Source: Candidatus Bathyarchaeia archaeon
Lineage (GTDB): Archaea > Thermoproteota > Bathyarchaeia > TCS64
Assembly: GCA_050014495.1 (NCBI GenBank)
Contig: JBEKDF010000005.1
Coordinates: 32,001 to 96,000 of the forward strand
Length of the DNA stretch: 64,000 bases
Reading direction: 5' to 3'
The notes under the pieces are model-generated. The model had not been told where the DNA came from. It was given only the letters and a program-made list of their open reading frames with translations, and made no database searches. This document shows positions 1 through 64,000 of this stretch, piece by piece. Made by a program: the position numbers and the translations under genes. Every line of letters begins with the position of its first letter. Position 1 is the stretch's first letter.

Positions 1-522
1 ATCTTCCTCGGCCTAGCGAGTGTCACCCCGAACGGCGAGGTTGGGGCCATATATCAATATGTGGCACATGGCTTTGGTAAGGCGATTCTCTTCCTCGTCG
101 CAGGGATACTCCTCAGTCAGACGGGCACGAGAAGCATAAAGAAGATGGGCGGACTCGCCGATAGGATGCCTTGGACAGCCACAATGGCACTCATAGGCTT
201 CCTGACAATCGGAGGTGTCCCTCCAACAATGGGCTTCATGAGCAAGTTCTTCATCTTCTCGGGAGTCTTCGGAAACCAGCTCGCCCCTGCAGGTCAAGTG
301 TGGGCAGCGGTGATAGGGATAATCATGACGGTCTTAACCATCGCATATGGTCTGTGGACTATGCGCAGGGTCTTCTATGGACCACTACCCGAGCACCTCA
401 AGCAGGTTAAGGAGGCACCATTGACAATGCTGCTACCAGTAGTAATCTTCGCGGTGCTAGTAATCGTCCTCGGCATCTGGCCAACACTGATAACCAATTA
501 CCTATCCCCATTCTTCGCGTAG
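1..522 (+). CDS. Proton-translocating antiporter-like subunit (NuoM/MrpD/Mbh family), 5'-truncated by the window edge
   Basis: Frame open from base 1 (IFLGLASVTPNGEVGAIYQYVAHGFGKAILF); family motifs HGxxKAxLF, GGL..RMP, GVPPTMGFxSKF, EAP; hydrophobic. Confidence 0.85.
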   Translation: MFLGLASVTPNGEVGAIYQYVAHGFGKAILFLVAGILLSQTGTRSIKKMGGLADRMPWTATMALIGFLTIGGVPPTMGFMSKFFIFSGVFGNQLAPAGQVWAAVIGIIMTVLTIAYGLWTMRRVFYGPLPEHLKQVKEAPLTMLLPVVIFAVLVIVLGIWPTLITNYLSPFFA

Positions 523-678
523 GGCGTATAGGTACCCCAATTTCTCATACTTCGACTCTTAAAGGCTATTATGTCAATCAAAATATGCGCGCGCCCCCTA
601 TAACACCCCCTAAAACACTCAATAAAGCCCGGACATTACATAAGTTTTTTTAATGTAAGCAGGGTCTGCAATTAGGAA

Positions 679-996
679 ATGAGCGTCGCTGTCGTCGGGC
701 CCTCATCCTTCATCACCTGCTTCCAGCTGATTGGTGCGGAGGGTTACAACTGCGTCACTGGCGAAGAAGTCGCCTCGACGCTGAGCCGCCTCGTGGACGA
801 GAAAAAGTATAAACTGATAATCTTCCCCGAGAGGTTCGCTGCGGAGACCCTACCCGTTAGGGAGCAGGTCCTAAAGAGAGGCGCCATTTCGCCCGTCTTC
901 GCACTGGTGCCAGACTTTACAATGGAGACAGGCGACAGGATGCAGGAGCTACAGGCAGTAATCTCGCTTGCTATTGGAACAAAGCTGGAGTTGTGA
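679..996 (+). CDS. atpF: A/V-type ATP synthase subunit F
   Basis: 105 aa, AVVG...FQLIG N-terminus, AIG C-terminus, first gene of the ATPase cluster. Confidence 0.85.
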   Translation: MSVAVVGPSSFITCFQLIGAEGYNCVTGEEVASTLSRLVDEKKYKLIIFPERFAAETLPVREQVLKRGAISPVFALVPDFTMETGDRMQELQAVISLAIGTKLEL

Positions 997-1328
997 TGAT
1001 GGAAATCAAGAAAGTCTTATCGGTCGGCAAGAGGCTCCAAACCATCCTCGAGGAGGCGGAGAGGGAGTCCCAGCAAAAACTCGGGGACGCTAAGCGTCGC
1101 TCCGACGAAATAGTCAACAAGGCGAGGGCCGATGCTGAGGAGAAAAAGTCCAAGGCCCAACGTGGCGCTGGAATAGACGACCTGATCAATGCTGAAGAGA
1201 ACAGAGCTAAAGTAGAGGCCGAAAAGATCAAGACCCAATACCAACAAAAAATCGAAGCGATCAAGACGATCCCTAAGAAGAAGAGGGACCACTCCGTCGA
1301 TATTGTTGTGAAGGAGGTTCTCCCATGA
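996..1328 (+). CDS. atpH: A/V-type ATP synthase subunit H/G (peripheral stalk)
   Basis: Short, highly charged coiled-coil protein overlapping atpF and atpE. Confidence 0.65.
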   Translation: MMEIKKVLSVGKRLQTILEEAERESQQKLGDAKRRSDEIVNKARADAEEKKSKAQRGAGIDDLINAEENRAKVEAEKIKTQYQQKIEAIKTIPKKKRDHSVDIVVKEVLP

Positions 1329-1966
1329 CTCAACAGAGTAGTCTCGACCTTGAGACTAGACTCATCGAGCGTACCATGGCACAGCGGGATGAGATGATAG
1401 CAAAAGCAGACAATGACGCTAAGATGATGTTAGATAATGCAGAGAAGGAAGCGCAGCGTATAAAATCCGAGACTGATCGCCAGATTCTAAACATCGTCGC
1501 TAGCGTCCTCCGTGGCGTACGCGATAGAATAATCGGTGGAGTAGAACTTGAAAGCAGGAAGCAGCTGATGATCACACGTGAGGAGACCCTTCAGGAGATC
1601 TATGGTGAAGCCGAGAAAAAGCTCCAGGAGTTCTCCGCGGATAAGAAGGAGTACCACGATGTACTAATCAAATTCATTGTCGAGGCTGTGAAGGCCATCA
1701 GTGGTGAGGAGTTCATCGTATCTGCCAACGACACTGACCTTTCAGATCTCAAAAAGTCACATAAGAAGCTCGAAACTGACATTCAGAAGGCTGTCGGTTA
1801 TAAGGTGATCATCGCATTCGATGACACCCCTATCGCGACGATAGGGGGTGCTGTCGTCAAGAACGTCGACGGCACTAAGGTGTACTACAATACCTTCGAG
1901 GGCAGGATAAAGAAGGCTCGCGCTAAGCTCAATGTTACCCTTGCGAAGCTAATGGAGGCCGAATAA
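1325..1966 (+). CDS. atpE: A/V-type ATP synthase subunit E
   Basis: N-terminal coiled coil; C-terminal IGGAVV...YNTFEGR motif. Confidence 0.9.
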   Translation: MTQQSSLDLETRLIERTMAQRDEMIAKADNDAKMMLDNAEKEAQRIKSETDRQILNIVASVLRGVRDRIIGGVELESRKQLMITREETLQEIYGEAEKKLQEFSADKKEYHDVLIKFIVEAVKAISGEEFIVSANDTDLSDLKKSHKKLETDIQKAVGYKVIIAFDDTPIATIGGAVVKNVDGTKVYYNTFEGRIKKARAKLNVTLAKLMEAE

Positions 1967-1968
1967 AA

Positions 1969-3729
1969 ATGGGACTCATAGGCACAATTGAACGCATCAA
2001 TGGATCACTCATCAGGGCTAACTTTACTGAGGCGCCAAAGATCGGTGACCTCGTCGAGGTAGGCAACCTCAAGCTAATGGGTGAGATCGTTCGTCTCAAT
2101 GCCCAGACCGCATTCATCCAGTGCTACGAAATCACCGATGGCATCCGTCCCGGTGAACCTGTGAACGACACCGGTGAACCTCTAATGGCCGAGCTGGGCC
2201 CCGGTCTCATGGGCGCTATCATGGACGGCGTCGAGCGCAACGAGACGGAGCTCTGGAACAGAACCGGTCCCTTTGTCAGCAGGGGAACCAGTGTCGCACC
2301 ACTCGACAGGAAGAAGAAATGGGAGTTCGTACCAACCATCAAGAAAGGCGATAAGGTCGGCCCCGGCGATTTCATAGGGACCGTCCAAGAGACTAAGAGT
2401 TTCGTCCACAAGATCATGGTCCCACCAGAGATGAGCGGCACCATCAAGAGCATTAACAATGGCGAGTTCACAGTCGATGATACTATAGCCGAGCTGGAGA
2501 CTCCCAGCGGGATAAAGGAGCTCAAGCTCATGCAGAAGTGGCCTGTACGTAGACCGAGACCAGTCAAGCAGAGACTACCACTCAGCGTGCCACTCATCAC
2601 GGGTCAACGCGTAATCGACACCTTCTTTCCATGCGCCAAAGGCGGCGCAGCCGCCATCCCAGGCGGATTCGGAACAGGAAAGACCGTCACCCTCCAGCAG
2701 ATTAGCAAATGGAGCGACGCCGACATCATCATAATCATCGGTTGCGGAGAACGCGGCAACGAGATGGCAGATGTAGTCGCCCACTTCCCGGTTATAGTAG
2801 ACCCCAGAAGCGGCCGCAACTTAATCGAGAGAACCGTTATCATCGCCAACGTAAGTAATATGCCAGTCTCCGCCCGTGAAGCATCCATCTATATGGGCGT
2901 TACCCTTGGCGAGTACTTCCGCGACATGGGCTACGATGTAGCCGTTATGGCAGATTCTACATCGAGGTGGGCAGAGGCACTTCGAGATATCTCGGGCCGC
3001 CTAGAGGAGATCCCCGCAGAGGCAGGATTCCCCGCCTACCTTCCAGACAGGATCGCGGAACTCTACGAACGCGCAGCACGCGCTATTGTCCTTGGCACCC
3101 AGGATCGCATAGGCAGTGTAACGATGCTCGGAGCAGTCTCACCCCCCGGCGGAGACTTTAGCGAGCCAGTCACAACCTACACTCTCCGCTTCATAGGAAC
3201 ATTCTGGGCCTTAGATAGCACGTTGGCCCAGCGCCGCCACTTCCCAGCTATTAACTGGCTGAGAAGCTTCACACGATACCTCGACATATCCGCGGAATGG
3301 TGGAGTCAGTATGACAAGGACTGGCTAAGCAACCGCGCCAAGGCAATGAGCATATTAGAGGAGGCGGCCGAAATCGAGGAGACCGCTAGGATCATCGGTG
3401 AGAAGTCACTCCCAGACGACCAGCGTCTGGTGCTACTAGTTGCGGAGCTTCTTCGCGAGGGTTTCCTGGTCCAGGCCGCATATCACGAGGTAGACACCTA
3501 CTGTGACGCCGAGAAGCAGACGAAGCTCCTTCGCATAATCGTCGAGTTCAACAACATGGTTGAGGGACTTGTAAAGCAGAGCGTCCCGATTGAGAAGGTG
3601 CGCGAGCTTCCCATAGTCACGGAGATGATGAGACTAAAGGAACGCCAGGGCAGCCAACCCATCGACGATGCGAAGCAAGAGATGGTAAAGCAGGTCGGCG
3701 AACTCGCTAAGACCTACGGGGTGAGCTAA
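1969..3729 (+). CDS. atpA: A/V-type ATP synthase catalytic subunit A
   Basis: Walker [36 protein letters not shown]; 586 aa, no intein. Confidence 0.97.
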
Positions 3730-3730
3730 G

Positions 3731-5128
3731 ATGTCAGAGCAAGCAGGACTAGTCTATAAGACCGTAAAGGAGATCCACGGACCTATTCTCTTCGTCGAGA
3801 ACGTCAAGGGCATAAGCTATAACGAGATCGTCCGCATCCGCACAGAGTCGGGTTACGAGGTCTCAGGCAGCGTACTTGAGGTCTCCAAAGACTGGGCGAT
3901 GGTCCAGTGCTTCGGAAACACATCGGGAATGGACCTCAATGTCAGCATCAGATTTACTGGCGAGACACAGAAGATCCCAGTCACAAACGACCTAATCGGC
4001 AGGGTCTTCAGCGGCAGCTTCGTGCCACGCGATGGAATGCCGACGCCTCTAAGTGAAGACATCCGAGACGTGAATGGAGGAACCATCAACCCCGCCGCAC
4101 GCGATGTCCCCAGCGACTTCATTCAAACTGGGATGAGCGCCATCGATGGCATGAACAGCCTCGTAAGGGGGCAAAAGTTACCAATATTCAGTGAGTCGGG
4201 CCTGCATCATAACATGCTCGCAGCCCAGATCGCTAGGCAGGCGACGATCCCTGGTAAGGAGAGCGATTTCGCTATCGTTTTCGGTGCAATGGGCATCAAG
4301 AACGAGGAGGCTGACTTCTTCCGTAAGGAGTTTGAGGAGACAGGTGCCCTAAACAAAAGCGTTCTCGTCCTAAACCTGGCTGACGATCCACCAATAGAGC
4401 GCATGGTCACCCCCCGCATCGCTCAGACAATCGCAGAGTATCTCGCCTTCGACATGGGTATGCACGTCCTCACCATCCTAACCGACATGACGAACTACGC
4501 CGAAGCCCTACGTAGCATCAGCATCGCTAGAGAGGAGATCCCGACGAGAAAGGGCTATCCTGGCTATCTATACAGTGACCTCGCCACAATCTACGAGCGC
4601 GCTGGTATCATTACGGGAAAGAAAGGGTCGGTTACCTTGATGCCCATCCTATCCATGCCTGCAGGTGATATCACCCACCCTGTCCCAGACCTCACTGGTT
4701 ACATCACCGAAGGGCAGCTGATCCTTCAGCGTGAACTCGCACTCAAGGGACTCTACCCAGCCATGAACGTCCTACCAAGTCTAAGTAGACTCATGAAGGA
4801 CGGTATTGGCGCAAAGACCACACGTAAAGACCACCAAGACGTCTCTAACCAGTTATACATGGCTTACGCTGAGGGAACCCGAGCGCGTGGCCTAGTTCGT
4901 ATTGTTGGAACCGTGGGACTAAGCGAGCGCGAGCGTAAATGGCTCGAGTTCGCTGACGCATTCGAGACAAAATTCGTAAACCAGGGCCGATACGAGAACA
5001 GAACCATCGAGCAGACCCTCGATCTAGCATGGGACCTACTGGCAATGCTACCAGAGGAGAACCTAATCAGGGTACGCGAGGCGTACATAAAGGAGTACCA
5101 CCCGAAGTATCGTAAGAGAGAGAACTAG
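3731..5128 (+). CDS. atpB: A/V-type ATP synthase subunit B
   Basis: [52 protein letters not shown]. Confidence 0.97.
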
Positions 5129-5130
5129 CT

Positions 5131-5748
5131 TTGTCCTCTACAAGCGGAGTCCGGCCCACAAAGGGCTACCTCATGGAGATGCAGAGAAGCATTGTCTTCA
5201 TAGAGCGTGGCACGGAGTTCCTTAAACTCAAGAGGGACCACCTCGCTAAGGAGCTCAGCGAATCTATTGAGGTACTCAGGGGGAGGAGGAGGCTACTACT
5301 TGAGAGTCTCGGAGAGGCCTATAAGGCCGTACAGGCAGCCTATCTAAGCCTCGGCCCAACGGAGGTGGAGAGCCAGGCCAACAGCATACGCAGCACTTTG
5401 GACATCGACCTTCTGCCGAAGAGCGTCATGGGAGTTCAGTATCCCTACATCAAGATACTGAACAAGCCAAAGATCGAGGGTGAGTTGGACATAACCCTCA
5501 GCTATGCCTCAGACAAAGTCTACTCTATCCTCGAGGAGATCATCAGGCTTGCTGAGTTCGAGAGCAGAGTCGAGCGCATCGCCGATGAACTTGGAAGGAC
5601 GAACCGGAAGGTGAACGCCCTCGAGAACACAGTCATACCTGACATGAAGGCGGTCATAAAGTACATCCAAGACAAGCTAGACGAGGAGCAGATGGAGGAC
5701 CTCGTGCGTATAAAACTAATTGGGGGTGCGTTGGCATCGGAAAAGTAA
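5131..5748 (+). CDS. atpD: A/V-type ATP synthase subunit D
   Basis: PTK, LKLKRD, TNRKVNALENTVIP motifs; TTG start. Confidence 0.95.
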   Translation: MSSTSGVRPTKGYLMEMQRSIVFIERGTEFLKLKRDHLAKELSESIEVLRGRRRLLLESLGEAYKAVQAAYLSLGPTEVESQANSIRSTLDIDLLPKSVMGVQYPYIKILNKPKIEGELDITLSYASDKVYSILEEIIRLAEFESRVERIADELGRTNRKVNALENTVIPDMKAVIKYIQDKLDEEQMEDLVRIKLIGGALASEK

Positions 5749-6788
5749 AGACTGGTTCCCTCACATACGCAGTTGTTAGAAGCCACGCTCTTATTGCCGA
5801 CCTTCTCAACTCAAACCAGATGAGAACCATTGCATCCACCGACAGTGTCGAGGATTTCATTTCCCAGATCGCCCAGACTCCATATGGACAGGTTACCCTT
5901 GAGCCTGATGTGAATCCTAGTATAAGCCTAGAGCGCGTCTTCTACCGTAAATTCATCGAGCGAATAGTAAAGATAGTTGACATCGTTCCCAGCGATATAG
6001 GCGACCTACTGCAGACATACTACTACATGAGGTTCGAGACCCTCAACCTTGATAGGATAATCAGAGGCAAGTTCAGCGATGCGACCCCTGCAGAGATACA
6101 GGCGAACCTAGTCCCAATGATGCCATATAGGGCACCCAGCTACCAGGCCCTATCAGAAGCAGCTGACATCGATGCGCTCTTAGAACTTCTCAAAGGCACG
6201 GCTTACAACCCAATCGCAGAGAAGCTTTCAGTCTATAAGCAGTACGACGCCATCTGGCCCCTCCAGCTAGAGCTGCAGCACATCTATAGCCTGACCATCC
6301 TCAGGAGAGTTGAGAAACTACCTCGCAGCCAGAGGAGGATGGTCAGCAAGATCGTGGAGCTCGAGGCGGATATTGAGAACTTTTTGATCGCGGTGAAACA
6401 GAGTCGAGCCCCAAAGGAGGGGGAGGGCTTCAAACCCGAGGAGATGTTCGACGCCACCTACGGGATTTCGAAAGATATCCTTCACATGGTCGTCGAAGGA
6501 GCAGACCTCCGTGACTCAGTAGAGAGCCTTGGCGAACCCTTCAGCTCGATCCTGGCACCCATGTATGAGGGGGACGTCGCTCTGATACGTACCAACTTGA
6601 GGAGCCAGATTCATAGGACCGTCAATGAGGCAAGAGCGGGAAACGATTTCGGCTTCAACACGATAATGGCCTATCTTGTATTCAGCGAGCTTGAGAAGGA
6701 CGATCTCGTCGGAATCGCGTGGGCGAAGGAGCAGGGTCTACAGGGTGAGGAATTTATCAAATATCTCGTCGTACCTAACGTCTCATAG
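5736..6788 (+). CDS. atpC: A/V-type ATP synthase subunit C (start uncertain; first ATG at 5820)
   Basis: Operon position and size; motifs TPYG, E..NL..IIRGK, D.ENF; frame is open upstream of the ATG through YAVVRSHALIADLL, which resembles the subunit C N-terminus. Confidence 0.85.
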   Translation: MGKVKTGSLTYAVVRSHALIADLLNSNQMRTIASTDSVEDFISQIAQTPYGQVTLEPDVNPSISLERVFYRKFIERIVKIVDIVPSDIGDLLQTYYYMRFETLNLDRIIRGKFSDATPAEIQANLVPMMPYRAPSYQALSEAADIDALLELLKGTAYNPIAEKLSVYKQYDAIWPLQLELQHIYSLTILRRVEKLPRSQRRMVSKIVELEADIENFLIAVKQSRAPKEGEGFKPEEMFDATYGISKDILHMVVEGADLRDSVESLGEPFSSILAPMYEGDVALIRTNLRSQIHRTVNEARAGNDFGFNTIMAYLVFSELEKDDLVGIAWAKEQGLQGEEFIKYLVVPNVS

Positions 6789-6851
6789 CCATCCTCAAAT
6801 TTTTCCCAAACTATAAATCCGTTGAACTTAATTTGAATGTAGGACTAATCA

Positions 6852-7433
6852 ATGTCAAAAGCAGAGACTGTCTAATTCAGTGAACCAGGTAGGGCTAACA
6901 GCAGGGAGGCGCTCCTACTGGCTAAACGACGGGCAGACCAGCTGGGGATCAGCGACATCATCGTGGCCTCATATTCGGGCGATACAGGGACATTAGCCTC
7001 CGAGATATTCAGGGGCTACAACCTCGTTGTGGTTGCCGGGATGGTCGGATTCATCGAGCCTAATCAGGACAGGATGAAACCCGAGTGCAAGAAGACCATC
7101 GAAGACAACGGGGGGAAAATACTGAGGGCGTGCCACAGCTTTGGCGCTCTCGGGAGGGCGGTTAACAATAAGTTCAACGCCATACAGGTGGACGAGATTA
7201 TCGCCCATGTCCTCCGATTATTCGGCGCTGGTGTAAAAGTGGCATGCGAATGTGCGTGTATGGCAGACGATGCTGGCTTAATAAGGACCGACAGGGAGGT
7301 AATTTCCCTCGGGGGGAACGGGGGTGGAGTAGACACTGCGGTCGTGCTGCTTCCAAGTAATACGCACAGGTTTTTTGACATGCGGATCAGGGAGATAGTT
7401 TGCAAACCCAGGAATTGGGAGAGACCACAGTGA
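6852..7433 (+). pseudogene. Pyruvate kinase C-terminal (alpha/beta) domain-like conserved archaeal protein with an in-frame TAA at codon 8
   Basis: ATG 6852 reads MSKAETV*FSEPGRANS...IIVASYSGDTG...LRLFGAGVKVACEC..MA.DAGLI...REIVCKP; TAA at 6873-6875 lies where Tyr is expected. Confidence 0.7.
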
Positions 7434-7731
7434 TCACGCAACTTCTAACCTGGTACTCATCGACTTACCTATTTCTTTGTCATTTACAAAACTAGTCGGT
7501 GTAGCTGGTTCTCTAGTTCCTAGCGAGAGACTCATGTGTTCCTTTCTCGACTTTGAGTTTCTCTATCTTCCGCAGATAGTCTCCTTAGTCTCCTTTTCGT
7601 ACAAAATCTCTGAGATAATCTGTTCAAATCTCGGGATATATTGGTGTTAATCGCTTTGCAATAATTTTTACAGGTTGGGACTGGGCGAGAGTTTATCCCA
7701 CTCGAGAAGGCAAATGCCTTAAGGGACTAAT

Positions 7732-8967
7732 TTGAGTGACGAATGGTTTTACGGCAGCAAAACTAGGAGAACCACAAGCAGCTGGGTAGCGATCCTAGTT
7801 GCAATCCTCATTATTGTAAACGTCGGAGTGGTTGCCTACAGCACCATAAACAGTAATGAGCAGATGAATAGGCTCAGCAGCCGTGTAGACACTCTAACAT
7901 TCACAGTTCAGTCTCTCAACTCTGAGCTCATTAACGCTAACGCCGAGATATCATCAATGAAGAACACCCTCACCAATGAGGATGAAAACGTTACAACCTC
8001 GCCTAGCTCTAGCCTAGACCTCATTGGATTGTACAACCGAACGAGAGACAGCGTGGTCTTGATTGATGTAACACTCCCAGCTGGCGCCGCGCAAGGGAGT
8101 GGTTTCATTTACGATACGACTGGAAAGATAATTACGAATAACCACGTTGTCGAGGGCGCGAGCAGAATCATGGTGACCTTCATCAATGGCACGATCGTCA
8201 ACGCGACCCTCGTTGGTCGGGACCCCTACTCGGACCTGGCCGTGATAAGCGTAGATGCGCCAGCATCGCTTCTCAAACCGCTGAAGTTGGGCAGTTCAAC
8301 CTCCCTTAAGGTTGGAGAGGATGTTATTGCCATTGGAAACCCGTATGGGCTGGCCGACACTCTGACTTCCGGGATCATCAGCGCCGTAGGAAGAGAGATG
8401 GATTCCTCCGGGAATTATCCCATCGTTGACGTGATACAGACGGACGCAGCAATCAACCCTGGTAACAGTGGTGGACCCCTACTTAACATGAATGGGGAGG
8501 TAGTAGGAATCAACACAGCGATCCCTACGGAGACTTCCCGTGGCATCGGATTCGCTGTCCCAAGTGACACGATCGTACGCGAGCTACCAAGTCTCATCTC
8601 CAAGAGGACCTACGAGCATCCTTACTTAGGCATTCAAGGGCAGGACGTTACACCCGGAATAGCTAGGGCGATGAACCTGCCCACAGGGACCTATGGGACG
8701 CTGATTGTGGATGTTACCAAGTTGAGTCCATCTGACAAAGTCGGACTTAAGGGTGGAACCAAGACTCAAATTATAGACGGTGCCTCGGTTAAGATTGGCG
8801 GTGATGTAATCGTCTCGGTTGATGGCATTAAATTGAAAAATTTTTACGACCTCATAGTCTACCTTCAGCGTAACAAGAAGCCAGGGATGATTGTGAGTCT
8901 CGGTATAATCCGAGACGGAGCTGCGATAAATGTTGTAGTCGAACTCGGAGTCCGTCCTCCGCCCTAG
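7732..8967 (+). CDS. htrA: Membrane-anchored HtrA/DegP-family serine protease with PDZ domain
   Basis: N-terminal TM, TNNHVV, DLAV, TDAAINPGNSGGPL, C-terminal PDZ. Confidence 0.93.
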   Translation: MSDEWFYGSKTRRTTSSWVAILVAILIIVNVGVVAYSTINSNEQMNRLSSRVDTLTFTVQSLNSELINANAEISSMKNTLTNEDENVTTSPSSSLDLIGLYNRTRDSVVLIDVTLPAGAAQGSGFIYDTTGKIITNNHVVEGASRIMVTFINGTIVNATLVGRDPYSDLAVISVDAPASLLKPLKLGSSTSLKVGEDVIAIGNPYGLADTLTSGIISAVGREMDSSGNYPIVDVIQTDAAINPGNSGGPLLNMNGEVVGINTAIPTETSRGIGFAVPSDTIVRELPSLISKRTYEHPYLGIQGQDVTPGIARAMNLPTGTYGTLIVDVTKLSPSDKVGLKGGTKTQIIDGASVKIGGDVIVSVDGIKLKNFYDLIVYLQRNKKPGMIVSLGIIRDGAAINVVVELGVRPPP

Positions 8968-9410
8968 AATCTTGGATTCTTAAGCAGATCCACTATTGTT
9001 TCATGGTCATATCCGAGGAGTAGACCGAGGCCTACTGCTATTTCCTCCTCAACTTCGGCTAATTTACCCTCTCTGCTCTTCCTCGCCTTGAGCTCCTTCA
9101 AGGCCTTATAGCGGTCAAGAGTCGAAGTATCCTTGGCTAGGTGGACGACGACCTTCCCATCGGTGAAAGCGGGGTTGAACAGCTTGGTGATTAGGAAGTC
9201 CTCATCTACAAGAATGTGCAAGCCATATTTGTCTGCTACGAGCCTGATCGGAGCTTTAAGCCTATCATATTCCTCTCTAGTCAGCGGAGGGCTCAGGGCG
9301 AGGGGCTTCACACCTGATCCCACTATTTCAGCGAAGGCGTAGATCATTCCTAGGTGGTATGAGTCGAGGTTGAATCCCTCTACGTGCCTGCTAAGCCAAT
9401 GATCCTCCAA
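8964..9410 (-). CDS. Hypothetical protein
   Basis: 148-aa ORF with protein-like composition, convergent with htrA. Confidence 0.6.
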   Translation of the reverse strand: MEDHWLSRHVEGFNLDSYHLGMIYAFAEIVGSGVKPLALSPPLTREEYDRLKAPIRLVADKYGLHILVDEDFLITKLFNPAFTDGKVVVHLAKDTSTLDRYKALKELKARKSREGKLAEVEEEIAVGLGLLLGYDHETIVDLLKNPRF

Positions 9411-9728
9411 AGTAATCTACTCTATCTATGTTCCACACCTTTAAGCAGTTTCAGTGAGTTTTAAAATAACAGACCGGTATTATTTAAAGGTCTTTTTTAA
9501 CTTGAGGGCTAGTTCTCGATAGTACCTAAGAGTGTATCCGTATTAGTTCCACTTAGGTTTTCATAAGGTTCCCCTTTTGTCTAGTGTACTCCATTGATAC
9601 TTTACTTTAGGAATTAAGTGATTTGTGACAGCTATCCTTTCGTCCCTTTATCTGTCATAAATTCGAAGAGTCAATCTTTTTTTACCATATATTGACATTT
9701 TATGAATAGCTGAGATGGGTATCCAGGA

Positions 9729-10559
9729 TTAACGCGTTCTACTCAATATAGATCCGATTGGGATTCGAGTTTTCCTTCTTGCCTTAAAGGTTGTTATATT
9801 GGGGAAATCCGCTGCATTGAGCTGCTTAGCAGCCTCATAGAGATGGTCTCCGAGGGTGCCTATGGTGTGGCTGTCACTGCCAATGGTGACCGTGTCTACA
9901 CCCACTTCATGCGCAGCTAGTAGGAACTCCTGGAGGGGGTAGAAATGGCCTGTTCCGGCTCGGAGTCCTGCAGTGTTAACCTCGATTCCAACCCCCTCAT
10001 GCGCTGCTGACTCTAGAGCTTCCACGACAACAGAGCCGTAGTCTCCCCAGGTCGCATTCTTGCCGTAGAAGTGGAGATATTTTCGCCAGTAATCAGGGTG
10101 CGCCATAACGTCGAAGAGGCCGCTCTCGATCGCTTTCTTCCAAGTCGTATAATACTCATCCGCTGCCCTCCTTATACTACGACCTGCGAAGAACCCCTCC
10201 GCTTGGGTTCTCGAGCCTATGTCGACACCGTTTATGTAGTGGGTACTACCGAGGATGAAGTCGAAGTCGTAGCCTTTGAGAATTGAATCGAGTCGACGCT
10301 CTTGGCCGGGAAAATAGTCAACCTCGAGGCCTACTAGGAGTCTTACTCTCGTTTCCTCCTGCGCCGACCTTATCTCCTCGATGTACTCGGGTATCTCCTC
10401 TTCCTTGATGCTGATGTCAATATCAGGGCCAATGGTAATGAGATGGGTTGTGAAGGCGATCTCGGTGATTCCCTGAGCTTCCGCGGCTGCAATATACTCC
10501 GGTACAAGTGCTGTTGAGGCGTCCCTTGAGTGCCTCTCATGGACGTGATAATCTATCAT
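9729..10559 (-). CDS. PHP-family phosphatase (histidinol-phosphatase HisJ/HisK-like)
   Basis: DYHVH, GLEVDY, GSTH, AHPD, EVNT, GSDSH motifs. Confidence 0.88.
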   Translation of the reverse strand: MIDYHVHERHSRDASTALVPEYIAAAEAQGITEIAFTTHLITIGPDIDISIKEEEIPEYIEEIRSAQEETRVRLLVGLEVDYFPGQERRLDSILKGYDFDFILGSTHYINGVDIGSRTQAEGFFAGRSIRRAADEYYTTWKKAIESGLFDVMAHPDYWRKYLHFYGKNATWGDYGSVVVEALESAAHEGVGIEVNTAGLRAGTGHFYPLQEFLLAAHEVGVDTVTIGSDSHTIGTLGDHLYEAAKQLNAADFPNITTFKARRKTRIPIGSILSRTR

Positions 10560-10807
10560 CCTACGGCTCCTATCCCTGATATACTGAGGAGTGTTATTAG
10601 AAGAGTATACCCCGTAGGCTTTCTCATCGGGTATCTGAGGATCATTCTAAACATCTTAGAAGGTGTTCTATGGGGTAACTCATGTAAATCTCTGGGTGGC
10701 GTCTTCTATAGTGGTAATAGTTCTCCTTGATCAAGTTTGGAGAAGTTTCTGGCTCCGTGCGAAGCTAGCACGCGGAATGTTTATGTGTTCAGGATATTTT
10801 CCTTTCC

Positions 10808-10869
10808 TCTTGGCGGGTGAGTGGGGCCTCCCACCCGATTCCGCCAGATAAACCCCGGTGAAGGGAGGC
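10808..10869 (+). promoter_or_regulatory. Candidate cis-regulatory structured 5' leader of queT
   Basis: TATA-like TTTATG ~10780; stem TGGCGG/CCGCCA; inner hairpin GTGGG/CCCAC; GCCTCCC is complementary to GGGAGGC just before the ATG. Confidence 0.45.
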
Positions 10870-11385
10870 ATGAAAGTCAAAGAGATTAGCCTAGCTGCCA
10901 TTCTGGCAGCGTTATATGCAACACTAGTCGTGGTTCTTGCGCCAATTAGCTATGGTCCTATCCAGTTGAGGGTTGCGGATTGTCTTATTCCACTCTCAGC
11001 TCTCCTGGGTTGGCCAGCTGCCGTGGGGGTTTCCCTTGGCGCGCTTGTGGGCAACTTCTATTATTTTTTGGGTCCTGTCGACGTGGTCTTTGGTGCTTTA
11101 GCTAACTTGTTAGCTGGTTTATTGATTTGGAGGTTGAGAAAAAGGCTGCTTATGGGGTGCGTGCTAGCATCGCTTGTCATAGGTGTGATTGTTGGTGGAT
11201 ATTTGTGGACATTTTTCCCACCTCCCGATGTGCTCGGCCTAACTCTTCCTGTGTGGCTCGCCATGATCGTAAGCATCTCACTAAGTAGTCTAATCTCAGT
11301 AACGGTAATCGGTTACGGGTTGGTCCGCGGACTCGAGGCCTCAGGGCTTAAAAAACTACTAGAGTCTCGGGGCATAATTGTGTAG
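10870..11385 (+). CDS. queT: QueT-family transporter (S-component-like)
   Basis: AALYATL..LAPISYGPIQLRVAD, GVSLG.LVGN, G.VDVVFG signature; SD GGTGA 8 nt upstream of ATG 10870. Confidence 0.85.
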   Translation: MKVKEISLAAILAALYATLVVVLAPISYGPIQLRVADCLIPLSALLGWPAAVGVSLGALVGNFYYFLGPVDVVFGALANLLAGLLIWRLRKRLLMGCVLASLVIGVIVGGYLWTFFPPPDVLGLTLPVWLAMIVSISLSSLISVTVIGYGLVRGLEASGLKKLLESRGIIV

Positions 11386-11426
11386 CGCCAGCGATATGCT
11401 TAACATACTTCGAGTGTTTTCTTCGG

Positions 11427-12017
11427 GTGATGAATCTCAAAGTCATAGGGCTGGCCGGATTCTTTGGCATTGTTGCTCCCCTATTCGGGTTGTTAATTAT
11501 CATATCGAGCATATTGCTCGCACCCTGGTTTAGCTGGACGGGTAACGCCCTTAGTGACCTCGGTGGAACGAACGGATTCGGAGCTGTAGTATTCAACTCG
11601 GGTCTCGCGATGACAGGGGCTCTCATGATGATGTTCAGCACTGGTCTCTTCGAGCTCACCAAGGGGGATGTAGTTGGGCAGGTTGGTAGTGTTGTGTATT
11701 TGCTGTCGGCAATCCTGCTTATCGCCATCGGTGTCGTTAATATCACAATCGAGCCCTGGCATCTTTACGTTAGTATAGGCTTCTTTGTGGCCCTGCCCCT
11801 CTCCGCGATCCTCACAGGTATCTTCTGCTTTAGAAAGAAGATGAGATTTTACACTCTGTTGTCATTGGGGACAGCGGTCCTCGCTGCGGTCATATGGATA
11901 CTCCCTTGGTCTGCAGTAGCCATTCCCGAAGCACTTTCAGTGGCTTACCTTGGGGTCTGGCAGATTTTGCTAGGCTATTGGATGTATAAAAGAGTCGATG
12001 GTAAGTCAGAAGGATAG
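11427..12017 (+). CDS. DUF998-like membrane protein
   Basis: PWFSW..NALSDLG, FN.GL, H.YVS; ~6 TM helices. Confidence 0.75.
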   Translation: MMNLKVIGLAGFFGIVAPLFGLLIIISSILLAPWFSWTGNALSDLGGTNGFGAVVFNSGLAMTGALMMMFSTGLFELTKGDVVGQVGSVVYLLSAILLIAIGVVNITIEPWHLYVSIGFFVALPLSAILTGIFCFRKKMRFYTLLSLGTAVLAAVIWILPWSAVAIPEALSVAYLGVWQILLGYWMYKRVDGKSEG

Positions 12018-12057
12018 CTCCTCATCCAGTTCATTATTTAGGTGCTCCCCTTGCATG

Positions 12058-13392
12058 TCATTGAACACCCAGTTTTCGCATAGTGATCAAGGCTACGGCC
12101 TTAGCGCACTCTACTATCTCATCAACGCTAACATTTTCGTCCTGGCCATGGCCATTGCTGTATGGGCCACCAACGCCGAAGTTAACACACGGCATGTTAC
12201 CATCCACAACCTGATAATTCATGTCGGTGCTGGCGAGGGTGCCGGTGAACGGGAGCTTATTACCGACCGCCTCCTGGATCAAGACTTGGCATTCTAGTGC
12301 ATAGGGGTCTGTGGCGGGAATGACGTAGCCCTCGCGGAAGTTGATAGTCTCAATCTCGTATTGGAGGTCCACGTCGGTAGCCTTGACACCGTCTAGGACT
12401 GCCTTAAACTCGGCCTGCGTACCCTCGTAAGTCTCGCTTGGTATCATGCCACGTAGCACCTCCTCCTCGCATAGGTCGGGGACGGTGGCACCCTGTACTC
12501 CGCCTCTGATAGTACCTATATTCAACATCCCCGTGGGGCACTCGATGCCCTTCGCCCTAAGTCCCTCGCCAAAGTCGATACCTGGGGTTGGGTATTTGCG
12601 TTTTAGTAGGACATTCCACCAGTAGTCGTTTAGGGCGACGTTTAGTTTGCTCATCTTCTCGATTGCGTTGACGCCGAGAATGGGTATCTGGCCATGGTAA
12701 CTCTTACCAATGGTACGTATGAGGAAACGGGTCCTACCCATGGCGCTGAGGCCGATACCCATCATGGAGCCGTCGAGCTGGATGCCGAGGTCCGCCTTCA
12801 CTATTCCCTCCTTTATTAGGTAGCCGAGACCAGCGACGCCACCTATCTCCTCGTCACAGTTCGCGGTGACAATGATGTTCCCCTTAAGCTTGACTCCCGC
12901 CTCCTTGATTGCTTCTAGAGCTAGAAGTAAGGCTGCGGTCTCGCCCTTATCGTCGCCGACACCGCGACCCCAGATGTAGCCCCCGCCTTTATCAAAGGCG
13001 CTCTTCCCATACTTGCTCGTCTTCGTTATTTCACCGCCGAGGGGGTCGATGGTCCAGCCCTGCTTCTGGATGGCTGCGGTATCTGTGTGGGCGCTTATGT
13101 GGAGTGTTGGGCCTCCCCCTGTGCCATTGAGTCGGGCGACGAGGTTCGTCCGGGGTCCGTCTAAACCGATGTGCTTCGCACCGCTCAGCCTCATGTACTT
13201 ATCAGTTGCCTCGTGGAGCGATGTCGCGTATCCAAGGCTCCTGTACTTCTCCTCGAGTATCCCGCAGATTCTGTCGTAGTCGTGCCCTGGTGGGACCTGT
13301 GTATCGAATCTGAGTATCTGCTGGAGAAGCCTGACCATACGATCCCTCTCCCCCTCTATCGCGTGAAATACATCTGTCTCTTGCTTTTTCAT
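12058..13392 (-). CDS. M20 metallopeptidase/deacylase (ArgE/DapE family)
   Basis: AHTDT, GRGVGDDKG, DEEIGG, G.NAI, H..DE. Confidence 0.9.
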   Translation of the reverse strand: MKKQETDVFHAIEGERDRMVRLLQQILRFDTQVPPGHDYDRICGILEEKYRSLGYATSLHEATDKYMRLSGAKHIGLDGPRTNLVARLNGTGGGPTLHISAHTDTAAIQKQGWTIDPLGGEITKTSKYGKSAFDKGGGYIWGRGVGDDKGETAALLLALEAIKEAGVKLKGNIIVTANCDEEIGGVAGLGYLIKEGIVKADLGIQLDGSMMGIGLSAMGRTRFLIRTIGKSYHGQIPILGVNAIEKMSKLNVALNDYWWNVLLKRKYPTPGIDFGEGLRAKGIECPTGMLNIGTIRGGVQGATVPDLCEEEVLRGMIPSETYEGTQAEFKAVLDGVKATDVDLQYEIETINFREGYVIPATDPYALECQVLIQEAVGNKLPFTGTLASTDMNYQVVDGNMPCVNFGVGGPYSNGHGQDENVSVDEIVECAKAVALITMRKLGVQ

Positions 13393-13597
13393 GGGAAATC
13401 TTCAGCGTTCTCGGTATGTAATATTTTGGCATGATTCTGACCTTTTAACTGGATCAATTCAATATCTTTAGGCTAAACCACCGGGACATTCGGTGGAATG
13501 AAGCTCGCTGGGAAAAGGCCCTCACGCCTGTTACGATAAAGGGCAATTATGTTCAACAGGGAAAGGTCGCGCGCGCGAATTATTTAAAATTGATGAG

Positions 13598-14905
13598 CTA
13601 AGGGTAGACCCTGCGCATGTCCCTAGGGAATGGTATCGTGTCCCTGATGTGCTCAAGTTTGAGCATCCATGTTAGGACACGCTCGACACCCAGGCCGAAG
13701 CCACTGTGTGGTACAGTCCCCCACTTCCTCAGCTCCATATACCACTTGTAGTCCTCAGGATTGAGGTTGTCATCCAGCACACGTTGGAGAAGTTGATTGT
13801 AGTCATGTACGCGCTGCCCGCCTCCGATGATTTCGCCGTACCCCTCGGGGGCGAGTAGATCACCCGACTTCGTAGTGTCTGGCCTCGCGGGGTCGGGCAT
13901 GTGATAGAAGGGCTTGATCCCCGTGGGGAACCCCGTAACCCAGAAAGGTAGGTCGAAGTGCTGCGTCAGTGGAGCCTCCTGCTGCCAGCCAAAGTCGTCT
14001 CCCCAGAGCATCTCGACACCATCCTTCTGCAGTATCTCCACCGCCTCATCGTACTTTATCCTCGGGAAGGGAGTCTCGATCTTTAGTAGGTCCTTGGGGT
14101 CCCTGCCTACTGCTTGTATCTCCTTGGGCATCTTCTCCGCGATGTGGTGGGCGATGTGGGTTACCAGCGCATCTCCGACCTTCATGATGCCATCATGGTC
14201 GGTCCACGGCTCTTCGACCTCCATGTGCCAGAACTCAGTAACGTGACGGCGGGTCCTACTAGGCTCGGCCCTGAAGCTCGGAGCTATCGTGTATATCTTG
14301 CCGAGGCTGCTTATCATCGCCTCCGCGTAGAGCTGCCAGCTCTGGCTCAGGTAGACATTCTTTTTATCGAAATACTTGACCTCGAAGAGGGTAGAGCCAC
14401 CCTCACATGCGGCACTGGTAAAGCTGGGGCTATGAGTCTCTGTGTACCCGTTCTCCGCGAACCAAGTCCTCGCCGCCTTTAGGAACTCGGCCTTTATCTT
14501 AAAGATGGTCTGCAACTTCGGGTCCCTGATCTGAAGGTGCCTGTTATCTAGTAGGAACTCGAGGCCGTGCTCCTTCTTCGTTAGGGGGAAGTCTGGCTGA
14601 GCCTCGTAGACTGTGCCGAGGTTATTGACGAAGAGCTCGTAGCCACCCGGGGCGCGCTGGTCCACGCGGACCTGACCCCCCAGTTCGAGTGTTGACTCCA
14701 TCGGGAGTCTCTCGAGATTATTGAAGGTGGCTTCGTCGACGTTCCTCTTGTTCACGGTGCACTGTAGTACACCTGTGCCGTCGCGTATCTGGAGAAAGAC
14801 AAGGCCGCCACTACTCCTACTGTTGTATAACCATCCGCGGATCTGGACCTGCTTCTCATCATGCTTTCCGCCAAGTATCTTGGCTATGTCCACGAAACCG
14901 GTCAT
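13598..14905 (-). CDS. asnS: Asparagine--tRNA ligase
   Basis: OB fold (GW...R..GGLVF..RDGTG), YLSQSWQLY, FRAEPSRTRRH, GYGEIIGGGQR, PHSGFGLGVER. Confidence 0.92.
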   Translation of the reverse strand: MTGFVDIAKILGGKHDEKQVQIRGWLYNSRSSGGLVFLQIRDGTGVLQCTVNKRNVDEATFNNLERLPMESTLELGGQVRVDQRAPGGYELFVNNLGTVYEAQPDFPLTKKEHGLEFLLDNRHLQIRDPKLQTIFKIKAEFLKAARTWFAENGYTETHSPSFTSAACEGGSTLFEVKYFDKKNVYLSQSWQLYAEAMISSLGKIYTIAPSFRAEPSRTRRHVTEFWHMEVEEPWTDHDGIMKVGDALVTHIAHHIAEKMPKEIQAVGRDPKDLLKIETPFPRIKYDEAVEILQKDGVEMLWGDDFGWQQEAPLTQHFDLPFWVTGFPTGIKPFYHMPDPARPDTTKSGDLLAPEGYGEIIGGGQRVHDYNQLLQRVLDDNLNPEDYKWYMELRKWGTVPHSGFGLGVERVLTWMLKLEHIRDTIPFPRDMRRVYP

Positions 14906-15019
14906 ATTGACCGAAGAGGATGCTACGGCCCATATATTATAGTCTTCTCCCACCCCATTGTAATTTTTACAGGTTCCAGGGAATAGAAATAAAGGAGTTG
15001 AGTGGGAGGGTTTTGCTTA

Positions 15020-15535
15020 ATGAGGATACTTGCATTGATCGGGAGCCCCCGTCGGGGAGGGAACAGTGACCTACTCGTAGACGCTGCCCTAAGGGAGGCT
15101 GCGAAGCGTGGGCACCAGGGTGAGAAGCTCTACCTCTACGAATACGAAATGAAGCCCTGCGTTGACTGCCGCGCCTGCAAGCAGGAGGAGATGATATGCG
15201 TGTTAAAGGACGACCTACCCAAAATCTACAAGAGGATAGACGCCGCTGACGCCCTCGTTCTCGCCACCCCAATCTACTGGTACGGCTCAACAGCCCAGAT
15301 GAAATTACTAATCGATAGACTACGCCCATACATCGTTAACCGCCGCCTCGAGGGAAAGAAAGCCTACCTTATCGCTCCCTCCGAGGAGGGGCCAAGCGCT
15401 TGCGGGCCTCTGGTTGACAGTCTAAAGATGAGTTTCAATGCCGGGGAGGCGCTAGTAACTGCCAACGAGAAGGGTGAGGTTGCGAAGAAGCCGGAAGAGC
15501 TAGAGAAGGCGCGCGGCCTCCTTTCGGGACTCTAG
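15020..15535 (+). CDS. Flavodoxin-like iron-sulfur flavoprotein / NADPH-dependent FMN reductase
   Basis: GSPRRGGNS, CxxCxxC-x5-C, ATPIYWY, K.LIDR. Confidence 0.88.
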   Translation: MRILALIGSPRRGGNSDLLVDAALREAAKRGHQGEKLYLYEYEMKPCVDCRACKQEEMICVLKDDLPKIYKRIDAADALVLATPIYWYGSTAQMKLLIDRLRPYIVNRRLEGKKAYLIAPSEEGPSACGPLVDSLKMSFNAGEALVTANEKGEVAKKPEELEKARGLLSGL

Positions 15536-18096
15536 CGTGTAAAGAATGCTCCGAGCCCCGTTTGTCGTGGGCGCCCGACGAGTTCGTCGAAGCTCATGTC
15601 GAGGGCGTCGAGCACCTGTTCGAAGGTACCCTCGAGGTACTCCTCCATCTTGCCTATGTCAACGTCCTTCTTGCTCGCAATCTGCACGGGTTTGACTCCA
15701 TCTTTCGTGACTACGTAACTGATTATGTCCCCTTCCTTAAGCTCGTAGCCCTGCTCCTCGAGCATCCTACCCGCCCTGACGTGCTGGGGCGTTGTGTCGT
15801 AGCCTGCGAGGCCCTTTCCGAGCATCATGCTGAAGGCGACCTCCTCTATGTCAAACTCACGGTTCTTGAGGCGGTGGTTGATGGTAGTAACGAGGTTCCT
15901 GATCTCCTCCTTAGCGAGGGGGAACTCTTCGGGACCCTCGACGTTGCTGAGGATATTAGTGAGTTTGATGAAAGCATCCTTAAGTATTGGTGGAATGTGG
16001 CGCTTCTTCCCCGTTAGTCCCTTTATATCGAGTTTACCGTCGGGGTAGACACCGAGGTAGTTCTTCTTCCTGCTGCTGAATATCGCATATCGGTACTGTT
16101 TGTCGACGTCGAGGTCGATACCAAGTTCCGCGTCTGCCCAGCCAACGAGGCCTTCGATCTGCTCTTTCGACGGCTTCTCTAGAAAGACTGAATCCGTGTC
16201 GCCATAGATGACCTCTATGCCAAGTTGTTGACTCTTGTCGACCGCCTTGGTCATCGCATAGCGACCGACGGCGGCGGTGCTCTCCGCCAGCGGGGGGCAG
16301 TAAAGGGGGAAGCTCTCGGAACCGAAGACCCCATAGCTGGCATTAAGGAAGACCTTGAGAGCCTGTGTGACGACGTCGTAATACTGTCGCTCCTCGACGC
16401 TGAGGGTCTTATCCTTACTGAGGGGCTTATACCACTGGACCCTTAGGTCGCGTAGGCTACCAATAATGAGGCTCGTCATCCCGCGATTCTTCTTGCAGAC
16501 CCAATGGGGGGTGCCGGGGACAAGGTTGTCCCTGCACTCTGGGTGGTTGCAGAGGATGGTGTCGTAGCTTAGGTTCCAGTTCCTGATGGCGCTGGGGTAA
16601 AGGCTGGCGAAGTCGCAGACGACGACACCGAAGTGTACGCCGGGTTTGGGGTCCCTAACTATTGCTCCCTGGTACTTCTTGCCCTTAATTATGCTAGTGG
16701 TGCTCGTCTGCCCCTTAACGTCTAGGATATCTTGGGTGTTGGGGATGAGCCAGCCTCGCCTACGATGTTCCCACTCCATGAGAGATAGTATCCACCGGCT
16801 CACACCGTTTCGTGTGACATCCTCCATTATCATTTTGCTGATTCGTGTGAGTAGAACTATAAGATTCATGGCGAGGTCGTGGTTGAAGGCGGTTAGCTGG
16901 TAGGTGAGGTCAGCATCATTTAGGCAGTACTGGGCAAGGTCCTGTATGTTCGCTGTCGTGATGTCTCCAATCTGAAGCTTTTCCATGTTGAGGAGGTTCT
17001 TGGATATCTCATTAAGTGTGTTTTCCCTGTAGCGGTTTCCGAAGGCGTAGCCCTGTATGCTCCTGTTCATGAAGAATTTGTAGAGATCGAGGTGGACGCC
17101 ATTTCTGAGGAAGGCGAATCTTCGTCCCATGACTATGGGGTTCTCGGAGTCGGGGATACCGAGGTTCTTCGCCCTGTTACGCATGTAACGGAAGTCGAAG
17201 TCGTCGCCGTTGAACGTGAGGACGACGGGGTACTCGTCGAGGATCTGGAATGTCTCCCTGATTATGTCACGCTCGTCAGTGTAGACTTTGACTTCCGCGC
17301 CAAGGACGACGGGTGTGGGAACGTCATGGTCAGTGTCATTAAGGACGATTATCCTGCGGAAGCCATCGCTGGCTGAAAATCCTACGGCTGTGATTGGTTC
17401 CTGTGCCTCATTGGCATTAGGAAGCCTGTTCTGGACACTTGGACGGACCTCGATGTCGATCGCGACGCGCCGCAGCTTGGGAACTGGGCATTGTAGGAGG
17501 CGGGTCCACTCCTTCATGTTACCCCTGAACTCGGGCTCAATTTTCTCTAGGATATTGTCAATCTTCGCTTCCGTCTCCATATCGAGGGTGTAACCGGCAT
17601 CGACTAGGTTGCCGTTCTCGATCCTGTATGGCATTCCGGTGATGAGTTCGCGGTCGTAGATGTAGCACTGGTAGTACCTGATTCGACTCTCCCAGCTGTC
17701 CCCAATGATACTCCTTATAGGTTGACCCCTGCCACCGCCTATGCTGAGAGGGTCCTTAGCGACGACCTTCGTAACCTTGATCTCCTGGTCTGCGAGTGAG
17801 TCATGTTTGGGGACCTCCTCCATGAAGAAGTAGCCCTCGTGGCGGAGTAGGCGCTGGTTCTTCTCAAGCTCCTTGATAGGCTCCCTGCTTAAGCAGTATG
17901 GGAGGTGGCTCGTGTTATCGTACCAGAGGTAGACCTGCTGGCTCACGGGCTCGTAAAGTCGTAGGTACGCCTTCTGCTCCTCGCCATCGTAGCCAGCGCT
18001 GAGGAGATAGCTTGTGGGAAGGTTGTCAGGAGCAATCCGTCCCTTTGGTCTAATCTCCTCCTCGCTCTCGTCCATGATGAAGTCAGGAGCAGCCAT
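15532..18096 (-). CDS. polB: Family B DNA polymerase (crenarchaeal PolB1 type)
   Basis: Exo DIE and FNGDDFD; polymerase DFASLYPS, K..LNASYG, YGDTDS, KKNY; no intein. Confidence 0.95.
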   Translation of the reverse strand: MAAPDFIMDESEEEIRPKGRIAPDNLPTSYLLSAGYDGEEQKAYLRLYEPVSQQVYLWYDNTSHLPYCLSREPIKELEKNQRLLRHEGYFFMEEVPKHDSLADQEIKVTKVVAKDPLSIGGGRGQPIRSIIGDSWESRIRYYQCYIYDRELITGMPYRIENGNLVDAGYTLDMETEAKIDNILEKIEPEFRGNMKEWTRLLQCPVPKLRRVAIDIEVRPSVQNRLPNANEAQEPITAVGFSASDGFRRIIVLNDTDHDVPTPVVLGAEVKVYTDERDIIRETFQILDEYPVVLTFNGDDFDFRYMRNRAKNLGIPDSENPIVMGRRFAFLRNGVHLDLYKFFMNRSIQGYAFGNRYRENTLNEISKNLLNMEKLQIGDITTANIQDLAQYCLNDADLTYQLTAFNHDLAMNLIVLLTRISKMIMEDVTRNGVSRWILSLMEWEHRRRGWLIPNTQDILDVKGQTSTTSIIKGKKYQGAIVRDPKPGVHFGVVVCDFASLYPSAIRNWNLSYDTILCNHPECRDNLVPGTPHWVCKKNRGMTSLIIGSLRDLRVQWYKPLSKDKTLSVEERQYYDVVTQALKVFLNASYGVFGSESFPLYCPPLAESTAAVGRYAMTKAVDKSQQLGIEVIYGDTDSVFLEKPSKEQIEGLVGWADAELGIDLDVDKQYRYAIFSSRKKNYLGVYPDGKLDIKGLTGKKRHIPPILKDAFIKLTNILSNVEGPEEFPLAKEEIRNLVTTINHRLKNREFDIEEVAFSMMLGKGLAGYDTTPQHVRAGRMLEEQGYELKEGDIISYVVTKDGVKPVQIASKKDVDIGKMEEYLEGTFEQVLDALDMSFDELVGRPRQTGLGAFFTR

Positions 18097-18128
18097 CGCG
18101 TAGACTTCGACTCGCTGGGATATATGGA

Positions 18129-19025
18129 CTATGAGGGGGAGCCACGGCGAGCTCTCTCAGCCAAGTAGAGGGTCTCGAGAACGATGTAGGCTGCTTGGAT
18201 CGCGGTTAAACCCGAATCGTAATTGGGGGAGACCTCGCTCAAATCAAATCCGACGAGGTGTTCATCGACGGCGGTAGCAATCATGTCGAGTAGCTGGGTT
18301 ACCCCGATGCCTTCTGGGCTGGGGTTGCCAACGGCGGGAGCCTCAGCGGGGTCGACTGCATCCATGTCGATGCTTAGATAGACTGACTCAACTCCTTCGA
18401 GGGCTTCCTTGATCATTTCTTGGACGGGTTCGATACCAAACCGCTTTACGTCTTGCGCCGTGACGACGGTGACACACTTCTCCTTGGCGTATTCAATCTC
18501 CTCCGCAGAGAGGGCGCGTGCTGCGACGATTACGAGCTTAAATCCCTGCTCCTCATATGCCCTGCGTAGATAAGTAGCGTGACATAGGCGCTCGTCAAAG
18601 AGGGTGTCCCTGAGATCGAGATGGGCGTCGAAAACTATGACCATGGCAGGGCAGAGGGCGCGTAAAGCGCCGAGTGTGATCGTGTGTTCACCTCCGAGCA
18701 TGACTGGTAGCTTACCCGAACCCTTGATCTCTTCTACGAGCCTCCTGATTTTTTCTACGGTGGGCCCAACCTCCTCTACCTCGGCGATGTCGCCTATGTC
18801 GACGAGTTTGAGGTCCTCCCAGTCGAGGCCCGTCCTTACGCTGTAGCTCTCCATGTATTGGCTTACCTCCCTGATTGCGTTGGGGGCGAACCTGCTGCCG
18901 CTCCGGTAAGAGGCGGTCCGGTCCAGTGGTGCCCCGAAGAGTAAGTAGTCAGCATCCTCGGGTTCGCCTGACTTCTCGAAGAAAAGCTCGGGAACAGGAT
19001 TCAGCAACTCGTCAAATATCTTCAT
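18129..19025 (-). CDS. speB: Agmatinase
   Basis: GSRFAP, GGEHT, DAHLD, SIDMDAVDP. Confidence 0.9.
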   Translation of the reverse strand: MKIFDELLNPVPELFFEKSGEPEDADYLLFGAPLDRTASYRSGSRFAPNAIREVSQYMESYSVRTGLDWEDLKLVDIGDIAEVEEVGPTVEKIRRLVEEIKGSGKLPVMLGGEHTITLGALRALCPAMVIVFDAHLDLRDTLFDERLCHATYLRRAYEEQGFKLVIVAARALSAEEIEYAKEKCVTVVTAQDVKRFGIEPVQEMIKEALEGVESVYLSIDMDAVDPAEAPAVGNPSPEGIGVTQLLDMIATAVDEHLVGFDLSEVSPNYDSGLTAIQAAYIVLETLYLAERARRGSPS

Positions 19026-19588
19026 ATCTGTACCTCCTTCCATCGGTAGCACTTGGTTAGATGGTCGTTTACGAGACCAGCTGCTTGCATGTAGGCATAA
19101 CAGATGGTTGGGCCAATGAAGGTGAAACCCCGCTTCCTAAGGTCCTTGCTCATTGCGCGGCTCTCCTCAGTCTCCACGGGCATATCCTTGAAGATGGTAA
19201 ATGTGTTGACTTTCTGCTTGCCGCCGACGAAGCTCCAGATATACCTATCGAAGGAACCGAACTCCTTCTGGACCTCAAGTAAAGCGCGGGCATTCTTTAC
19301 AGCTGCCTCGATCTTCCTACGGTTACGGATGATGCCGGGGTGATTCATGATTCTCTCTGTGTCTGCGTCCGTGTAGGCGGCGACCCTCTTAGGATCGAAG
19401 TTGTGGAAGGCCTCGCGGTAGGCTTCGCGCCTGTATAGGACGGTGCGCCAGCTGAGTCCCGCCTGGACGCCTTCGAGGACTATAAACTCAAGGTGGAGCC
19501 GGTCGTCGTGGATTTGTACTCCCCACTCCCCGTTGTGGTAGGCCGTCATTAGTGGGTCGTTTGTGCCCCAGCCGCAAGTCTCCTTCAT
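19022..19588 (-). CDS. tag: DNA-3-methyladenine glycosylase I
   Basis: C.W...YH..EWG, QAGLSW, IIRNR.KI, GPTICYAYMQAAG.VNDH...C. Confidence 0.95.
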   Translation of the reverse strand: MKETCGWGTNDPLMTAYHNGEWGVQIHDDRLHLEFIVLEGVQAGLSWRTVLYRREAYREAFHNFDPKRVAAYTDADTERIMNHPGIIRNRRKIEAAVKNARALLEVQKEFGSFDRYIWSFVGGKQKVNTFTIFKDMPVETEESRAMSKDLRKRGFTFIGPTICYAYMQAAGLVNDHLTKCYRWKEVQI

Positions 19589-19680
19589 GGGTTGAGCGAG
19601 GGGCGGTGGTCTCAAAAGGTTTACGAAAACTCACATCAATACTCTTAAATATATCGTTGTGATAAGCTTCTCAGATTATA

Positions 19681-20478
19681 ATGGCAAGCGCGAAGGAGAT
19701 CAAGGAAGCAGTAAAGAAGAGATACACAGCAATAGCTGAGTCGAGCAGCAACGGGTCCGGAAGCGGTTGTGGCTGCGGCAGCGACGTGGATAGCGGGAGC
19801 TGCTGCGGAGGAGGCGTCAACCCTAAGCAAGCAGCGGCGATGATCGGGTACAACGTCAAGGAGCTTGATGAGATCCCACAGGAAGCAATACTCGGCCTAG
19901 GATGCGGGTCCCCAGTAGCCTACGTCGGGCTCAAGCCGGGGGAGACCATTCTTGACCTCGGTTCAGGTGGTGGCATAGACGTTTTCCTAGCCGCCAAGAA
20001 GGTCGGCGCTAAGGGCAAAGTCCTCGGCGTCGACATGAACGAGGCGATGATAAAGAGGGCGAGGGAGGCAGCGGAGGAGTATGGCTTCAAGAACGTCGAG
20101 TTCCGCCTCGGAGAGATCGAGGAGATGCCCATCGAGGATAGCACTGTAGACGCGATAATCAGCAACTGCGTAATCAACCTCAGCCCGGATAAGCCGCAGG
20201 TCTTCCGCGAGGCCTACCGCGTACTCAAGCCCGGCGGCAGGATAACGGTCAGCGACATAGTCACAGAGGGCAGGATTCCCGAGGAGATCAGGCGCGACCT
20301 TGATTCGTGGGCGAGCTGCGTTTCAGGCGCTCTCCCCCAGGAGGAGTACCTCAAGGATATAGAGGCTGCCGGCTTCAAGAAACCCAAGATACTTTTGGAG
20401 TCGTACTACGACACCAGTGAATATGATGTAGGCTTCAAGGTCAAAAGCATCACAGTTGAAGCCTACAAGGCAAAGTAA
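19681..20478 (+). CDS. arsM: Arsenite S-adenosylmethyltransferase
   Basis: Cys-rich N-terminus (SCC), LGCGSP, DLGSGGG.D, SNCVINL, W..CVSGA. Confidence 0.9.
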   Translation: MASAKEIKEAVKKRYTAIAESSSNGSGSGCGCGSDVDSGSCCGGGVNPKQAAAMIGYNVKELDEIPQEAILGLGCGSPVAYVGLKPGETILDLGSGGGIDVFLAAKKVGAKGKVLGVDMNEAMIKRAREAAEEYGFKNVEFRLGEIEEMPIEDSTVDAIISNCVINLSPDKPQVFREAYRVLKPGGRITVSDIVTEGRIPEEIRRDLDSWASCVSGALPQEEYLKDIEAAGFKKPKILLESYYDTSEYDVGFKVKSITVEAYKAK

Positions 20479-20501
20479 TAAATTCGTTATCTATTGCTAC
20501 A

Positions 20502-22292
20502 TTATCCGGAATAGTAGTAGCGTTTGGCATCCTTTTGCTCCCGGTCGAGTCTGCTCCCCGGCTTGTTGACGCGTGGCCTCTTAGTGTCAGCGTCGCGGCG
20601 GAAAGTTACCCCCATCTGCTCGAGGAAGGTGTTCATCCCATCCTCGAGGCTGAGTGGTTGGCCCGCATGACCCCTCCGCCCTGCCTCACCCGTGAAGACC
20701 ATGAGCTTATCTGCGATGAAATCCTGCGTGACTATGTCGTGCTCTACCACAAAAGCGGTTACGCCCCTCATCTTCGTGATGCGGCGTACAGCTCGAGCCA
20801 CCGCCAGGCGCTCCTCCACGTCTAGGTAGGCACTCGGTTCGTCGAGGAGATAGATGTCGGCGTTCCTGCTAAGGCACTCAGCGATAGCGACGCGTTGAAG
20901 TTCCCCACCACTTAGGACCTTGACGTCCCTCTCCAGCATCCGTTTAACATGGAGGGGGTCTAACACCTCTGCGGTAAACCACTGCTCCCCATACTTTTCC
21001 CCCGCTGCTTTCCTAAGCACCTGCTCGACGGTGCCAGGCACACTACTCTGGCTAATGTACTGGGGTTTGTAACTCACCTTAAGGGTCGGGTTGTTGACCG
21101 AACCTTCGTCGGGCTGTTCCAGCCCTGCAAGCATCTTGATGAACGTCGTCTTCCCGATCCCGTTCATACCGAGGATGCCAACGACCTCCCCGATCCCTAT
21201 TTTTCCCTCCTCCACGTCGAGACTGAAGCCATTATAGCGCTTCTTCAACTCGCTCCACTGGAGGAGAGTGCGTGCCCTCGTCCTGTCGACGTTCGGAGGC
21301 TTGTCATGGAAAATGATCGGGGTCTCCCTGAAGCGGATATTCTCGTCGGGGATATAGCCGTTTATGTAGATGTTTATGCCCTCACGGACGGTATGGATGT
21401 GGCTCACGATGCCGTAGACATCGGGTTCACCGTAAAGAAGAAAGACATCGTCGCTCATATAGTCGAGAACGGCGAGGTCGTGCTCCGCGGCGACAACCAT
21501 CTTATCCGCGTCAACTAGGCCACGTATGACACGGGCCGCCTTTGTGCGCTGGTAGATGTCCAGGTGGCCGCTTGGCTCGTCGAATAGATAGACCTTGGCA
21601 TCTCTGAGAACCGCTGTGGCTATTGCGACGCGCTGAAGCTCACCTCCCGAGAGGATGTCGAGTGGCCTGTCCATCAAGTTTTCGAGCTCAAGCTCCTTCG
21701 CAACCTGATCCATAACGCCCCGCTGGTCGAACCTCTTCATTACTTCGCCCACGGTGCCCTTGACTATCTTCGGAATCCTATCGACATACTGGGGCTTTAG
21801 CACCACTTGCATGCGCCCACCATAGAGGGCGTCGAGGTAGTCGTACATGGGCTGTCCAGCATAGTTTTCCTCAACCTGCTCCTTAGTGGGAGGCTCCATG
21901 TAGTTACCTAAGTTTGGCACAAGTTCCCCGCTGAGGATGCGGAGGATTGTTGACTTGCCTATCCCGTTGCGGCCGAGGAGGCCGACGACACTCCCCTGCT
22001 TCAGTGTTGGGAGCCTGTAAAGGGTGAAAGCGTTTGGGCCGAAGCGGTGGGTGTGATCGGTCTTCAGTTCATCCGGGAGGTTGACTATCCGAAGAGCATC
22101 GAATGGGCACTTCTTTACACAAATACCGCAACCGCTGCAGATCATCTCCGCTACGTAAGCCTTACCATCATCGCCAATGCGAATCGCCTCCCTCCGAGTA
22201 CGTACCATTGGGCAGAACCTTATGCAGACGAGGTCACACTTCTCCGGCTTGCAACGCTCCTTATCGACGACGGCGACTCTCAACACTGGCAC
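20502..22292 (-). CDS. Ribosome recycling ATPase ABCE1/RLI
   Basis: N-terminal Fe-S cysteines, two ABC domains (G.NGIGKS/T, LSGGELQR), TFRRD...RPRVNK..S.LDREQK. Confidence 0.96.
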   Translation of the reverse strand: MPVLRVAVVDKERCKPEKCDLVCIRFCPMVRTRREAIRIGDDGKAYVAEMICSGCGICVKKCPFDALRIVNLPDELKTDHTHRFGPNAFTLYRLPTLKQGSVVGLLGRNGIGKSTILRILSGELVPNLGNYMEPPTKEQVEENYAGQPMYDYLDALYGGRMQVVLKPQYVDRIPKIVKGTVGEVMKRFDQRGVMDQVAKELELENLMDRPLDILSGGELQRVAIATAVLRDAKVYLFDEPSGHLDIYQRTKAARVIRGLVDADKMVVAAEHDLAVLDYMSDDVFLLYGEPDVYGIVSHIHTVREGINIYINGYIPDENIRFRETPIIFHDKPPNVDRTRARTLLQWSELKKRYNGFSLDVEEGKIGIGEVVGILGMNGIGKTTFIKMLAGLEQPDEGSVNNPTLKVSYKPQYISQSSVPGTVEQVLRKAAGEKYGEQWFTAEVLDPLHVKRMLERDVKVLSGGELQRVAIAECLSRNADIYLLDEPSAYLDVEERLAVARAVRRITKMRGVTAFVVEHDIVTQDFIADKLMVFTGEAGRRGHAGQPLSLEDGMNTFLEQMGVTFRRDADTKRPRVNKPGSRLDREQKDAKRYYYSG

Positions 22293-22345
22293 CCAGTTGT
22301 CGATTATTGATGGAGCCCCTTATTTAAGCAGTAATCAACGGAGAG

Positions 22346-23488
22346 TTAGGAGAGCTTCCTTAGTTTCGTCCCCTTGGGTGCCCACGTCTTGGTCAAGGTC
22401 TCCTCGATAACGCCCCTGTGCCCTGCGGGATCATACATCGCTTCGACGAGGGCGTCGTAATCCAGGTCATTCACGATTTCGGCTCCCGCGTTGAGTGCGT
22501 TCATGTTGAGGACTATCGCCTTCTCGACGGGTAATCTCTCCGGGTTTATATCAATGCCATAGAAGCCAGAGTAAGCGTACATCTTGAATACGAGGAGTGT
22601 AGAGAGCATCTGGTCGATGCCTAGGACGCCAGCGTTGAGGTCCTGGTCATAGTTGCCAAGAGGCTGGCTATTCCAGTGGCTATGAGCGAGGCGCCCCTCT
22701 CGTAACACCGAAGCAAAGGCTCCGGGAAGGTCTTCGTGACCCATCAGCACGTGGCCCACCTCTGGGTTGAGCCCCAACATTGCATGTCCGTTTTCCAACA
22801 GCTTCAAGTTCTCCCTATGTTTGAGGAGCGCTTCGACGTTCCGGGCGAAGAGCAGCCCGTTCGCCGTATTCCTGTAGATGTTGTTCCCTCGGGGTTCGTA
22901 GGGCTTCGGCTCCATCGCCACCCTCATCCCGGGGACCTCATCCATAGCCTCCGCGACGGCTCCTTCGAAGCGACTCCACATACCATAGTAGTCGTGGCCG
23001 AACGGGTTCTCATATCCGTCTATACCTGGCCAGATGACGCAGATATCGGTCCCAAGTTCTTTATTGAGCCTGAGGCTCTCCTTAAGGCGATCCGTAGCTG
23101 CCTTACGGACCTTGACGTCGGGGTTGCTTAGGCTGCCAAACTCAAACTGCTTGTCAAAAAAGAGCATCGGGATGCAGGTGATGAGCTTGATGCCCATCTC
23201 CTTCTCCAACGCCTTGTAGAGATAGACGTTCTCTCTGTTCACCTCGTTAGGGTAGTGTGCCTCAACACCGAGGGATGAGTCGACGCTACCTGCGTCCTTC
23301 ATTTCCTTTATCTTCTCGATACAGTCCGCGATTGTGCCCTTCTCTACATAGGCGTCGTGGAATCGCCCACCGCCGGGGTAGAAGTACCAGACGCCGATGC
23401 TGAACCGTGGCTTAAGCTTCGACCTCTTGAGATGCCTGAGCATCTCATCAGGGGTCCTCTCCATTTTTTGGGGTCTCAAGTCTAGCAT
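22346..23488 (-). CDS. xylA: Xylose isomerase-like TIM-barrel sugar isomerase
   Basis: WPG.DG, EPKPYEPR, NPEVGH, H.N.Q...YDQDL; co-oriented with xylulokinase. Confidence 0.75.
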   Translation of the reverse strand: MLDLRPQKMERTPDEMLRHLKRSKLKPRFSIGVWYFYPGGGRFHDAYVEKGTIADCIEKIKEMKDAGSVDSSLGVEAHYPNEVNRENVYLYKALEKEMGIKLITCIPMLFFDKQFEFGSLSNPDVKVRKAATDRLKESLRLNKELGTDICVIWPGIDGYENPFGHDYYGMWSRFEGAVAEAMDEVPGMRVAMEPKPYEPRGNNIYRNTANGLLFARNVEALLKHRENLKLLENGHAMLGLNPEVGHVLMGHEDLPGAFASVLREGRLAHSHWNSQPLGNYDQDLNAGVLGIDQMLSTLLVFKMYAYSGFYGIDINPERLPVEKAIVLNMNALNAGAEIVNDLDYDALVEAMYDPAGHRGVIEETLTKTWAPKGTKLRKLS

Positions 23489-23529
23489 GGGTTGAAGGTA
23501 GCTTGGAGTCCTAAAAACAGTTTTCCGAT

Positions 23530-25026
23530 TTATAAGGCGAAGGCGCCCCTGAGATCTACACTTATCCTATCCTGCAGCTGCTGGAGCCTTCGGTATCTCT
23601 CGATGTTGCCACTGTCGGGCTTGGCCCGAGTCGTTTCGTCGAGGTGGACGAATGAATCTGTTATCTCCGAGATGGGGATACTGCAATCATGTGTCCAGAG
23701 TGCTTGTAGTGCTGCCCCATATGCAGCGCCCTCGTCTACTTCCAGGCATACGGTCTCGACACCGAAGACATCGGCGCACATCCCCCTCCAGGCCCTGTTC
23801 TTTGAGCCCCCACCGGTGAGGCGGACCTCGCTCGGTTCTAAGCCCATCTCCTTGAGCCGATTGAAGCCAAAGTTGAGACCCATTGTTGCGCCTTCCATGG
23901 CTGCGCGTAAGAGGTTCAGAGATGTGAAGTTCTCGGTGGTGAGCCCGTAAAGTACACCCTTGCCGTCTGGGACGTTTGGTGTTCGCTCCCCTGTCATATA
24001 CGGGAGCAGGAGGACGCCATTCGAGCCAACAGGGGTCGTCCTCACCGCTTCCTCAAGCTCATCGTAGCTGAGGCCAAACAATCCCCTCATCGCTTCAGTG
24101 GCCACTGTTACGTTCATCGTACATGCGAGGGGTAGCCATGCCCCGGTTGAGTCACAGAAGGCGTGTGCTTCACCAAGAGGGTCGATGACGGGCTTTTCCG
24201 AATAAGCGTAAATTGTACCCGAGGTTCCGAGGCTGATGGAGACGATGCCGGGTTTCGTGTTCCCCGTCCCAATTGCACCCATCATATTGTCCCCACCACC
24301 GGCGCTTACGGTGATGTCCTCTGGGAGCCCAAGAAGCTTCGCCGCCTCACTTCTTAGGGTTCCCGCAGGCTCATTCGAAGAATGTATCTCTGGCAGCTTC
24401 TCCATCAGAGCTGTATCGATAGCGTCGACGACCTCCCTCCTCCACCTTCTGGTCTTCACGTCCATGAGGGCTGTCCCAGAGGCGTCACCGGGCTCCATCG
24501 TCACCCTCCCAGTGAGCCAATAGTTGAGGTAATCATGGGGTAGGAGCACCTTTTCGAGGCGTGAGTAGTTCCGAGGTTCGTGCCTCTTCAACCAGAGAAT
24601 CTTTCCAGCGGTGAAGCCGGGAAGGATCGTGTTACCTGTCAGTTTCACGACCTCCCTCACACCGCCGAGGTGCTCGATGAGATATCTGCACTCCTCTGCG
24701 GTGCTTGTGTCGTTCCAGAGCTTCGCAGGGCGGATGATTTCGCCTTTCGCGTCGAGTGGGACGAATCCGTGCTGCTGACCCGAGACGCCGATTCCCTCAA
24801 TAATGCCATCGATCCTCGCCTCAGATAGGGCGTCTCTCACCGACTTGATCATAGCCTCTACCCACGTGGATGGGTACTGCTCGCGGTAACCTGCTGGCAG
24901 CCCCTCGATCAACCCATACCCAATGTAGCCACTCCCAACTACAATTCCTTCCCCTCCGTCGACGACGACAGCTTTCGTCCCCTGAGAGCCGCAGTCGACA
25001 CCCACATAGAAGCTCTTATGGCCCAT
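23530..25026 (-). CDS. xylB: Xylulokinase (FGGY family)
   Basis: GVDCGSQG.K, SGQQHG, AKLWNDT, GGGDN, GERTP, GGGSK. Confidence 0.92.
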   Translation of the reverse strand: MGHKSFYVGVDCGSQGTKAVVVDGGEGIVVGSGYIGYGLIEGLPAGYREQYPSTWVEAMIKSVRDALSEARIDGIIEGIGVSGQQHGFVPLDAKGEIIRPAKLWNDTSTAEECRYLIEHLGGVREVVKLTGNTILPGFTAGKILWLKRHEPRNYSRLEKVLLPHDYLNYWLTGRVTMEPGDASGTALMDVKTRRWRREVVDAIDTALMEKLPEIHSSNEPAGTLRSEAAKLLGLPEDITVSAGGGDNMMGAIGTGNTKPGIVSISLGTSGTIYAYSEKPVIDPLGEAHAFCDSTGAWLPLACTMNVTVATEAMRGLFGLSYDELEEAVRTTPVGSNGVLLLPYMTGERTPNVPDGKGVLYGLTTENFTSLNLLRAAMEGATMGLNFGFNRLKEMGLEPSEVRLTGGGSKNRAWRGMCADVFGVETVCLEVDEGAAYGAALQALWTHDCSIPISEITDSFVHLDETTRAKPDSGNIERYRRLQQLQDRISVDLRGAFAL

Positions 25027-25170
25027 CGATCAATCTTTCTCTCAGGTTGCTAAAGAATTCAGGGGTCGAAATAAGTATCGACCTGTATACATGGTAACCT
25101 ATATACCAGTATATCATACACCTCTTTTCTTTCCCAACGCTGATAACGTAATAAGCAAATACTTGAATAG

Positions 25171-26583
25171 GTGTACCCTTTGTCGCGCCATGCCGAGCTG
25201 AGAGAGCTTCAATTACCCAACTTTGGCACCCCCACGGTGGAGCCGACCATCCCCCCCGAAACCTATCTCAATAGGATCGAAAAACTACGTACAAAGGCGC
25301 TTGAACGAGGATACGATTCGTTCATCGTTTATGGTGACCGGGAGCACTTCGCTAACGTCGCATGGCTCACCGGCTACGACCCACGATTCGAGGAGGCCCT
25401 CCTAATTATCGACCTTAAGAATGAAACGAAACCCCTCCTCGTCGTCGGTAACGAGGGTAAGGGTTACACGGGGATAAGCCCCATCGAAAAGAAGCTGCGA
25501 ATTGCCATCTACCAGAGCTTCAGCCTCGTCAGTCAACCCCGGGGGGAGAGCAGACCCCTAAAGGCGATCCTCCGCCTTGGTGGGATCAAGAGAGGTGGCA
25601 AAGTGGGTGTAGCTGGTTGGAAGTACTTCACAGACATCGAGGTGAATGACTATGAGGCGACCTTTGAGATACCCAGCTACATCGCCGACACAGTCAGAAA
25701 GATGGCGGGAAAGGGTAACCTTACTAACGCCAACGCCTTACTTATCCACCCCACCGAGGGTATCCGTGCAATCAATGACGTTGACCAGCTCGCCAGATTC
25801 GAGTATATAGGTACACAGACTAGCCAGGCGCTACGCGACGTTCTCTTCAACCTCCGCCCCGGCATGACTGAGTATGATGCTGTTCGCCTCATGAGGCTGA
25901 ACGGCCTTCCCTTGAGCTGTCACCTGATGCTCAGCACTGGGCCGAGGGCATCAATGGGGCTGCCGAGCCCGTGCAGTCGGGTAATCGAGCGGGGCGATCC
26001 ATTCACGATGGCATACGGGGCATGGGGAAGTCTGAACTCGCGTGCTGGCTTCGTGGTTGAGTCAGAATCAGAGCTACCGAGGGCGATCAGGGACTATATC
26101 CCCAAGTTGGTCGCGCCTTACTTCGAGGCGATAGCTGATTGGTACGAGAAGCTCAGGATAGGAGCCACAGGGGGAGAGCTCTGGAAGGCGATCCACGACC
26201 GCATCGGCGACCCTTTCTACGGGGTCTACCTAAACCCTGGCCACCTCACAAGCCTCGAAGAGTGGCTGAGCAGCCCATCATACAAGGGATCAAAGGAGAA
26301 GCTTGCCTCAGGCATGGCGATTCATGTTGACATAATCCCAGGTACGGGCACGAGGTACTACACGACGAACATCGAGGACGGGCTCTGCCTCACCGACGCT
26401 AAGCTAAAGAAGGAATTCGAGGGTAGATACCCGGAAGCGTGGGAGCGTATACAGGTACGCCGCGCCTTCATGACTGAGGAACTTGGGTTGAGAATCGCCC
26501 CCGAGGTCTTACCCTTCAGCAACATACCTGCTTACCTCCCGCCCTTCATCCTTTCCCCCAACCGGGCAATGAGGATGGCTTAG
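25171..26583 (+). CDS. M24/Xaa-Pro aminopeptidase-like protein
   Basis: YGDREH.AN..LTGYDPRFEE, NPGH, NIED. Confidence 0.7.
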   Translation: MYPLSRHAELRELQLPNFGTPTVEPTIPPETYLNRIEKLRTKALERGYDSFIVYGDREHFANVAWLTGYDPRFEEALLIIDLKNETKPLLVVGNEGKGYTGISPIEKKLRIAIYQSFSLVSQPRGESRPLKAILRLGGIKRGGKVGVAGWKYFTDIEVNDYEATFEIPSYIADTVRKMAGKGNLTNANALLIHPTEGIRAINDVDQLARFEYIGTQTSQALRDVLFNLRPGMTEYDAVRLMRLNGLPLSCHLMLSTGPRASMGLPSPCSRVIERGDPFTMAYGAWGSLNSRAGFVVESESELPRAIRDYIPKLVAPYFEAIADWYEKLRIGATGGELWKAIHDRIGDPFYGVYLNPGHLTSLEEWLSSPSYKGSKEKLASGMAIHVDIIPGTGTRYYTTNIEDGLCLTDAKLKKEFEGRYPEAWERIQVRRAFMTEELGLRIAPEVLPFSNIPAYLPPFILSPNRAMRMA

Positions 26584-26625
26584 ATCGTCGACTGTTTTTT
26601 AAGTGGTTAAGTCTAAAACACCCCC

Positions 26626-28005
26626 ATGCAAGGCGTAATAGGCGTCTATTCTAAGGAGGATGTTGGGACGAAGAGCCTCTACACCCTCTACGGCGTCCAG
26701 CATAGGGGGCAAGAGAGTGCTGGAGTCGCCGTGGCTGGGGACAGGAGCCTCAGGGTCTGGAGTGGGACGGGCCTCGTCTCACGCGTCTTCGACGAGCGTT
26801 ATACCCCCTTCAGCCACCCCGACGACTACGCTGTAATTGGCTGCGCCTCGGGGGAGAGTATAGAGGGCGGCCTTCCGCCATATGTCCTCGAGACCGAACG
26901 ATACAAGATAGCAATCACCCTCGATGGCTATATCCCGAAGAAGCAGGGTGAGTCGAATGAGAATGCGTTCCTCAATATCCTCGAGGAGAAGCTACAGGTG
27001 ACGAGTATAATCCCAGCTATGCGGGAATCAATGTGGAGCCTACCCACAGCCTACTTCAGCCTCGTCGCTGTCGCCCTGGACAAGAAGGAGGAGGAAAGCA
27101 CGCTCATCGCGGTACGTGACCCAAGGGGAGTGAGGCCTCTTCATGTCGCTCGTACGAAGACAAAACTCTTCCTCGCCTCCGAGTCTGCGCCTGTAGACGT
27201 CCTTGAGGAAATGGGTGAGTCTTTCGACGACAGGAGGGACGTTGTCCCTGGCTCGATGATTTACATGAACAAGGAGGGGATCAGGGAAGAGCAGGTAATA
27301 GAGCCTCACCCCGCTCACTGCGCCTTCGAGTGGGTTTACTTTGGCCGCCCCGACTCCGTGCTAGAGGGGAAGAGTGTACATGTCGCCCGCAAAAACCTCG
27401 GCCACGCACTAGTCAAGACACACGGCCTCAAGAGACTGTACAGCGTCGAAAAGGGACCTAAGAGCTACCTAGCTATCATTCCCGTCCCAGATTCCGGGAG
27501 AAGCGTCTGCACCGGAGTAGCCGAGGGCCTTGGGGTCCCTGCTGACGAGGGCATAATCAAGAACGCGTACCTTGGCCGTACATACCTCATCTACGATCCC
27601 TCCTTCAGGAAGACTGCTTCTGACCTGAAGCACAACGTGATACGTGCAACGGTGGGCGGGAAGAAGATAGCAATCTGCGACGACAGCATAGTCAGGGGAA
27701 CCGTTAGCGAGTCGGTCGCGAAGAGCCTCCGCAAGGCCGGCGCCACAGAGGTTGATTACCTAGTCAGCTATGCCCCCATAGTTAACCCATGCTTCAGCGA
27801 CCCGGCCGACAAGCCTCTCGCTGCGAAGCCTTTCAAGGGGAAGAGCATCGAAGAGATCGGACGCCTCGTTGCTAAGGGGCTCCCCAGCATCGATCACATC
27901 CTCTACAACACACCTGAGAACGTAGTCGAGGCCATCGGCTTACCTCTTGAGAAGATATGTACATTCTGTATAACTGGCGTCAACCCCTTCAGGAAGGTCG
28001 AGTAA
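26626..28005 (+). CDS. purF: Amidophosphoribosyltransferase homologue lacking the N-terminal catalytic Cys
   Basis: QHRGQESAG, RDP.G.RPL, ASES, CAFEWVYF.RPDS, PVPDSG, DDSIVRGT, C..C; begins MQGVIG. Confidence 0.85.
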   Translation: MQGVIGVYSKEDVGTKSLYTLYGVQHRGQESAGVAVAGDRSLRVWSGTGLVSRVFDERYTPFSHPDDYAVIGCASGESIEGGLPPYVLETERYKIAITLDGYIPKKQGESNENAFLNILEEKLQVTSIIPAMRESMWSLPTAYFSLVAVALDKKEEESTLIAVRDPRGVRPLHVARTKTKLFLASESAPVDVLEEMGESFDDRRDVVPGSMIYMNKEGIREEQVIEPHPAHCAFEWVYFGRPDSVLEGKSVHVARKNLGHALVKTHGLKRLYSVEKGPKSYLAIIPVPDSGRSVCTGVAEGLGVPADEGIIKNAYLGRTYLIYDPSFRKTASDLKHNVIRATVGGKKIAICDDSIVRGTVSESVAKSLRKAGATEVDYLVSYAPIVNPCFSDPADKPLAAKPFKGKSIEEIGRLVAKGLPSIDHILYNTPENVVEAIGLPLEKICTFCITGVNPFRKVE

Positions 28006-28286
28006 TCTATAGTGGGTAACTCTTCTCCTCTAAGAGGCAAAGAACCCCTATATATCTCCTTGATATCTCGGGATGCTCTATCTTGACAGGATAGATCCCT
28101 CCGACCTCAAGGTGGCGAGGGCGTTACTTAGCTCACCCTTACTTACGCACAGTCGAGCAGTATTTTTTCCCACCTAATACCTACTGCCGTAGATCCGGAG
28201 CCTGACAATCGTAGAGACTCCTCGCTATGATTTTTGGCGTTGAAGTCGACGCAGGGGATATAACGGCGCGTCTTCAATTTGGGGGC

Positions 28287-29045
28287 ATGGGAGCACCGAG
28301 AACGGTCACCGTCGTTGGCTTCAAGGCCGCCAGAAAGACACAGGTCGTCGAGGCGCTAGTCGCTGAGTTGACGCGAAGAGGGTACCGAGTGGGCACATTG
28401 AAACACACGGCGGATGAACATCCCCTAGATAAGCAGTGGACGGACACTTGGCGTCACGTGGAAGCGGGTGCCGTCTCGTCCGCGATCCTATCTGACAATA
28501 GGACCGCTATATTCCTCAAGCGGGCAATGAGCCTGCAGAGGGCTGCGGATGCCCTTGGCGATGTCGACTTTATAATCATGGAGGGGTTCAAGGCCCTCGA
28601 CGTAGCACCGCGGATCATGGTGCCAAGGACTCAAGATGAGGTCGCCACCCTAATGACGGGGCTTGAGATAGCTGTAGTTGATGTCGAAGGAAATATGCTC
28701 GACACCGGTACTTTACCATCGATAAAACTAAGTGACACTGTTGCCCTCACGGACATCGTTGAGAAGCGGGCATATCCGATGCTTGCAGGGTTGGACTGTA
28801 AAGCGTGTGGTTTCCCGACGTGCAGAGAGCTGGGGAAAACAATTCTGACAGGGGAAAGAAAGGCGGAGAGCTGCGTTAAGTACAGCCACGATGTACTCCT
28901 TAGGGTCGACAGTTCCGTAATCCCCCTGAACAAGTTCACTGGTAGCGCCCTCGTCAACGTCGTCCTCGGCTTCATGAAGACCCTGAAAGGCTCCGAAGCC
29001 CCACACCAAGTAGAGCTGGAGTTCGAGGTGAAGAAAGATGCCTGA
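28287..29045 (+). CDS. mobB: MobB molybdopterin-guanine dinucleotide biosynthesis protein with Fe-S domain
   Basis: GF..ARKT, LKH, DT.RH..AGA, EGFK, DCKACGFPTC...C. Confidence 0.85.
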   Translation: MGAPRTVTVVGFKAARKTQVVEALVAELTRRGYRVGTLKHTADEHPLDKQWTDTWRHVEAGAVSSAILSDNRTAIFLKRAMSLQRAADALGDVDFIIMEGFKALDVAPRIMVPRTQDEVATLMTGLEIAVVDVEGNMLDTGTLPSIKLSDTVALTDIVEKRAYPMLAGLDCKACGFPTCRELGKTILTGERKAESCVKYSHDVLLRVDSSVIPLNKFTGSALVNVVLGFMKTLKGSEAPHQVELEFEVKKDA

Positions 29046-29769
29046 GGAGCTGCACATCTGCGTCGACAGCAACGAGGCTAGCAGCCACCGAGACCTACTC
29101 AACTACCTACGCTTATCCGGCGTCACCGTCGACATCAAAAAGCTGACGGTCTGTGACTACGTCGTCTCCGATCGCGTCGGAGTGGAGAGGAAGGACGCGG
29201 GCGACTTCCTCGGTAGCATAATGGATGGACGTCTCTTCAGCCAGGCGAAGGCGATGGCGGAGGCATACGAGAAGCCGATAATTATCCTGGAGGGGACAAT
29301 AAGCAGGGCGCTGAAGAGGAGCGCTATAAAGCCCGCCTCCGTCTACGGAGCGCTGAGCAGCGTCGCCCTCGATTATGGTATCAGTGTCCTCCCCACGGAG
29401 GATATCGACTCCACCGCCATGCTCCTGCAGCGTCTAGCTTACCGGGAGCAGGCGAAGGACAACCGCGCGATTCAACTACGTGCCGTGGACAGGAGCCTAC
29501 CCCTAAACAAACAGCAGCTCTTCCTTCTCAGTGGGTTCCCCCAGATCGGGACTGCTTCGGCAGAGGATCTGCTGGAGAGCTTCGATACCCCACTTAGGGT
29601 CATCGAGGAACTCGCATCAGCCGAGATAAAGATCTCCGCTAGTGGGAAGACTAAGAAGCTCAAGGGGCCACTTACCGAGGTCGGAGGCATAGGCCCAACG
29701 ATAGTGGAGTATGCGCAGACGCTCCTCAAGAGTAGCTACCGAGTAGCCTGCTCCGAGAACCTTGACTGA
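29038..29769 (+). CDS. xpf: Short XPF/ERCC4 structure-specific endonuclease
   Basis: VDS.E, DY.VS..VGVERKD..DF..SI.DGRLF.Q, two HhH motifs. Confidence 0.88.
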   Translation: MPEELHICVDSNEASSHRDLLNYLRLSGVTVDIKKLTVCDYVVSDRVGVERKDAGDFLGSIMDGRLFSQAKAMAEAYEKPIIILEGTISRALKRSAIKPASVYGALSSVALDYGISVLPTEDIDSTAMLLQRLAYREQAKDNRAIQLRAVDRSLPLNKQQLFLLSGFPQIGTASAEDLLESFDTPLRVIEELASAEIKISASGKTKKLKGPLTEVGGIGPTIVEYAQTLLKSSYRVACSENLD

Positions 29770-29810
29770 CCCAGATCTGCTTTATTTTAAACGGAAAAAT
29801 TGGATAATCA

Positions 29811-30091
29811 ATGGAGTCGTTTATCCACACGTTCTCGATTAAGATTCTTCTAGTACTTCTAAAGTCAAGGAGGCGGATGACGCTGGAGGAGCTAGTCAAG
29901 GAGATGGGTGAACAGCACGGGAGCATAACCCACACTATCGATACTGTGAGAAGCAAGACTCGTCGCAGCTTTCTAGGCGAGGTGCACCACACGAGTAGGA
30001 TGTCTACCTCACATCCATGGGCGGACGTGTTGAGAAGCTGAAGGAGATTGAGGACCTAGTGGGATGGACGAAGCTAGGCAGCATTTCCTAA
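29811..30091 (+). pseudogene. Frameshifted winged-helix transcription regulator
   Basis: N-terminal half KILLVL...MTLEELVKEM...ITHTID; C-terminal half VYLTSMGGRVEKLKEIEDL lies in a different frame. Confidence 0.55.
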
Positions 30092-30660
30092 TACTGAATG
30101 CCCACAGTCGAGACGAAGGACTTCATCGCCTTAACCTCTTTGACCTCGTTGACGAAGTCGGCTCTGTCAATAAGTGAGTTAGGCGCGTATCTCCCGGTCA
30201 AAATGGCGTCCATCGCTGGTGGGAGTTTCTCGAGTAGGGCGATCACATCCACGCTCTCGACTATTCCCATATGAGCCGCGAGGCAAACCTCGTCAAGGAT
30301 GATCAACTCGGGTGGATGATCTCCTAAGATTACCTCCTCGGCATACTTCAGCGCTTTCTTAGCTGCTACTTTGTCCTCCTCCGTTATACTTCTTAGGCTA
30401 GCCTTGAAGCCGCCCACATCGACATCAGTGCCAGCCTTTCCCATCTTTATCCAGCCGGGTCTACCAAACTGCTTAATCTCGTAGAGGGGAGCCAGGGTCT
30501 TAGCAGCCTTATACTCACCCGTCTTTTTCCAGTACTTTAGGAACTGGATAACGACTACGTGATGGCCATGGCCGAGGGATCTGAGGGCTAGGCCGAGGGA
30601 GGCGGCGGTCTTGCCTCCGCCTGTGCCGTAGTAGAGATATATATGTCCCATGGTTGTCAC
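30088..30660 (-). CDS. Cob(I)alamin adenosyltransferase (CobA/BtuR/CobO type)
   Basis: YYG.GGGKT.A.LGLALR..GHG, QFLK, LDEV, LTGRYAP, AD.V.E. Confidence 0.9.
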   Translation of the reverse strand: MTTMGHIYLYYGTGGGKTAASLGLALRSLGHGHHVVVIQFLKYWKKTGEYKAAKTLAPLYEIKQFGRPGWIKMGKAGTDVDVGGFKASLRSITEEDKVAAKKALKYAEEVILGDHPPELIILDEVCLAAHMGIVESVDVIALLEKLPPAMDAILTGRYAPNSLIDRADFVNEVKEVKAMKSFVSTVGIQY

Positions 30661-32762
30661 CCACAGACCTCGCAGCCCTCGACGGGACGGCCACCGGCGT
30701 ACTCAGCCTCAGCAGTTGCAACCTTCTCCTCGCCTCGGGCTTCAACGCCGAGGTTAAGGACTTGAGCGCCCTTGCTCCCGTATCGATATATGGTTACTCC
30801 CTTGCAGTGGAGATCGTGGGCGAGGCGGTAGACACTCTCCACGTCGCCTATGCTAGCATCTTCGGGGAGGTTGACTGTCTTGGAGACGGCGTTCTCCGTG
30901 TACTTCTGCCAGGCCGCCTGTATCCTAACATGCCACTCGGGTTTTATATCATGAGCGGTGACGAAGAGGCGACGAATGTCCTCAGGGACGCCATTCACAT
31001 CCTTGATGGTGCCATGGCTCACAATCTTTTCGAGGCTCTCGCCACCGTAGAAGCCGCGGTTCTTCGCCATCTTTTCAAAGATGGGATGGAGTTCGAAGAG
31101 ACGAGCTCCCTCGAGGACGTGGCGCATAAAGGCGATGGCGAAGAGTGGCTCGATGCCCGAAGAGCAACCAGCGATGATACTTATTGTGCCTGTGGGGGCG
31201 ATGGTGGTCACTGTTGCGTTCCTACGGGCCCTGTACTTGCCCTTCCAGATGCTCCACTCGAAGTTGGGGAATGAGCCGCGCTTAAGTCCTAGCTCCTCAG
31301 AGGCATGCGCTGATTCCTCCTCAATGAACTTCGCTATCTCCTCGCCGATTTCTACAGCCCTCTCTGAGTCGTAGGGAACTCCAATGAGGATGAGGAGGTC
31401 AGCGAATCCCATGATCCCGAGGCCAATCTTCCTATTCGCCTTTGTGATTGCATCGGTCTCCTTGAGGGGATAGGGGTTTACATCTATGACATTGTCTAGG
31501 AACCTGATGGCAGTCCGTATCGTGGCGCGGAGTTTCTCCCAGTCGATTGAGGCGTCCACCTTTAGCATCTTGGAAAGGTTGATGCTGCCGAGGTTGCAGG
31601 ACTCGTAGGGAAGGAGGGGTTGCTCTCCACAGGGGTTCGTCGACTCCATCGCGCCGACCCTAGGGGTCGGGTTGTACCTATTCACCTCGTCTATAAAGAC
31701 GATGCCGGGGTCCCCGCTCCTCCAAGCGTTGTCGATTATTCTGTCCCATACATAGCGGGCGCTGAGCCGCTTCGCCGACTTTCCCGTCCTTGGGTTGATG
31801 AGATCGTAGTCTTGGTTTTTCTCTACGGCCTCCATAAAGGCGTCGGTTACAGTGACGCTTATATTGAAGTTGGTGAGGACGCCAGGGCGAGTCTTGGATG
31901 TCACGAATTCGATGATGTCGGGGTGGTCGACTCGGAGGATTGCCATCATGGCACCGCGGCGGCGGCCCCCTGCTTTTATGACCTCGGTTGTGGCGTCGAA
32001 TATCTTCATGAAGCTGACGGGGCCGGAGGCGACTCCCATCGTAGTCTTGACGACATCACCGGAGGGGCGGAGCCTGCTGAAGTCGAAGCCGACACCCCCA
32101 CCCGTCTGTTCAATGAGGGCCATATTCTTTAGGGTAGTAAAGATACCCTCGAGGCTGTCCTCTACGGGTAGAACGTAGCATGCACTAAGGGCGAAGCCCG
32201 TCTTCGTCCCTGCATTGAAGAGTGTGGGGCTATTGGGGATGAACTCCAGCCTACTCATGACTCCGTAGAATTCTTTCGCACCCGCCTCTGGGTCGCCACC
32301 GTAGATCTTGTCAGCAGCGGCGATTGCCTTGGAGACCCTCCAGAACATGCCAGTAGGCGTCTCTATAATATCACCCTTCTCGTCTTTGAGGAGGTACCTC
32401 TTCTCCAGCACTTCGATGGCGTTGATGCTGAGTTTTGGCTCGTCTAGGATGCCCAGCTTCCCCCTGAGGATGCGTAACTCCGCCTTCTTCAGCCGATATG
32501 ATTGATAGTCCTTCGCAACGGGATCGTGTCCCGTCTCGCGCAGAGTCTCTACGACGAGGTCCTGTATAGCCTCGACTGTCGGGGTCCCAGCAGGGTAGAG
32601 CCTATTCAGCTCCTCGACGACTCTGTCACTAATGACCTTCGCGGTTGCGCCGTCGCTACCCTCGACAGCGAAGAGAGCTTTATAGATCGCGTTGGTTATC
32701 TTCCCCTGGTCGAAGTCCACGACCCTTCCATCCCTTTTTCTGACGCTCTTTACGGTAGACAC
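30657..32762 (-). CDS. nrdJ: Adenosylcobalamin-dependent (class II) ribonucleotide reductase with N-terminal ATP cone
   Basis: V.KRDG ATP cone, PNSPTLFNAG, SACYV, NPCGEQ, CNLGS, IAPTGTIS, KGVTIYR, C-terminal CxxC. Confidence 0.95.
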   Translation of the reverse strand: MSTVKSVRKRDGRVVDFDQGKITNAIYKALFAVEGSDGATAKVISDRVVEELNRLYPAGTPTVEAIQDLVVETLRETGHDPVAKDYQSYRLKKAELRILRGKLGILDEPKLSINAIEVLEKRYLLKDEKGDIIETPTGMFWRVSKAIAAADKIYGGDPEAGAKEFYGVMSRLEFIPNSPTLFNAGTKTGFALSACYVLPVEDSLEGIFTTLKNMALIEQTGGGVGFDFSRLRPSGDVVKTTMGVASGPVSFMKIFDATTEVIKAGGRRRGAMMAILRVDHPDIIEFVTSKTRPGVLTNFNISVTVTDAFMEAVEKNQDYDLINPRTGKSAKRLSARYVWDRIIDNAWRSGDPGIVFIDEVNRYNPTPRVGAMESTNPCGEQPLLPYESCNLGSINLSKMLKVDASIDWEKLRATIRTAIRFLDNVIDVNPYPLKETDAITKANRKIGLGIMGFADLLILIGVPYDSERAVEIGEEIAKFIEEESAHASEELGLKRGSFPNFEWSIWKGKYRARRNATVTTIAPTGTISIIAGCSSGIEPLFAIAFMRHVLEGARLFELHPIFEKMAKNRGFYGGESLEKIVSHGTIKDVNGVPEDIRRLFVTAHDIKPEWHVRIQAAWQKYTENAVSKTVNLPEDASIGDVESVYRLAHDLHCKGVTIYRYGSKGAQVLNLGVEARGEEKVATAEAEYAGGRPVEGCEVCG

Positions 32763-32840
32763 GCCGTTTTCCTCGGTAATTTGGGGATCATGGCTATATT
32801 AGAATCCACAGGTGTTTCAGGCATGGGTTAGAGTTGGCTA

Positions 32841-33980
32841 CTACTTCGAGAAGAGATCGAGAGGTGTCTGCCCCGTCATCTTCGACTCCTTGATTAGGAA
32901 GTCGCGTAACTCGCCTTCGTCCTTGAAAATCCTAGTGCTGTACCACTCGAAAAATGGACTGGGTTCGTAAGGGTAGTAGACATAGACGAGCTTGGCGAGG
33001 CTCTTAGCGTAGACCATCTCGCACATGACGCCGGCACTGATGCTTTGGCGTGGGTGGTAGACGACGACCATATGGCTGTTCTCTATAATCTTGTAGTCTC
33101 CGTCGATTATCTGGAACCTGAGGTTCTTTATAGCGGCCTCGACCTCGGCGGTGTCGAGTATGACCTCCTTAGGGCCATCGTGGTACTGGATACGTAATGG
33201 TATCCTGCTTGGGCGGGGTTCCCCAAGGTCGATAGCTGAATTGAGGGCATCGCGCCAGCACTCGACTATCTCCCAATCCTTGATCATTGATGGATCGTAG
33301 ACTATGTAATAGTCCTTTAGGGCAGAGGCGAATTTAGTGAATTTCTTGAATGAGTCCTCGTCCTCGCCAGTGATTGGGTGGCTTAGGTAGAACTTCTCTT
33401 TGCGGGGGTTGAATATGATGTCACGGAGGAAGTCAGGGCCGTTCTCGTAAGCGACTATCTGCACCTCTTTGCGAGGGGTGAAGCTTCGTGCCTGCTCGTA
33501 GACGTCGGCCATCTCCTCACGGCGCCAGTTGGCTATCTCGCCAAGTGTATAATGGTGCTCCATCCACTGGGGGTCCTTGGCGAGGCGCTCCCTGACCCTG
33601 ATTATATCGTCGAAGACGACGACGAAAAGGTCGGGGTCTAAGCGCTCCACATCGCCACGGTCGAGGCCCTTGAATCGGTTGCCCTTCCACTCGAAGTGAT
33701 GGGGAGTGCTAATTATATTGACGCCACCGCGTTGTCTGATTTCGTTCTCTATGCGTGTGACTGCTGCTTCACGTAGAGCGTCCATCCTATCGGGTTGGCT
33801 GTCATAGAAGTCGAGGATGTTGAGCTTACTCAGATTCATGCCCTCAAGACGGGCCTGCTCGACTATGTACTCGAATAGATGATAGTAGTGGAAACTCACC
33901 CTCTCCCTCATCTTGGTGAGCATCTCGTCGCGACCGTTCCCCGGCGGACCGGTGCAGATGATGACGCGCTTCATGGACAT
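32841..33980 (-). CDS. Fusion of an archaeal adenylate-kinase-like domain and a nucleoside deoxyribosyltransferase-like domain
   Basis: N-terminal TGPPGNGRD P-loop-like motif; C-terminal YLSHPIT...DY..I..S..VVV...S.GV..E..YA...K.V. Confidence 0.6.
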   Translation of the reverse strand: MSMKRVIICTGPPGNGRDEMLTKMRERVSFHYYHLFEYIVEQARLEGMNLSKLNILDFYDSQPDRMDALREAAVTRIENEIRQRGGVNIISTPHHFEWKGNRFKGLDRGDVERLDPDLFVVVFDDIIRVRERLAKDPQWMEHHYTLGEIANWRREEMADVYEQARSFTPRKEVQIVAYENGPDFLRDIIFNPRKEKFYLSHPITGEDEDSFKKFTKFASALKDYYIVYDPSMIKDWEIVECWRDALNSAIDLGEPRPSRIPLRIQYHDGPKEVILDTAEVEAAIKNLRFQIIDGDYKIIENSHMVVVYHPRQSISAGVMCEMVYAKSLAKLVYVYYPYEPSPFFEWYSTRIFKDEGELRDFLIKESKMTGQTPLDLFSK

Positions 33981-34071
33981 AGCTGAGACATAGTCCAAGC
34001 GCCTTTTATCTACATACCCTCTCTGGGAAGTTATTTCTAGCTGTGGAGCCTATTCGGATGGGTGGTTTAAC

Positions 34072-35265
34072 ATGTCCTTCTACGAGCCTCTTAGGTCATT
34101 TGAGCTCCACATGCCGAGTAGAGTGCTGTTCGGCATCAATTCCGTCGAGAAGATAGGCATTGAGGCGAAACGTCTCCGTGCTGCGAAGGTTCTCGTCGTG
34201 ACCGATAAGGGCGTCTCTATGACAGGAGCGCCAGAGAGGATTAGGGCCCTGTTGGTAAAAGAGAGCCTTATCGCTGAGGTTTGGAATAAAGCTGAGACTG
34301 AGCCCAGCATAGGCTGCGTCGTAGGGCTCCGCGACTACATTGTGGCGGGGGGATTCGACCTGATCGTTGGCCTCGGCGGTGGGAGCTGCATGGACGTGGC
34401 GAAGGCCGCAGCGGTCCTCTCACGGAATGAGGAGGATCCAGAGGACTACTTCGCTGGGGGAAAGAGGGAGTTCGAAAAAGAGGGAATACCATGCATCACG
34501 ATCCCAACAACAGCAGGGACGGGGGCGGAGATAACGTGGGACGCTGTCGTCAAGGATAAGACAGGGATAAAGGCCGTCTACGAGCACGCGTACGTGATTC
34601 CTTCACTGGCAATCGTCGACCCGATGATGTCGGCTAGCATGCCACCGAGGCTCACCGCCTCCTCCGGTGTAGACGCGCTCAGTCATGCGATAGAGTCTAG
34701 CCTCACTAAGTACACGAACCCGATCACCTTCGCCCTCGCCCTACAGTCTATTAGGCTCATCTCGGGAAACCTGAGAACCGCCGTCTACCAGCCGAACAAC
34801 CTAGAGGCACGGTATAACATGGCTCTAGCGACGCTGATGGAAGCGTTCTCGGAGATGAATGCTGGGGATATTGAAGCTCATGGCTTCGGTCACCTCATTG
34901 GCTCTGTTTACAGAATACCTCACGGCGTCGCCTGCGGGCTCGCGCTACCACACGCGATGGAGCATAATATAGTCGTCTCAGCCGATAGGCTCGCCATGAT
35001 CGCGGAGGCGATGGGCGTAGACACCACTGGTATGACACTCAAGCAGGCCGCATATGTGGCAGTAGACGCCGTCATTGAACTCATTGAGGACGTGGGACTC
35101 CCCACCAGCCTGAAGGAGGTTGGCATAAAAAGGGAGGATCTTCCCAAGCTCGCCGAGCAGGCGGTCACTATCCCCTGGATCAAGGTCATGTTCAGCAACG
35201 CTATCCGCGATATGACGAAGGAAACTGCCCTTAAGTTCCTAGAAGAAATATACGGTGAAGAGTAG
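34072..35265 (+). CDS. Iron-containing alcohol dehydrogenase family protein
   Basis: GLGGGS.MD.AK, PTTAGTG.E, G.DALSHAIE, H...H, PHG. Confidence 0.92.
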   Translation: MSFYEPLRSFELHMPSRVLFGINSVEKIGIEAKRLRAAKVLVVTDKGVSMTGAPERIRALLVKESLIAEVWNKAETEPSIGCVVGLRDYIVAGGFDLIVGLGGGSCMDVAKAAAVLSRNEEDPEDYFAGGKREFEKEGIPCITIPTTAGTGAEITWDAVVKDKTGIKAVYEHAYVIPSLAIVDPMMSASMPPRLTASSGVDALSHAIESSLTKYTNPITFALALQSIRLISGNLRTAVYQPNNLEARYNMALATLMEAFSEMNAGDIEAHGFGHLIGSVYRIPHGVACGLALPHAMEHNIVVSADRLAMIAEAMGVDTTGMTLKQAAYVAVDAVIELIEDVGLPTSLKEVGIKREDLPKLAEQAVTIPWIKVMFSNAIRDMTKETALKFLEEIYGEE

Positions 35266-35358
35266 ACCCAAAATATTTTTTCTCTTATCTATGATGACAC
35301 AAGTTCCTGATGCCCGTGGAAACGCTTTAAAACCCTACACTTGAACCCTAGATGGTGC

Positions 35359-35434
35359 GAGCCCGTAGCCCAGCGGATAAGGCATCGGCCTCCGGAGCCG
35401 GAGAGCGTGGGTTCGAATCCCACCGGGCTCGCCA
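35359..35434 (+). tRNA. tRNA-Arg (anticodon CCG), CCA encoded, no intron
   Basis: Acceptor GAGCCCG/CGGGCTC, anticodon arm TCGGC-CTCCGGA-GCCGG, T arm GTGGG-TTCGAAT-CCCAC, 3' GCCA; TATA TTTAAA ~35326. Confidence 0.97.
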
Positions 35435-35446
35435 CGGTGAACAAGC

Positions 35447-37378
35447 ATGTACAATCCCCTCGCGAAGCTGAGAGAGGAGTGCCAGCGCCAGCTTCTGGCG
35501 GCAATGGAGGCCGCCTACCCCGGCACAGCACTTCCAGAGTCCAAGTTCAGCCAGCCACCCGACCCCAAGATGGGCGAGCTAGCATCAGCTGCATCATTTC
35601 AGCTCGCGAAGCAGCTCAGGCAAAAACCAGTCGACATTGCTGTTAACATCGCTAAACATGTCAAACACGAGGGCCTAGTCGCCTCCGCCGAAGCGGTGAA
35701 CGGCTACATCAACTTCCACGCCGACGAGGGCAACTACTATAGGCTCGTCTTCGAGACGGCCTCCAATGACAAGGAATACGGGTACCTGAAGGCGGAGAAG
35801 CCCCTCAAGGTTATGGTTGAGCACACATCGGCGAACCCGATCCACCCAATCACCATCGGCCACGCCCGTAACGCAATCATCGGCGCCTGTCTAGCCAACA
35901 TGCTCCGTCTTCACGGTCACGGCATGAGTGTCCACTTCCTAGTAAACGACATGGGTCGTCAGGTAGCTCTCGCCACGTGGGGCTGGACACTCCTCGGCAA
36001 ACCCGAGCCAGACACCCGCGGTGAGATATTCATCGGCGCTATATACGCCTCGACAAACGTCAACATGGAGCTTTTAAGAGTCAAAAAGGAACTCAAGGCC
36101 GCCGAGGAGAAGGCCGATGTCCCCATGATTGCTGAGCTCCAAGAGGAGCTGGAGAAGTTCGAAACCGCCGCAACTGACCTCGAGAAGACAAATCCCAAAA
36201 TATACGTGGCCCTCAAGGAGAAAATTGCTGGCTACGATAACCCAACCGCCGAGATCGCCAAACTCAATACCGCTTACGAGAACAATGATCCCGAGACCAA
36301 GATAACCGTAAGGCGCCTGGTCAATATATGCCTCGATGGCTTTGTCGAGACCATGGGGGAGCTCGGTGTACATTACGACTCATTCGATTACGAGAGCGAC
36401 TTGGTCTGGGAACGGAAGGCAGACGAGGTCCTAGAGGCGCTGAAGAACACGAACTTTATCGAGCATGACCAGGGCGCACTCGTTCTTAACTGCGACGAGG
36501 TCGCCACAGTCTATGCTCTCAAAGAGCGCTGGGGGCTGGCACCCTATCATGAGATACCCCGACTCGTCCTTGTCCGAAGCGACGGCACCACACTCTACAC
36601 CCTCCGAGACATGGCGTACAGCATCTACAAGTTCGGCACCGGTGTTGACAAGATAATAAACGTCATTGGACAGGAACAGGCACTCGCCCAGCTTCAGCTA
36701 AGGATAGCCCTCGTCGCAATCGGCAAGCAGTCGATGGGCGACAACCAGCTACACTACGGCTACGAGTTTGTCAAGCTCCCCGAAGGTAAAATGAGTGGGC
36801 GCTTAGGCAGGTACGTCGCCCTAAACGACGTGATGGCTCGAAGCGTTGAGCTCGCCTACGAGGAGGTGACGAAGAGGACACCGGACCTCCCTGAGGAGCA
36901 GCGCAGGAACATATCCCTAATGGTGGGCCATGGGGCTGTCAAGTACACCCTACTCAGCGTTGATGCCAGTAAGCAGGTAATATTCGACTGGGCGAAGGCA
37001 CTCAACTTCGAGACAAATAGTGCACCCTTCATCCAGTACAGCTACGCCCGATGCTGTAATATCCTAAAACGCGCCGATGTAAAATCCGAGGCAGACTTCA
37101 GCCAACTAACTAACCCAAAGGAGAGAGAGATAGTGGGCATCGTCGCAAACTGGCCCGAGGTATTCGCCGAGGCAACTGAGGAGCTGAAACCTGGTACAAT
37201 CGCCGCATATCTCAATAGCCTCGCCGACGGTTTCAACAGCTTCTATTCAAGCCTGCGCGTCCTTAACGCGGAGACTCCTGGACTGATCGGTGCACGCCTC
37301 ATCCTCGTTGACGCTGTCCGAATTGTCCTAAAAAATGGTTGCACAGCTCTTGGTATCGAGGCACCAGAGAGGATGTAG
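35447..37378 (+). CDS. argS: Arginine--tRNA ligase
   Basis: EHTSANP..P..IGH.RNA, RSDGT.LY..RD.AY, KMSGR.G, QY.YAR, C-terminal PERM. Confidence 0.95.
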   Translation: MYNPLAKLREECQRQLLAAMEAAYPGTALPESKFSQPPDPKMGELASAASFQLAKQLRQKPVDIAVNIAKHVKHEGLVASAEAVNGYINFHADEGNYYRLVFETASNDKEYGYLKAEKPLKVMVEHTSANPIHPITIGHARNAIIGACLANMLRLHGHGMSVHFLVNDMGRQVALATWGWTLLGKPEPDTRGEIFIGAIYASTNVNMELLRVKKELKAAEEKADVPMIAELQEELEKFETAATDLEKTNPKIYVALKEKIAGYDNPTAEIAKLNTAYENNDPETKITVRRLVNICLDGFVETMGELGVHYDSFDYESDLVWERKADEVLEALKNTNFIEHDQGALVLNCDEVATVYALKERWGLAPYHEIPRLVLVRSDGTTLYTLRDMAYSIYKFGTGVDKIINVIGQEQALAQLQLRIALVAIGKQSMGDNQLHYGYEFVKLPEGKMSGRLGRYVALNDVMARSVELAYEEVTKRTPDLPEEQRRNISLMVGHGAVKYTLLSVDASKQVIFDWAKALNFETNSAPFIQYSYARCCNILKRADVKSEADFSQLTNPKEREIVGIVANWPEVFAEATEELKPGTIAAYLNSLADGFNSFYSSLRVLNAETPGLIGARLILVDAVRIVLKNGCTALGIEAPERM

Positions 37379-37504
37379 CAAATCCCAATCGTTATGTAGA
37401 CTCTCTATTCCTTTTGTGCGCTTTTTCCACGAATTGTCTTATGTAAGAGCGCATGCGCATTTAGTACACATCGGAACATCGTGAAGAGACTTCGGGCTCT
37501 TCAG

Positions 37505-38092
37505 TCAGCTTAAAAATTTTGCCAGTGCCGCCATATCCCTCTTCAAATCACCTAGCAGCCTTCGGTTGTAAATCGCTGCTGCAGGGTGATAGAGGGGATA
37601 AACAATAACTTTTCCCCAGGGAGCCTCAACTTTGTATGCCTCTCCATGTGCGGAACCTATCTGGGACTTTTCTATACCGAATCTCTCGAAGACGTGTTCT
37701 AAAGCGCTGTTCCCCATTGGCGCAATTATTTCGGGCTCGATTATCTCTAATAGCCTCTCGATATGCGTTGAACAGGCCGTGATCTCTTCTCTTCTTGGTT
37801 TTCTATTTCTCGGTGGCCGGCATCGAACCACATTCGTAATGAAAACTCCACAACGACTTAGGTTAACCCCGGTGAGGAGTTGGTCAAGCAGATTCCCAGC
37901 TGAACCAACGAAAGGACGCCCAGTCTCATCCTCCCTACGTCCAGGTGCCTCCCCAAGGAAGACTACATGGGAATCTAGGTTTCCCTCACCCATGACATGG
38001 TTCTTAGCCCCAGCGCAAAGCGAACAGGACTCGCAGGACTCTACTTCCCACGTAAGTTTCTCGAATTTTATCTTCTTGGACGTAGGAACCAG
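37505..38092 (-). CDS. udg: Family 4 uracil-DNA glycosylase (Fe-S), probable CTG start
   Basis: GEAPG..ED.TGRPFVG.AG, TNVVRCRPP.NR.P, YHPAA; the Fe-S CxxC.LC lies upstream of ATG 37993 in the same frame; CTG 38092 has SD GAGGTG 8 nt upstream. Confidence 0.92.
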   Translation of the reverse strand: MVPTSKKIKFEKLTWEVESCESCSLCAGAKNHVMGEGNLDSHVVFLGEAPGRREDETGRPFVGSAGNLLDQLLTGVNLSRCGVFITNVVRCRPPRNRKPRREEITACSTHIERLLEIIEPEIIAPMGNSALEHVFERFGIEKSQIGSAHGEAYKVEAPWGKVIVYPLYHPAAAIYNRRLLGDLKRDMAALAKFLS

Positions 38093-38317
38093 CTTAAGGA
38101 CACCTCTCGTGGATTACTATGCCTATGCACCACGGGAGGGTAAAAAGTTGAGTCTCGAACAATCTTCTTACAGCTAGTAGTAAAGTGGTTGGCAACATAA
38201 TTAGCCAAGGTCGTCTTAATTCGAGGTCCTTCGAGGAAAAGAAGTTTACCGAGTGTAAACGAGCCAAAATGGCGATTACAGAAAAAGCATTTCAGCTGGG
38301 CCTCTATCTCTCCTACC

Positions 38318-38776
38318 ATGGAGCACAGTAAGCCTCACCCGGAGTTCAAGGTCTGGATAGAGACTGATGATGGCTACGTCTTTGGCCCAGGAGTATACAG
38401 CCTCTTAAAGAGGGTGAATGAGGTTGGAACCCTCAAGGAGGCTGCAATTCAACTGGGGATGAGCTATAGATATGCTTGGGGGCTCATTAGAAAAGCTGAG
38501 GAGAAGCTGGGGGAACCACTCCTCTTGGCACACAAGGGTGGTCGATCGGGTGGGGGAGGCGCTGAGCTCACTGAACGAGGCAAACACTTCTTGATAGAGT
38601 TTCAACGCCTCAGAGATCAGATGACACGCGCTTCGGAGGCGGACCCTGAGAAATTAATATCGGGAGTGGTTAAAGACATAAATGTCTCCGATGGAGAGGT
38701 CGATGTAGTTCTAAGAATAAGTGCCTATGACCGGGTACGACTTCGAAAGGGGGAGAAGGTGAACCTTCAGCTGTGA
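38318..38776 (+). CDS. ModE-like N-terminal HTH transcriptional regulator
   Basis: KVWIE....VFGPG...LL....GTL..AA..LGMSYRYAW, GG..GGGA.LT. Confidence 0.85.
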   Translation: MEHSKPHPEFKVWIETDDGYVFGPGVYSLLKRVNEVGTLKEAAIQLGMSYRYAWGLIRKAEEKLGEPLLLAHKGGRSGGGGAELTERGKHFLIEFQRLRDQMTRASEADPEKLISGVVKDINVSDGEVDVVLRISAYDRVRLRKGEKVNLQL

Positions 38777-38787
38777 GTACTCTCTCT

Positions 38788-39108
38788 TCACCCTATCTCA
38801 TCAACATCCATTATCTCCAAATATCTACCAAATTTCACTCTTAGGGCCTGTCCCTCGTCCGTCATTCTGTAAAAGCATTTTCCATCTGTTGACGAGTCTT
38901 CTCTTGTCAGATAGTTGAATTTGCAGAGGTCGTTCAAATGATGGTAGACGTTACCAATGTCGTTATCGTCTAGGTAGATGTGGAATTGATCCTTCATCGT
39001 CTTCCAAATATCATAACCGTATGATTCCTGACCATAATCGCCGTTTTTGTATATAATTGCAAGTATTTTCATCTTCGTAGCGCCGCATGAGCCCTGGGGT
39101 TTGGGCAA
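38788..39108 (-). CDS. PadR-like winged-helix regulator
   Basis: KILAII...SYGYDIW...VYHHL..L...FY.MTD.G; divergent from tfb. Confidence 0.7.
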   Translation of the reverse strand: MPKPQGSCGATKMKILAIIYKNGDYGQESYGYDIWKTMKDQFHIYLDDNDIGNVYHHLNDLCKFNYLTREDSSTDGKCFYRMTDEGQALRVKFGRYLEIMDVDEIG

Positions 39109-39213
39109 TTCTTCTCGAAAGACTTATAAGCGGCCCCTATATATATAACTTACGTATATGTAAAATATACTCTTCTCAAGACTAACTATCCAGGGGAGAA
39201 GTGGTAAGAAGGG

Positions 39214-40173
39214 ATGAAGATGGAAGTAGAATCACATAAGTGCCCAAAGTGCGGAGGCACAAATATAGTGAGCGATCCTGAGAATGGTGAGCGTGTATGC
39301 ATTAAGTGTGGCCTTGTAATAGAGGAGTCGCCCATCGATATGGGCCCCGAGTGGAGGGCATTCACGGTCGCTGAGAAGGAGAGCCGGAGCCGAACAGGAT
39401 TAGGAGAATCCCTGACGCTATATGATAAGGGGCTTTCGACCGTCTTCAAGGGGGATCGTGATGCCTCGGGGAGGAAGCTTGATGGAAAGGCGATGCTTAA
39501 GATGGATCGCCTCAGGCGTTATGATAACAGGAGTAAGTTTGATGAGACTTGGCGTAGGAACCTGAGTGTTGCGATGGCGGAGCTTGACAGGATGTCAGCA
39601 ATACTTCATGTTCCTAACAATGTCAAGGAACAAGCTGCTCATATCTACAGGAAGGCCTTGAAGGCGGATTTGATTAGGGGAAGGAGCATAGACGCCTTCG
39701 TCGCTGCTTCACTCTATGCTGCTTGTAGGGAGGCGGAGGTGCCGAGACCAATTAAAAAGGTGTCGGAGGCGAGCACGAGGGATCACTCGGAGGTCGCGAG
39801 AACATATCGTCTCCTCATCAAGGAGCTGAAGATCAGGATGCCGGTGGACGGACCTATGAAGTTCGTGCCTAGCATCGCATCTAAGCTTAGACTCAGAAGG
39901 GACACTGAGCAGAAGGCAATCAACATCCTGAGGGCAGCCAAGATAAAGCAGGGACTAGTGGGGAAAGACCCACGCGGTCTGGCTGCTGCAGCGCTCTACA
40001 TGGCATGTCTAGAGAACGATGATAGGCGAATACAGAAAGAGGTCGCTCGGGCTGCTGGTACAACGGAGGTCACGCTGAGGAACAGACTTCGAGGTTTGGA
40101 GATTTCAATAACTCCGATGCAAGAATCGCCCCCGATTATCGATCTCACTAATTCAACCCTTGTCTCAATGTGA
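39214..40173 (+). CDS. tfb: Transcription initiation factor IIB
   Basis: Zn ribbon CPKC..CIKC, D.GPEWRAF, two cyclin repeats (RGRS, GKDP.GLAAAALY, TEVTLRNR). Confidence 0.96.
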   Translation: MKMEVESHKCPKCGGTNIVSDPENGERVCIKCGLVIEESPIDMGPEWRAFTVAEKESRSRTGLGESLTLYDKGLSTVFKGDRDASGRKLDGKAMLKMDRLRRYDNRSKFDETWRRNLSVAMAELDRMSAILHVPNNVKEQAAHIYRKALKADLIRGRSIDAFVAASLYAACREAEVPRPIKKVSEASTRDHSEVARTYRLLIKELKIRMPVDGPMKFVPSIASKLRLRRDTEQKAINILRAAKIKQGLVGKDPRGLAAAALYMACLENDDRRIQKEVARAAGTTEVTLRNRLRGLEISITPMQESPPIIDLTNSTLVSM

Positions 40174-40238
40174 TCATTAGGCTTAGGAAATAGCTAATAT
40201 TTTTAACTACAAGCCCACCTTCAACTTCGAGATTCGGC

Positions 40239-40511
40239 ATGCCCGAGGGGAAGAAGCCTATGAAGATTACTATCGAGGAGGCTTTTCGAAGAATTCGTCC
40301 ACTCTTCATAATGATGATGATGTTCCCCCTCTTCGGCCTCGTCGCCACGATGATTCTGCTCTACGTTTTGAAGGTTAAGAATCTCCTGCTCATCGAAGGG
40401 CTCGTCCTCTTTGCGATGCTAATCTACGTCTCCACGACATATCTCGTAGCTAGGAAGATGAGTCAAATAGGGCAGAGGGCAAAGCCAGAGGAGCCTGGGA
40501 AGGAACCCTAG
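40239..40511 (+). CDS. Small two-TM membrane protein
   Basis: 90 aa with two hydrophobic helices, upstream of atpI. Confidence 0.6.
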   Translation: MPEGKKPMKITIEEAFRRIRPLFIMMMMFPLFGLVATMILLYVLKVKNLLLIEGLVLFAMLIYVSTTYLVARKMSQIGQRAKPEEPGKEP

Positions 40512-40590
40512 AGGCGTTCCCCCTTCGGTACAAGTTCATTTTTGAGCCCTAAAGTTTTTAATGGGACGAACCGCATTAAAGTGAGTCGCC

Positions 40591-42759
40591 TTGATGAAAA
40601 AAGTCACGATCATCACCTTCCCGGAGTACGAGAGCCTGGTTCTCGACTCCCTCGGCGCGGCGGGGGTGACCCAGCTCAAGGAGGTCACAGGGCCCGACTA
40701 CGACGATTATCGAAAGGAAGCCAAAGGCCCCGATTATAAGACACTTTTCGGCGAGATCGAGCCACGCTACAGGGAGCTCCAAAAACTCATCAACTTCAAG
40801 ATCGACCGCACTATCCCAAGTCTGGAAGTACTACGTGACTACGCCAGGAACCCCGATGTTAAGGCGAAAGCTACTATTCAACAACTAGACAGGCTTCTAG
40901 CGCAGCTGAAAGGCCCTAGGGAGGCCCAAACAATCGAAGTAGAGAGGATCACCAAGGAGCTAGACGAGAGGATCAGCAAGGGAAGTGCACTCTACCACGA
41001 GAAGAAGCGTAGTCTCCTCGACCAATACGCCCGCTGGAACATCAAAATAGAACTCATGAAGGCTCTGGGCTCAGACGATATCAAGGGAAGCCTAGGATAC
41101 GGAGTAGCAAACACAGAGTTCCTCAAGCGGCTGGAGCAACATCTGGCGAAGCAACCAGAGGTAAAAATCAAGGTGACGAGCATCTCTCCCTCCGATAGCT
41201 TCATAGAAGTAAATGGGCCGCAGGAACTCGAAAAGTGGGTCCGCGATCTATTCATGGTGTTCGATGTCACCGACATAACTGTAATCCTTGGTGCAGAAGC
41301 GAAGACTATCATAGACCCAACAAAGAGGAGCAAGGAGCTTGACAAGTTCCAGAAAGAGATGACGGACTGGGTCGAGGGAATACAAGCCAGGGGATCTTCC
41401 TTTGAAGAGAAGATGTCCTCCTTGGAGACAGAGCACCAGGAGTCGATTAAGCTCCTCGAGGATGAGAAGACTGAGAAGCTCACAGCATCGACTCAGCAGT
41501 GGACAGAGCGCGCAACAAAAGTCGAGGCTGAAGTCAAGGAGAAGGATATGAAAGCGCTGAGCGAGATCGCTTTCAACTACAACCTTCTCCGACTAGGCGC
41601 AGACGATCGTGCACCGGTAATGAGGACGAAGGTCTTCAGCATCATGCAAGGCTGGACCCCAGAGGATAACGTGGGAGAGTTCAAGACCGCCCTCACAGAT
41701 GTCGAGGCTAAAATCGGTGAGAAGATAATCGTCGATGTTGAGGATGTCGAACCTGGGACGAAGGGAGTACCGACACCAACACCCAATATGAGACCAAAGA
41801 TCCTATTACCAACTTGGAAGCTCACGACGCTTCGCGGTTGGCCAACGAACACCGAGTTTAACCCTGCTTACATCAGTGTAATTGTCTTCGCATTCCAGTT
41901 TGGCTTAATGTATGGGGACGTAGGTCAAGGGCTAATCATCCTCATACTCGGATTCGTATTTACAAGTAAGTTCAAGCGTGGGATGCTGAAGTACCTTGGT
42001 GGCCTCTTCATCCCTATGGGCATAGCCGCCACGATATTCGGCTTCCTGTATGGCTCCTTTTTCCTCAACGAATCTCTTCTCCGGCAATTCTATGTGCCTA
42101 TTATGCCCAACCCAATTCACCAGACGACGAAGTTGCTCTTACTCGTCTTCGAGATAGCAGCCATTGAGATTATACTAGGGTTGTGCATCGGTGCCTATAA
42201 CCAGATAAAGAAAGGCAACCCTGTGGGCGCACTTGGAGAGCATGGTCTAGGCATGATACTCTACGTCGGGGGCCTCTATATGACGGCTATATACTTCATA
42301 TCGATTAAGATGAACTTCATGAAGGCTCTCAGCTATCCCGGCTTCTACGTGATGATTCTCGGGATGGTCCTGAGCTTCGCGGAGCCCGTCATTCACAGCA
42401 TCCAACATGGTCATGGGGTTGGGATGGAGAGCATTGGTGAAGGCGTCGGGGGTCTATTGATGACCTTCGTCGAGGGACTCGCAAACTTGTTCAGCTATCT
42501 GCGTATAGCCGCGTTTGCTTTAGCGCATGCGAGCCTAGCGATAGCCGCTGATGCGCTTAATGCTGCCTTGCCTCTACCCATTCCAATCCCAATCGGCCTC
42601 ATAATCATGAACGTCGTCGCCCTCAGCTTCGAGCTTATATCCAGTACAGTTCAGAGCCTCAGGCTGCTATACTACGAGTTCATGGGTAAGTTCTTCGACG
42701 GGCAGGGGCTCCCCTTCAAGCCTTTTACGGTACCGAAAGACAAGCGAATCACTGAGTAG
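40591..42759 (+). CDS. atpI: A/V-type ATP synthase subunit I (a)
   Basis: MKKV N-terminus, QGWTP, FGLMYGDVGQG, FGFLYGSFF, SYLRI.A..LAH, LRL.YYEF..KFF.G.G.PF.PF. Confidence 0.95.
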   Translation: MMKKVTIITFPEYESLVLDSLGAAGVTQLKEVTGPDYDDYRKEAKGPDYKTLFGEIEPRYRELQKLINFKIDRTIPSLEVLRDYARNPDVKAKATIQQLDRLLAQLKGPREAQTIEVERITKELDERISKGSALYHEKKRSLLDQYARWNIKIELMKALGSDDIKGSLGYGVANTEFLKRLEQHLAKQPEVKIKVTSISPSDSFIEVNGPQELEKWVRDLFMVFDVTDITVILGAEAKTIIDPTKRSKELDKFQKEMTDWVEGIQARGSSFEEKMSSLETEHQESIKLLEDEKTEKLTASTQQWTERATKVEAEVKEKDMKALSEIAFNYNLLRLGADDRAPVMRTKVFSIMQGWTPEDNVGEFKTALTDVEAKIGEKIIVDVEDVEPGTKGVPTPTPNMRPKILLPTWKLTTLRGWPTNTEFNPAYISVIVFAFQFGLMYGDVGQGLIILILGFVFTSKFKRGMLKYLGGLFIPMGIAATIFGFLYGSFFLNESLLRQFYVPIMPNPIHQTTKLLLLVFEIAAIEIILGLCIGAYNQIKKGNPVGALGEHGLGMILYVGGLYMTAIYFISIKMNFMKALSYPGFYVMILGMVLSFAEPVIHSIQHGHGVGMESIGEGVGGLLMTFVEGLANLFSYLRIAAFALAHASLAIAADALNAALPLPIPIPIGLIIMNVVALSFELISSTVQSLRLLYYEFMGKFFDGQGLPFKPFTVPKDKRITE

Positions 42760-42872
42760 CCCCCTCTAGAAAAAGGTTATAAACGAACCAGATGACGTAT
42801 AGGAGAAAAAGGTGGAATATCGAATGATATACTCTGAGACTGCCCACCAATTGAGTGAGGGGAGGCTCGAAG

Positions 42873-43304
42873 ATGAGTGTTGATTTTCTCCCAGCGGCTA
42901 TAGTCGTAGGCGCAAGTGTCATAGGTGCGGCCTACATAATGTCCCAAGGAGCGATCGTTGGGGCATCAGCCGAAGTGGAGAAGAAGAGCACCGTCTGGGG
43001 AGCAGCCCTGAACGCGTTCGGTGGCTTTATGATCGTTTTGAGCGTACTCTTTACGATCATTATAATTGCTGGAGGTGATACTGGAGTGATACCTGATACT
43101 GCATGGCCCCTCCTGACTGGAGCTTTGACGATGATCGGAGCCGGCTTCGCCGCTGCTCTCTGTATCATGGTCGCTGCGAAGGCGGGTTCCGAGATGCTGA
43201 GCGAGAAGCCAGAGCTTTCGATTTGGGCTCTGCTCTTCATCGCTCTCGGTGAGGGTCTCGCTATCTACGGTTTGATCGTCACCATCCTGATGGTGAATAA
43301 GTAA
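42873..43304 (+). CDS. atpK: A/V-type ATP synthase proteolipid subunit K (c), two-hairpin form
   Basis: Four TM helices; EKPE...ALGEGLAIYGL in the second hairpin; SD GGAGG. Confidence 0.9.
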   Translation: MSVDFLPAAIVVGASVIGAAYIMSQGAIVGASAEVEKKSTVWGAALNAFGGFMIVLSVLFTIIIIAGGDTGVIPDTAWPLLTGALTMIGAGFAAALCIMVAAKAGSEMLSEKPELSIWALLFIALGEGLAIYGLIVTILMVNK

Positions 43305-43476
43305 ACCGTAGGGCGGGACACCCCGACCCTCTCCCTTCTCTTATTAAAAATTCTTCAAGAAGCAAAAAGCATCATTTTACATGCATTATTCGTGTTAATC
43401 TTGCTGGGAAACCCTTTTAATATTTACACTATTATTTATACCAAGGGCTTTTAGCCTAATCATGGAAGGTTAACGC

Positions 43477-43728
43477 ATGAAGTTCAAAGCCTTCGTCTAC
43501 GTCACCCTCAAGGCCGGGTACAGTGATCCGGAGGGGGAGACGACGGCCCACGCTCTGAGGGGGCTGGGCTACACTGTGGATGATGTCCGATCAAGCAAGG
43601 CCTATGAAGTCAGTTTCGAGGCAGCTGATCGGGCGAGGGCAGAGGAACTGCTAGATGAGATGTGCCGACGCCTACTCACGAACCCGACAAAGGACGATTA
43701 TCGCTTCGAAATAAGTGAGAAGAGATGA
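43477..43728 (+). CDS. purS: FGAM synthase subunit PurS
   Basis: V.LK....DPEG, MC.RLL.NP. Confidence 0.93.
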   Translation: MKFKAFVYVTLKAGYSDPEGETTAHALRGLGYTVDDVRSSKAYEVSFEAADRARAEELLDEMCRRLLTNPTKDDYRFEISEKR

Positions 43729-46097
43729 GTAGAATCAAGAAGAGTCCGCTCTCATTCGAGCACTTTGAGATCGACCTCCTCAACGCAGGGGACGCTGAGC
43801 TTTCGGATATCGGGAAGGCCCTCGGCCTCGGCCTAAGCATCACTGAGCTCCAGTACATCAGGGACCACTACCTCATCAGGGAGCGGAAGGCGACCGATGT
43901 AGAACTCCAGACATACGATCAGACTTTCAGCGAACACTGCAGCCACAAGACCTTCAGGGGTTTCGTCGAAACGCGGGATGGAAGGGTCGATGGCCTTCTT
44001 AAGACATATATCAGGAGCGTCGTGGAGGAGCTAAAGCCATCTTGGTGTTACAGCGTGTTTGAGGACAACGCTGGGATAGTGGATCTCGAGAGAGACTACA
44101 AGGTCGCTATCAAGGTGGAGACCCATAACCATCCCTCAGCGATCGAGCCATTCGGTGGGGCCGCTACGGGCCTCGGTGGTGTCATCAGGGACATCCTCGG
44201 TGTCTGGGCTGATCCCATAGCCTGCACAGATGTTCTCTGCTTCGGTCCGCTAAACTATCCTTGGGAGAAACTCCCCGAAGGCATAATGCATCCATCCTAC
44301 CTGTTCAACGGCGTTGTGGACGGCATTGGAAGCTACGGTAACAGTATGGGTATACCGACCGTCAATGGCGCAACTATCTTCGCGGATGAGTATACGGGCA
44401 ACGTCGTGGTCTACGCTGGATGCATAGGCGTGTTGAAGGAGAGTCAATACCTCAGGGAGGCGAAGCCAGGTGACTATTGCCTCCTCGCTGGGGGTAGGAC
44501 TGGTCTCGATGGCATACATGGTGTTACATTCGCCTCAGCAGAGCTGACTAAAGAGTCGGAGCAGGTTTCACGACCCGCTGTTCAGATAGCCAACCCGATT
44601 GAGGAGGAGAAGCTCAAACGTGCTATCCAGCAGATTAGCGAGCAGATGCTCGGATCCGCAATAACCGACATCGGGGGTGGAGGGCTGAGTTGCGGAGTAT
44701 GTGAAACCGCTGATAAATATGACCTCGGAATCGATGTCGACCTCGATAAGATCCCCTTGAAGGCGGTGAATATGGCGCCTTGGGAGATATGGATCTCTGA
44801 GAGCCAGGAGAGGATGCTGCTGGTTGTTCCCCCGAAGAACCTGGAGCGCGTCCTCAAGATTTTCAGGGACGAGCAGACCGAGGCGAACGCTATCGGCCGC
44901 TACAACGACTCGGGGGTCGCGAGACTTACTTATAAGGGGGTCCTCGTAGCCAACATCGACCTGAAATCCCTCTTTAATCCGCCGAAAACGACGCGGATCG
45001 CGACTTGGTCAGACCCGAAGCTTATGGAGCCCGTCTTCGAGCAGCCGAGGGACCTCGGCGCGATCCTTCTCAAGCTACTCGCAAGCTATAATGTTGCCAG
45101 TAAGGAAAAGGTCGTGCGTAGGTACGATCAAGAGGTCAAGGGGCAAACTGTGATCAAGCCCATGCAGGGTTGGAACTCTGGACCAAGCGATGGCGCTGTT
45201 GTGAAGCCTCTTGTCGATTCGATGATCGGGGTCTCCGTCTCATCCGGGATCAACCCAAGGTACGGGAGAATAAGCCCGTACTGGATGGCAGCGAGCGTAA
45301 TAGATGAAGCCATCAGGAACAACGTGGCGATTGGCGGACGGAGGATCGCCCTTCTTGACAACTTCACCTGGGGGAGCCCCGAGTATCCTGACAGGATCGG
45401 AAGCCTCGTGGAGGCATGCAAGGCCTGCCGAGACTTCGGAGTCGCATATGGGACCCCCTTCATCTCTGGAAAGGACAGCCTGTTCAACGAGTCTCCCCTG
45501 GGGCCGATCGTACCAACGCTGCTAGTCACTGCACTTGGGATTGTGCCCAGTGTCGGTGGCGCTATCACCATGGACCTGAAGGAGGTAGGAAACCGCCTCT
45601 ATATTGTCGGAGAGACGTCCTTAGAGCTGGGGGGTTCTGAATACTATTACTTGTTGGGTCAGTTAGGGGCCTCAGTACCGAAACTAGACGCGTCGAGGGC
45701 CTCTATAGCCTATAAGCGGCTCACTGCCGCGATGGATGCAGGCTATGTTAAGAGTTGTCATGATGTGTCCGAAGGAGGACTGGCAGTCGCCCTTGCGGAG
45801 ATGGCCTTTACTGGAGGTCTCGGGCTGGATGTGGATGTCCTCAAGGTGCCGGTCACGGGTGAGATGAGGGATGATCATCTGCTCTTTAGCGAGTCTAATG
45901 GGCGACTTCTTGTGGAGGTGTCCGTGAGCGACACGGCTAGGTTTGAAGAGCTGATGAGGGGCTCCACAGTGGCACGAATCGGTTCAGTAATCAAGAAGAC
46001 ACATCTCATCGTCAAGAAAGGTGACCGCATTTTATTCGATCTAGATAACAGTGAGACTATTGGGGCGTGGAAGACGCCCCTGGAGGCTCGACGATGA
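43725..46097 (+). CDS. purL: FGAM synthase subunit PurL
   Basis: SEHCSHK, DNAG, ETHNHPSAIEPFGGAATG, SESQERM, SGKDS, HDVSEGG. Confidence 0.96.
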   Translation: MSRIKKSPLSFEHFEIDLLNAGDAELSDIGKALGLGLSITELQYIRDHYLIRERKATDVELQTYDQTFSEHCSHKTFRGFVETRDGRVDGLLKTYIRSVVEELKPSWCYSVFEDNAGIVDLERDYKVAIKVETHNHPSAIEPFGGAATGLGGVIRDILGVWADPIACTDVLCFGPLNYPWEKLPEGIMHPSYLFNGVVDGIGSYGNSMGIPTVNGATIFADEYTGNVVVYAGCIGVLKESQYLREAKPGDYCLLAGGRTGLDGIHGVTFASAELTKESEQVSRPAVQIANPIEEEKLKRAIQQISEQMLGSAITDIGGGGLSCGVCETADKYDLGIDVDLDKIPLKAVNMAPWEIWISESQERMLLVVPPKNLERVLKIFRDEQTEANAIGRYNDSGVARLTYKGVLVANIDLKSLFNPPKTTRIATWSDPKLMEPVFEQPRDLGAILLKLLASYNVASKEKVVRRYDQEVKGQTVIKPMQGWNSGPSDGAVVKPLVDSMIGVSVSSGINPRYGRISPYWMAASVIDEAIRNNVAIGGRRIALLDNFTWGSPEYPDRIGSLVEACKACRDFGVAYGTPFISGKDSLFNESPLGPIVPTLLVTALGIVPSVGGAITMDLKEVGNRLYIVGETSLELGGSEYYYLLGQLGASVPKLDASRASIAYKRLTAAMDAGYVKSCHDVSEGGLAVALAEMAFTGGLGLDVDVLKVPVTGEMRDDHLLFSESNGRLLVEVSVSDTARFEELMRGSTVARIGSVIKKTHLIVKKGDRILFDLDNSETIGAWKTPLEARR

Positions 46098-46906
46098 GAC
46101 GCGAGGACATCAGGGTCCTGCTCATGCGGGCTCCGGGTACAAACTGCGACCTGGAGACGTTGCGAGCCTTCAGGGACCTAGGCGTACAAGCTGAGCTCCG
46201 TCATACGCAGGACGTCTTTAAGACTAAGGACCTCCTAAACTATAACATCCTCGTCTTCCCCGGAGGCTTCAGCTACGGTGACTATGTACGGAGCGGGGCA
46301 ATCTGGGCTAAGGAGTGTGAGTATAGGCTTGGCCCCGAGCTAGAGAGGTTCGTGGACGACGGGCGACCAGTGTTGGGTATCTGCAATGGGTTCCAGCAGC
46401 TTGTGGAACTCGGCTTCCTACCTGGCTTCGAGGGGAAATCAAAGTATCCCCAAGCTGCGCTTGCGAACAGCAGTCACGGGTACCAAAACCGCTGGATCAG
46501 GATGAAGTACGTTGGGCGTGGGAAATGCGGGATGATGGAGTACCTAGAGGCTGGCCACGTCCTCTCGTGCCCTGTAGCGCACGGTGAGGGGCGATTCGTC
46601 TTCCCCAAGGAGAGGGAGGAAGAGATGCTTAGAAGCCTCTACGAAAGGGACATGCTAGTGTGGCGCTACGTGAAAGGGGATGGCTCATTCGCTGAGGAGA
46701 GCTGGCCGGAGAACCCGAACGGTGCCTTCCACGATATAGCGGGGATATGCAACCCTGAGGGAACCGTGCTCGGACTTATGCCCCACCCTGAGAGGGCTTA
46801 CGATGGCTGGCTGATGCCGGAGTGGACTCGAATGGGGCTCAAGCGTTATGGGGACGGGCACCCATTCTATGAGAGTATAGTGAAGTACACAGAGAAGCGC
46901 TTCTAA
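46094..46906 (+). CDS. purQ: FGAM synthase glutaminase subunit PurQ
   Basis: PGTNCD, PGGFSYGDY, GICNGFQ, AHGEG, MPHPER; ATGA overlap with purL. Confidence 0.96.
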   Translation: MRREDIRVLLMRAPGTNCDLETLRAFRDLGVQAELRHTQDVFKTKDLLNYNILVFPGGFSYGDYVRSGAIWAKECEYRLGPELERFVDDGRPVLGICNGFQQLVELGFLPGFEGKSKYPQAALANSSHGYQNRWIRMKYVGRGKCGMMEYLEAGHVLSCPVAHGEGRFVFPKEREEEMLRSLYERDMLVWRYVKGDGSFAEESWPENPNGAFHDIAGICNPEGTVLGLMPHPERAYDGWLMPEWTRMGLKRYGDGHPFYESIVKYTEKRF

Positions 46907-46920
46907 CTCCCTCATTTTAT

Positions 46921-47361
46921 TTAACTTTGGGCACGTTTTCGCCTATATTCTTGGAGTCGCTCTTCTAGGTGTTTGTCCGATAGGGATAGAATTTCTATGG
47001 CTAGGAAAGCGGCGTTCTTTGCACCGTTGATTGCGACGGTGGCTACTGGGACACCAGTGGGCATTTGGACGATGCTCAGCAGGGAGTCGATGCCCCCTAG
47101 CATGACCTCCTTGGGTACCCCGATGACGGGTTTGATGGTCTGAGCTGCGACGATGCCTGGGAGGGCTGCAGCTAGGCCGGCTATGCATATGAAGACCTGC
47201 GCGTCCGTGGCCTCAATGTACTGTGTGAGGGCCTTGAGGTTTCTATGGGCGGAGAGAGTTTTCTGTTCGTGGTCTATCCCGAACTCTCTGAGGATTGTGG
47301 AAGCGGCTTCACTTAGTTCCTTGTCGGAGTCGCTACCGACTATGATGGCGACCTTTGGCAT
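46921..47361 (-). CDS. purE: N5-CAIR mutase / AIR carboxylase PurE
   Basis: GSDSD, SAHR, AGLAAALPG, PVIGVP, QMP.GVPVATV. Confidence 0.95.
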   Translation of the reverse strand: MPKVAIIVGSDSDKELSEAASTILREFGIDHEQKTLSAHRNLKALTQYIEATDAQVFICIAGLAAALPGIVAAQTIKPVIGVPKEVMLGGIDSLLSIVQMPTGVPVATVAINGAKNAAFLAIEILSLSDKHLEERLQEYRRKRAQS

Positions 47362-47462
47362 GGAATAGAATTGGGTGGTCCACTTATGAAAGTAGTCCCG
47401 GATTGGCGCGTGCGCTCAGGTAACCCTTATCCCCATCCTCCTTTTCCTATGGTTCGATATCC

Positions 47463-47642
47463 GTGTTAGGAATAGTATTCTTCCCGATGGGAGTTTTCCT
47501 CGTCTTCATCGGTGCCATACTCGCCCTCGACTCCCCAATTATGAAGGAGACGTTGGATAGCGTGGAGTTCCTCCGGAAGAATAAGCATGTAGCTGGGACA
47601 TTGATGGTGATTATCGGGTTCATTGCGATGGCGCTAAGCTAA
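47463..47642 (+). CDS. Small two-TM membrane protein (59 aa, below the ORF-track cutoff)
   Basis: Manual translation from GTG: VLGIVFFPMGVFLVFIGAILALDSP...VAGTLMVIIGFIAMALS*. Confidence 0.4.
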   Translation: MLGIVFFPMGVFLVFIGAILALDSPIMKETLDSVEFLRKNKHVAGTLMVIIGFIAMALS

Positions 47643-47696
47643 GAATGGCGAAACCATCATCTAAATGATCTGTCTCCTTGACTATCGGAGATTTAG

Positions 47697-48026
47697 ATGA
47701 TATACGAATGGAGAGTCTATGAGGCATATCCCGGTAGGATGGATGCTCTCAACGAGCGCTTCGCCAAGATCACACTCAAGTACTTTGAGAAACATGACAT
47801 CAAGGTGATCGGGTTCTGGATTGCTATCATCGGCACAAGCAACGTTCTCTATTATATGCTTGCATTCGATGACCTCGCTCATAGGGAGACTGCGTGGAAC
47901 GCCTTCTCGACGGACCCTGGATGGGTAAAGGCGCGAATCGAAACAGAGCAGAGAGCCGGAGGTCCACTCACAGAGAGGATCACGAATATGATCCTCAAAT
48001 CTACTGATTACTCCCCCATGAAGTAA
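47697..48026 (+). CDS. NIPSNAP family protein
   Basis: YE.R.Y...PG.M..L..RF, RE.AW.AF..DP.W, L..TDYSP. Confidence 0.88.
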   Translation: MIYEWRVYEAYPGRMDALNERFAKITLKYFEKHDIKVIGFWIAIIGTSNVLYYMLAFDDLAHRETAWNAFSTDPGWVKARIETEQRAGGPLTERITNMILKSTDYSPMK

Positions 48027-48048
48027 TCGCGAGTTGAGTCTTGCAAGT

Positions 48049-49500
48049 CTATAGGAGTCTGTTAGCCTCAGCTATTCGCTTGAAGACCTCTGCCGAGGGC
48101 TTTGGCGTTCTCTTCTTAGTGACAGGGTCTACGGAGCAGAGCCCAAACTTGACTCCATATCCACTAGACCATTCAAGGTTGTCCATGAGGCTCCAGTGGA
48201 AGTAGCCGCGCACCGGAACGCCATCGAGCTCCACAGCCCTTTGGATCGCGTCGAGATGCCCGATGATGTATTTCTCCCTCATCGAGTCTGAGGCATCGGC
48301 TATACCGTTCTCCGTCACATATATGGGCCTCCGATATCGGCTATAAGCCCAGTCACAGGCCCACCTTAGCCCTTCAGGATAGTTATCGAAGCCTATGTCG
48401 CTCGGGTTCATTGGAGGGGCGAAGCTGTAGTTGAAGTGAGGGTTCCCTCCCTTTGCTTCGTACTTCACTCGTCTCCTCATGTAGTAGTTTATTCCGATCC
48501 AGTCACACCCCTTAACGAGATGTGGAAGCATCTCGTCTCCTTCGACGAGTCCATCTGCGTTCATATCGTAATCTCCTCGGAAAATGGCATTTAGACTCCA
48601 TTCATTGAAGAGGTAGTCGTTGAACATCGTTGCTTTGACATCCGCATCGCTCGAAGGATCAACGGGCTCGTGGTAATGGAGGACAGCTATAATACCAATG
48701 CTCGATGGCCCAAGTGGCCCAGCTGAGGCAGTGTCCCACTTCTTCACCTGCTCATAAGCCAGACCATGTGCCATAGAGAGGTGCCTCATCGAAACCATGA
48801 ACGCTCCGAAGTCGTTCAGTCCAGGAGGGAATTCGCCACTATCGAGGAACCCGTGGTCGGACACAATCTTCACTTCGTTTATCGTACCCCAGAGATCAAC
48901 TAGGTCCCCGAAGATGTGTGCTACATACGCGCAATACTTCACAAACTCAATAAGGGTCACTTCGTCGAGCCAACCCCTTTTCCCAATGGGTGCCGTGCCA
49001 TCGCGTGTCATTATTGGGTCGTGCAGCCAGAGAGGTATAGGCCAATGATAGAGGGTGACCATTGGCTCCATGTCCTGCTTCCTGCACTCGATGAGGATCT
49101 GCCTATATCTTCTAATCGCCGCCTTATCTGCGAGCTTGCTGAGCTCACGCATCGTTCTCTCTTCTACATGGACCTTCTCAATGTTCCCATACTTGTCACG
49201 GTAAACCTCGACTACTGCCCCCTCAGTGGACTTGGGAAAGATTCGAGCCCAGTCAAGGCTCATCCGAAACGCATTACATCCAAGCCTTCGTGCTAAGCCA
49301 AAGTCCTGCTTATATAGCTCCCAGAATCCTGGCCCGTTCTCGGGGAAATCGCCACTTACCCATCCCCTTCGCTTATTCTCTGCGTTGTGAACCCAAGCCC
49401 ACCAATCGGACCCATTCGCCACATTCCCCCTCCCCATCTCCACTTGGAAGGAGGATGTAGCCACTCCCCACAGGAATCCCTCAGGGAAATTGCCACTCAA
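48049..49500 (-). CDS. Glycoside hydrolase family 1 (beta-glucosidase/galactosidase)
   Basis: FP.GFLWGVATSSFQVE, TLYHW, TINE (acid/base), INYY, VTENG (nucleophile), WSLMDN.EW..GY. Confidence 0.95.
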   Translation of the reverse strand: MSGNFPEGFLWGVATSSFQVEMGRGNVANGSDWWAWVHNAENKRRGWVSGDFPENGPGFWELYKQDFGLARRLGCNAFRMSLDWARIFPKSTEGAVVEVYRDKYGNIEKVHVEERTMRELSKLADKAAIRRYRQILIECRKQDMEPMVTLYHWPIPLWLHDPIMTRDGTAPIGKRGWLDEVTLIEFVKYCAYVAHIFGDLVDLWGTINEVKIVSDHGFLDSGEFPPGLNDFGAFMVSMRHLSMAHGLAYEQVKKWDTASAGPLGPSSIGIIAVLHYHEPVDPSSDADVKATMFNDYLFNEWSLNAIFRGDYDMNADGLVEGDEMLPHLVKGCDWIGINYYMRRRVKYEAKGGNPHFNYSFAPPMNPSDIGFDNYPEGLRWACDWAYSRYRRPIYVTENGIADASDSMREKYIIGHLDAIQRAVELDGVPVRGYFHWSLMDNLEWSSGYGVKFGLCSVDPVTKKRTPKPSAEVFKRIAEANRLL

Positions 49501-49621
49501 AACACATCGATTAACGCTTCACCGAGGCCCCATATAACACCTGAGCCTCACTTCTCCTCCATCACACTTTATTCTGGGGATACTGATCAATGTTTTATCC
49601 GCCTATAACCCGTCCAATAGT

Positions 49622-50551
49622 ATGCCTGAATTCGGAGTTACTCACGAGTCTGCTGAACTGAAAAGAGTCCTTGTCCACCACCCGGGCAGGGAGCTCGAAC
49701 TCGCCAACAGGGATCCAGTTGCCCACCACTTCGACTGCGCTGTCGATATAGAACAGTTTCAGAGAGACCATCGAATGCTCATGGACGCCCTAACTGAGGC
49801 TGGAGTCGAGGTTCTCGACGTTGGTACCCTCCTAGCCGGAGACAAACAGATGCAAGGCCTCATTCAACACGCACCTAACCTAGTCTTCACACGCGACTCA
49901 AGTACCGTCACAGAGGCGGGTGCCATCCTCTTTCGGATGGGACTCCCCAGCAGACGGTCGGAGACGCCCATTATCAGGGCTGCCCACGAGGCTGCAGGTA
50001 CACCAATTGCCCACCAGTTAAAGGATCCCGAATCATTCGAGGGAGGTGGCTTTGCCCTCCTTGAGGGGCGGGTCGCTGTCGCTGGACTCTGCGATCGTGC
50101 AACTCAGGGTGCTCTCAATGACCTAGGCGACTTCGTCCTTAAGGAACAGATCGTGGACCAATTCATCCAACTTAATATGCCCAAAGGCTATGTTCATATA
50201 GATGGCGAGTTTGCGGAGCTACCCGGAAAACGCGCCATCGTTCACCGAATTTCCCTTGAGGAGAATCCCGCCTCATTTCGCACACGAACTGAGGCTTGGG
50301 ACGGCAGCTTCCTCGAGTGGCTTATAGACGATGACTACGACATCATAGAGATTACTGACAAGGAGTGTAATGATATGGCAGCTAATTTCCTTACCGTCCA
50401 TAGTGACCTCTGCATACATTATACTGGGAACCTACGTGTTATGCAGGAGGTCAGAGAGCGGGGTATCGAGGTTGTTCAGATACCCGGAGACGAAATGCGA
50501 AGGGGTTGTGGCGGCATACACTGCATGACATGTCCGGTCCTAAGAGTTTAG
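49622..50551 (+). CDS. Amidinotransferase / arginine deiminase-fold enzyme
   Basis: L.RV.VH.PG.E, NL.FTRD, EGG, HID, C-terminal GG.HCMT.P. Confidence 0.85.
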   Translation: MPEFGVTHESAELKRVLVHHPGRELELANRDPVAHHFDCAVDIEQFQRDHRMLMDALTEAGVEVLDVGTLLAGDKQMQGLIQHAPNLVFTRDSSTVTEAGAILFRMGLPSRRSETPIIRAAHEAAGTPIAHQLKDPESFEGGGFALLEGRVAVAGLCDRATQGALNDLGDFVLKEQIVDQFIQLNMPKGYVHIDGEFAELPGKRAIVHRISLEENPASFRTRTEAWDGSFLEWLIDDDYDIIEITDKECNDMAANFLTVHSDLCIHYTGNLRVMQEVRERGIEVVQIPGDEMRRGCGGIHCMTCPVLRV

Positions 50552-50610
50552 ATCTATTTGTTTTCAAGATAGGGAACACTAATCCAATTACTTTCTTGAG
50601 TCGCGCGCGC

Positions 50611-51894
50611 TGGCTCGTCCCTAAAATATGCACACACCCAGCAGCCACCAAAACTTAAAGAACAAAATCACCAAACCGACGACCCAAGTGACCACCAATC
50701 AGCCAAACGAGCACACGGCCAGCACAGCAACCCCCAGAAAACGGACGAACCCACGCAGACAAGCAGAACACACACTAGCCACACCACGCAGACCCGAGAC
50801 CAGCCCTCACACGTTAAAGAACGTTGGAGACAACGCCTTATCCGGCCTACCCAGATTCTCCGCCGCCTCCCTGTTCAACACAAGGCACAGCACACTCAGC
50901 AACGCGTAGACACCCACGTTCACCAAGCCCCGAACCCTGTTCACCGTCAACCCATACTGGTTCTTCACGAAGGCGAACAGCGCCTCAACAGCAGGCCTCT
51001 TCCTGTACTCGGCCACCAGCTCCGCCGGACCATGAGTCCTGAACCACCTGTCCACCCGGAGCACATCCTCCCCACGCTGGTTAGCCGTGTACGGGATCAC
51101 CGTCCGCTCCGCCAGGCCCCTGACCCTACGGCTGCTGTACTGGCTGTCCCCGATCAGGCACCTGATCCTGGCATCGGCCCAACCCAGCACCGCCCTCGTC
51201 CTATCCACAAGCCACGGCGCGTGCCTCTTCTCGTTCTCGTTCGCCGGAGCCATCACCGCGGCCAGCGGCAGGATACGCCTCGGCTCCACCGAAGTGTGAA
51301 GCTTGTACCCGAGACCGTAGCTCCTCCCGTTCCTGCCTACACGCGCATCCGGGTCCGAGAGACCAATCTGGTTGTCTGCTGGGTTTCTGATGCTCCAAGC
51401 CTTAAGGAAGCTGGCGTCGAGGACCACATCCACCTCTGTGACTCCGCTTCTCCTGAGGAGCATTATGACCTTCTCCTCGATGATTAGCCTCAGCGTCTCT
51501 GCTCCGACTCTGTGGGTGAAGCGGCTGATGACTGACCTCGGGTAGCCGCCCTCGTCAGTCTCTATTAGGCAGAGCCGTCTAATGCGCTGGTCTATGTCGA
51601 GGATCCTGGTGAGCTCCCGTAGGCTGCGGATTCCCTTCAATCGCATTATGAGGAGGGCTCTGAGGATGCCGAGTGGGTTCCTCGGTGGTCTTCCGGGTCC
51701 GGTTGTGTGGTAGCAGCCGAGTAGCTGCTTCTGGGCAATGCTTAAGTCGACGTTTCTAAAGAGTGTTTCAAGGGTCTCGTGTTCATCTTGTCCTAAGTGA
51801 ACTCACCTCCTAGGGTTGGACAGACCATTTGGGGACGAGACCCCAACTGTTAAGATAAGCTTATTCTAGCCTGGATGAATTTCGGGACAGGCCA
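50611..51894 (-). mobile_element. Insertion sequence (~1.28 kb, IS5/IS1182-like DDE) with imperfect terminal inverted repeats
   Basis: Left end TGGCTCGTCCCTAAAAT versus right end reverse complement TGGCCTGTCCCGAAATT (13/17 match); GCGCGCGC on both flanks. Confidence 0.85.
50807..51796 (-). CDS. DDE transposase
   Basis: GRPP N-terminal motif upstream of ATG 51646, DAS, GYKLH, GDSQY, R..VE..F...K; frame open to 51802. Confidence 0.88.
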   Translation of the reverse strand, partial: LGQDEHETLETLFRNVDLSIAQKQLLGCYHTTGPGRPPRNPLGILRALLIMRLKGIRSLRELTRILDIDQRIRRLCLIETDEGGYPRSVISRFTHRVGAETLRLIIEEKVIMLLRRSGVTEVDVVLDASFLKAWSIRNPADNQIGLSDPDARVGRNGRSYGLGYKLHTSVEPRRILPLAAVMAPANENEKRHAPWLVDRTRAVLGWADARIRCLIGDSQYSSRRVRGLAERTVIPYTANQRGEDVLRVDRWFRTHGPAELVAEYRKRPAVEALFAFVKNQYGLTVNRVRGLVNVGVYALLSVLCLVLNREAAENLGRPDKALSPTFFNV

Positions 51895-52135
51895 GCGCGC
51901 GCATATATAAACTGAAGCGATCCACACTTTCGACTATAATCACTATATGAATTAACCATTTGATTCAATTCATCAATTTGGCAGCGGGAGCCAGCCTGCT
52001 ATTACTAGTTCTTCGCGTACACCGAGTTATCAGCTGCCATTGACAACTATAAAGGGGGATAATGGTTCTCCTTTAATAACAGTTATTAAATCCATAATGG
52101 GATAATTTATTAGCTTGCAAAGTCTCCTTAATCCT

Positions 52136-53380
52136 ATGGCAAAAAGAGAATACAAGTCTATTTCTCAACATCTGGGGCAATTTTCAAGCCCCAGAACCAA
52201 AATGACGTACCTCTCTGGGATTGGTGGCTTTTTCCGATTCATCAACCCCGATGTGAAGGACTTGGATGCCTACTCTATTTCTTACTTGAAGTCACATTCT
52301 CAGAGCCAAATCGAGTCTGACATAGTGAAGTTTCGAGACTCGATGTTGACCAGAGTAGCAAAGACCAGAACAGGGTACTTGAAATCGACTCTGGGATTCT
52401 TCGATGCGAATGATGTAACTTTCAAACGGAACTGGAAAAACAACATTATCGGTAAAGATACCACGGCTGTTTCTGAAGAAAGTATACCCACACAACAGGA
52501 ACTTGAGAGGATTCTAAACTTTATGCCGCTAATTGGCAAGGCAATAACCCTTTTTCTTTGCAGCTCCGGTGTGCGTGTAGGTGAACTACTCCAACTCAAA
52601 GAATCCAATATTGACCTCACGAAAAACCCAGTAATGGTAACTCTACCAGCCTCCATTACTAAGACCAAGAAAAAACGAGTGACATTCATCTCGATGGAAG
52701 CAAAGAAGATGCTTCAGGAGTGGTTGGAATACAAACCAAAGTGGCTGGAAACAACATCGACCAAAAGCCCCACACCCTTTGACACGACCCGTATATTCCC
52801 ATTAACCGACAACGGATACCGAGAGCTTTGGGATCGTGCTGTTGAGAAAGCCAAGTTAGCGGAGAAAGATCAGACAACAAACCGACTTCAACGCAGAATT
52901 CACGCACTGCGGAAATTCTTCAGGACTTACGGCAAGTGGCAACAACCAGACATAGCGGAAGCCCTGATGGGTCATTTGGGTGGCATAGAAGAAATCTATA
53001 CTAGATTCACAGAGAACCAGCTTAGAGAAGCCTACCTTACGGCGGAACCAAATTTGACCATTGTGGGTTCAGCGCCGAATCTGAAGGAGTTAGAGGCAAA
53101 GGTTGAGGCTAGGTATCAGGGTGTGGACAAGTTAATTGCTGATCTGTCAATCAAGAACCAAAGATTGGAAAATATTATTCAGAAAAGGGACACAGAGTAC
53201 AAAGAAATGATGGAAATCGCATTGAAACCATACTTGGAAACTTTTTCAACACTTAAAGATAGGGTAGATGCACAAGAGTTGGAAATTGACAATATGAGAA
53301 AGGCAGGGGAACTTCGGGATCAAGAAGAGGTATTGAAAATAATACCAGCGGAACTAAAAATTAAAAAAGATGAAGTGTAA
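52136..53380 (+). CDS. Tyrosine recombinase/integrase with C-terminal coiled coil
   Basis: Catalytic set SGVR.GE, TK.K, HALRKFF, LMGH, Y; visibly more AT-rich than the core genes. Confidence 0.92.
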   Translation: MAKREYKSISQHLGQFSSPRTKMTYLSGIGGFFRFINPDVKDLDAYSISYLKSHSQSQIESDIVKFRDSMLTRVAKTRTGYLKSTLGFFDANDVTFKRNWKNNIIGKDTTAVSEESIPTQQELERILNFMPLIGKAITLFLCSSGVRVGELLQLKESNIDLTKNPVMVTLPASITKTKKKRVTFISMEAKKMLQEWLEYKPKWLETTSTKSPTPFDTTRIFPLTDNGYRELWDRAVEKAKLAEKDQTTNRLQRRIHALRKFFRTYGKWQQPDIAEALMGHLGGIEEIYTRFTENQLREAYLTAEPNLTIVGSAPNLKELEAKVEARYQGVDKLIADLSIKNQRLENIIQKRDTEYKEMMEIALKPYLETFSTLKDRVDAQELEIDNMRKAGELRDQEEVLKIIPAELKIKKDEV

Positions 53381-53438
53381 GATGATTCTGATTATGGGTT
53401 TCTTTTCTCCTAGTTGAAACGTCTGCTCATTGGTGTTG

Positions 53439-53660
53439 TCAGTGGGTCGGTGAGTGTAGTTTGTCATATTTCGTGCGCGGCTCCTCCTGCACCTTGATCT
53501 TCGGATAGGCCCTCTCAATCTCCCTGACCTTCTCCGTGAAGGCTGCCTTGCAAAACCTGCTAACCTCATCGTGGCTAAAGCCAGCCATGCACGCGCGCAT
53601 TATTTCGCGTTGTATTCTAAAGAAACCGCTAAAAAAATTAATCCCTTTTTTCATTTTCAT
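53439..53660 (-). CDS. Small hypothetical protein convergent with the integrase
   Basis: 73-aa ORF with TATA-like sequence and a perfect palindrome upstream. Confidence 0.4.
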   Translation of the reverse strand: MKMKKGINFFSGFFRIQREIMRACMAGFSHDEVSRFCKAAFTEKVREIERAYPKIKVQEEPRTKYDKLHSPTH

Positions 53661-53678
53661 AGTGGATAAGACGGGCCA

Positions 53679-53704
53679 GACTTATACCTATACGGGTATA
53701 AGTC
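53679..53704. repeat. Perfect 10-6-10 inverted repeat
   Basis: GACTTATACC-TATACG-GGTATAAGTC. Confidence 0.8.
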
Positions 53705-53927
53705 CAAATAATACGTTAATCGTATACGCTCTAACTATCAAATAAATCTATCGAAACAACTGATCAAGTGATTCGACGTTTAACTTCTTAGCATTTTGGT
53801 CCAGAAGAATTAGTTGTTGGGCCCGAAGGGACCTAACCTATTTAGGTTAAGAACCTATTTCATTCAGGGTTCGTGTCGCTTGCGCAGCACTAGCTTTTGA
53901 TACTATGCGCACTGAGCAGACTATTTG

Positions 53928-55202
53928 CTAAGAGACGTTCAAAACCAATAAGCCACGGATAGCGAGGTTGCGTGCGAGATCAAGCGCCCCTTTCTCAAGC
54001 CCCTGAACCTTATTCGCTGGCAGCATTACGTTTGTGAGATAACCAAGCTGGGGGGAACCAATCCTAACGATGTCCCCCTCCTCATGAGTAAACTCCGCAC
54101 CAGTATCGTCTTTCAGTGGAACCGTCATCGTACCCAGGAACACTGCGACTCCGTCATTGTGTTCCCGCTCCTCATCCATCGCAGCAGCGACAATATCCTC
54201 TGGCTTACGGCTTATCTTACCCATCTTGTTCGATCCCTCGAACTTTAAAGAGCCGTCGACCCTCCACACCTCCAACCTCACTTTGGTATCCAGTAGGGAA
54301 TCAAGGCTAAACCCCTCATCGAAGACCCGGATGAAAGGCCCGACAGCCGTGCTCCCCTTCTTGACTTTCGCTCGATGAAGGAGGAGAGAAGACTTTCCCT
54401 CCTTCCCACGATCGTTAACATCGTTGCCATTGGTAGCGCCAATTATTCTGCCCTTTGAGTTGGCGATGAGCACTATCTCCGGCTCCGGATTTACCCAAGG
54501 TGACACATCTGAACTGTACCCAGCCTGAGCACCGTGCCCCACTGAAGTCGCTGGCGAAGCCTTCGAGAATATCTCGCCCTCCTCCCCGAGCCCGACCTGC
54601 GGATAAATAGTAGACATGCCGAGTTCTTTCATGCGTCTTAGGATTTCCAAAGCTACTTTTGAGCCTGGCTGAATCTTAGAGAAATCTGCATCACCCACGA
54701 TCTCCTCAACTTCGCCACGGATCTTTTTTCGAACCTCGTTCAACTTATTCTGATCAAGTCCTCCATCGGAGTCCCTTGGAACCACCTTCATAACGGCCTC
54801 CTCCACCATGCGCTCCACCATAGACTCGACGAAGGTCACTCCAGCCGCCTCGATTTCCTGAAAGTCTAAAGGCGACAGCAGGTATGGCTGGTCAGCGCCT
54901 CGGAGGGAGGAGTTGGCGATGATCTCGGACGCCTTACCAATTTTTTTACCCCTTAAAGCAGCGATGCGGACTGCCTTTGCTGGACTCTCCAACTCAAACA
55001 AGTCTCTTGTCGTGGCAAATATGTGTGAAACATCAAGAAGATCGCCGTTAGGGTCGACGATTACGACGGATGGACCTATGTTTGGCAGCATCACTCTACC
55101 GACCAATGAGGCTTGTCTCCAGTCCGCTGGGAGAGTCCTCTCGAGAGTCAACTCGCTCATCGGGACCAAATGGATAGCTTTTGTCTTCAGGGTTCCAGAC
55201 AT
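53928..55202 (-). CDS. Fumarylacetoacetate hydrolase family protein
   Basis: AAGVTF..SM.ER, EIF.KA, NPEPE, GAT.GNDVN.R..EG.S.LLL..AK, GPFIR.FD, LGTM. Confidence 0.85.
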   Translation of the reverse strand: MSGTLKTKAIHLVPMSELTLERTLPADWRQASLVGRVMLPNIGPSVVIVDPNGDLLDVSHIFATTRDLFELESPAKAVRIAALRGKKIGKASEIIANSSLRGADQPYLLSPLDFQEIEAAGVTFVESMVERMVEEAVMKVVPRDSDGGLDQNKLNEVRKKIRGEVEEIVGDADFSKIQPGSKVALEILRRMKELGMSTIYPQVGLGEEGEIFSKASPATSVGHGAQAGYSSDVSPWVNPEPEIVLIANSKGRIIGATNGNDVNDRGKEGKSSLLLHRAKVKKGSTAVGPFIRVFDEGFSLDSLLDTKVRLEVWRVDGSLKFEGSNKMGKISRKPEDIVAAAMDEEREHNDGVAVFLGTMTVPLKDDTGAEFTHEEGDIVRIGSPQLGYLTNVMLPANKVQGLEKGALDLARNLAIRGLLVLNVS

Positions 55203-55269
55203 TATCTTAATCTTAACAATCGTAAGAGATAAGAAGTAATACTGAGCGCTGAGAAAATATTTGCGTTGC

Positions 55270-55383
55270 GCGCACGCCTGAGATGCCGTGCCTCTCGATT
55301 AACTGCTGAGGGACGACGTACTTGTCCCTGAATGCACGCGTAGCAGGGTTCAGCTCATCGCCCGGATGTACGTCCACGCTCAT
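55270..55383 (-). pseudogene. 5' fragment of a gene, apparently cut at a GC tract
   Basis: ATG 55383 lies 16 nt after the upstream stop; reads MSVDVHPGDELNPATRAFRDKYVVPQQLIERHGISGV; composition changes after TGCGCGCACGC. Confidence 0.45.
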
Positions 55384-55399
55384 GATGGCTGGTATCCCC

Positions 55400-56395
55400 T
55401 TATCCTCCCCTGCGATAGTCCGCGAAGTATTCTTCTACTGTGACCCTGCGGCTCGTAAGCCCCAGCCGGAAGGCTTCGCCGGTGAACATATCGATTTGCT
55501 CCCGGTTTCGATCGATCCCGAATGGGTGAAAGTTCTCACCCATGAGCGCTACTGTCTCCTCCAGCTCAGCCTCGAGCCACGGGGTGGCATAGGGGAAGCC
55601 CTCCTGTGCTGCGGTGAAGCAATCGTTCGCAGCAATGAACGCCTCAGTGAGGCTCTTAGCTATCCATGGGTTCGCCTCCCACACCTCTCGTCGGAGAACG
55701 ATCAGATGCTCGGGAGGAAAGGCACCGGTCTTACGGAAGTACCCCTGCTCGATTGGCCGGAAGTCCGGAAACATACGAACGATGGGGCCGGTTTTGGGAT
55801 GGAAAGCCGTTGGGTGCGACGGGCTGTAGATGGCCTCTAATTCGCCTGAGATAAGCATGTCAGATAAGGAGCGTCCGGGCGAAGGCGAGCTGAATCCTGG
55901 AGGCAGAGACTGGACCATCAGCTTCGTGGACACCGGCGTGTCGATATCTCCGATCCACCACTGGATGCTGGTCGGGTCAAGTCCCAAGTATCGGAGGAAG
56001 TGGCGGTACCATATGGATCCGGTCGCGCTGTGGCTATACATACCAATCCGCTTCCCGGCCAAATCTTCAGGGTGCCGGATTGGACCGCCCTGACGAACAT
56101 AAAGGTCACGCGCCCCAAAGTCCCGTAGCACAAATACTGGCAGGCCAACATAGTTGTGGTCACCCTTGTCGATACGGTAGAGATACTGTGCCATCGACCA
56201 CTCGCCGCCCTGCACATTCGGATCCTGCACAGCGCGTCTGAGCATCTCCGCACGGGCTGGCCACGAGCCGCAGCTACCGAGAATCATGGTGAGCGCAATT
56301 CCTCGTGGCTTCACCATACCGGTCGCCAGCGGCATGACGCGAGCATAGTCAGCGCAGGTTAGGGTGATTGGGACCATCTTGTTAACAGTGGACAT
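55400..56395 (-). CDS. 4,5-dihydroxyphthalate decarboxylase-like / periplasmic-binding-fold protein
   Basis: C.DY.R..PL..G.V, E.S...Y, LPVF..R.F, DL.GKRIG, FP..H.IV.RR, P.G...N; GC-rich, SD AGAGGAG. Confidence 0.7.
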   Translation of the reverse strand: MSTVNKMVPITLTCADYARVMPLATGMVKPRGIALTMILGSCGSWPARAEMLRRAVQDPNVQGGEWSMAQYLYRIDKGDHNYVGLPVFVLRDFGARDLYVRQGGPIRHPEDLAGKRIGMYSHSATGSIWYRHFLRYLGLDPTSIQWWIGDIDTPVSTKLMVQSLPPGFSSPSPGRSLSDMLISGELEAIYSPSHPTAFHPKTGPIVRMFPDFRPIEQGYFRKTGAFPPEHLIVLRREVWEANPWIAKSLTEAFIAANDCFTAAQEGFPYATPWLEAELEETVALMGENFHPFGIDRNREQIDMFTGEAFRLGLTSRRVTVEEYFADYRRGG

Positions 56396-56651
56396 ACCGA
56401 TCTCCTCTTATTATCGATGCACGCGCGCTTATGAATGAAGATGATATCCACTTGTTTCTATTGAGAGTGGGGTCACATGGCATTTTTAGGTCTCAGATTA
56501 TTCCTAAATTGGAAAGACAAGATAATTAAATTCGATTTAGGTCATAGCAAATAATTCCTAGGGGTAACCATTCTCATAAAATCCGCGTGCATCGGTGATC
56601 AAAGCATAAGATGAAAATTGCTTAATCGTGAAAAGTCGCTACTTGTGCAAA

Positions 56652-56966
56652 CTATAAAGAGAAGAATTGATCAAGGTACAAAATAAGGGCAAAAGAAACG
56701 ATTCCAAATAGCATTGGGATAAGATTAATCAACTCTTGACTTCTAGTTTTTCTCCTGATTAAATAAAATCGTATCTGAATCGATACGTGGCTGGTGAATA
56801 TCGCCATCATGGGCAAGGTAAGTTGTCTATGAAGAATTAACCCCCACGACCTATCTATGAAGCCCTTGGTGATCATGTATCCACTAATCATGAAAACGAA
56901 GAAAAGAACTAGCAGAGCGACACTAACCCAACGATCTATGTCCTTTAAAGTGATGTTCAAGCTCAC
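56652..56966 (-). CDS. Three-TM membrane protein, probable partner of the adjacent Mo enzyme
   Basis: Hydrophobic with two His residues in or near the TM segments; starts 12 nt after the upstream gene. Confidence 0.65.
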   Translation of the reverse strand: MSLNITLKDIDRWVSVALLVLFFVFMISGYMITKGFIDRSWGLILHRQLTLPMMAIFTSHVSIQIRFYLIRRKTRSQELINLIPMLFGIVSFALILYLDQFFSL

Positions 56967-56978
56967 GAATTTTCACCA

Positions 56979-57644
56979 CTAATAATACCTGTCATTCTTC
57001 CATGGATCAGCGGTGTTACTGTAGCCATTCTTCTCCCAGAATCCCAATTCGAGCTTATCAGTGAACTTTATCTTCCTAATCCACTTCGCACTTTTATATC
57101 CATATTTTTCAGGAACCACTAGCCTGAGCGGTCCACCGTGTTCTGTTGATAACTCACTGTCCTCTAGTCGATATGCGAGAAGGACATCATCTTTCGAGAG
57201 ATCAGCGACCATTAATTGTGTTGTAAAACCGTTCTCACTCTCGAACGTGGCGTATGTTGCCGCAGCTTGGGAAACAGCCATATTCATGATGTCCCTGAAT
57301 CTAACCCCCTCCCATGTGTTCCCGAGCTTGCTCCAGCCTGTCACACAGTGAAAGTCGGATATACTAACTACTGTAGGGATGCTTCGGAATTCAACGTAGT
57401 TTAGATTGAGGGGCTTATCCACAAGTCCATAGACTTCGAGATTCCATGTGGTTTTATCAGGAGAAGGGATGGAGCCCTCGTTAAGAACAGGCATATTAAA
57501 TACCTGGTACTGTCCAGGGGGAAGCAGGTTGGATACTGAGTTCTTCGCGGTGTCTGGCAGATTGTTAATTATTGCACCGGAGGCTCCCGCCACTATCCCT
57601 ATGCCGACCAGCCATTTTATGAATCTTCTACGGCTGATATCCAA
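56979..57644 (-). CDS. Tat-exported sulfite oxidase-family molybdoenzyme (MsrP/YuiH-like)
   Basis: SRRRFIK twin-arginine motif, DFHCVTGWS, HGGPLRLVVP..YGYKSAKW, GFWE..GY. Confidence 0.88.
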   Translation of the reverse strand: MDISRRRFIKWLVGIGIVAGASGAIINNLPDTAKNSVSNLLPPGQYQVFNMPVLNEGSIPSPDKTTWNLEVYGLVDKPLNLNYVEFRSIPTVVSISDFHCVTGWSKLGNTWEGVRFRDIMNMAVSQAAATYATFESENGFTTQLMVADLSKDDVLLAYRLEDSELSTEHGGPLRLVVPEKYGYKSAKWIRKIKFTDKLELGFWEKNGYSNTADPWKNDRYY

Positions 57645-57753
57645 AATACATCATTTTAAGCATTTTAGGCGGCTAATTTAAATCAGATTAAACTAATGTG
57701 CTTTCGCAACTTGGCCTTTATTCCGTCAATACGAGCGAATTCGTAGCCATTCC

Positions 57754-58677
57754 CTATTTCTTAAAATAAAGAACTTTCATACCCGTGTCCCCGATTGAAT
57801 CCTTCAGCATTGTGTCATAATGCACCTTCTCAGGCAGATCGTAGGACACGTAGACCGCCATAGTGAGCTTATCCCTCCAATTTGCTAGTGCAGCCTCCCA
57901 ACCATTTACTCTTAAATATTCAGCGAGCTGCCTAGGGCTAAATCTCTGCCCAGTCACTCCATTTGCGTTTTGGAGGGCTAGAAAGCTCCAAGCCTCCGAG
58001 AATGCCTCAACCATTTCGTCGTCACTTGCATAACCTGACCTCACATCTTCAGGCAATTTAGCCTCATCACCCGGCTTGAGTCTGCTGGGCTTAAGCCTTT
58101 TACCCTCAGTGGCGGCTACACTAAGTGAGTTCACAGCGACATTATACTGATAGAGTTCCATGGCCAGGCACTGTGTTAGGCCCTCTAAACCATACTTTGA
58201 CGGGCAATACGCTGTCTCAGCGACAAAGCCCCTTGTCGCAGACCCAGAGGAGATATTCATAATGCTGCCTTTTCCCTGCTTCTTCATCATTGGCAGGAAT
58301 AATTTACTGAGTATGAACGGTGCACGCAGATTAATTGAAATCGATCTGTCCCATTCCTCAATCGTCGTCTCCTCGAAGAGTTTCCAGAGATTATCCGCTG
58401 CACAATTTACCAGCGTATCTATTCTCCCATACTCATTCTCAATAAGATCCCTTAGTCTCGTAATATCCTCCATCTTAGTTAGGTCGGTGGGAAGAATTGA
58501 ACAAGTACCCTCCCACCCTTTTAGATCAATGTTCTCCTTAAGAGCCTTCAATTCATCTAGGGAACGAGATGCAGCTACAACCTTGGCGCCTTGGGAAACA
58601 AGTCCCATGCACAGGTACTTACCATAACCGCGCCCAGCACCAGTAAGGACGACCACCTTGCCACTTAGTCTACCCAT
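57754..58677 (-). CDS. Short-chain dehydrogenase/reductase with C-terminal extension
   Basis: TGAGRGYG, LVNCA, NISS, YCPSK. Confidence 0.9.
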   Translation of the reverse strand: MGRLSGKVVVLTGAGRGYGKYLCMGLVSQGAKVVAASRSLDELKALKENIDLKGWEGTCSILPTDLTKMEDITRLRDLIENEYGRIDTLVNCAADNLWKLFEETTIEEWDRSISINLRAPFILSKLFLPMMKKQGKGSIMNISSGSATRGFVAETAYCPSKYGLEGLTQCLAMELYQYNVAVNSLSVAATEGKRLKPSRLKPGDEAKLPEDVRSGYASDDEMVEAFSEAWSFLALQNANGVTGQRFSPRQLAEYLRVNGWEAALANWRDKLTMAVYVSYDLPEKVHYDTMLKDSIGDTGMKVLYFKK

Positions 58678-58990
58678 AAAAGCCACGAGTTTTCCTAAAT
58701 GTACCTAGCTTTTAAAATTATTGCCTAAATAGTCAGCGATCAGATCGACAATCTATTTTTATTTATAATATCAAAAAAAACCATTATTGATGTGAGTTCT
58801 TAACACTATTATGAAAAAAGGATCTGATTTTCCAATGCCTCATAAAAATAAATAATAGATTAATGGAAAAATATGATAAATAGTTGATGAAAAACTTATT
58901 TAGTTATTATAATTATTTAATAACGGATAGGACGCGCACCTCTTCATACCAGCTAGTGTCGTACGCCAAGTTATCGCCCTATCCAAATAA

Positions 58991-59722
58991 CTAAGGCAGG
59001 TTTGGTTGATTACCCATTTCCTTGAGTGATTTATCCTGCTCGGTGAACTCGAAGGCAACGTACTGAAGAGGCAAATTATCACTCGTATTCAGAATTGAAT
59101 GCGGCTCACCCTCCGGGGTATATACAAGCGAACCCGGACTAACCCTATATTTTGATGTCCCGCTCTCAACCACCCCCTCACCCCTAAGGATGTACCCGAA
59201 CTCCTCGGGATTTCTATGGATAGGAAGCAGTACACTTGGTGAATGTGTCTGAACCTCAACAGAATGCATTCTGCGAGCACCCATGAGCATGTGCTCTTCC
59301 TCGGTGAAGAGCTGATGTGCGATCATGCCCGAGTATGTTGCCTCAACTTCGTTCAGATTCTTAATCCGTGGCTTAGCCCACTTGAAGTTAGGGTTCGACA
59401 TGCAGTAAATCGCTGACAAAATTCTGAGTTCACCCTCACCAGAATGTACGATCTCGTGCTCATTTATCTCTCCAAAGTGGGTGTTCCCAGGCACAAAGAT
59501 GCTGGTGTCGCCATGCACATATTTTCCTCTGTATAAACCTGAGCCGGATATTATATAGTGTTGAAACTCTCTGTTGGCGCCTCTAAATGTAACCTTCCCA
59601 CCTAAGAGTGTATGATGAAGGACTAATAGCTGACCTTTAACTCCCGATCTTTGAAGCAGGGTTCGCTTTGTGACCCCTTCACTCACTGATTCTATGGCAA
59701 CGTCTCGAATATTGACGTGCAA
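58991..59722 (-). CDS. Bicupin domain protein
   Basis: Two cupin repeats (E..HYIISG.G...HEI; H...EEFGYILRGEG...P.GEPHS). Confidence 0.75.
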   Translation of the reverse strand: MHVNIRDVAIESVSEGVTKRTLLQRSGVKGQLLVLHHTLLGGKVTFRGANREFQHYIISGSGLYRGKYVHGDTSIFVPGNTHFGEINEHEIVHSGEGELRILSAIYCMSNPNFKWAKPRIKNLNEVEATYSGMIAHQLFTEEEHMLMGARRMHSVEVQTHSPSVLLPIHRNPEEFGYILRGEGVVESGTSKYRVSPGSLVYTPEGEPHSILNTSDNLPLQYVAFEFTEQDKSLKEMGNQPNLP

Positions 59723-59812
59723 ATTGCCTCAATGTAAATGATACCTCAGAATTAATAGATTTCCAGAGTTGAAAGAGATAGAACTTTAAAGTAAAAAAAC
59801 GGAGAGAACTGT

Positions 59813-61063
59813 ATGCTCTCCAGAACAGTAATAAAAGCGAGAAGATTAATCGACGGAGTTGGCGAAGAATCAATCGAAGATCCGATTCTTGTTGTTGAAG
59901 GCGGCCTCATCAGGGAGGTTCATACGAGAGGAGAGGAGCCCCAAATCCGAAGCGACGACGAGGTAATTCTCTTAGGTGATTGCACCATTTTGCCGGGTTT
60001 AATCGACTCCCACATACATATGACGCTAGGAACTTCGGAGAACTACTATGAGGTTGTGAGAGAGTCGGATGGAATACACCTCGCCGCCGGCATCACAAAC
60101 TGTAGATCCGCCTTAAGATCCGGCATAACAAGCATCGTCGATGCAGGGTCAAGGAACCTGGTAGCACACGACCTAAGAGAGGCTGAGAAGAGAGGCATAA
60201 TCGAGGCCCCCAATCTAATCATAGCTGGTCGACCACTCACCATAACTGGGGGCCACTTTTGGTTCTGCAACGATAACGAAGCCGATGGAATAGAACAGGT
60301 GCTTAGGAGAGTACGTCAATTCGTCAAAGAGGGTATTGATATTCTCAAGCTAATGGCTTCGGGTGGAGGATCAGCGACACAGGGTTCGATGGGTGGACCC
60401 ACGGCAGCCATGGTAGCATTTAGTAAAGAAGAGTTGGAAACCGCGGTAAAAGAAGCGCATAAATTTGGCAGAATAACCACAGCCCACTGCGAGGCATACG
60501 AATCCGTTTACAACGCGGCTTCCGCTGGAGTCGATGTGTTGGCCCACTGCGGCTTCATCAGGCCTGATGGAGAGAGATCATTCGACGATGAAGCTGTCAA
60601 ACTCATGGCTGAGAAGAAGCTGTTCTACAACCCCACACTCCAAACAGGGTCGGCGAGGTACGATGAGCTTAAAACGAGGAATAAGATGGGAAGCCTCTCC
60701 CCTAAGGAAAAAGAGGCTCTAGAGGTACTAGAATACAAGTTCAATAGAAAATACGAGAACCTCAGAAAAATGCTCGCATATGGAGTAGAAATAGTCGCTG
60801 GTTCCGATTCCACTGGCCTCGGCAAATCCACTAGATTACTCAGGACACTGGAAATGATGCATGAATCCGGCATGTCCCCGATCCAGGTTATTAAATCGGC
60901 GACCTCTAATGCAGCAAAGGCACTTAAAATTGAAAATAAGGTTGGCTCAATACACGAAGGGTTGAGAGCAGACCTAATTGTGGTGGAGGGAGATCCAGCA
61001 AAGGAGATCAGTGACCTAAAAAAGACCAAGTTGGTTATGAAATCGGGAAGAATCGTGAAATAG
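59813..61063 (+). CDS. Metal-dependent amidohydrolase
   Basis: LPGLIDSHIH, TGGH, K.MASGG, AH, H, AGSD, G..ADL.VV.GDP. Confidence 0.92.
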   Translation: MLSRTVIKARRLIDGVGEESIEDPILVVEGGLIREVHTRGEEPQIRSDDEVILLGDCTILPGLIDSHIHMTLGTSENYYEVVRESDGIHLAAGITNCRSALRSGITSIVDAGSRNLVAHDLREAEKRGIIEAPNLIIAGRPLTITGGHFWFCNDNEADGIEQVLRRVRQFVKEGIDILKLMASGGGSATQGSMGGPTAAMVAFSKEELETAVKEAHKFGRITTAHCEAYESVYNAASAGVDVLAHCGFIRPDGERSFDDEAVKLMAEKKLFYNPTLQTGSARYDELKTRNKMGSLSPKEKEALEVLEYKFNRKYENLRKMLAYGVEIVAGSDSTGLGKSTRLLRTLEMMHESGMSPIQVIKSATSNAAKALKIENKVGSIHEGLRADLIVVEGDPAKEISDLKKTKLVMKSGRIVK

Positions 61064-61121
61064 TTCCTCTCCTCCCCCGTTAAAGTAAATATTCATTAAT
61101 TTGTATTAATTTCAAATAATC

Positions 61122-61505
61122 ATGAGATCATACATTAAAATAATGGGTCCACCGTTGGGGAAAGCACTCAAAGAATTAGAAAAAATTGCGATAGACATGC
61201 CGCAAGTCTGCATAATGGATGAAGCCATCATGCATGGTATTCCCAAAGAACTGAGCGAAGATGTCGGTGAGTCGGTTAAGTACTCAGAGCACGTAGGAAA
61301 CTTATTCGCTGAAAGAACAGGGGTCGTCGTCGAAACCGAGAGATGTAGTAAAATAATTAGCAAATCCGACAGAGTCCTTGGAGAATATGACTTTTTTTTT
61401 GAATGGTTCAAGAAACCAAGAATAAACGATCTGAATGACCTCATCCAAAAAGTCGACGACATCCTTGCCCCGCTCGGAGTCCACTACACGATTACTACAA
61501 AATGA
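61122..61505 (+). CDS. Hypothetical protein
   Basis: 127-aa ORF with AT-rich promoter-like upstream region. Confidence 0.6.
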   Translation: MRSYIKIMGPPLGKALKELEKIAIDMPQVCIMDEAIMHGIPKELSEDVGESVKYSEHVGNLFAERTGVVVETERCSKIISKSDRVLGEYDFFFEWFKKPRINDLNDLIQKVDDILAPLGVHYTITTK

Positions 61506-61576
61506 AGACTCAACAATCACACATCTTCGAGCAAGTGAAAAACTGCTCAATAACAGTGGATCTATTAAACCCCTCA

Positions 61577-61898
61577 TTACTTCTTGGGGATGGCTTCAAC
61601 AATTTTCTCAATCACAGATTCCCTGAAACGAGGACGACTCTCACTATTACCATTCTCATTACCCTGCCGAACCACAACAAGATCTAGGCTCGGAATAACG
61701 TAGCAATCATTCGCGTTATTACCCTGAATCATAGAAGCGTCATTCGGCACGTTCCTCAGATTATCAAGGATCCAATAGGCGTAGCCATAGTTACTGGGGA
61801 ATTCACCATTATCTCTCACAAATCTATTAGTTGCCTTTTCAACCAGGTCTTCGGGATAAGCTGTCGCTCCCCCCATCGACCATTATTCAGCCACAGAT
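61577..61898 (-). pseudogene. C-terminal remnant of a beta-lactamase-family serine hydrolase
   Basis: LWLNNGRWGERQLIP in one frame, then VEKAT...YGYAYW...G.....YVIPSLDLVVVR in another; N-terminal part absent. Confidence 0.7.
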
Positions 61899-61941
61899 GC
61901 GCGCACTGAGCGACGACTAAAGAGCTGTGCCTCTTTATGTT

Positions 61942-62982
61942 TTAGTATTGGAGGTTCATATTAAACAAGTTCCGAAGTGGTAATCCTTTCAAATATAGAC
62001 TTAGATTTTCGCAGAAAAGTTTCACCAGTTCAACGTTCTCGCTGTCCACATTGCTGGCTGAGTGGGGGCTCAAAAGAACCTGGGGCAATTCCCATAGGGG
62101 GCTATCGTGGGGGAGGGGTTCCGTCGTTTGGACATCGAGGGCAGCTCCTAAGAGTTTGCCCGAATTCAGAGCTCTAATTAGAGCCGCCTCGTCCACTATG
62201 GCTCCCCTAGCAATGTTGATCAATACGGCGCTTGATTTCATGGCAGCTAGCTCTTCTTCTCTTATCAGACCCGTCGTCTCTAATGTTTGAGGGATGCAAA
62301 GTACTACGAAGTCGGCCTGACTGAGCATGGGCTTGAGGTCTGTCCATGGATATAGGCGTTCAACTCCCAAGGAGGCTGAGTTAACCCCCTCAGTATTGCG
62401 TTTTGTTCCAATTACATGCATGCCAAAGCAATTTGCAAGCTTAGCTACCTCTTGGCCTATTTTTCCCAAGCTGATAATAGCAACTGTCTTCCCCTTTAAT
62501 GTGGTTCCAGCATATCTCCCCCAGTGCCTGCTCCCTTTCTCCTTGATCATACGTGGAGCATCCTTCACGAACCAGAGCATGGCCATGATGGAGAACTCTG
62601 CCAAGGGTGTAGCATGTATTCCACTAGCGGTCGTAATAGGAATATTCAGATCGGAGAAGCCTTTTAGCTTGACCCATTGGCCAACTCCGGCACTAGGAGA
62701 TTGCACCCATTTAAGGCAGGGCGCAGTTTTGAAAAGCTCTTTCACATCCGTGTGTAACACGTATCCGAATAGAACTTCGGTCTGGGACAGCAATTCTAGC
62801 CAGCGTTTCTTTTGTGTAGGAGAATGTTGAATTTGGGTCCCATGCTGATCGCAAAGATATCTAGGCCTACCAAGGAGATCCGGTTCATACAATACTTCAA
62901 TACGAGGATCCACTTCCTCTATTTTTTTGATCAAATTCGTTTCTATAGTAAAAGTGATCAGAACCTTTACCTTCTCTGACAT
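61942..62982 (-). CDS. D-2-hydroxyacid dehydrogenase
   Basis: SAGV, LGKIG, P.T.ET, NIARG.IVDE, LDV...EPL, SPH. Confidence 0.92.
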   Translation of the reverse strand: MSEKVKVLITFTIETNLIKKIEEVDPRIEVLYEPDLLGRPRYLCDQHGTQIQHSPTQKKRWLELLSQTEVLFGYVLHTDVKELFKTAPCLKWVQSPSAGVGQWVKLKGFSDLNIPITTASGIHATPLAEFSIMAMLWFVKDAPRMIKEKGSRHWGRYAGTTLKGKTVAIISLGKIGQEVAKLANCFGMHVIGTKRNTEGVNSASLGVERLYPWTDLKPMLSQADFVVLCIPQTLETTGLIREEELAAMKSSAVLINIARGAIVDEAALIRALNSGKLLGAALDVQTTEPLPHDSPLWELPQVLLSPHSASNVDSENVELVKLFCENLSLYLKGLPLRNLFNMNLQY

Positions 62983-63137
62983 TACTTAAACACTAATAGA
63001 ATTGAGAATAAAACTCTTCTCGAGCGCGTTTCCAGTAGGGCGTGCATACCCTGTAGATATTTTCTCAACATACTATCGATTTGTCGAGTGAGCAGAGGGG
63101 GCCTCTGCGTTGTGTGAGGGATAAGATTATGGTGGAT

Positions 63138-63896
63138 CTATTTCTTAAAGTATAGAACCTTCATCCCAATATCGCCGATCGTGTCCTTCAGCATGGTATC
63201 ATAGTAGACCTTCTCGGGTAGATCATAGGACACGTAGACCGCCTTTGTGAGCTTATCCCTCCAGTTAGCAACAGCAGCCTCCCAGCCATTAGCCCTCAGG
63301 TAATCAGCGAGCTGTATGGGGCGAATCTCTGACCGGTGATACCATGCGCGTTTTGGAGGGCTAGGAAACTCTAGGCCTCTGAGAAGTTCCCAACCATCTC
63401 ATCGTCGCTAGCAAACTTTAACCTCAACTCCTCAGATAACTTGGTCTCGTCACTCAGTGTGAGTCTGCTTGGTTTAAGCCTCTTACCCTCAAGGGCGCTC
63501 ACACTGAGTGAATTCACTGCGACATTGTACTGGTAGAGCTCCATCGCCAGGCACTGGGTTAAGCCCTCTAACCCATACTTTGATGGGCAATACGCTATCT
63601 CAGCGACGAAGCCTGTCGTCGCAGACCCAGAGGAGATGTTTACGATGCTACCCTTGCCCTGCTTCTTCATCATGGGCAGAAACAACTTAACACAAATGGT
63701 GCACGAAGGTTGATCGAGATCGACCTATCCCACTCCTCGATAGTGCGCGCGCGAATCCTTCAAAGCCTTCAACTCCGCCAGGGAACGAGACGCGGCTACG
63801 ACGTCGGCACTCTCAGAAGCAAGTCCCATAGACAAATACTTACCATAACCACGTCCAGCACCCATCACATGGACCACTCTGCCAAAGTCTACCCAT
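63138..63896 (-). pseudogene. Decayed paralogue of the SDR at 57754-58677
   Basis: Collinear similarity from promoter to stop; TGG>TAG at 63371-63373, frameshifts and a ~169-nt internal deletion. Confidence 0.9.
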
Positions 63897-64000
63897 TAAA
63901 GCCACGACACTCTAAAATGTCACCAGCTTTTAAAATGATTACTGAAAAAAAATATGAGTCACTCGCGCATGGGCATTGCTGTTGAAACCGAGAGGTGTAA

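What the first reader, a model, noticed from the sequence alone, without database searches (positions are those of the whole stretch)
587..63971. Alternating GC tracts mark rearrangement junctions across the window: candidate undescribed DNA joining or insertion system
Seen: alternating purine-pyrimidine tracts of 6-15 nt dominated by GC occur at 587-594, 13568-13577, 37449-37458, 47406-47415, 50602-50610, 51895-51902, 53586-53600, 53881-53912, 55267-55277, 56417-56428, 56584-56592, 58932-58939, 61897-61906, 63024-63049, 63743-63753 and 63964-63971. Nearly all lie in otherwise AT-rich spacers or broken genes. They are densest in the accessory region, where they separate most gene modules. Several lie exactly where a gene is cut (listed as separate findings). 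Inference: they are scars or targets. One option is untemplated or slippage (GC)n synthesis during end-joining; another is a transposase or recombinase that targets (GC)n and leaves adjacent deletions. I know of no described archaeal mechanism with this signature.
Basis: partly seen in the sequence, partly recalled or inferred. Interest (0 to 1): 0.8.

Follow-up and report, generated by a model that had tools for sequence, protein, structure and literature searches.

The report
GC-repeat footprints of archaeal jumping genes
The short GCGCGCGC runs in this archaeon are real, sit where DNA was deleted or rejoined and are mostly not copied from the broken DNA; they are likely footprints left by a family of jumping genes whose two ends begin GCGCGC, which would make each run a readable record of a past rearrangement.

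Summary
Observation confirmed genome-wide: 404 pure (GC)n runs of 8-10 nt in non-coding DNA against 3.5 expected, with a sharp cap at 10 nt. Inside the window alone the excess is marginal. The runs mark junctions: at 55 of 59 sides with an intact homologue, at most 2 nt are templated. A sister strain shows a 949-bp deletion sealed by exactly GCGCGCGC. Two listed runs are the tips of an insertion sequence (50605-51900; 327-aa DDE transposase) of a Bathyarchaeia family whose ends carry GCGCGC to sites that lack it. Free runs show the flank base of each genome's resident subfamily. Across 151 genomes, run-richness follows the transposase (odds ratio 5.4), not Ku (1.5). Best reading: insertion or adjacent deletion, then loss of the element, leaving 4+4 nt of its tips. 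The excision chemistry is inferred. Against it: 14 of 32 run-rich genomes lack a detectable transposase. It works like IS5/IS1182 but passes neither family's cut-off. This scan reported the feature before, on other DNA of this and another genome, with split readings. New variant of a known kind.

The parts
50605..51900 (-). Insertion sequence including its two GCGCGC tips (core 50611-51894, 1284 bp)
   Evidence: Terminal inverted repeats TGGCTCGTCCCTAAAAT / TGGCCTGTCCCGAAATT. Absent in strains of runs X13 and X14, where 54-62 other letters stand between 50607 and 51902/51910.
50807..51790 (-). 327-aa DDE transposase frame (DUF772-like N-terminus, DDE_Tnp_1); no standard start codon
   Evidence: Pfam; D125 and D215 invariant and E269 nearly invariant in 13 homologues; model pLDDT 84, best fold matches piggyBac and Tn5 transposases; start region.
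50602..50610 (.). GC run CGCGCGCGC: element tip (50605-50610) plus 3 flanking nt; also the synteny break after the arginine deiminase-like gene
   Evidence: in 6 related loci the next gene is one that lies on contig C6 in this genome.
51895..51902 (.). GC run GCGCGCGC: element tip (51895-51900) plus 2 flanking nt
63743..63753 (.). Free run GTGCGCGCGCG sealing an internal deletion of about 170 bp (codons about 49-105) in a short-chain dehydrogenase remnant
   Evidence: Aligned to the intact paralogue at 57754-58677, which has no run at either breakpoint; GT templated, 9 nt not (75-80% identity).
63371..63883 (-). Short-chain dehydrogenase remnant cut by the run at 63743
   Evidence: tblastn of the paralogue: residues 6-48 on one side, 106 onward on the other.
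61897..61906 (.). Free run ATGCGCGCAC truncating a gene remnant
   Evidence: Left flank matches a paralogue on C5 up to the run; the intact copy continues GTAACCC, 0 nt templated.
47406..47415 (.). Free run GCGCGTGCGC in an otherwise syntenic spacer that is about 14 bp shorter than in two relatives
   Evidence: Three related loci have the spacer without the run; shared with the strain of run X13.
53586..53600 (.). Free run (core GCACGCGCGC) truncating a small gene
   Evidence: Right flank matches C61 at 88%; the intact copy has no run.
587..594 (.). Free pure run GCGCGCGC in the spacer before the ATP synthase operon
   Evidence: Sequence; no homologous flank was held, so junction status is inferred by class.
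13568..13577 (.). Free pure run CGCGCGCGCG in a spacer
   Evidence: Sequence; junction status inferred by class.
37449..37458 (.). Interrupted run GCGCATGCGC between convergent genes
   Evidence: Sequence; one relative lacks it but at only 66% identity.
55267..55277 (.). Interrupted run TGCGCGCACGC between accessory modules
   Evidence: Sequence; inferred by class.
56417..56428 (.). Interrupted run ATGCACGCGCGC between accessory modules
   Evidence: Sequence; inferred by class.
58932..58939 (.). Interrupted run ACGCGCAC (decayed, weak)
   Evidence: Sequence; inferred by class.

Best explanation
The runs sit at deletion and rearrangement junctions, are mostly not copied from the broken DNA, and are likely footprints of a Bathyarchaeia insertion-sequence family whose two ends begin with the self-complementary GCGCGC. 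Shown: the element's ends are GCGCGC + 5 variable nt + TGT(C/T), and the tip stands at sites whose intact allele has no GC run. Shown: elements can replace 157-421 bp with no target duplication, and free runs seal deletions with a non-templated core of about 8 nt. Inferred step 1: the transposase joins tip-bearing ends to weakly preferred sites (after a pyrimidine for this subfamily, after A or TA for others), either at two separate sites in one event or by later adjacent deletion. Inferred step 2: the element is later cut out with a staggered cut 4 nt inside each tip, as mariner-type elements cut inside their ends, and host repair joins the two flanks, leaving GCGC+GCGC. Slippage between the two tips is an alternative route to the same product. 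Ku-LigD may do the sealing here but appears not to be required. Inferred step 3: runs then decay by C-to-T / G-to-A changes, and pure runs over 10 nt are lost faster. The result is a genome-wide record of several hundred to about a thousand past events.
For: Tip conservation: positions -1 to -5 are 95-100% CGCGC and -6 is 89% G in 115 ends from 80 loci, across subfamilies of 31-100% identity whose next five bases differ. Tips at naive sites: 8 of 12 ends with a homologous flank lack the run in the intact copy, with 5-7 nt (mostly 6) non-templated; further cases at 93% and 99% identity. Both elements whose two flanks map to one intact locus replace 157 and 421 bp. Free runs: 55 of 59 sides have 0-2 templated nt. 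The two-sided cases give a core of 8 (run X16; C33:13894), 6-9 (C33:31598) and 9 (window 63743). In G184, 68 runs of 8 nt against 27 of 9 and 12 longer. Flank signature: the base before a tip follows the transposase subfamily (68% identity or more: pyrimidine 31 of 34; 50-67%: A 55 of 107). Free GCGCGCGC runs follow the resident subfamily: T 155 of 258 sides in this genome, A 43 of 70 in G033, A 101 of 116 in G184. The only GCGCGCGC in the 1.8 Mb of G001 is an element tip. In 151 Bathyarchaeia genomes, 18 of 32 run-rich against 23 of 119 run-poor carry the transposase (odds ratio 5.4); for Ku 10 of 32 against 27 of 119 (1.5); 20 of 22 genomes with Ku but no transposase are run-poor (kin are not independent).
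Against: 14 of 32 run-rich genomes have no match to the transposase profile. These include G149 (601 GCGCGCGC, no DDE_Tnp_1, no tip-plus-TIR motif; a scaffold with N gaps, 86% complete) and G015 (20 contigs). G052 has 46 end-motif hits and a full Ku-LigD operon, yet no excess of free runs in the 400 kb read. Free runs outnumber element ends about ten to one in this genome, which needs a long history of high activity. No clean empty site of a simple insertion was found, so the primary target and any duplication are unresolved. An 8-nt core with independent flanks predicts about 48 runs of 11-12 nt and 9 are seen (type counts), so a purge must be added. No excision intermediate was observed.
Confidence: 0.68

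Rival explanations
1. Host scar-writing end joining: a host primase-polymerase (LigD PolDom or PriS) adds a short self-complementary GC tail to broken ends, the tails anneal or are ligated, and the IS family has only come to mimic or be captured by such ends.
For: Runs are non-templated at most junction sides, with 1-2 nt matches enriched (22 of 59 with 1 nt, 11 with 2). A complete PolDom-Ku-ligase/phosphoesterase operon lies at C3:63436-67463. Run-rich genomes without a detectable transposase exist. Archaeal PriSL has terminal-transfer and microhomology-annealing activity (PMC12019639, abstract).
Against: Ku does not co-distribute with the runs. Five run-bearing genomes lack both Ku and PolDom matches (completeness not given). 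G001 and G010, of the same genus, have Ku but 0-1 nine-mers. The tip is a near-fixed 6 nt in run-poor hosts too, and its flank base follows the transposase subfamily, not the host. No palindromic (P-nucleotide) extension into flanks. No IEE-type primase in 5 genomes searched.
Confidence: 0.2
2. Ordinary strict targeting: the element ends in GC, inserts only at pre-existing GCGC with a 4-bp duplication, and imprecise excision that keeps both copies makes the 8-mer. A piggyBac-like hairpin could carry the 4 nt to odd sites.
For: Left plus right run lengths minus 8 give plausible empty sites of 3-10 nt for 12 complete elements in this genus. GCGC stands at -6 to -3 on both sides in most complete elements. 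The best fold match is piggyBac, which excises with a 4-nt flank overhang (PMC7351741, passages).
Against: Only 2 of 59 free-run sides have 4 or more templated nt. Both two-flank insertions have no GCGC at their breakpoints. Deviations in the putative duplication appear on one side only. With the overhang carried to non-GCGC sites this model merges with the best explanation.
Confidence: 0.08
3. The runs are functional motifs (Z-DNA or terminator-like signals, or attC-like cassette sites for the neighbouring tyrosine recombinase).
For: Strong non-coding bias; a XerA-like integrase lies at 52115-53380 between two runs.
Against: All four gene-orientation classes are used about equally (99, 85, 84, 79). 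Runs cut genes and elements mid-sequence and are absent from syntenic spacers of relatives. They decay by transitions, and their number varies from 0 to over 400 within one genus. No gyrase match in 5 genomes.
Confidence: 0.03
4. Assembly or amplification chimeras.
For: The genome is a 92-contig assembly; one relative's locus (L020) looks like a fold-back artefact and was left out.
Against: Identical junctions in independent runs and contigs; the same runs in few-contig assemblies of other families; old runs carry substitutions.
Confidence: 0.01

Closest known systems
IS5-family / IS1182-family insertion sequences (DDE_Tnp_1 with DUF772)
   Same: Single DDE transposase with a Y-x2-R-x3-E type motif, short terminal inverted repeats with a TGT(T/C) core, 1.1-1.3 kb, non-autonomous derivatives.
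   Different: Scores below both NCBIfam cut-offs (84 of 140; 95 of 270). Ends carry a self-complementary GCGCGC tip, no consistent target duplication is seen, and the genome holds hundreds of element-free GC footprints.
IS1272 of Staphylococcus (replacement transposition; PMC5678879, passages seen)
   Same: Insertion without target duplication, with loss of target DNA.
   Different: IS1272 replaces 22-30-bp inverted repeats and has a 548-aa transposase. Here 157-421 bp are replaced, stem-loop targets are not shown (one palindromic site, L377), and footprints remain after loss of the element.
IS elements inserted into DNA breaks (bioRxiv 10.1101/2024.06.02.596822; first quarter of the text and passages seen)
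   Same: IS copies at deletion junctions without target duplication, including an IS5/IS1182 element; a 4-bp sequence mistaken for a duplication was copied with an IS481 element.
   Different: No element-free scars are described in the parts read; single events, not a genome-wide signature.
Tc1/mariner and Sleeping Beauty excision footprints; piggyBac flank-carrying hairpins (PMC7351741, passages seen)
   Same: A staggered cut inside the element or inside its flank leaves terminal bases at the donor site, which end joining turns into a footprint.
   Different: Eukaryotic elements with strict TA or TTAA targets. Here the chemistry is inferred from sequence only, in an archaeon, and the leftover is self-complementary GC.
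IS-excision enhancer IEE (bioRxiv 10.1101/2023.06.07.543989, passages; PMC9943667, search listing)
   Same: IS loss with adjacent deletions and short microhomologies.
   Different: No AEP-TOTE match in 5 genomes searched; IEE did not stimulate IS5 excision in the passage read.
Archaeo-prokaryotic NHEJ (Ku, LigD PolDom, ligase, phosphoesterase)
   Same: A complete operon is in this genome and could seal donor breaks.
   Different: It does not predict run load across genomes; that it writes GC repeats is not shown.

Membership tests
IS5 family | DDE catalytic triad in an RNase H-fold transposase | tested here: met
   D125, D215 invariant, E269 nearly invariant; fold matches piggyBac, Tn5, Mos1.
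IS5 family | Score over the curated family cut-off | tested here: not met
   NF033581 84 bits against 140, though aligned over residues 10-302; other IS5 models lower.
IS5 family | Short terminal inverted repeats beginning with G (feature recalled, not from a call) | tested here: met
   GCGCGC + TGGCTTGTCCC at both ends.
IS5 family | Fixed short target-site duplication (recalled: 2-9 bp by subgroup) | tested here: inconclusive
   TA/TA at 4 of 7 young G184 copies, but the other three are discordant; no concordance in near-identical G052 copies; no long duplications in 104 element records, some redundant; no simple empty site found.
IS1182 family | Score over the cut-off and full-length match to the 488-position model | tested here: not met
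   94.8 bits against 270; best stretch only residues 14-131; the protein is 327 aa.
IS1182 family | N-terminal DUF772 domain | tested here: inconclusive
   19.5 bits, below the gathering score of 23.1.
IS1182 family (IS1272 type) | Replacement of a stem-loop target without duplication | tested here: inconclusive
   Replacement without duplication seen in 2 of 2 two-flank cases; targets not shown to be stem-loops.
piggyBac-type or mariner-type staggered excision | Position of the second-strand cut relative to the element end | not testable with these tools
   Needs purified transposase or mapped excision ends.
Archaeo-prokaryotic NHEJ as the writer of the runs | Ku, PolDom, ligase and phosphoesterase present | tested here: met
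Archaeo-prokaryotic NHEJ as the writer of the runs | Co-distribution with the runs | tested here: not met
   Odds ratio 1.5, not significant; 10 run-rich genomes have the transposase but no Ku match; no PolDom match in 5 run-bearing genomes.
Integron (IntI, attI, attC cassettes) | Co-oriented single-gene cassettes bounded by imperfect-hairpin attC sites and an IntI over cut-off | tested here: not met
   Orientation classes even; runs cut genes; no shared flank motif except element ends; integrase 23 bits against 265 for the integron model.

The most novel reading that the evidence does not exclude
Bathyarchaeia have an undescribed scar-writing joining route: broken chromosome ends receive a fixed self-complementary GCGC tail, from a host primase or from a transposase-associated activity, so that any two ends, or an end and an excised element, can be joined. 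The IS family's GC tips are an adaptation to this route. Run-rich genomes with neither the transposase nor Ku (G149, G153, G167, G174, G198, G203) would be its purest cases.
Probability: 0.2. Interest if true: 0.85.

Novelty: new variant of a known kind. Interest (0 to 1): 0.58.

Why it matters
Prokaryotic IS elements normally leave little readable trace once lost. Here a fixed, genome-foreign motif marks several hundred junctions per genome in at least five Bathyarchaeia families, so rearrangement history, gene truncation and module shuffling can be counted and roughly aged by decay of the runs in organisms that are mostly uncultured. It makes a long-standing question testable: what happens to the donor site after cut-and-paste transposition in archaea, and whether IS elements patch existing breaks. 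(GC)n patterns are generally suppressed in prokaryotes (PMC4060949, passages), so a lineage that accumulates them up to a sharp 10-nt ceiling also gives a natural measure of their tolerated length. Ten full-text searches listed no paper on this signature; the library lacks most subscription papers and ISfinder was not available.

Tried and rejected
P-nucleotide (hairpin-opening) origin: flank complementarity equals random pairing. Long target duplications: 0 of 104 element records; the one apparent 200-bp case (L020) lies in a fold-back-like contig and was dropped. TA as a strict duplication: discordant in 3 of 7 near-identical copies, and TA at the two sides of free runs is independent (19/29/10 for 0/1/2 sides). 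Host-determined flank base: it looked so, but one search showed that it follows the transposase subfamily. PolDom next to Ku as the difference between run-rich and run-poor genomes: the operon is the same in both. Gyrase (supercoiling, Z-DNA): no match in 5 genomes, so Z-DNA as the cause of the 10-nt cap is unsupported. Strong GCGC avoidance in coding DNA: rho 0.84, like other palindromes. Empty sites of simple insertions: sought by protein and DNA mapping of both flanks of 76 elements and by genus searches around G052 and G033; only replacements were found. Reading-frame phase across element junctions: no element sat in a frame open on both sides. The letters of the 54-62-nt empty allele at the window's element are not shown by the read tool. 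G149 could be read only in 24 kb of 2 Mb. Runs with small word shares (X19-X24) were not used. One review paper was not held, so IS5/IS1182 end and duplication rules are recalled.
Full report
Setting. The window is G000:C5:32001-96000 of a 3.1-Mb, 92-contig assembly. Records that carry close relatives of its transposase are titled Bathyarchaeia (78 of 80), and the best holders of the DNA are peat metagenomes. The first 50 kb are housekeeping genes; the rest is an accessory region with an IS, a XerA-like integrase and mixed enzyme genes.

The observation. The 16 stretches are there. Five are pure runs of 8-10 nt, most others carry one or two transitions, and two (53881, 63024) are not single tracts. 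In the window alone the excess is marginal (5 against a mean of 1.2, maximum 5 in 100 simulations). Genome-wide, GCGCGCGC is the most over-represented 8-mer (1024 against 58). Non-coding DNA holds 180, 129 and 95 pure runs of 8, 9 and 10 nt against 2.8, 0.6 and 0.1 expected, and only 7 longer ones. The ceiling holds in all 24 genomes checked (11-mer counts far below 9-mer counts). Interrupted runs differ by G-to-A or C-to-T changes, as expected of decay (the scan keeps only purine-pyrimidine alternation, so transversions are not counted). The trait is patchy: 0 to 429 nine-mers among 17 congeners, and rich genomes in several families among 151 sampled.

The runs mark junctions and are not copied from the broken DNA. 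In a self-comparison 135 of 1350 alignment ends lie within 6 nt of a run against 0.7% of positions (element ends included). In a mosaic 20-kb region 14 of 46 alignment ends to relatives lie at runs against 3.7% (ends taken from 25 long, high-identity matches). Of 110 run sides with a homologous flank, 41 were element ends or element-internal variants and 10 were shared duplicates. Of the remaining 59, the intact copy matches 0 nt in 22, 1 in 22, 2 in 11 and more in 4. The cleanest case is from reads: a contig of run X16 (about 96% identical) skips 949 bp of a gene on C2 and has exactly GCGCGCGC between the two sides. The intact allele ends in GC and resumes with GC but has no run at either breakpoint, so the fresh scar is 12 nt. 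In the window, 63743 seals a deletion of about 170 bp in a dehydrogenase remnant, 61897 and 53586 truncate genes, and 47406 replaces part of a spacer that three relatives keep intact.

An element carries the motif. Runs 50602 and 51895 are the ends of a 1.3-kb element with an intact DDE triad and a fold like piggyBac and Tn5 transposases. About 70 such ends in this genome, of four end types, follow a GC run. In 115 ends from 80 loci the five nearest bases are 95-100% CGCGC and the sixth is 89% G, while the next five bases inside differ between subfamilies. In 8 of 12 ends with a homologous flank the intact copy has no run, and the non-templated part is mostly six bases (identities 80-91%); two more cases stand at 93% and 99%. 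Both elements whose two flanks map to one intact locus have replaced 157 and 421 bp, with no run at the breakpoints. At the window's element, strains of runs X13 and X14 have 54-62 other letters, not shown by the tool. G001 has one GCGCGCGC in 1.8 Mb, and it is a tip.

Free runs carry the element's signature. The base before a tip depends on the transposase subfamily: a pyrimidine in 31 of 34 ends of the window's subfamily, A in 55 of 107 ends of the 50-67% group. Free GCGCGCGC runs follow the resident subfamily: T at 155 of 258 sides here, A at 43 of 70 in G033 and at 101 of 116 in G184, where TA stands at 49 of 116. In G184 the 8-mer dominates. Six at a tip and eight at a free junction is what a cut 4 nt inside each tip would leave.

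Host or element? But the same operon is in run-poor genomes. In 151 genomes, 18 of 32 run-rich (10 or more nine-mers per Mb) and 23 of 119 run-poor carry the transposase, against 10 of 32 and 27 of 119 for Ku; kin are not independent, so these are descriptive. Five run-bearing genomes lack both Ku and PolDom matches. Against the element model: 14 run-rich genomes have no transposase match, among them G149, with 601 GCGCGCGC, TA-type flanks, no DDE_Tnp_1 and no Ku, but N gaps where repeats may be lost. G052 has many young elements and NHEJ but no excess of free runs in 400 kb, only local short ones.

Mechanism. Shown: tips, naive junctions, replacement without duplication, a core of about 8 nt, and the shared flank signature. 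Inferred: the transposase joins tip-bearing ends to weakly preferred sites, with deletion at once or later; excision leaves GCGC on each flank; host repair joins them. Mariner-type footprints and piggyBac's carried 4-nt overhang are the described analogues (PMC7351741, passages); sequence alone cannot tell them, or slippage between tips, apart. The ceiling is unexplained: an 8-nt core with independent flanks fits the 9-mers and CGCGCGCGCG (35 predicted, 33 seen) but predicts about 48 runs of 11-12 nt where 9 are seen (my arithmetic). I put 0.68 on element origin, about 0.45 on the 4+4 cut in particular, 0.2 on host writing and 0.08 on strict GCGC targeting.

Comparison with what is known. It works like IS5/IS1182 elements, closest to IS1272's replacement without duplication (PMC5678879, passages) and to IS capture at breaks (bioRxiv 2024.06.02.596822, first quarter and passages), but it passes neither family's cut-off, so I do not file it as a member. 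IEE-type excision (bioRxiv 2023.06.07.543989, passages) has no matching enzyme in five genomes. Ten searches listed no description of the signature. No supplements were opened; those of the two preprints are closed and could hold junction tables that bear on the comparison. Earlier notes of this scan on other DNA reached the same observation with split readings. One gave me the 'GC-tipped' reading and the IS1272 lead, which I then tested. New here are the read-level deletion, the flank signature and the 151-genome comparison.

Verdict. A real, genome-wide and apparently undescribed footprint of an archaeal IS family; a new variant of a known kind. Interest 0.58; a host scar-writing route stays open at 0.2 and would rank 0.85.

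Noticed in passing
window 51780-51815 (- strand) and homologous loci: The transposase frame is conserved from QDEHETLE onward and follows a strong AGGAGG site, yet most copies, including the window's, have no in-frame ATG/GTG/TTG there: a non-standard start or a frameshift may limit expression.
   Followed up: partly
G000:C3:63436-67463 (L244): Complete NHEJ operon (LigD PolDom, Ku, ligase fused to phosphoesterase, DUF72); Ku matches in 37 of 151 Bathyarchaeia genomes, patchily distributed.
   Followed up: yes
window 52115-53380 (+): XerA-like tyrosine recombinase of 421 aa with a long C-terminal extension, below all NCBIfam cut-offs, bounded by two GC runs; probably the remnant of an integrated element.
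   Followed up: no
G000:C17:57461-58785 and C48:5777-7101; L007, L027: Composite element in which one family's end abuts another family's core without any GC tip (junction ...CATACCGTC|TG); found in two genomes.
   Followed up: partly
G000:C33:13841-13895 / 18417-18471; C13:37250 / 42050; C25:23487 / 30757; L379:15955-16014 / 16773-16830: Short (45-210 bp) segments duplicated 0.8-7 kb away and bounded by GC runs, like local templated captures.
   Followed up: partly
G000:C33:207 and C9:1-111: A repeated element with a GLDIHK motif (IS110-like, recalled) has the same ATGCGCGCG at its end in two copies, perhaps a captured scar.
   Followed up: no
L377:12472-13610 (G184): A young element sits in the centre of a perfect palindrome (TTCGGATA ... 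TATCCGAA), like IS1272-type hairpin targets.
   Followed up: partly
genome-wide, e.g. L166:233-260: A dispersed AGCCTTATCC / GGATAAGG motif is the next most over-represented non-GC word, often as TGGGGCCATAGTCTTATCCCCAA; possibly a regulatory or repeated element.
   Followed up: no
G000:C20:26047-27366 (L233:844-2163): A second 439-aa primase-small-subunit-like protein of unknown role, plus a third weak hit on C53.
   Followed up: no
L096, L098: The same element at 71% identity lies in records titled Dehalococcoidia and Patescibacteria; misbinned archaeal contigs are the likelier cause.
   Followed up: no
L044:9467-9478: A deletion of about 200 bp in a glycoside hydrolase gene joins two natural GC/RY-rich spots with a mostly templated ACGCGCGTGCGC, an exception to the non-templated rule.
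   Followed up: partly

Follow-up and report, generated by a model that had tools for sequence, protein, structure and literature searches.

What governs the expression of queT in this Bathyarchaeia genome, and is the short leader between its promoter and its start codon a regulatory RNA? The question arises from one locus of the window, i.e., the complete 64,000-nucleotide stretch of DNA that was analysed (Table 1). The preliminary description took the leader for an archaeal translational switch, and the sequence words on which it relied are all present: TTTATG (10780–10785) as a TATA-like element, TGGCGG (10811–10816) and CCGCCA (10841–10846) as an outer stem, GTGGG-GCCT-CCCAC (10821–10834) as an inner hairpin, GCCTCCC (10826–10832) complementary to GGGAGGC (10863–10869), GGGG (10823–10826) complementary to CCCC (10853–10856), the Shine–Dalgarno (SD)-like GGTGA (10857–10861) and the ATG (10870). 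The gene had been called a QueT transporter, and profile search agrees (PF06177, 93.6 bits against a cut-off of 33.7; E 1.7e-26).

Table 1. Features of the queT locus in the window, and compact elements that precede queT in four other genomes.
Feature	Position	Strand	Remarks
queT	10870–11385	+	ECF S-component for 7-deazaguanines, 171 aa; PF06177
TATA-like box	10780–10787	+	Assigned by sequence; predicted transcription start ~10806–10810
P1 5′ strand	10811–10817	+	Five core pairs, outer U-A, invariant closing G-U
Loop L1	10818–10825	+	Conserved U-R-(R)-G core; 10821–10825 also able to pair with 10830–10834 (inner hairpin)
Anti-SD (P2 distal 5′ strand)	10826–10832	+	Partner 10863–10869
CCG (P2 proximal 5′ strand)	10835–10837	+	Partner 10856–10858
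Short loop L2 and P1 3′ strand	10838–10846	+	L2 is A-U in this leader; most members have one pyrimidine
Loop L3	10847–10855	+	Ends in AAA-Y-CC; putative role of these residues in minor-groove contacts and the ligand pocket
P2 3′ strand	10856–10869	+	CGG, 4-nt bulge region, GGGAGGC
DUF998 membrane-protein gene	11427–12017	+	PF06197; downstream neighbour of queT
Compact element L324	G160:C58:15610–15641	-	
Compact element L325	G185:C34:14509–14540		
Compact element L326	G269:C1:1126235–1126271		
Compact element L327	G283:C4:27353–27385		

Folded alone, the leader is unremarkable (minimum free energy z-score −1.3; a fold as good is reached by 21 of 200 shuffles), and it is conservation that lifts it above chance. 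Of the 2390 ATG-led open reading frames of this genome, 7, queT among them, are preceded by a perfect 6-bp stem enclosing a loop that pairs perfectly over 7 bp with the final 16 nt. As to the surroundings, a PHP/HisJ-like phosphatase gene (window 9729–10559, minus strand) is divergent from queT, with a similar divergent PHP gene in another locus (L120); a GC-rich inverted repeat just 5′ of the TATA-like box (10755–10777) is not kept in the closest relatives; and a DUF998-like gene, read by eye, follows queT or queT–queC in several loci of the same family.

Judged by comparative analysis, the leader folds as an H-type pseudoknot that is conserved, with a stem P1 and a long helix P2 in which the ribosome-binding region is hidden. 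P1 pairs 10811–10817 with 10840–10846 and is closed by an invariant G-U. P2 consists of the anti-SD, an optional AC and CCG, paired to CGG, an optional GU and the SD, giving 8–12 bp with bulges; its proximal part, in which C10856 and the following GG (10856–10858) pair with CCG at 10835–10837, lengthens the anti-SD helix, and its three pairs form in 72, 74 (five as U-G) and 76 (one as G-U) of 76 sequences. Both SD-like words lie on the P2 3′ strand, i.e., GGTGA, 8 nt before the ATG, and GGGAGG (10863–10868); the properly spaced SD in the clade of the window is probably GGTGA, the ATG standing 1 nt after GGGAGGC. L2 has 1–3 nt, and L3 has 7–14 nt without a stem. The AAA of L3 is present in 185 of 187 parsed cores, its CC being partly fixed by the search pattern, which also imposes part of the invariance of the GU and CCC.

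The outer stem and the anti-SD/SD helix, both of which had been predicted from this one sequence, are real by the test of covariation among orthologous queT leaders. Over 76 sequences, 92% of the cells of P1 and P2 are paired, and 59 two-sided changes, some of which are one indel counted twice, stand against 14.5 in shuffled alignments (reached in 0 of 500); slid-register controls pair 46–58% of cells. Native anti-SD/SD duplexes are stronger than those with swapped partners (z −12.7; 0 of 5000), in a parse that placed the C-run one base off in some rows. The lengths of the C-run and G-run are coupled (3/3 in 51 sequences, 2/2 in 21, 2/3 in 3 and 3/2 in none). On a QueT tree of 136 loci (midpoint root, parsimony, tree search unfinished), same-branch co-changes number 19 against 2.5 expected for the outer P1 pair, 4 of 4 against 0.06 for the inner pair and 7 against 1.6 for the C/G run, with 0 in cross-pair controls. 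Distinct compensated helices include CCGAC/GUCGG, CCUUCCA/UGGAAGG and CCUCGCA/UGCGAGG. A different register, CGGGUG/CACCCG, was rejected, being broken by 23 GCGC variants that retain P1.

Two further pairings of the preliminary description fare less well. The proposed GGGG/CCCC pairing drops out: 82% of its cells pair, and 335 of 500 shuffles reach its covariation score. The inner hairpin is available to most members but lacks covariation (98 of 500 shuffles); in minimal members it is weak or missing, it is weak in 9 listed cores, gains <3 kcal/mol in 6 of 187, and would be at most an accessory competitor in a putative ON state. Mean stacking energy is −20.9 kcal/mol for P2 and −9.6 for the inner hairpin, pseudoknot penalty excluded; nearest-neighbour energies thus calculated show no poised switch and cannot decide poise. 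The high computed stability of P2 and the lack of covariation in the inner hairpin would suit a structure that works without a ligand, such as a constitutive damper, a thermometer or a stability element setting a low output of QueT. Such a structure has no need of unpaired residues that are invariant across two phyla, nor would it explain why the motif was repeatedly placed before first genes of at least six unrelated kinds, all from one pathway, and three times in one genome (see below); it is quite improbable.

The preliminary description also placed a promoter just 5′ of the stem, and homologous leaders bear this out: in the parsed set, the DNA is A-rich at −40 to −35 and T/A-rich at −34 to −25 before P1, a BRE/TATA-like composition (a sigma-70 promoter scan is inapplicable to archaea). 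Since these signals lie 25–40 nt before P1, the motif is likely to be the whole 5′ UTR. The DNA 5′ of the motif is not conserved among homologous loci. The same region could be imagined as a K-turn or C/D-box-like L7Ae site, as a small independent RNA gene or as a coding extension of queT, given that GUGAG resembles box C, that CCGA stands on the other strand in the clade of the window and that some loci have upstream in-frame ORFs. These readings are hardly credible. The tandem G-A of a K-turn would need GA on both strands, found in only 9 of 187 cores; reading frames are random (36/35/32); and the motif is always in the sense orientation, mostly with 17–21 nt between CCC and the start codon, with no snoRNA or sRNA family above background in Rfam.

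The motif is common among relatives. A near-identical leader of ~60 nt (~58–60 nt in the window; ~50 nt in the minimal member, L318) precedes queT in 23 of the best 30 QueT loci from 61 relatives searched, and the 7 that lack it all belong to families f3 and f4. In family f4 (L021, L022, L024, L025), a tRNA-like gene stands directly before queT instead (anticodon GCT, Ser, by eye), and in another locus (L023, G038:C29) the place is taken by a C/D-box sRNA-like element (box C/D′/C′/D words and a terminal stem, by eye). A covariance model built from 22 of these 23 loci finds the motif in 91 of 150 Bathyarchaeia genomes (70 of 94 good ones), and it precedes even QueT proteins that are 35–47% identical to that of the window. 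The genome of the window has a second copy, on contig C51, before a second queT and queC; this second queT (C51:15100–15560(−), L286) seems frameshifted near its 5′ end, either in reality or through an assembly error.

A second covariance model (76 sequences, 64 positions) finds the motif in 28 of 150 genomes of the phylum, 15 of these outside Bathyarchaeia, one being a chance match; the weak match in genome G358 (E 4.8e-4) falls within a TPP-enzyme gene and was discarded. The same model finds it in 16 of the 121 genomes in the class to which genome G431 belongs and in 21 of the 41 in its order. In a second phylum (Promethearchaeota), 14 of 121 genomes have it, 10 strongly and 4 weakly. In a pattern scan of GTDB, by which bacteria were sampled, 46 of the 80 titled loci among the matches listed score at least 49.6 bits, and all are archaeal (39 Bathyarchaeia, 3 Nitrososphaerota, 1 Methanomethylicota, 1 Promethearchaeota and 2 other archaea); the other 34 listed score <16 bits. 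Sixteen pattern matches in viral contigs reach 10.1 bits at best, and no blastn match was found in plasmids. In the data searched, the motif is confined to archaea.

Wherever downstream DNA sufficed, the first gene behind the motif is queT, another ECF S-component, queE, queC, queD or an ArcS-like gene, and the second is often queC, folE, GAT-queC or a RaSEA-like gene; by annotation and context, these are genes of the archaeosine pathway. Regular-expression searches gave 224 matches, from which 31 pattern-only ones without profile support were dropped (21 tested, 10 without an nhmmer match). Among loci numbered from L071 upwards, which came from model or pattern searches or were fetched around their matches, the first gene is queT in 136, an ECF-S family called X here in 7, queE-like in 3 and queC in 1, with 3 loci too short. 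In metagenomes, 113 of 120 pattern loci are real (101 queT, 6 X, 2 queE, 1 queD, 3 short). In the order of G431, 19 new loci lead 8 queT, 6 queE, 3 ArcS-like and 2 X genes, and queE-like genes behind the motif are followed by genes for GAT-QueC fusions; G431 itself has three motif copies, before queE–queC, queE–folE and queT–queC. No purine or methionine gene was found first behind the motif among the 147 + 110 loci with enough downstream DNA.

X is a family of membrane proteins of 230–280 aa (L121, L122, L123, L130, L188, L234, L351, L359). Neither a Pfam match nor BLAST similarity to the QueT of the window was found, X resembles ECF S-components in the Atlas, and queC is the next gene in L234, L351 and L359; X is a candidate for a new 7-deazaguanine transporter. 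In three genomes (G706, G684, G696; L360–L362, L486–L488), a variant of the motif, scoring 32–34 bits and lacking the CGG pairs, leads a short ArcS-like DUF5591 gene (226–230 aa), which carries PCxxxKPYxxSxxH, a motif named in the accessible part of PMC5699537, and has a RaSEA-like radical SAM gene nearby (one scored). QueE-like and ArcS/RaSEA-like proteins score below curated equivalog cut-offs, and their names stand for best match plus context. The ArcS-like/RaSEA-like pair is possibly a minimal archaeosine synthase.

The occurrence of queC is also informative, since 29 of 42 copies in Bathyarchaeia lie directly behind the motif, and queD is present in 13 of 150 genomes of the class, none of them among the 29 with motif and queC. 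Motif–queC genomes without a detected queD fit CDG salvage that ends in preQ0. In one locus (L287, G122:C135:1045–2232), queT and queC are separated by an oppositely oriented gene of 395 aa, in which a P-loop-like motif was read by eye. The genome of the window encodes archaeal TgtA (563.7 bits against a cut-off of 350) and EcfT; queD, folE, folE2, queF, full ArcS and RaSEA were not found in this assembly, which is 96% complete. A separate PUA-domain gene lies near TgtA (C4:14607–15044(−) and 17733–19349). Because TgtA is present and QueF was not found, preQ0 rather than preQ1 would be the free substrate here (PMC4770233, PMC5699537, as far as the accessible parts of both sources go).

Taken with its position in cis in the 5′ UTR, the covarying structure, the genes of one pathway and a recognizable expression platform, which are general features of riboswitches, this makes it probable that the leader is a translational OFF riboswitch for a 7-deazaguanine of the archaeosine pathway. 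Likely it is an undescribed, archaea-specific riboswitch that would turn translation off when the precursor is abundant. The 7-deazaguanine ligand had been proposed from the start and, resting on gene context, is still the best reading. Transcription would begin a few bases 5′ of P1. At a low level of ligand, P2 would be open, often aided by the inner hairpin, which uses the anti-SD, and the ribosome could load. Where P1 and P2 meet, the ligand would be stacked among the invariant residues (G-U, U, AAA, CC); once bound, it would lock P2 and bury the SD, which would reduce both import (QueT, ECF-S) and synthesis (FolE, QueD, QueE, QueC, GAT-QueC, ArcS/RaSEA-like proteins).

If the leader is a riboswitch, its ligand is most likely preQ0, at slightly better than even odds. 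PreQ0 is ranked first because it is the free product on which import, CDG salvage and de novo synthesis converge, and because ArcTGT uses it as its substrate (PMC4770233, PMC5699537). Archaeosine base or nucleoside is an appreciable but distinctly less probable candidate; it takes second place because the leader is shared by genes that act downstream of preQ0. Control of the ArcS/RaSEA-like genes is a poor fit for an OFF response to preQ0. Free archaeosine base decays to preQ0, as stated in the part of PMC5699537 consulted. CDG, ADG or preQ1 is a rather unlikely ligand, and any other a most unlikely one. The pocket is not readable from known classes because the specificity C of class I is absent before the P1 3′ strand.

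A riboswitch for something other than a 7-deazaguanine, e.g., guanine, GTP or SAM, could be read from the H-type fold with the SD in its second helix, which resembles SAM-II in outline; QueE and RaSEA are radical-SAM enzymes, and queE leads 6 of the 19 new loci in the order of G431. Most copies, however, lead queT or queT–queC, which do not use SAM; the first-gene census lacks purine and methionine genes; and no SAM-II or purine match appears in Rfam at E up to 10, so that this reading is very improbable.

Further support for the ligand family comes from a second type of leader. In 4 of 301 genomes of the class, a compact preQ1-I-like pseudoknot directly before queT replaces the motif (Table 1). 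It consists of P1, UUU, CCG, a segment ending in AAC, P1′, an A-run and CCGG, and it has the same CCG/CGG pairing as the motif; a scan of two of these genomes (G160, G283) with RF00522 does not detect it. The element would amount to an archaeal preQ riboswitch of a class-I-like type, and its occurrence in the place of the motif supports the ligand family and hints at a kinship of the two folds. A third, longer leader precedes queT in L048 (G048:C1 ~457930–458040) and L049 (G061:C3 ~86250–86350), with a P1-like start stem and three further shared blocks; it is present in 2 of 151 genomes by exact pattern and has no match in Rfam.

The substitution by the compact element also bears on the reading in which the pseudoknot is a protein-binding translational operator, with TgtA, QueC or another regulator blocking the SD when the metabolite or the modified tRNA is abundant. 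An operator of this kind would account for the same covariation and gene context, and for the lack of the usual specificity C at the class I position; in addition, ArcTGT is broad in its recognition of the RNA backbone, and further RNAs may be among its targets (PMC4770233). Replacement by a preQ1-I-like element argues against it, as do the small size, the pseudoknot, the A-rich L3 and the invariant unpaired junction residues, which are typical of metabolite aptamers (PMC11625349, in the part available), and no regulator gene was found beside the motif in the loci read. A protein operator is accordingly unlikely, and the riboswitch remains the preferred reading.

No description of the motif was found in the literature searched, including the accessible parts of PMC11130926, PMC10043782, PMC5737381 and PMC12445698, of which supplementary motif tables could matter. 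The motif is real, and it is a probably new candidate for a riboswitch class. It is quite likely to be the first class of riboswitch that only archaea have (TACK and Asgard lineages), to add a fourth to the RNA architectures that read 7-deazaguanines, with preQ0 or archaeosine itself as its target, and to mark a whole archaeosine regulon, including the ECF S-component X, the queT–queC unit of CDG salvage and the short ArcS-like/RaSEA-like pair. The current view is that archaea make little use of riboswitches and borrow them all from bacterial classes (PMC5473149, PMC11549558), and a common class found only in archaea would, if true, alter this picture. It would also show how the supply of archaeosine is regulated, it would probably disclose a new mode in which RNA reads a 7-deazaguanine, and it would possibly provide the first natural aptamer selective for preQ0 or archaeosine. 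Its size of ~58 nt suits in vitro work, and it could be used in archaea as a genetic switch of native origin. The gene associations predict a new family of 7-deazaguanine transporters and CDG salvage by queT–queC where queD was not found.

Comparison with the known riboswitches places the motif beside, not within, the preQ1 classes, to which the preliminary description had looked for a match. Rfam searches at E up to 10 gave chance matches only, both for window positions 10400–11100 and for 20 homologous leader regions, and the features that define the three classes are absent. Those classes were described from bacteria only, to judge from the accessible part of PMC11625349, in which the string "archae" is absent. 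According to the same part of that source, preQ1-I (RF00522, types I–III) shares with the motif an H-type pseudoknot, a 5-bp P1, a U in L1, an A-rich L3, an SD in P2 (fully buried in type III) and control of queT and queCDEF. However, its specificity C, in UC or AC before the P1 3′ strand, is absent: the last base there is U in 162 of 162 (pairing with G), preceded by U in 156 and C in 6. In preQ1-I, a conserved G-C pair that ends P1 forms the floor of the pocket, with a U next to it; in the motif, the fifth P1 pair is G-C in 139 and C-G in 23 of 162, followed by the invariant G-U and then a U. Further differences from preQ1-I are the invariant G-U closure, L2 of 1–3 nt, the long bulged P2 of 8–12 bp, the AAA-Y-CC linker, the G-rich L1, only three conserved A residues and the archaeal hosts.

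PreQ1-II (RF01054, the COG4708 or queT motif) resembles the motif in its place before queT, in its translational action and in holding the whole SD in a pseudoknot helix (PMC11625349, accessible part), whereas its P4 hairpin, HLout fold and U-A-U triple sequence are absent from the motif, and it is found in Bacillota only. PreQ1-III (RF02680) is likewise a queT leader in which an internal anti-SD pairs with the SD, but it has ~100 nt, five helices and two pseudoknots (PMC11625349, accessible part), compared with ~58 nt and two helices, without a U-A-U floor, in the motif. Where preQ1-II and preQ1-III have a gamma pocket, with a trans-pairing C, a U and U-A-U major-groove triples, the motif has GU(R)(R)G in L1 and the CCG/CGG pairs at the junction, and it lacks a U-A run. 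SAM-II likewise has an A-rich L3 and a classical H-type fold, in which the SD lies in helix 2. The motif differs from it in sequence, in an L1 that is not U-rich, and in the lack of met genes and of an Rfam match.

Known archaeal riboswitches comprise TPP and fluoride, with occasional FMN, Mg2+-I and guanidine-II members, 87 archaeal examples being given in the accessible part of PMC5473149. These are bacterial classes used sparingly, whereas the data searched show the motif in archaea only, and there in the majority of the genomes of one class. Compared feature by feature, its mode is like that of preQ1-II and of type III preQ1-I, and it is a member of neither.

Follow-up and report, generated by a model that had tools for sequence, protein, structure and literature searches.

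The alternating G-C run in a short-chain dehydrogenase (SDR) pseudogene of a Bathyarchaeia archaeon was interpreted, with a probability of roughly two in three, as new DNA at a deletion joint, written during end joining when a host polymerase extends broken ends with tails of self-complementary dinucleotides. Such patches, which are found hundreds of times per genome, are likely to be scars from an undescribed mode of end rejoining and not marks of jumping genes. The window, the whole stretch of 64,000 nucleotides that was analysed, belongs to the host genome G000 (Bathyarchaeia, peat, 3.1 Mb), and the other G numbers denote genomes of the same class. The compared sequences were taken to show that new alternating bases stand at deletion joints, with short microhomology and without the target word of an insertion sequence (IS).

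The SDR pseudogene (63138..63896, minus strand) was delimited by alignment to an intact SDR paralogue of 310 aa with the Pfam domain adh_short (57754..58686, minus strand), at 78% identity. Compared to the paralogue, its lesions were a deletion of about 165 nt with filler, deletions of 2, 4 and 1 nt, and an in-frame stop at 63371-63373. GCGCGCGCG occupies 63745-63753, and the sides flanking this run are separated by 167 nt of the aligned paralogue. The sequence-only reading had proposed a deletion of about 169 nt replaced by an 11-nt tract; the deletion held, and the sizes were corrected to about 165 nt and 7 nt since CGAA (63752..63755, Ser and Asp codons on the minus strand) is host sequence, the CG of which overlaps the run by 2 nt. 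It had also stated that the paralogue has no such tract at either breakpoint, and indeed neither GCGC nor CGCG was found within the paralogue's 169-nt interval 58366-58534. The event was put at about 165 nt (55 codons, if the orthologue had the length of the paralogue) replaced by 7 nt at 63745-63751. This filler, GCGCGCG, whose first G may be host-derived, is absent from the paralogue and, at the right break, from a sister-strain orthologue; at most one of its bases would be templated and 6-7 alternating bases are probably new. Just left of the pseudogene (window near 63118-63130) lies one copy of a dispersed GGATAAG..TA-core repeat, which separates many short ORFs and breaks the assembly (G000 contigs C50, C72, C74, C75, C77, C84, C88 and C92).

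The comparison at the junction was based on X4, L043 and X15, while X16, X17, X18 and X21 were uninformative there. A contig of X4, another peat sample, covers 63100-63940 with 0 differences, so that 63743-63755, where read support had been asked about, is spanned unchanged by contigs; the metagenome contig L043, whose site or sample of origin may be that of the genome itself, matches it at 100% identity over 20,312 nt, and 10 of the 24 listed sequencing runs contain at least half of the region's words. All of this support consists of assembled contigs, and X4 and L043 may share habitat or campaign with G000. A sequencing or assembly artefact, which the use of assembled contigs throughout would allow, was nevertheless considered hardly credible, since X4 and L043 have the same junction, C>T and G>A variants occur between alleles within runs, and runs avoid ORFs.

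X15, a freshwater sample, carries a sister strain that is about 95% identical (on the SDR pseudogene, 12 of 243 nt and 6 of 79 nt differ). The fit of its contig starts at 63752 and runs on for 156 more letters into the deleted part; this extension reads D-S-I-E-K-R-G-G-T-C-V-L in the frame of the gene, and part of it fits the paralogue's deleted part. The right break of the sister-strain orthologue offers just CG+AA and no GC run, and the 1-nt deletion near 63317 is absent from X15. Because X15 continues into the deleted part and is free of this 1-nt deletion, CGAA was assigned to the host and the deletion was judged to be recent. At the left break, a GC run could have pre-existed only if Arg or Ala-Arg preceded T-I-E-E-W, and neither did so in any of the 24 rows covering the site in a tblastn set of 25 rows, some of them duplicates of one locus; the residue before the T-I-E-E-W-type motif in these homologues was Thr, Val, Met or Ser. 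As the homologue codons are never Arg, at most one base was likely templated here, and the left break of the true orthologue probably had no GC run, the X15 contigs reaching the right break only. The proposal that the tract arose with the junction was supported in this way, by observation at the right parent end and in the other sample that spans the site, and by inference at the left end.

Similar replacements were found at other loci, and microhomology at the resolved junctions was 0-3 nt. At C33:31598 of G000, inside an IS copy, 455 nt were replaced by 10 nt, for which the IS copies could have templated at most 3 nt on the left (25 rows) and at most 1 nt on the right (29 rows); at C14:4047, 317 nt were replaced by 8 nt, and at C58:3361, 185 nt by 14 nt. 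G106, a genome of 39% GC from another family that was available as a scaffold with 306 gaps, contains duplicated allele pairs with flanks of 97-99% identity. In one pair, 20 nt were replaced by a 15-nt run between 99% flanks, and in another 24 nt were replaced by A plus a 10-nt run, the parent being free of the run in both. In these two events and at C33 both parent ends could be read, and the inserted bases were lacking there. In G106, too, 9 nt stand in place of 2061 deleted nt, with 5 of the 9 templated, and the deletion at G106:1336387 ends in an older, existing run. The filler is not a fixed word, because a 26-nt patch of G106 mixes GC and TA units and because self-complementary dinucleotides after runs exceeded the controls (52% vs 27% in G106, 35% vs 25% in G000). 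Excluded from the junctions were C9:85303, where 7 nt replace 7 nt, and further 7-8-mers of unchanged length within genes, all of which looked like chance codon variants. Of the pieces that lie between paired runs in G000, few (4 of 114) had a full copy at another place in the genome. In G021, unrelated pieces of 75, 76, 75 and 91 nt (L083, L084, L085 and L082) each lie between two GC runs and resemble captured fragments of similar size. A 120-nt segment occurs twice in G000 (C25:23488 and C25:30758) at 96% identity, and both copies end in the same 10-nt run and then diverge.

In a one-sided test of G000, a parent-like copy was available at 36 of 889 run ends. Microhomology there measured 0 nt at 11 ends, 1 nt at 12, 2 nt at 6, 4-5 nt at 4 and 7-10 nt at 3, the last being shared runs, and one of the 11 ends with zero microhomology was also a shared, mutated run. 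Little microhomology (0-2 nt) was therefore the rule (29 of 36), with breakpoints at unrelated sequences; thus the breakpoints were not GCGCGC sites, yet matches of 1-2 nt exceeded the chance expectation of about 25%. A plain microhomology deletion between GC runs that already existed, with no new synthesis, would agree with the deletions that end in an existing run (G106:1336387, and the 4-5-nt matches at 4 of 36 ends), and the left break of the orthologue is known only through homologues. It is still very improbable, given CG alone at the right parent end, homologue codons that exclude a left run, and the 20- and 24-nt parents of G106 without any run. The earlier reading had named GCGC microhomology at both ends of the intact orthologue as the sign of such a deletion, and it was absent, at the right end by direct observation and at the left end judging from homologues. 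When G000 was compared with 408 kb of G002, none of the indels (0 of 17 and 0 of 2) carried a run; within G000 a run accompanied 2 of 36 indel rows, most of the 36 coming from a single repeat-cassette family, and in the G106 allele pairs 3 of 4 indels. Some deletions take another route, and most between-species indels carry no run.

The CG runs of 7, 8, 9 and 10 nt in G000 numbered 186, 192, 144 and 111, and only 12 were longer; AT runs of 8, 9 and 10 nt numbered 67, 7 and 5. ORFs cover 82% of this genome but hold only 70 of the 447 CG runs of 8-10 nt, and GCGCGCGC was observed 126 times in non-coding DNA vs about 3 expected. The length profile was the same in G106, with 432 runs of at least 8 nt. 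Over 401 genomes of the class, nine-mer counts ranged from 0 to 508 and were patchy within genera. The base that follows C-ended runs differed by lineage (T in 79% of cases in G106, A in 62% in G000). It was confirmed that the string of the pseudogene recurs at 13570-13580, overlapping a 10-nt CG run (13568..13577) in a gap of about 165 nt where relatives have 1.7-4.9 kb between the same anchor genes; the AAT tail of the shared string was put down to chance, as AAT follows 10 of 314 such runs genome-wide and is host sequence at 63754-63756. Old scars decay: interior transitions in G000 amounted to 76-97 per position and transversions to 18-42. Decay of GC runs in G000 and in the G106 allele pairs was mainly by C>T and G>A, at about 2-4 times the transversion counts, an excess for which cytosine methylation or plain mutation bias could account. 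The cliff above 10 nt may reflect an instability of longer CG runs, counting by the enzyme or the overlap of tails. The flat lengths of 6-10 nt with this cliff, the excess of G-start, C-end forms in G000 (146 vs 46 eight-mers, 78 vs 33 ten-mers) and the short unrelated pieces between paired runs in G021 would also be expected if a free short palindromic duplex, such as a by-product of primase or polymerase, were ligated or annealed as a splint. This capture of an oligonucleotide is quite unlikely, as no oligonucleotide source was found, and synthesis on the ends accounts at least as well for the bias towards 1-2-nt microhomology and for the variable, mixed filler.

An IS5-like insertion sequence with DUF772 and DDE_Tnp_1, a 329-aa frame and inverted ends of the TGGC..GTCCC type lies at 50611..51894 (minus strand). 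It is bordered by a 9-nt CG run on the left (50602..50610), 6 nt of which are already in the IS-free X15 allele, and by an 8-nt GC run on the right (51895..51902), of which only the last C aligns in X15. That allele joins 50607 to 51902, with CGCGCG on the left and 54 other letters in place of the IS. We take the element to belong to the ISH1 group of the IS5 family, judged by the ISH1 end sequence, and it shares with this group a DUF772 and DDE_Tnp_1 transposase, a length of about 1.1-1.3 kb and similar inverted ends. It differs in its strict GCGCGC flanks and in that only 1 of 57 copies is compatible with an 8-bp duplication, and it is a neighbour element, not itself a scar. The flank of 57 full copies from many genomes was GCGCGC, with C at position -1 of 114/114 ends and G at -6 of 101/114; several splits into tip and duplication fit these copies, and a flank-in-gene test yielded 0 usable sites of 65. 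Directly next to the IS, a tyrosine integrase (PF00589, window 52115-53380) stands at the edge of the accessory region in which both SDR copies lie. The same IS with GCGCGC flanks also occurred in bins titled Dehalococcoidia and Patescibacteria (L097 and L100), which may reflect misbinning or transfer.

These flanks raise the possibility of a transposon footprint, in which an IS with GC tips inserts, deletes adjacent DNA and is lost, so that its fused tips remain as a 6-10-nt run. It would explain why 53 IS ends in G000 adjoin runs of at least 6 nt, the strict C and G of the flank, and the loss of 54 nt beside the window IS; if two tips of 6 nt overlapped by 2-6 nt, runs of 6, 8 or 10 nt would result, in keeping with the cliff above 10. 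The flank runs of full G000 copies total 17-18 nt in 3 of 5 cases, which insertion into a 10-mer hardly gives. However, IS presence was unrelated to run load: a transposase match was found in 8 of 20 run-rich vs 8 of 20 run-poor genomes, in panels of mostly fragmented assemblies whose IS copies could be unassembled, and G401 has 7 IS loci yet only 5 nine-mers and 8 eight-mers, while the IS-bearing G402 and G404 have 4 and 10 eight-mers. The parent breakpoints (the pseudogene right end, the one-sided set, the G106 pairs and C33) did not show the IS flank word, CGCGCG was already present in the IS-free X15 allele, and fillers of 13-15 nt and mixed GC/TA patches misfit fixed tips. A footprint was therefore considered unlikely, though it keeps a real minority share. 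No repeated element end was found beside the 432 runs of the gapped G106 scaffold, which has one 36-aa transposase scrap. In 4 of 5 run-poor genomes WAGCGCGCTW was in slight excess (7-19 vs 0-4); this word also flanks their IS copies, and short scars or chance targets could each account for the excess. Against written filler counts that one word is common to IS tips and runs and that their lineage-specific outer bases agree. Most likely the IS targets the scars as landing sites. In three different IS subfamilies (G000 C17:58775 and C48:7091; L019/L093 in G012) the IS5-like inverted end is adjoined not by GCGCGC but immediately by a second element, which ends in ...CATACCGTC and may target the tip of the first IS.

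In the written-filler model, broken ends would be trimmed back, and their 3' ends would be extended by reiterative self-templated addition of G-C, sometimes A-T or T-A, for which a terminal G, C or CG would often be the seed. Any two tails could anneal because (GC)n is its own complement, and fill-in and ligation would leave a run of 6-10 nt. The GCGCGC-flanked IS would then land on the scars and may cause some of the breaks. Against this model stands the patchy run load (0 to 508), which no enzyme among those examined tracks; a patchily distributed writer gene may exist.

Ku and LigD-Pol are encoded in G000, G011, G016 and the run-free G001 (0 hits) but were not found in the run-rich single-contig G021 (182 hits), among 5 genomes examined, and were rejected as writer. 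PolX fitted a 5-genome panel and failed across 401 genomes: it is present in the run-free G001, G010 and G058 and in all 6 genomes of family f4, and no match was found in 11 of 20 run-rich panel genomes. The PolX gene of G106 (L225) is split into two frames. A reverse transcriptase was found in none of 5 genomes, Y-family polymerase was missing from G000 and all 14 other f1 genomes examined, PolB matched alike in 5 genomes, and NurA, present in genomes free of runs, was not found in the run-rich G363, G217 and G119; all were dismissed. Among the proteins common to G000 and G106, a motif scan brought up no further clear candidate. PriS was found in 50 of 51 genomes, run-free ones included, and between 16 run-rich and 16 run-poor genomes no PriS residue discriminated better than in shuffled data (0.56 vs a 95th percentile of 0.625); in G000 the neighbour of priS resembles priL in both position and sequence. 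Provided that the filler is written, the replicative primase PriSL may tentatively be named as the lead candidate, with a chance of clearly less than one half, solely because it is present throughout and because terminal transfer and GC-favoured end annealing are known for it in Sulfolobales. Two extra primase-like (PF01896) proteins of G000 are not shared with G106 (C20:26047-27366 and C53:7058-7864).

On a broader view, held somewhat short of an even chance, many Bathyarchaeia would mend their chromosomes through an enzyme whose alternating, self-complementary tails, of at most about 10 nt, act as universal sticky ends; it would join any two ends without homology, drive deletion and capture in accessory DNA, and have left landing pads for a specialised IS clade. 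To our knowledge, archaeal double-strand-break repair without Ku/LigD is an open question, and a probable repair product can be read here at hundreds of sites in a genome, together with recent pairs of parent and product. The pseudogene site supplies a parent allele at strain level, and the genome panels weaken the IS reading. The alternating-GC filler is a precise signature for an assay on purified enzymes, the runs may serve as a marker of recent rearrangements in an abundant uncultured lineage, and the whole points to a possible homology-free joining activity and to a case of an IS aiming at repair scars.

Filler-writing end joining is known, whereas the alternating-GC signature was not found described in the literature searched; no paper on GC-run scars in Bathyarchaeia was found there, most subscription journals and supplements lying outside its coverage. 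Ku/LigD end joining in Methanocella and mycobacteria produces deletions with non-templated additions. The scars resemble it in such additions at deletions, and G000 encodes Ku and LigD-Pol, but this system is also present in run-free G001 and was not found in run-rich G021. Among eukaryotic enzymes, TdT makes N-additions and Pol theta makes insertions. Pol mu performs dinucleotide expansion at end-joining ends, according to the available part of PMC3592450. These three share with the scars reiterative synthesis at joined ends; here, however, PolX does not track the runs and the filler consists of self-complementary dinucleotides only. In Saccharolobus islandicus, PriSL carries out primase-promoted MMEJ (pp-MMEJ), with terminal transfer, annealing on 2-4 GC pairs and mostly 1-2-bp indels (PMC12019639, available text, in which GCGC does not occur), and SsoPriSL performs the PADT reaction in vitro (PMC3333859, available text). 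This spectrum of 1-2-bp indels and single-C insertions was not matched by our fillers of 6-15 nt at deletions of 20-2061 nt, small indels lying outside the survey. In the portions of both papers at hand the in vitro tails are G runs, and 6-10-nt alternating palindromic filler at 20-2000-nt deletions does not appear. The likeness, as far as these portions go, is that of an archaeal joining route that does without Ku, transfers nucleotides terminally, anneals through 2-4 GC pairs and favours C in its insertions (PMC12019639, PMC3333859).
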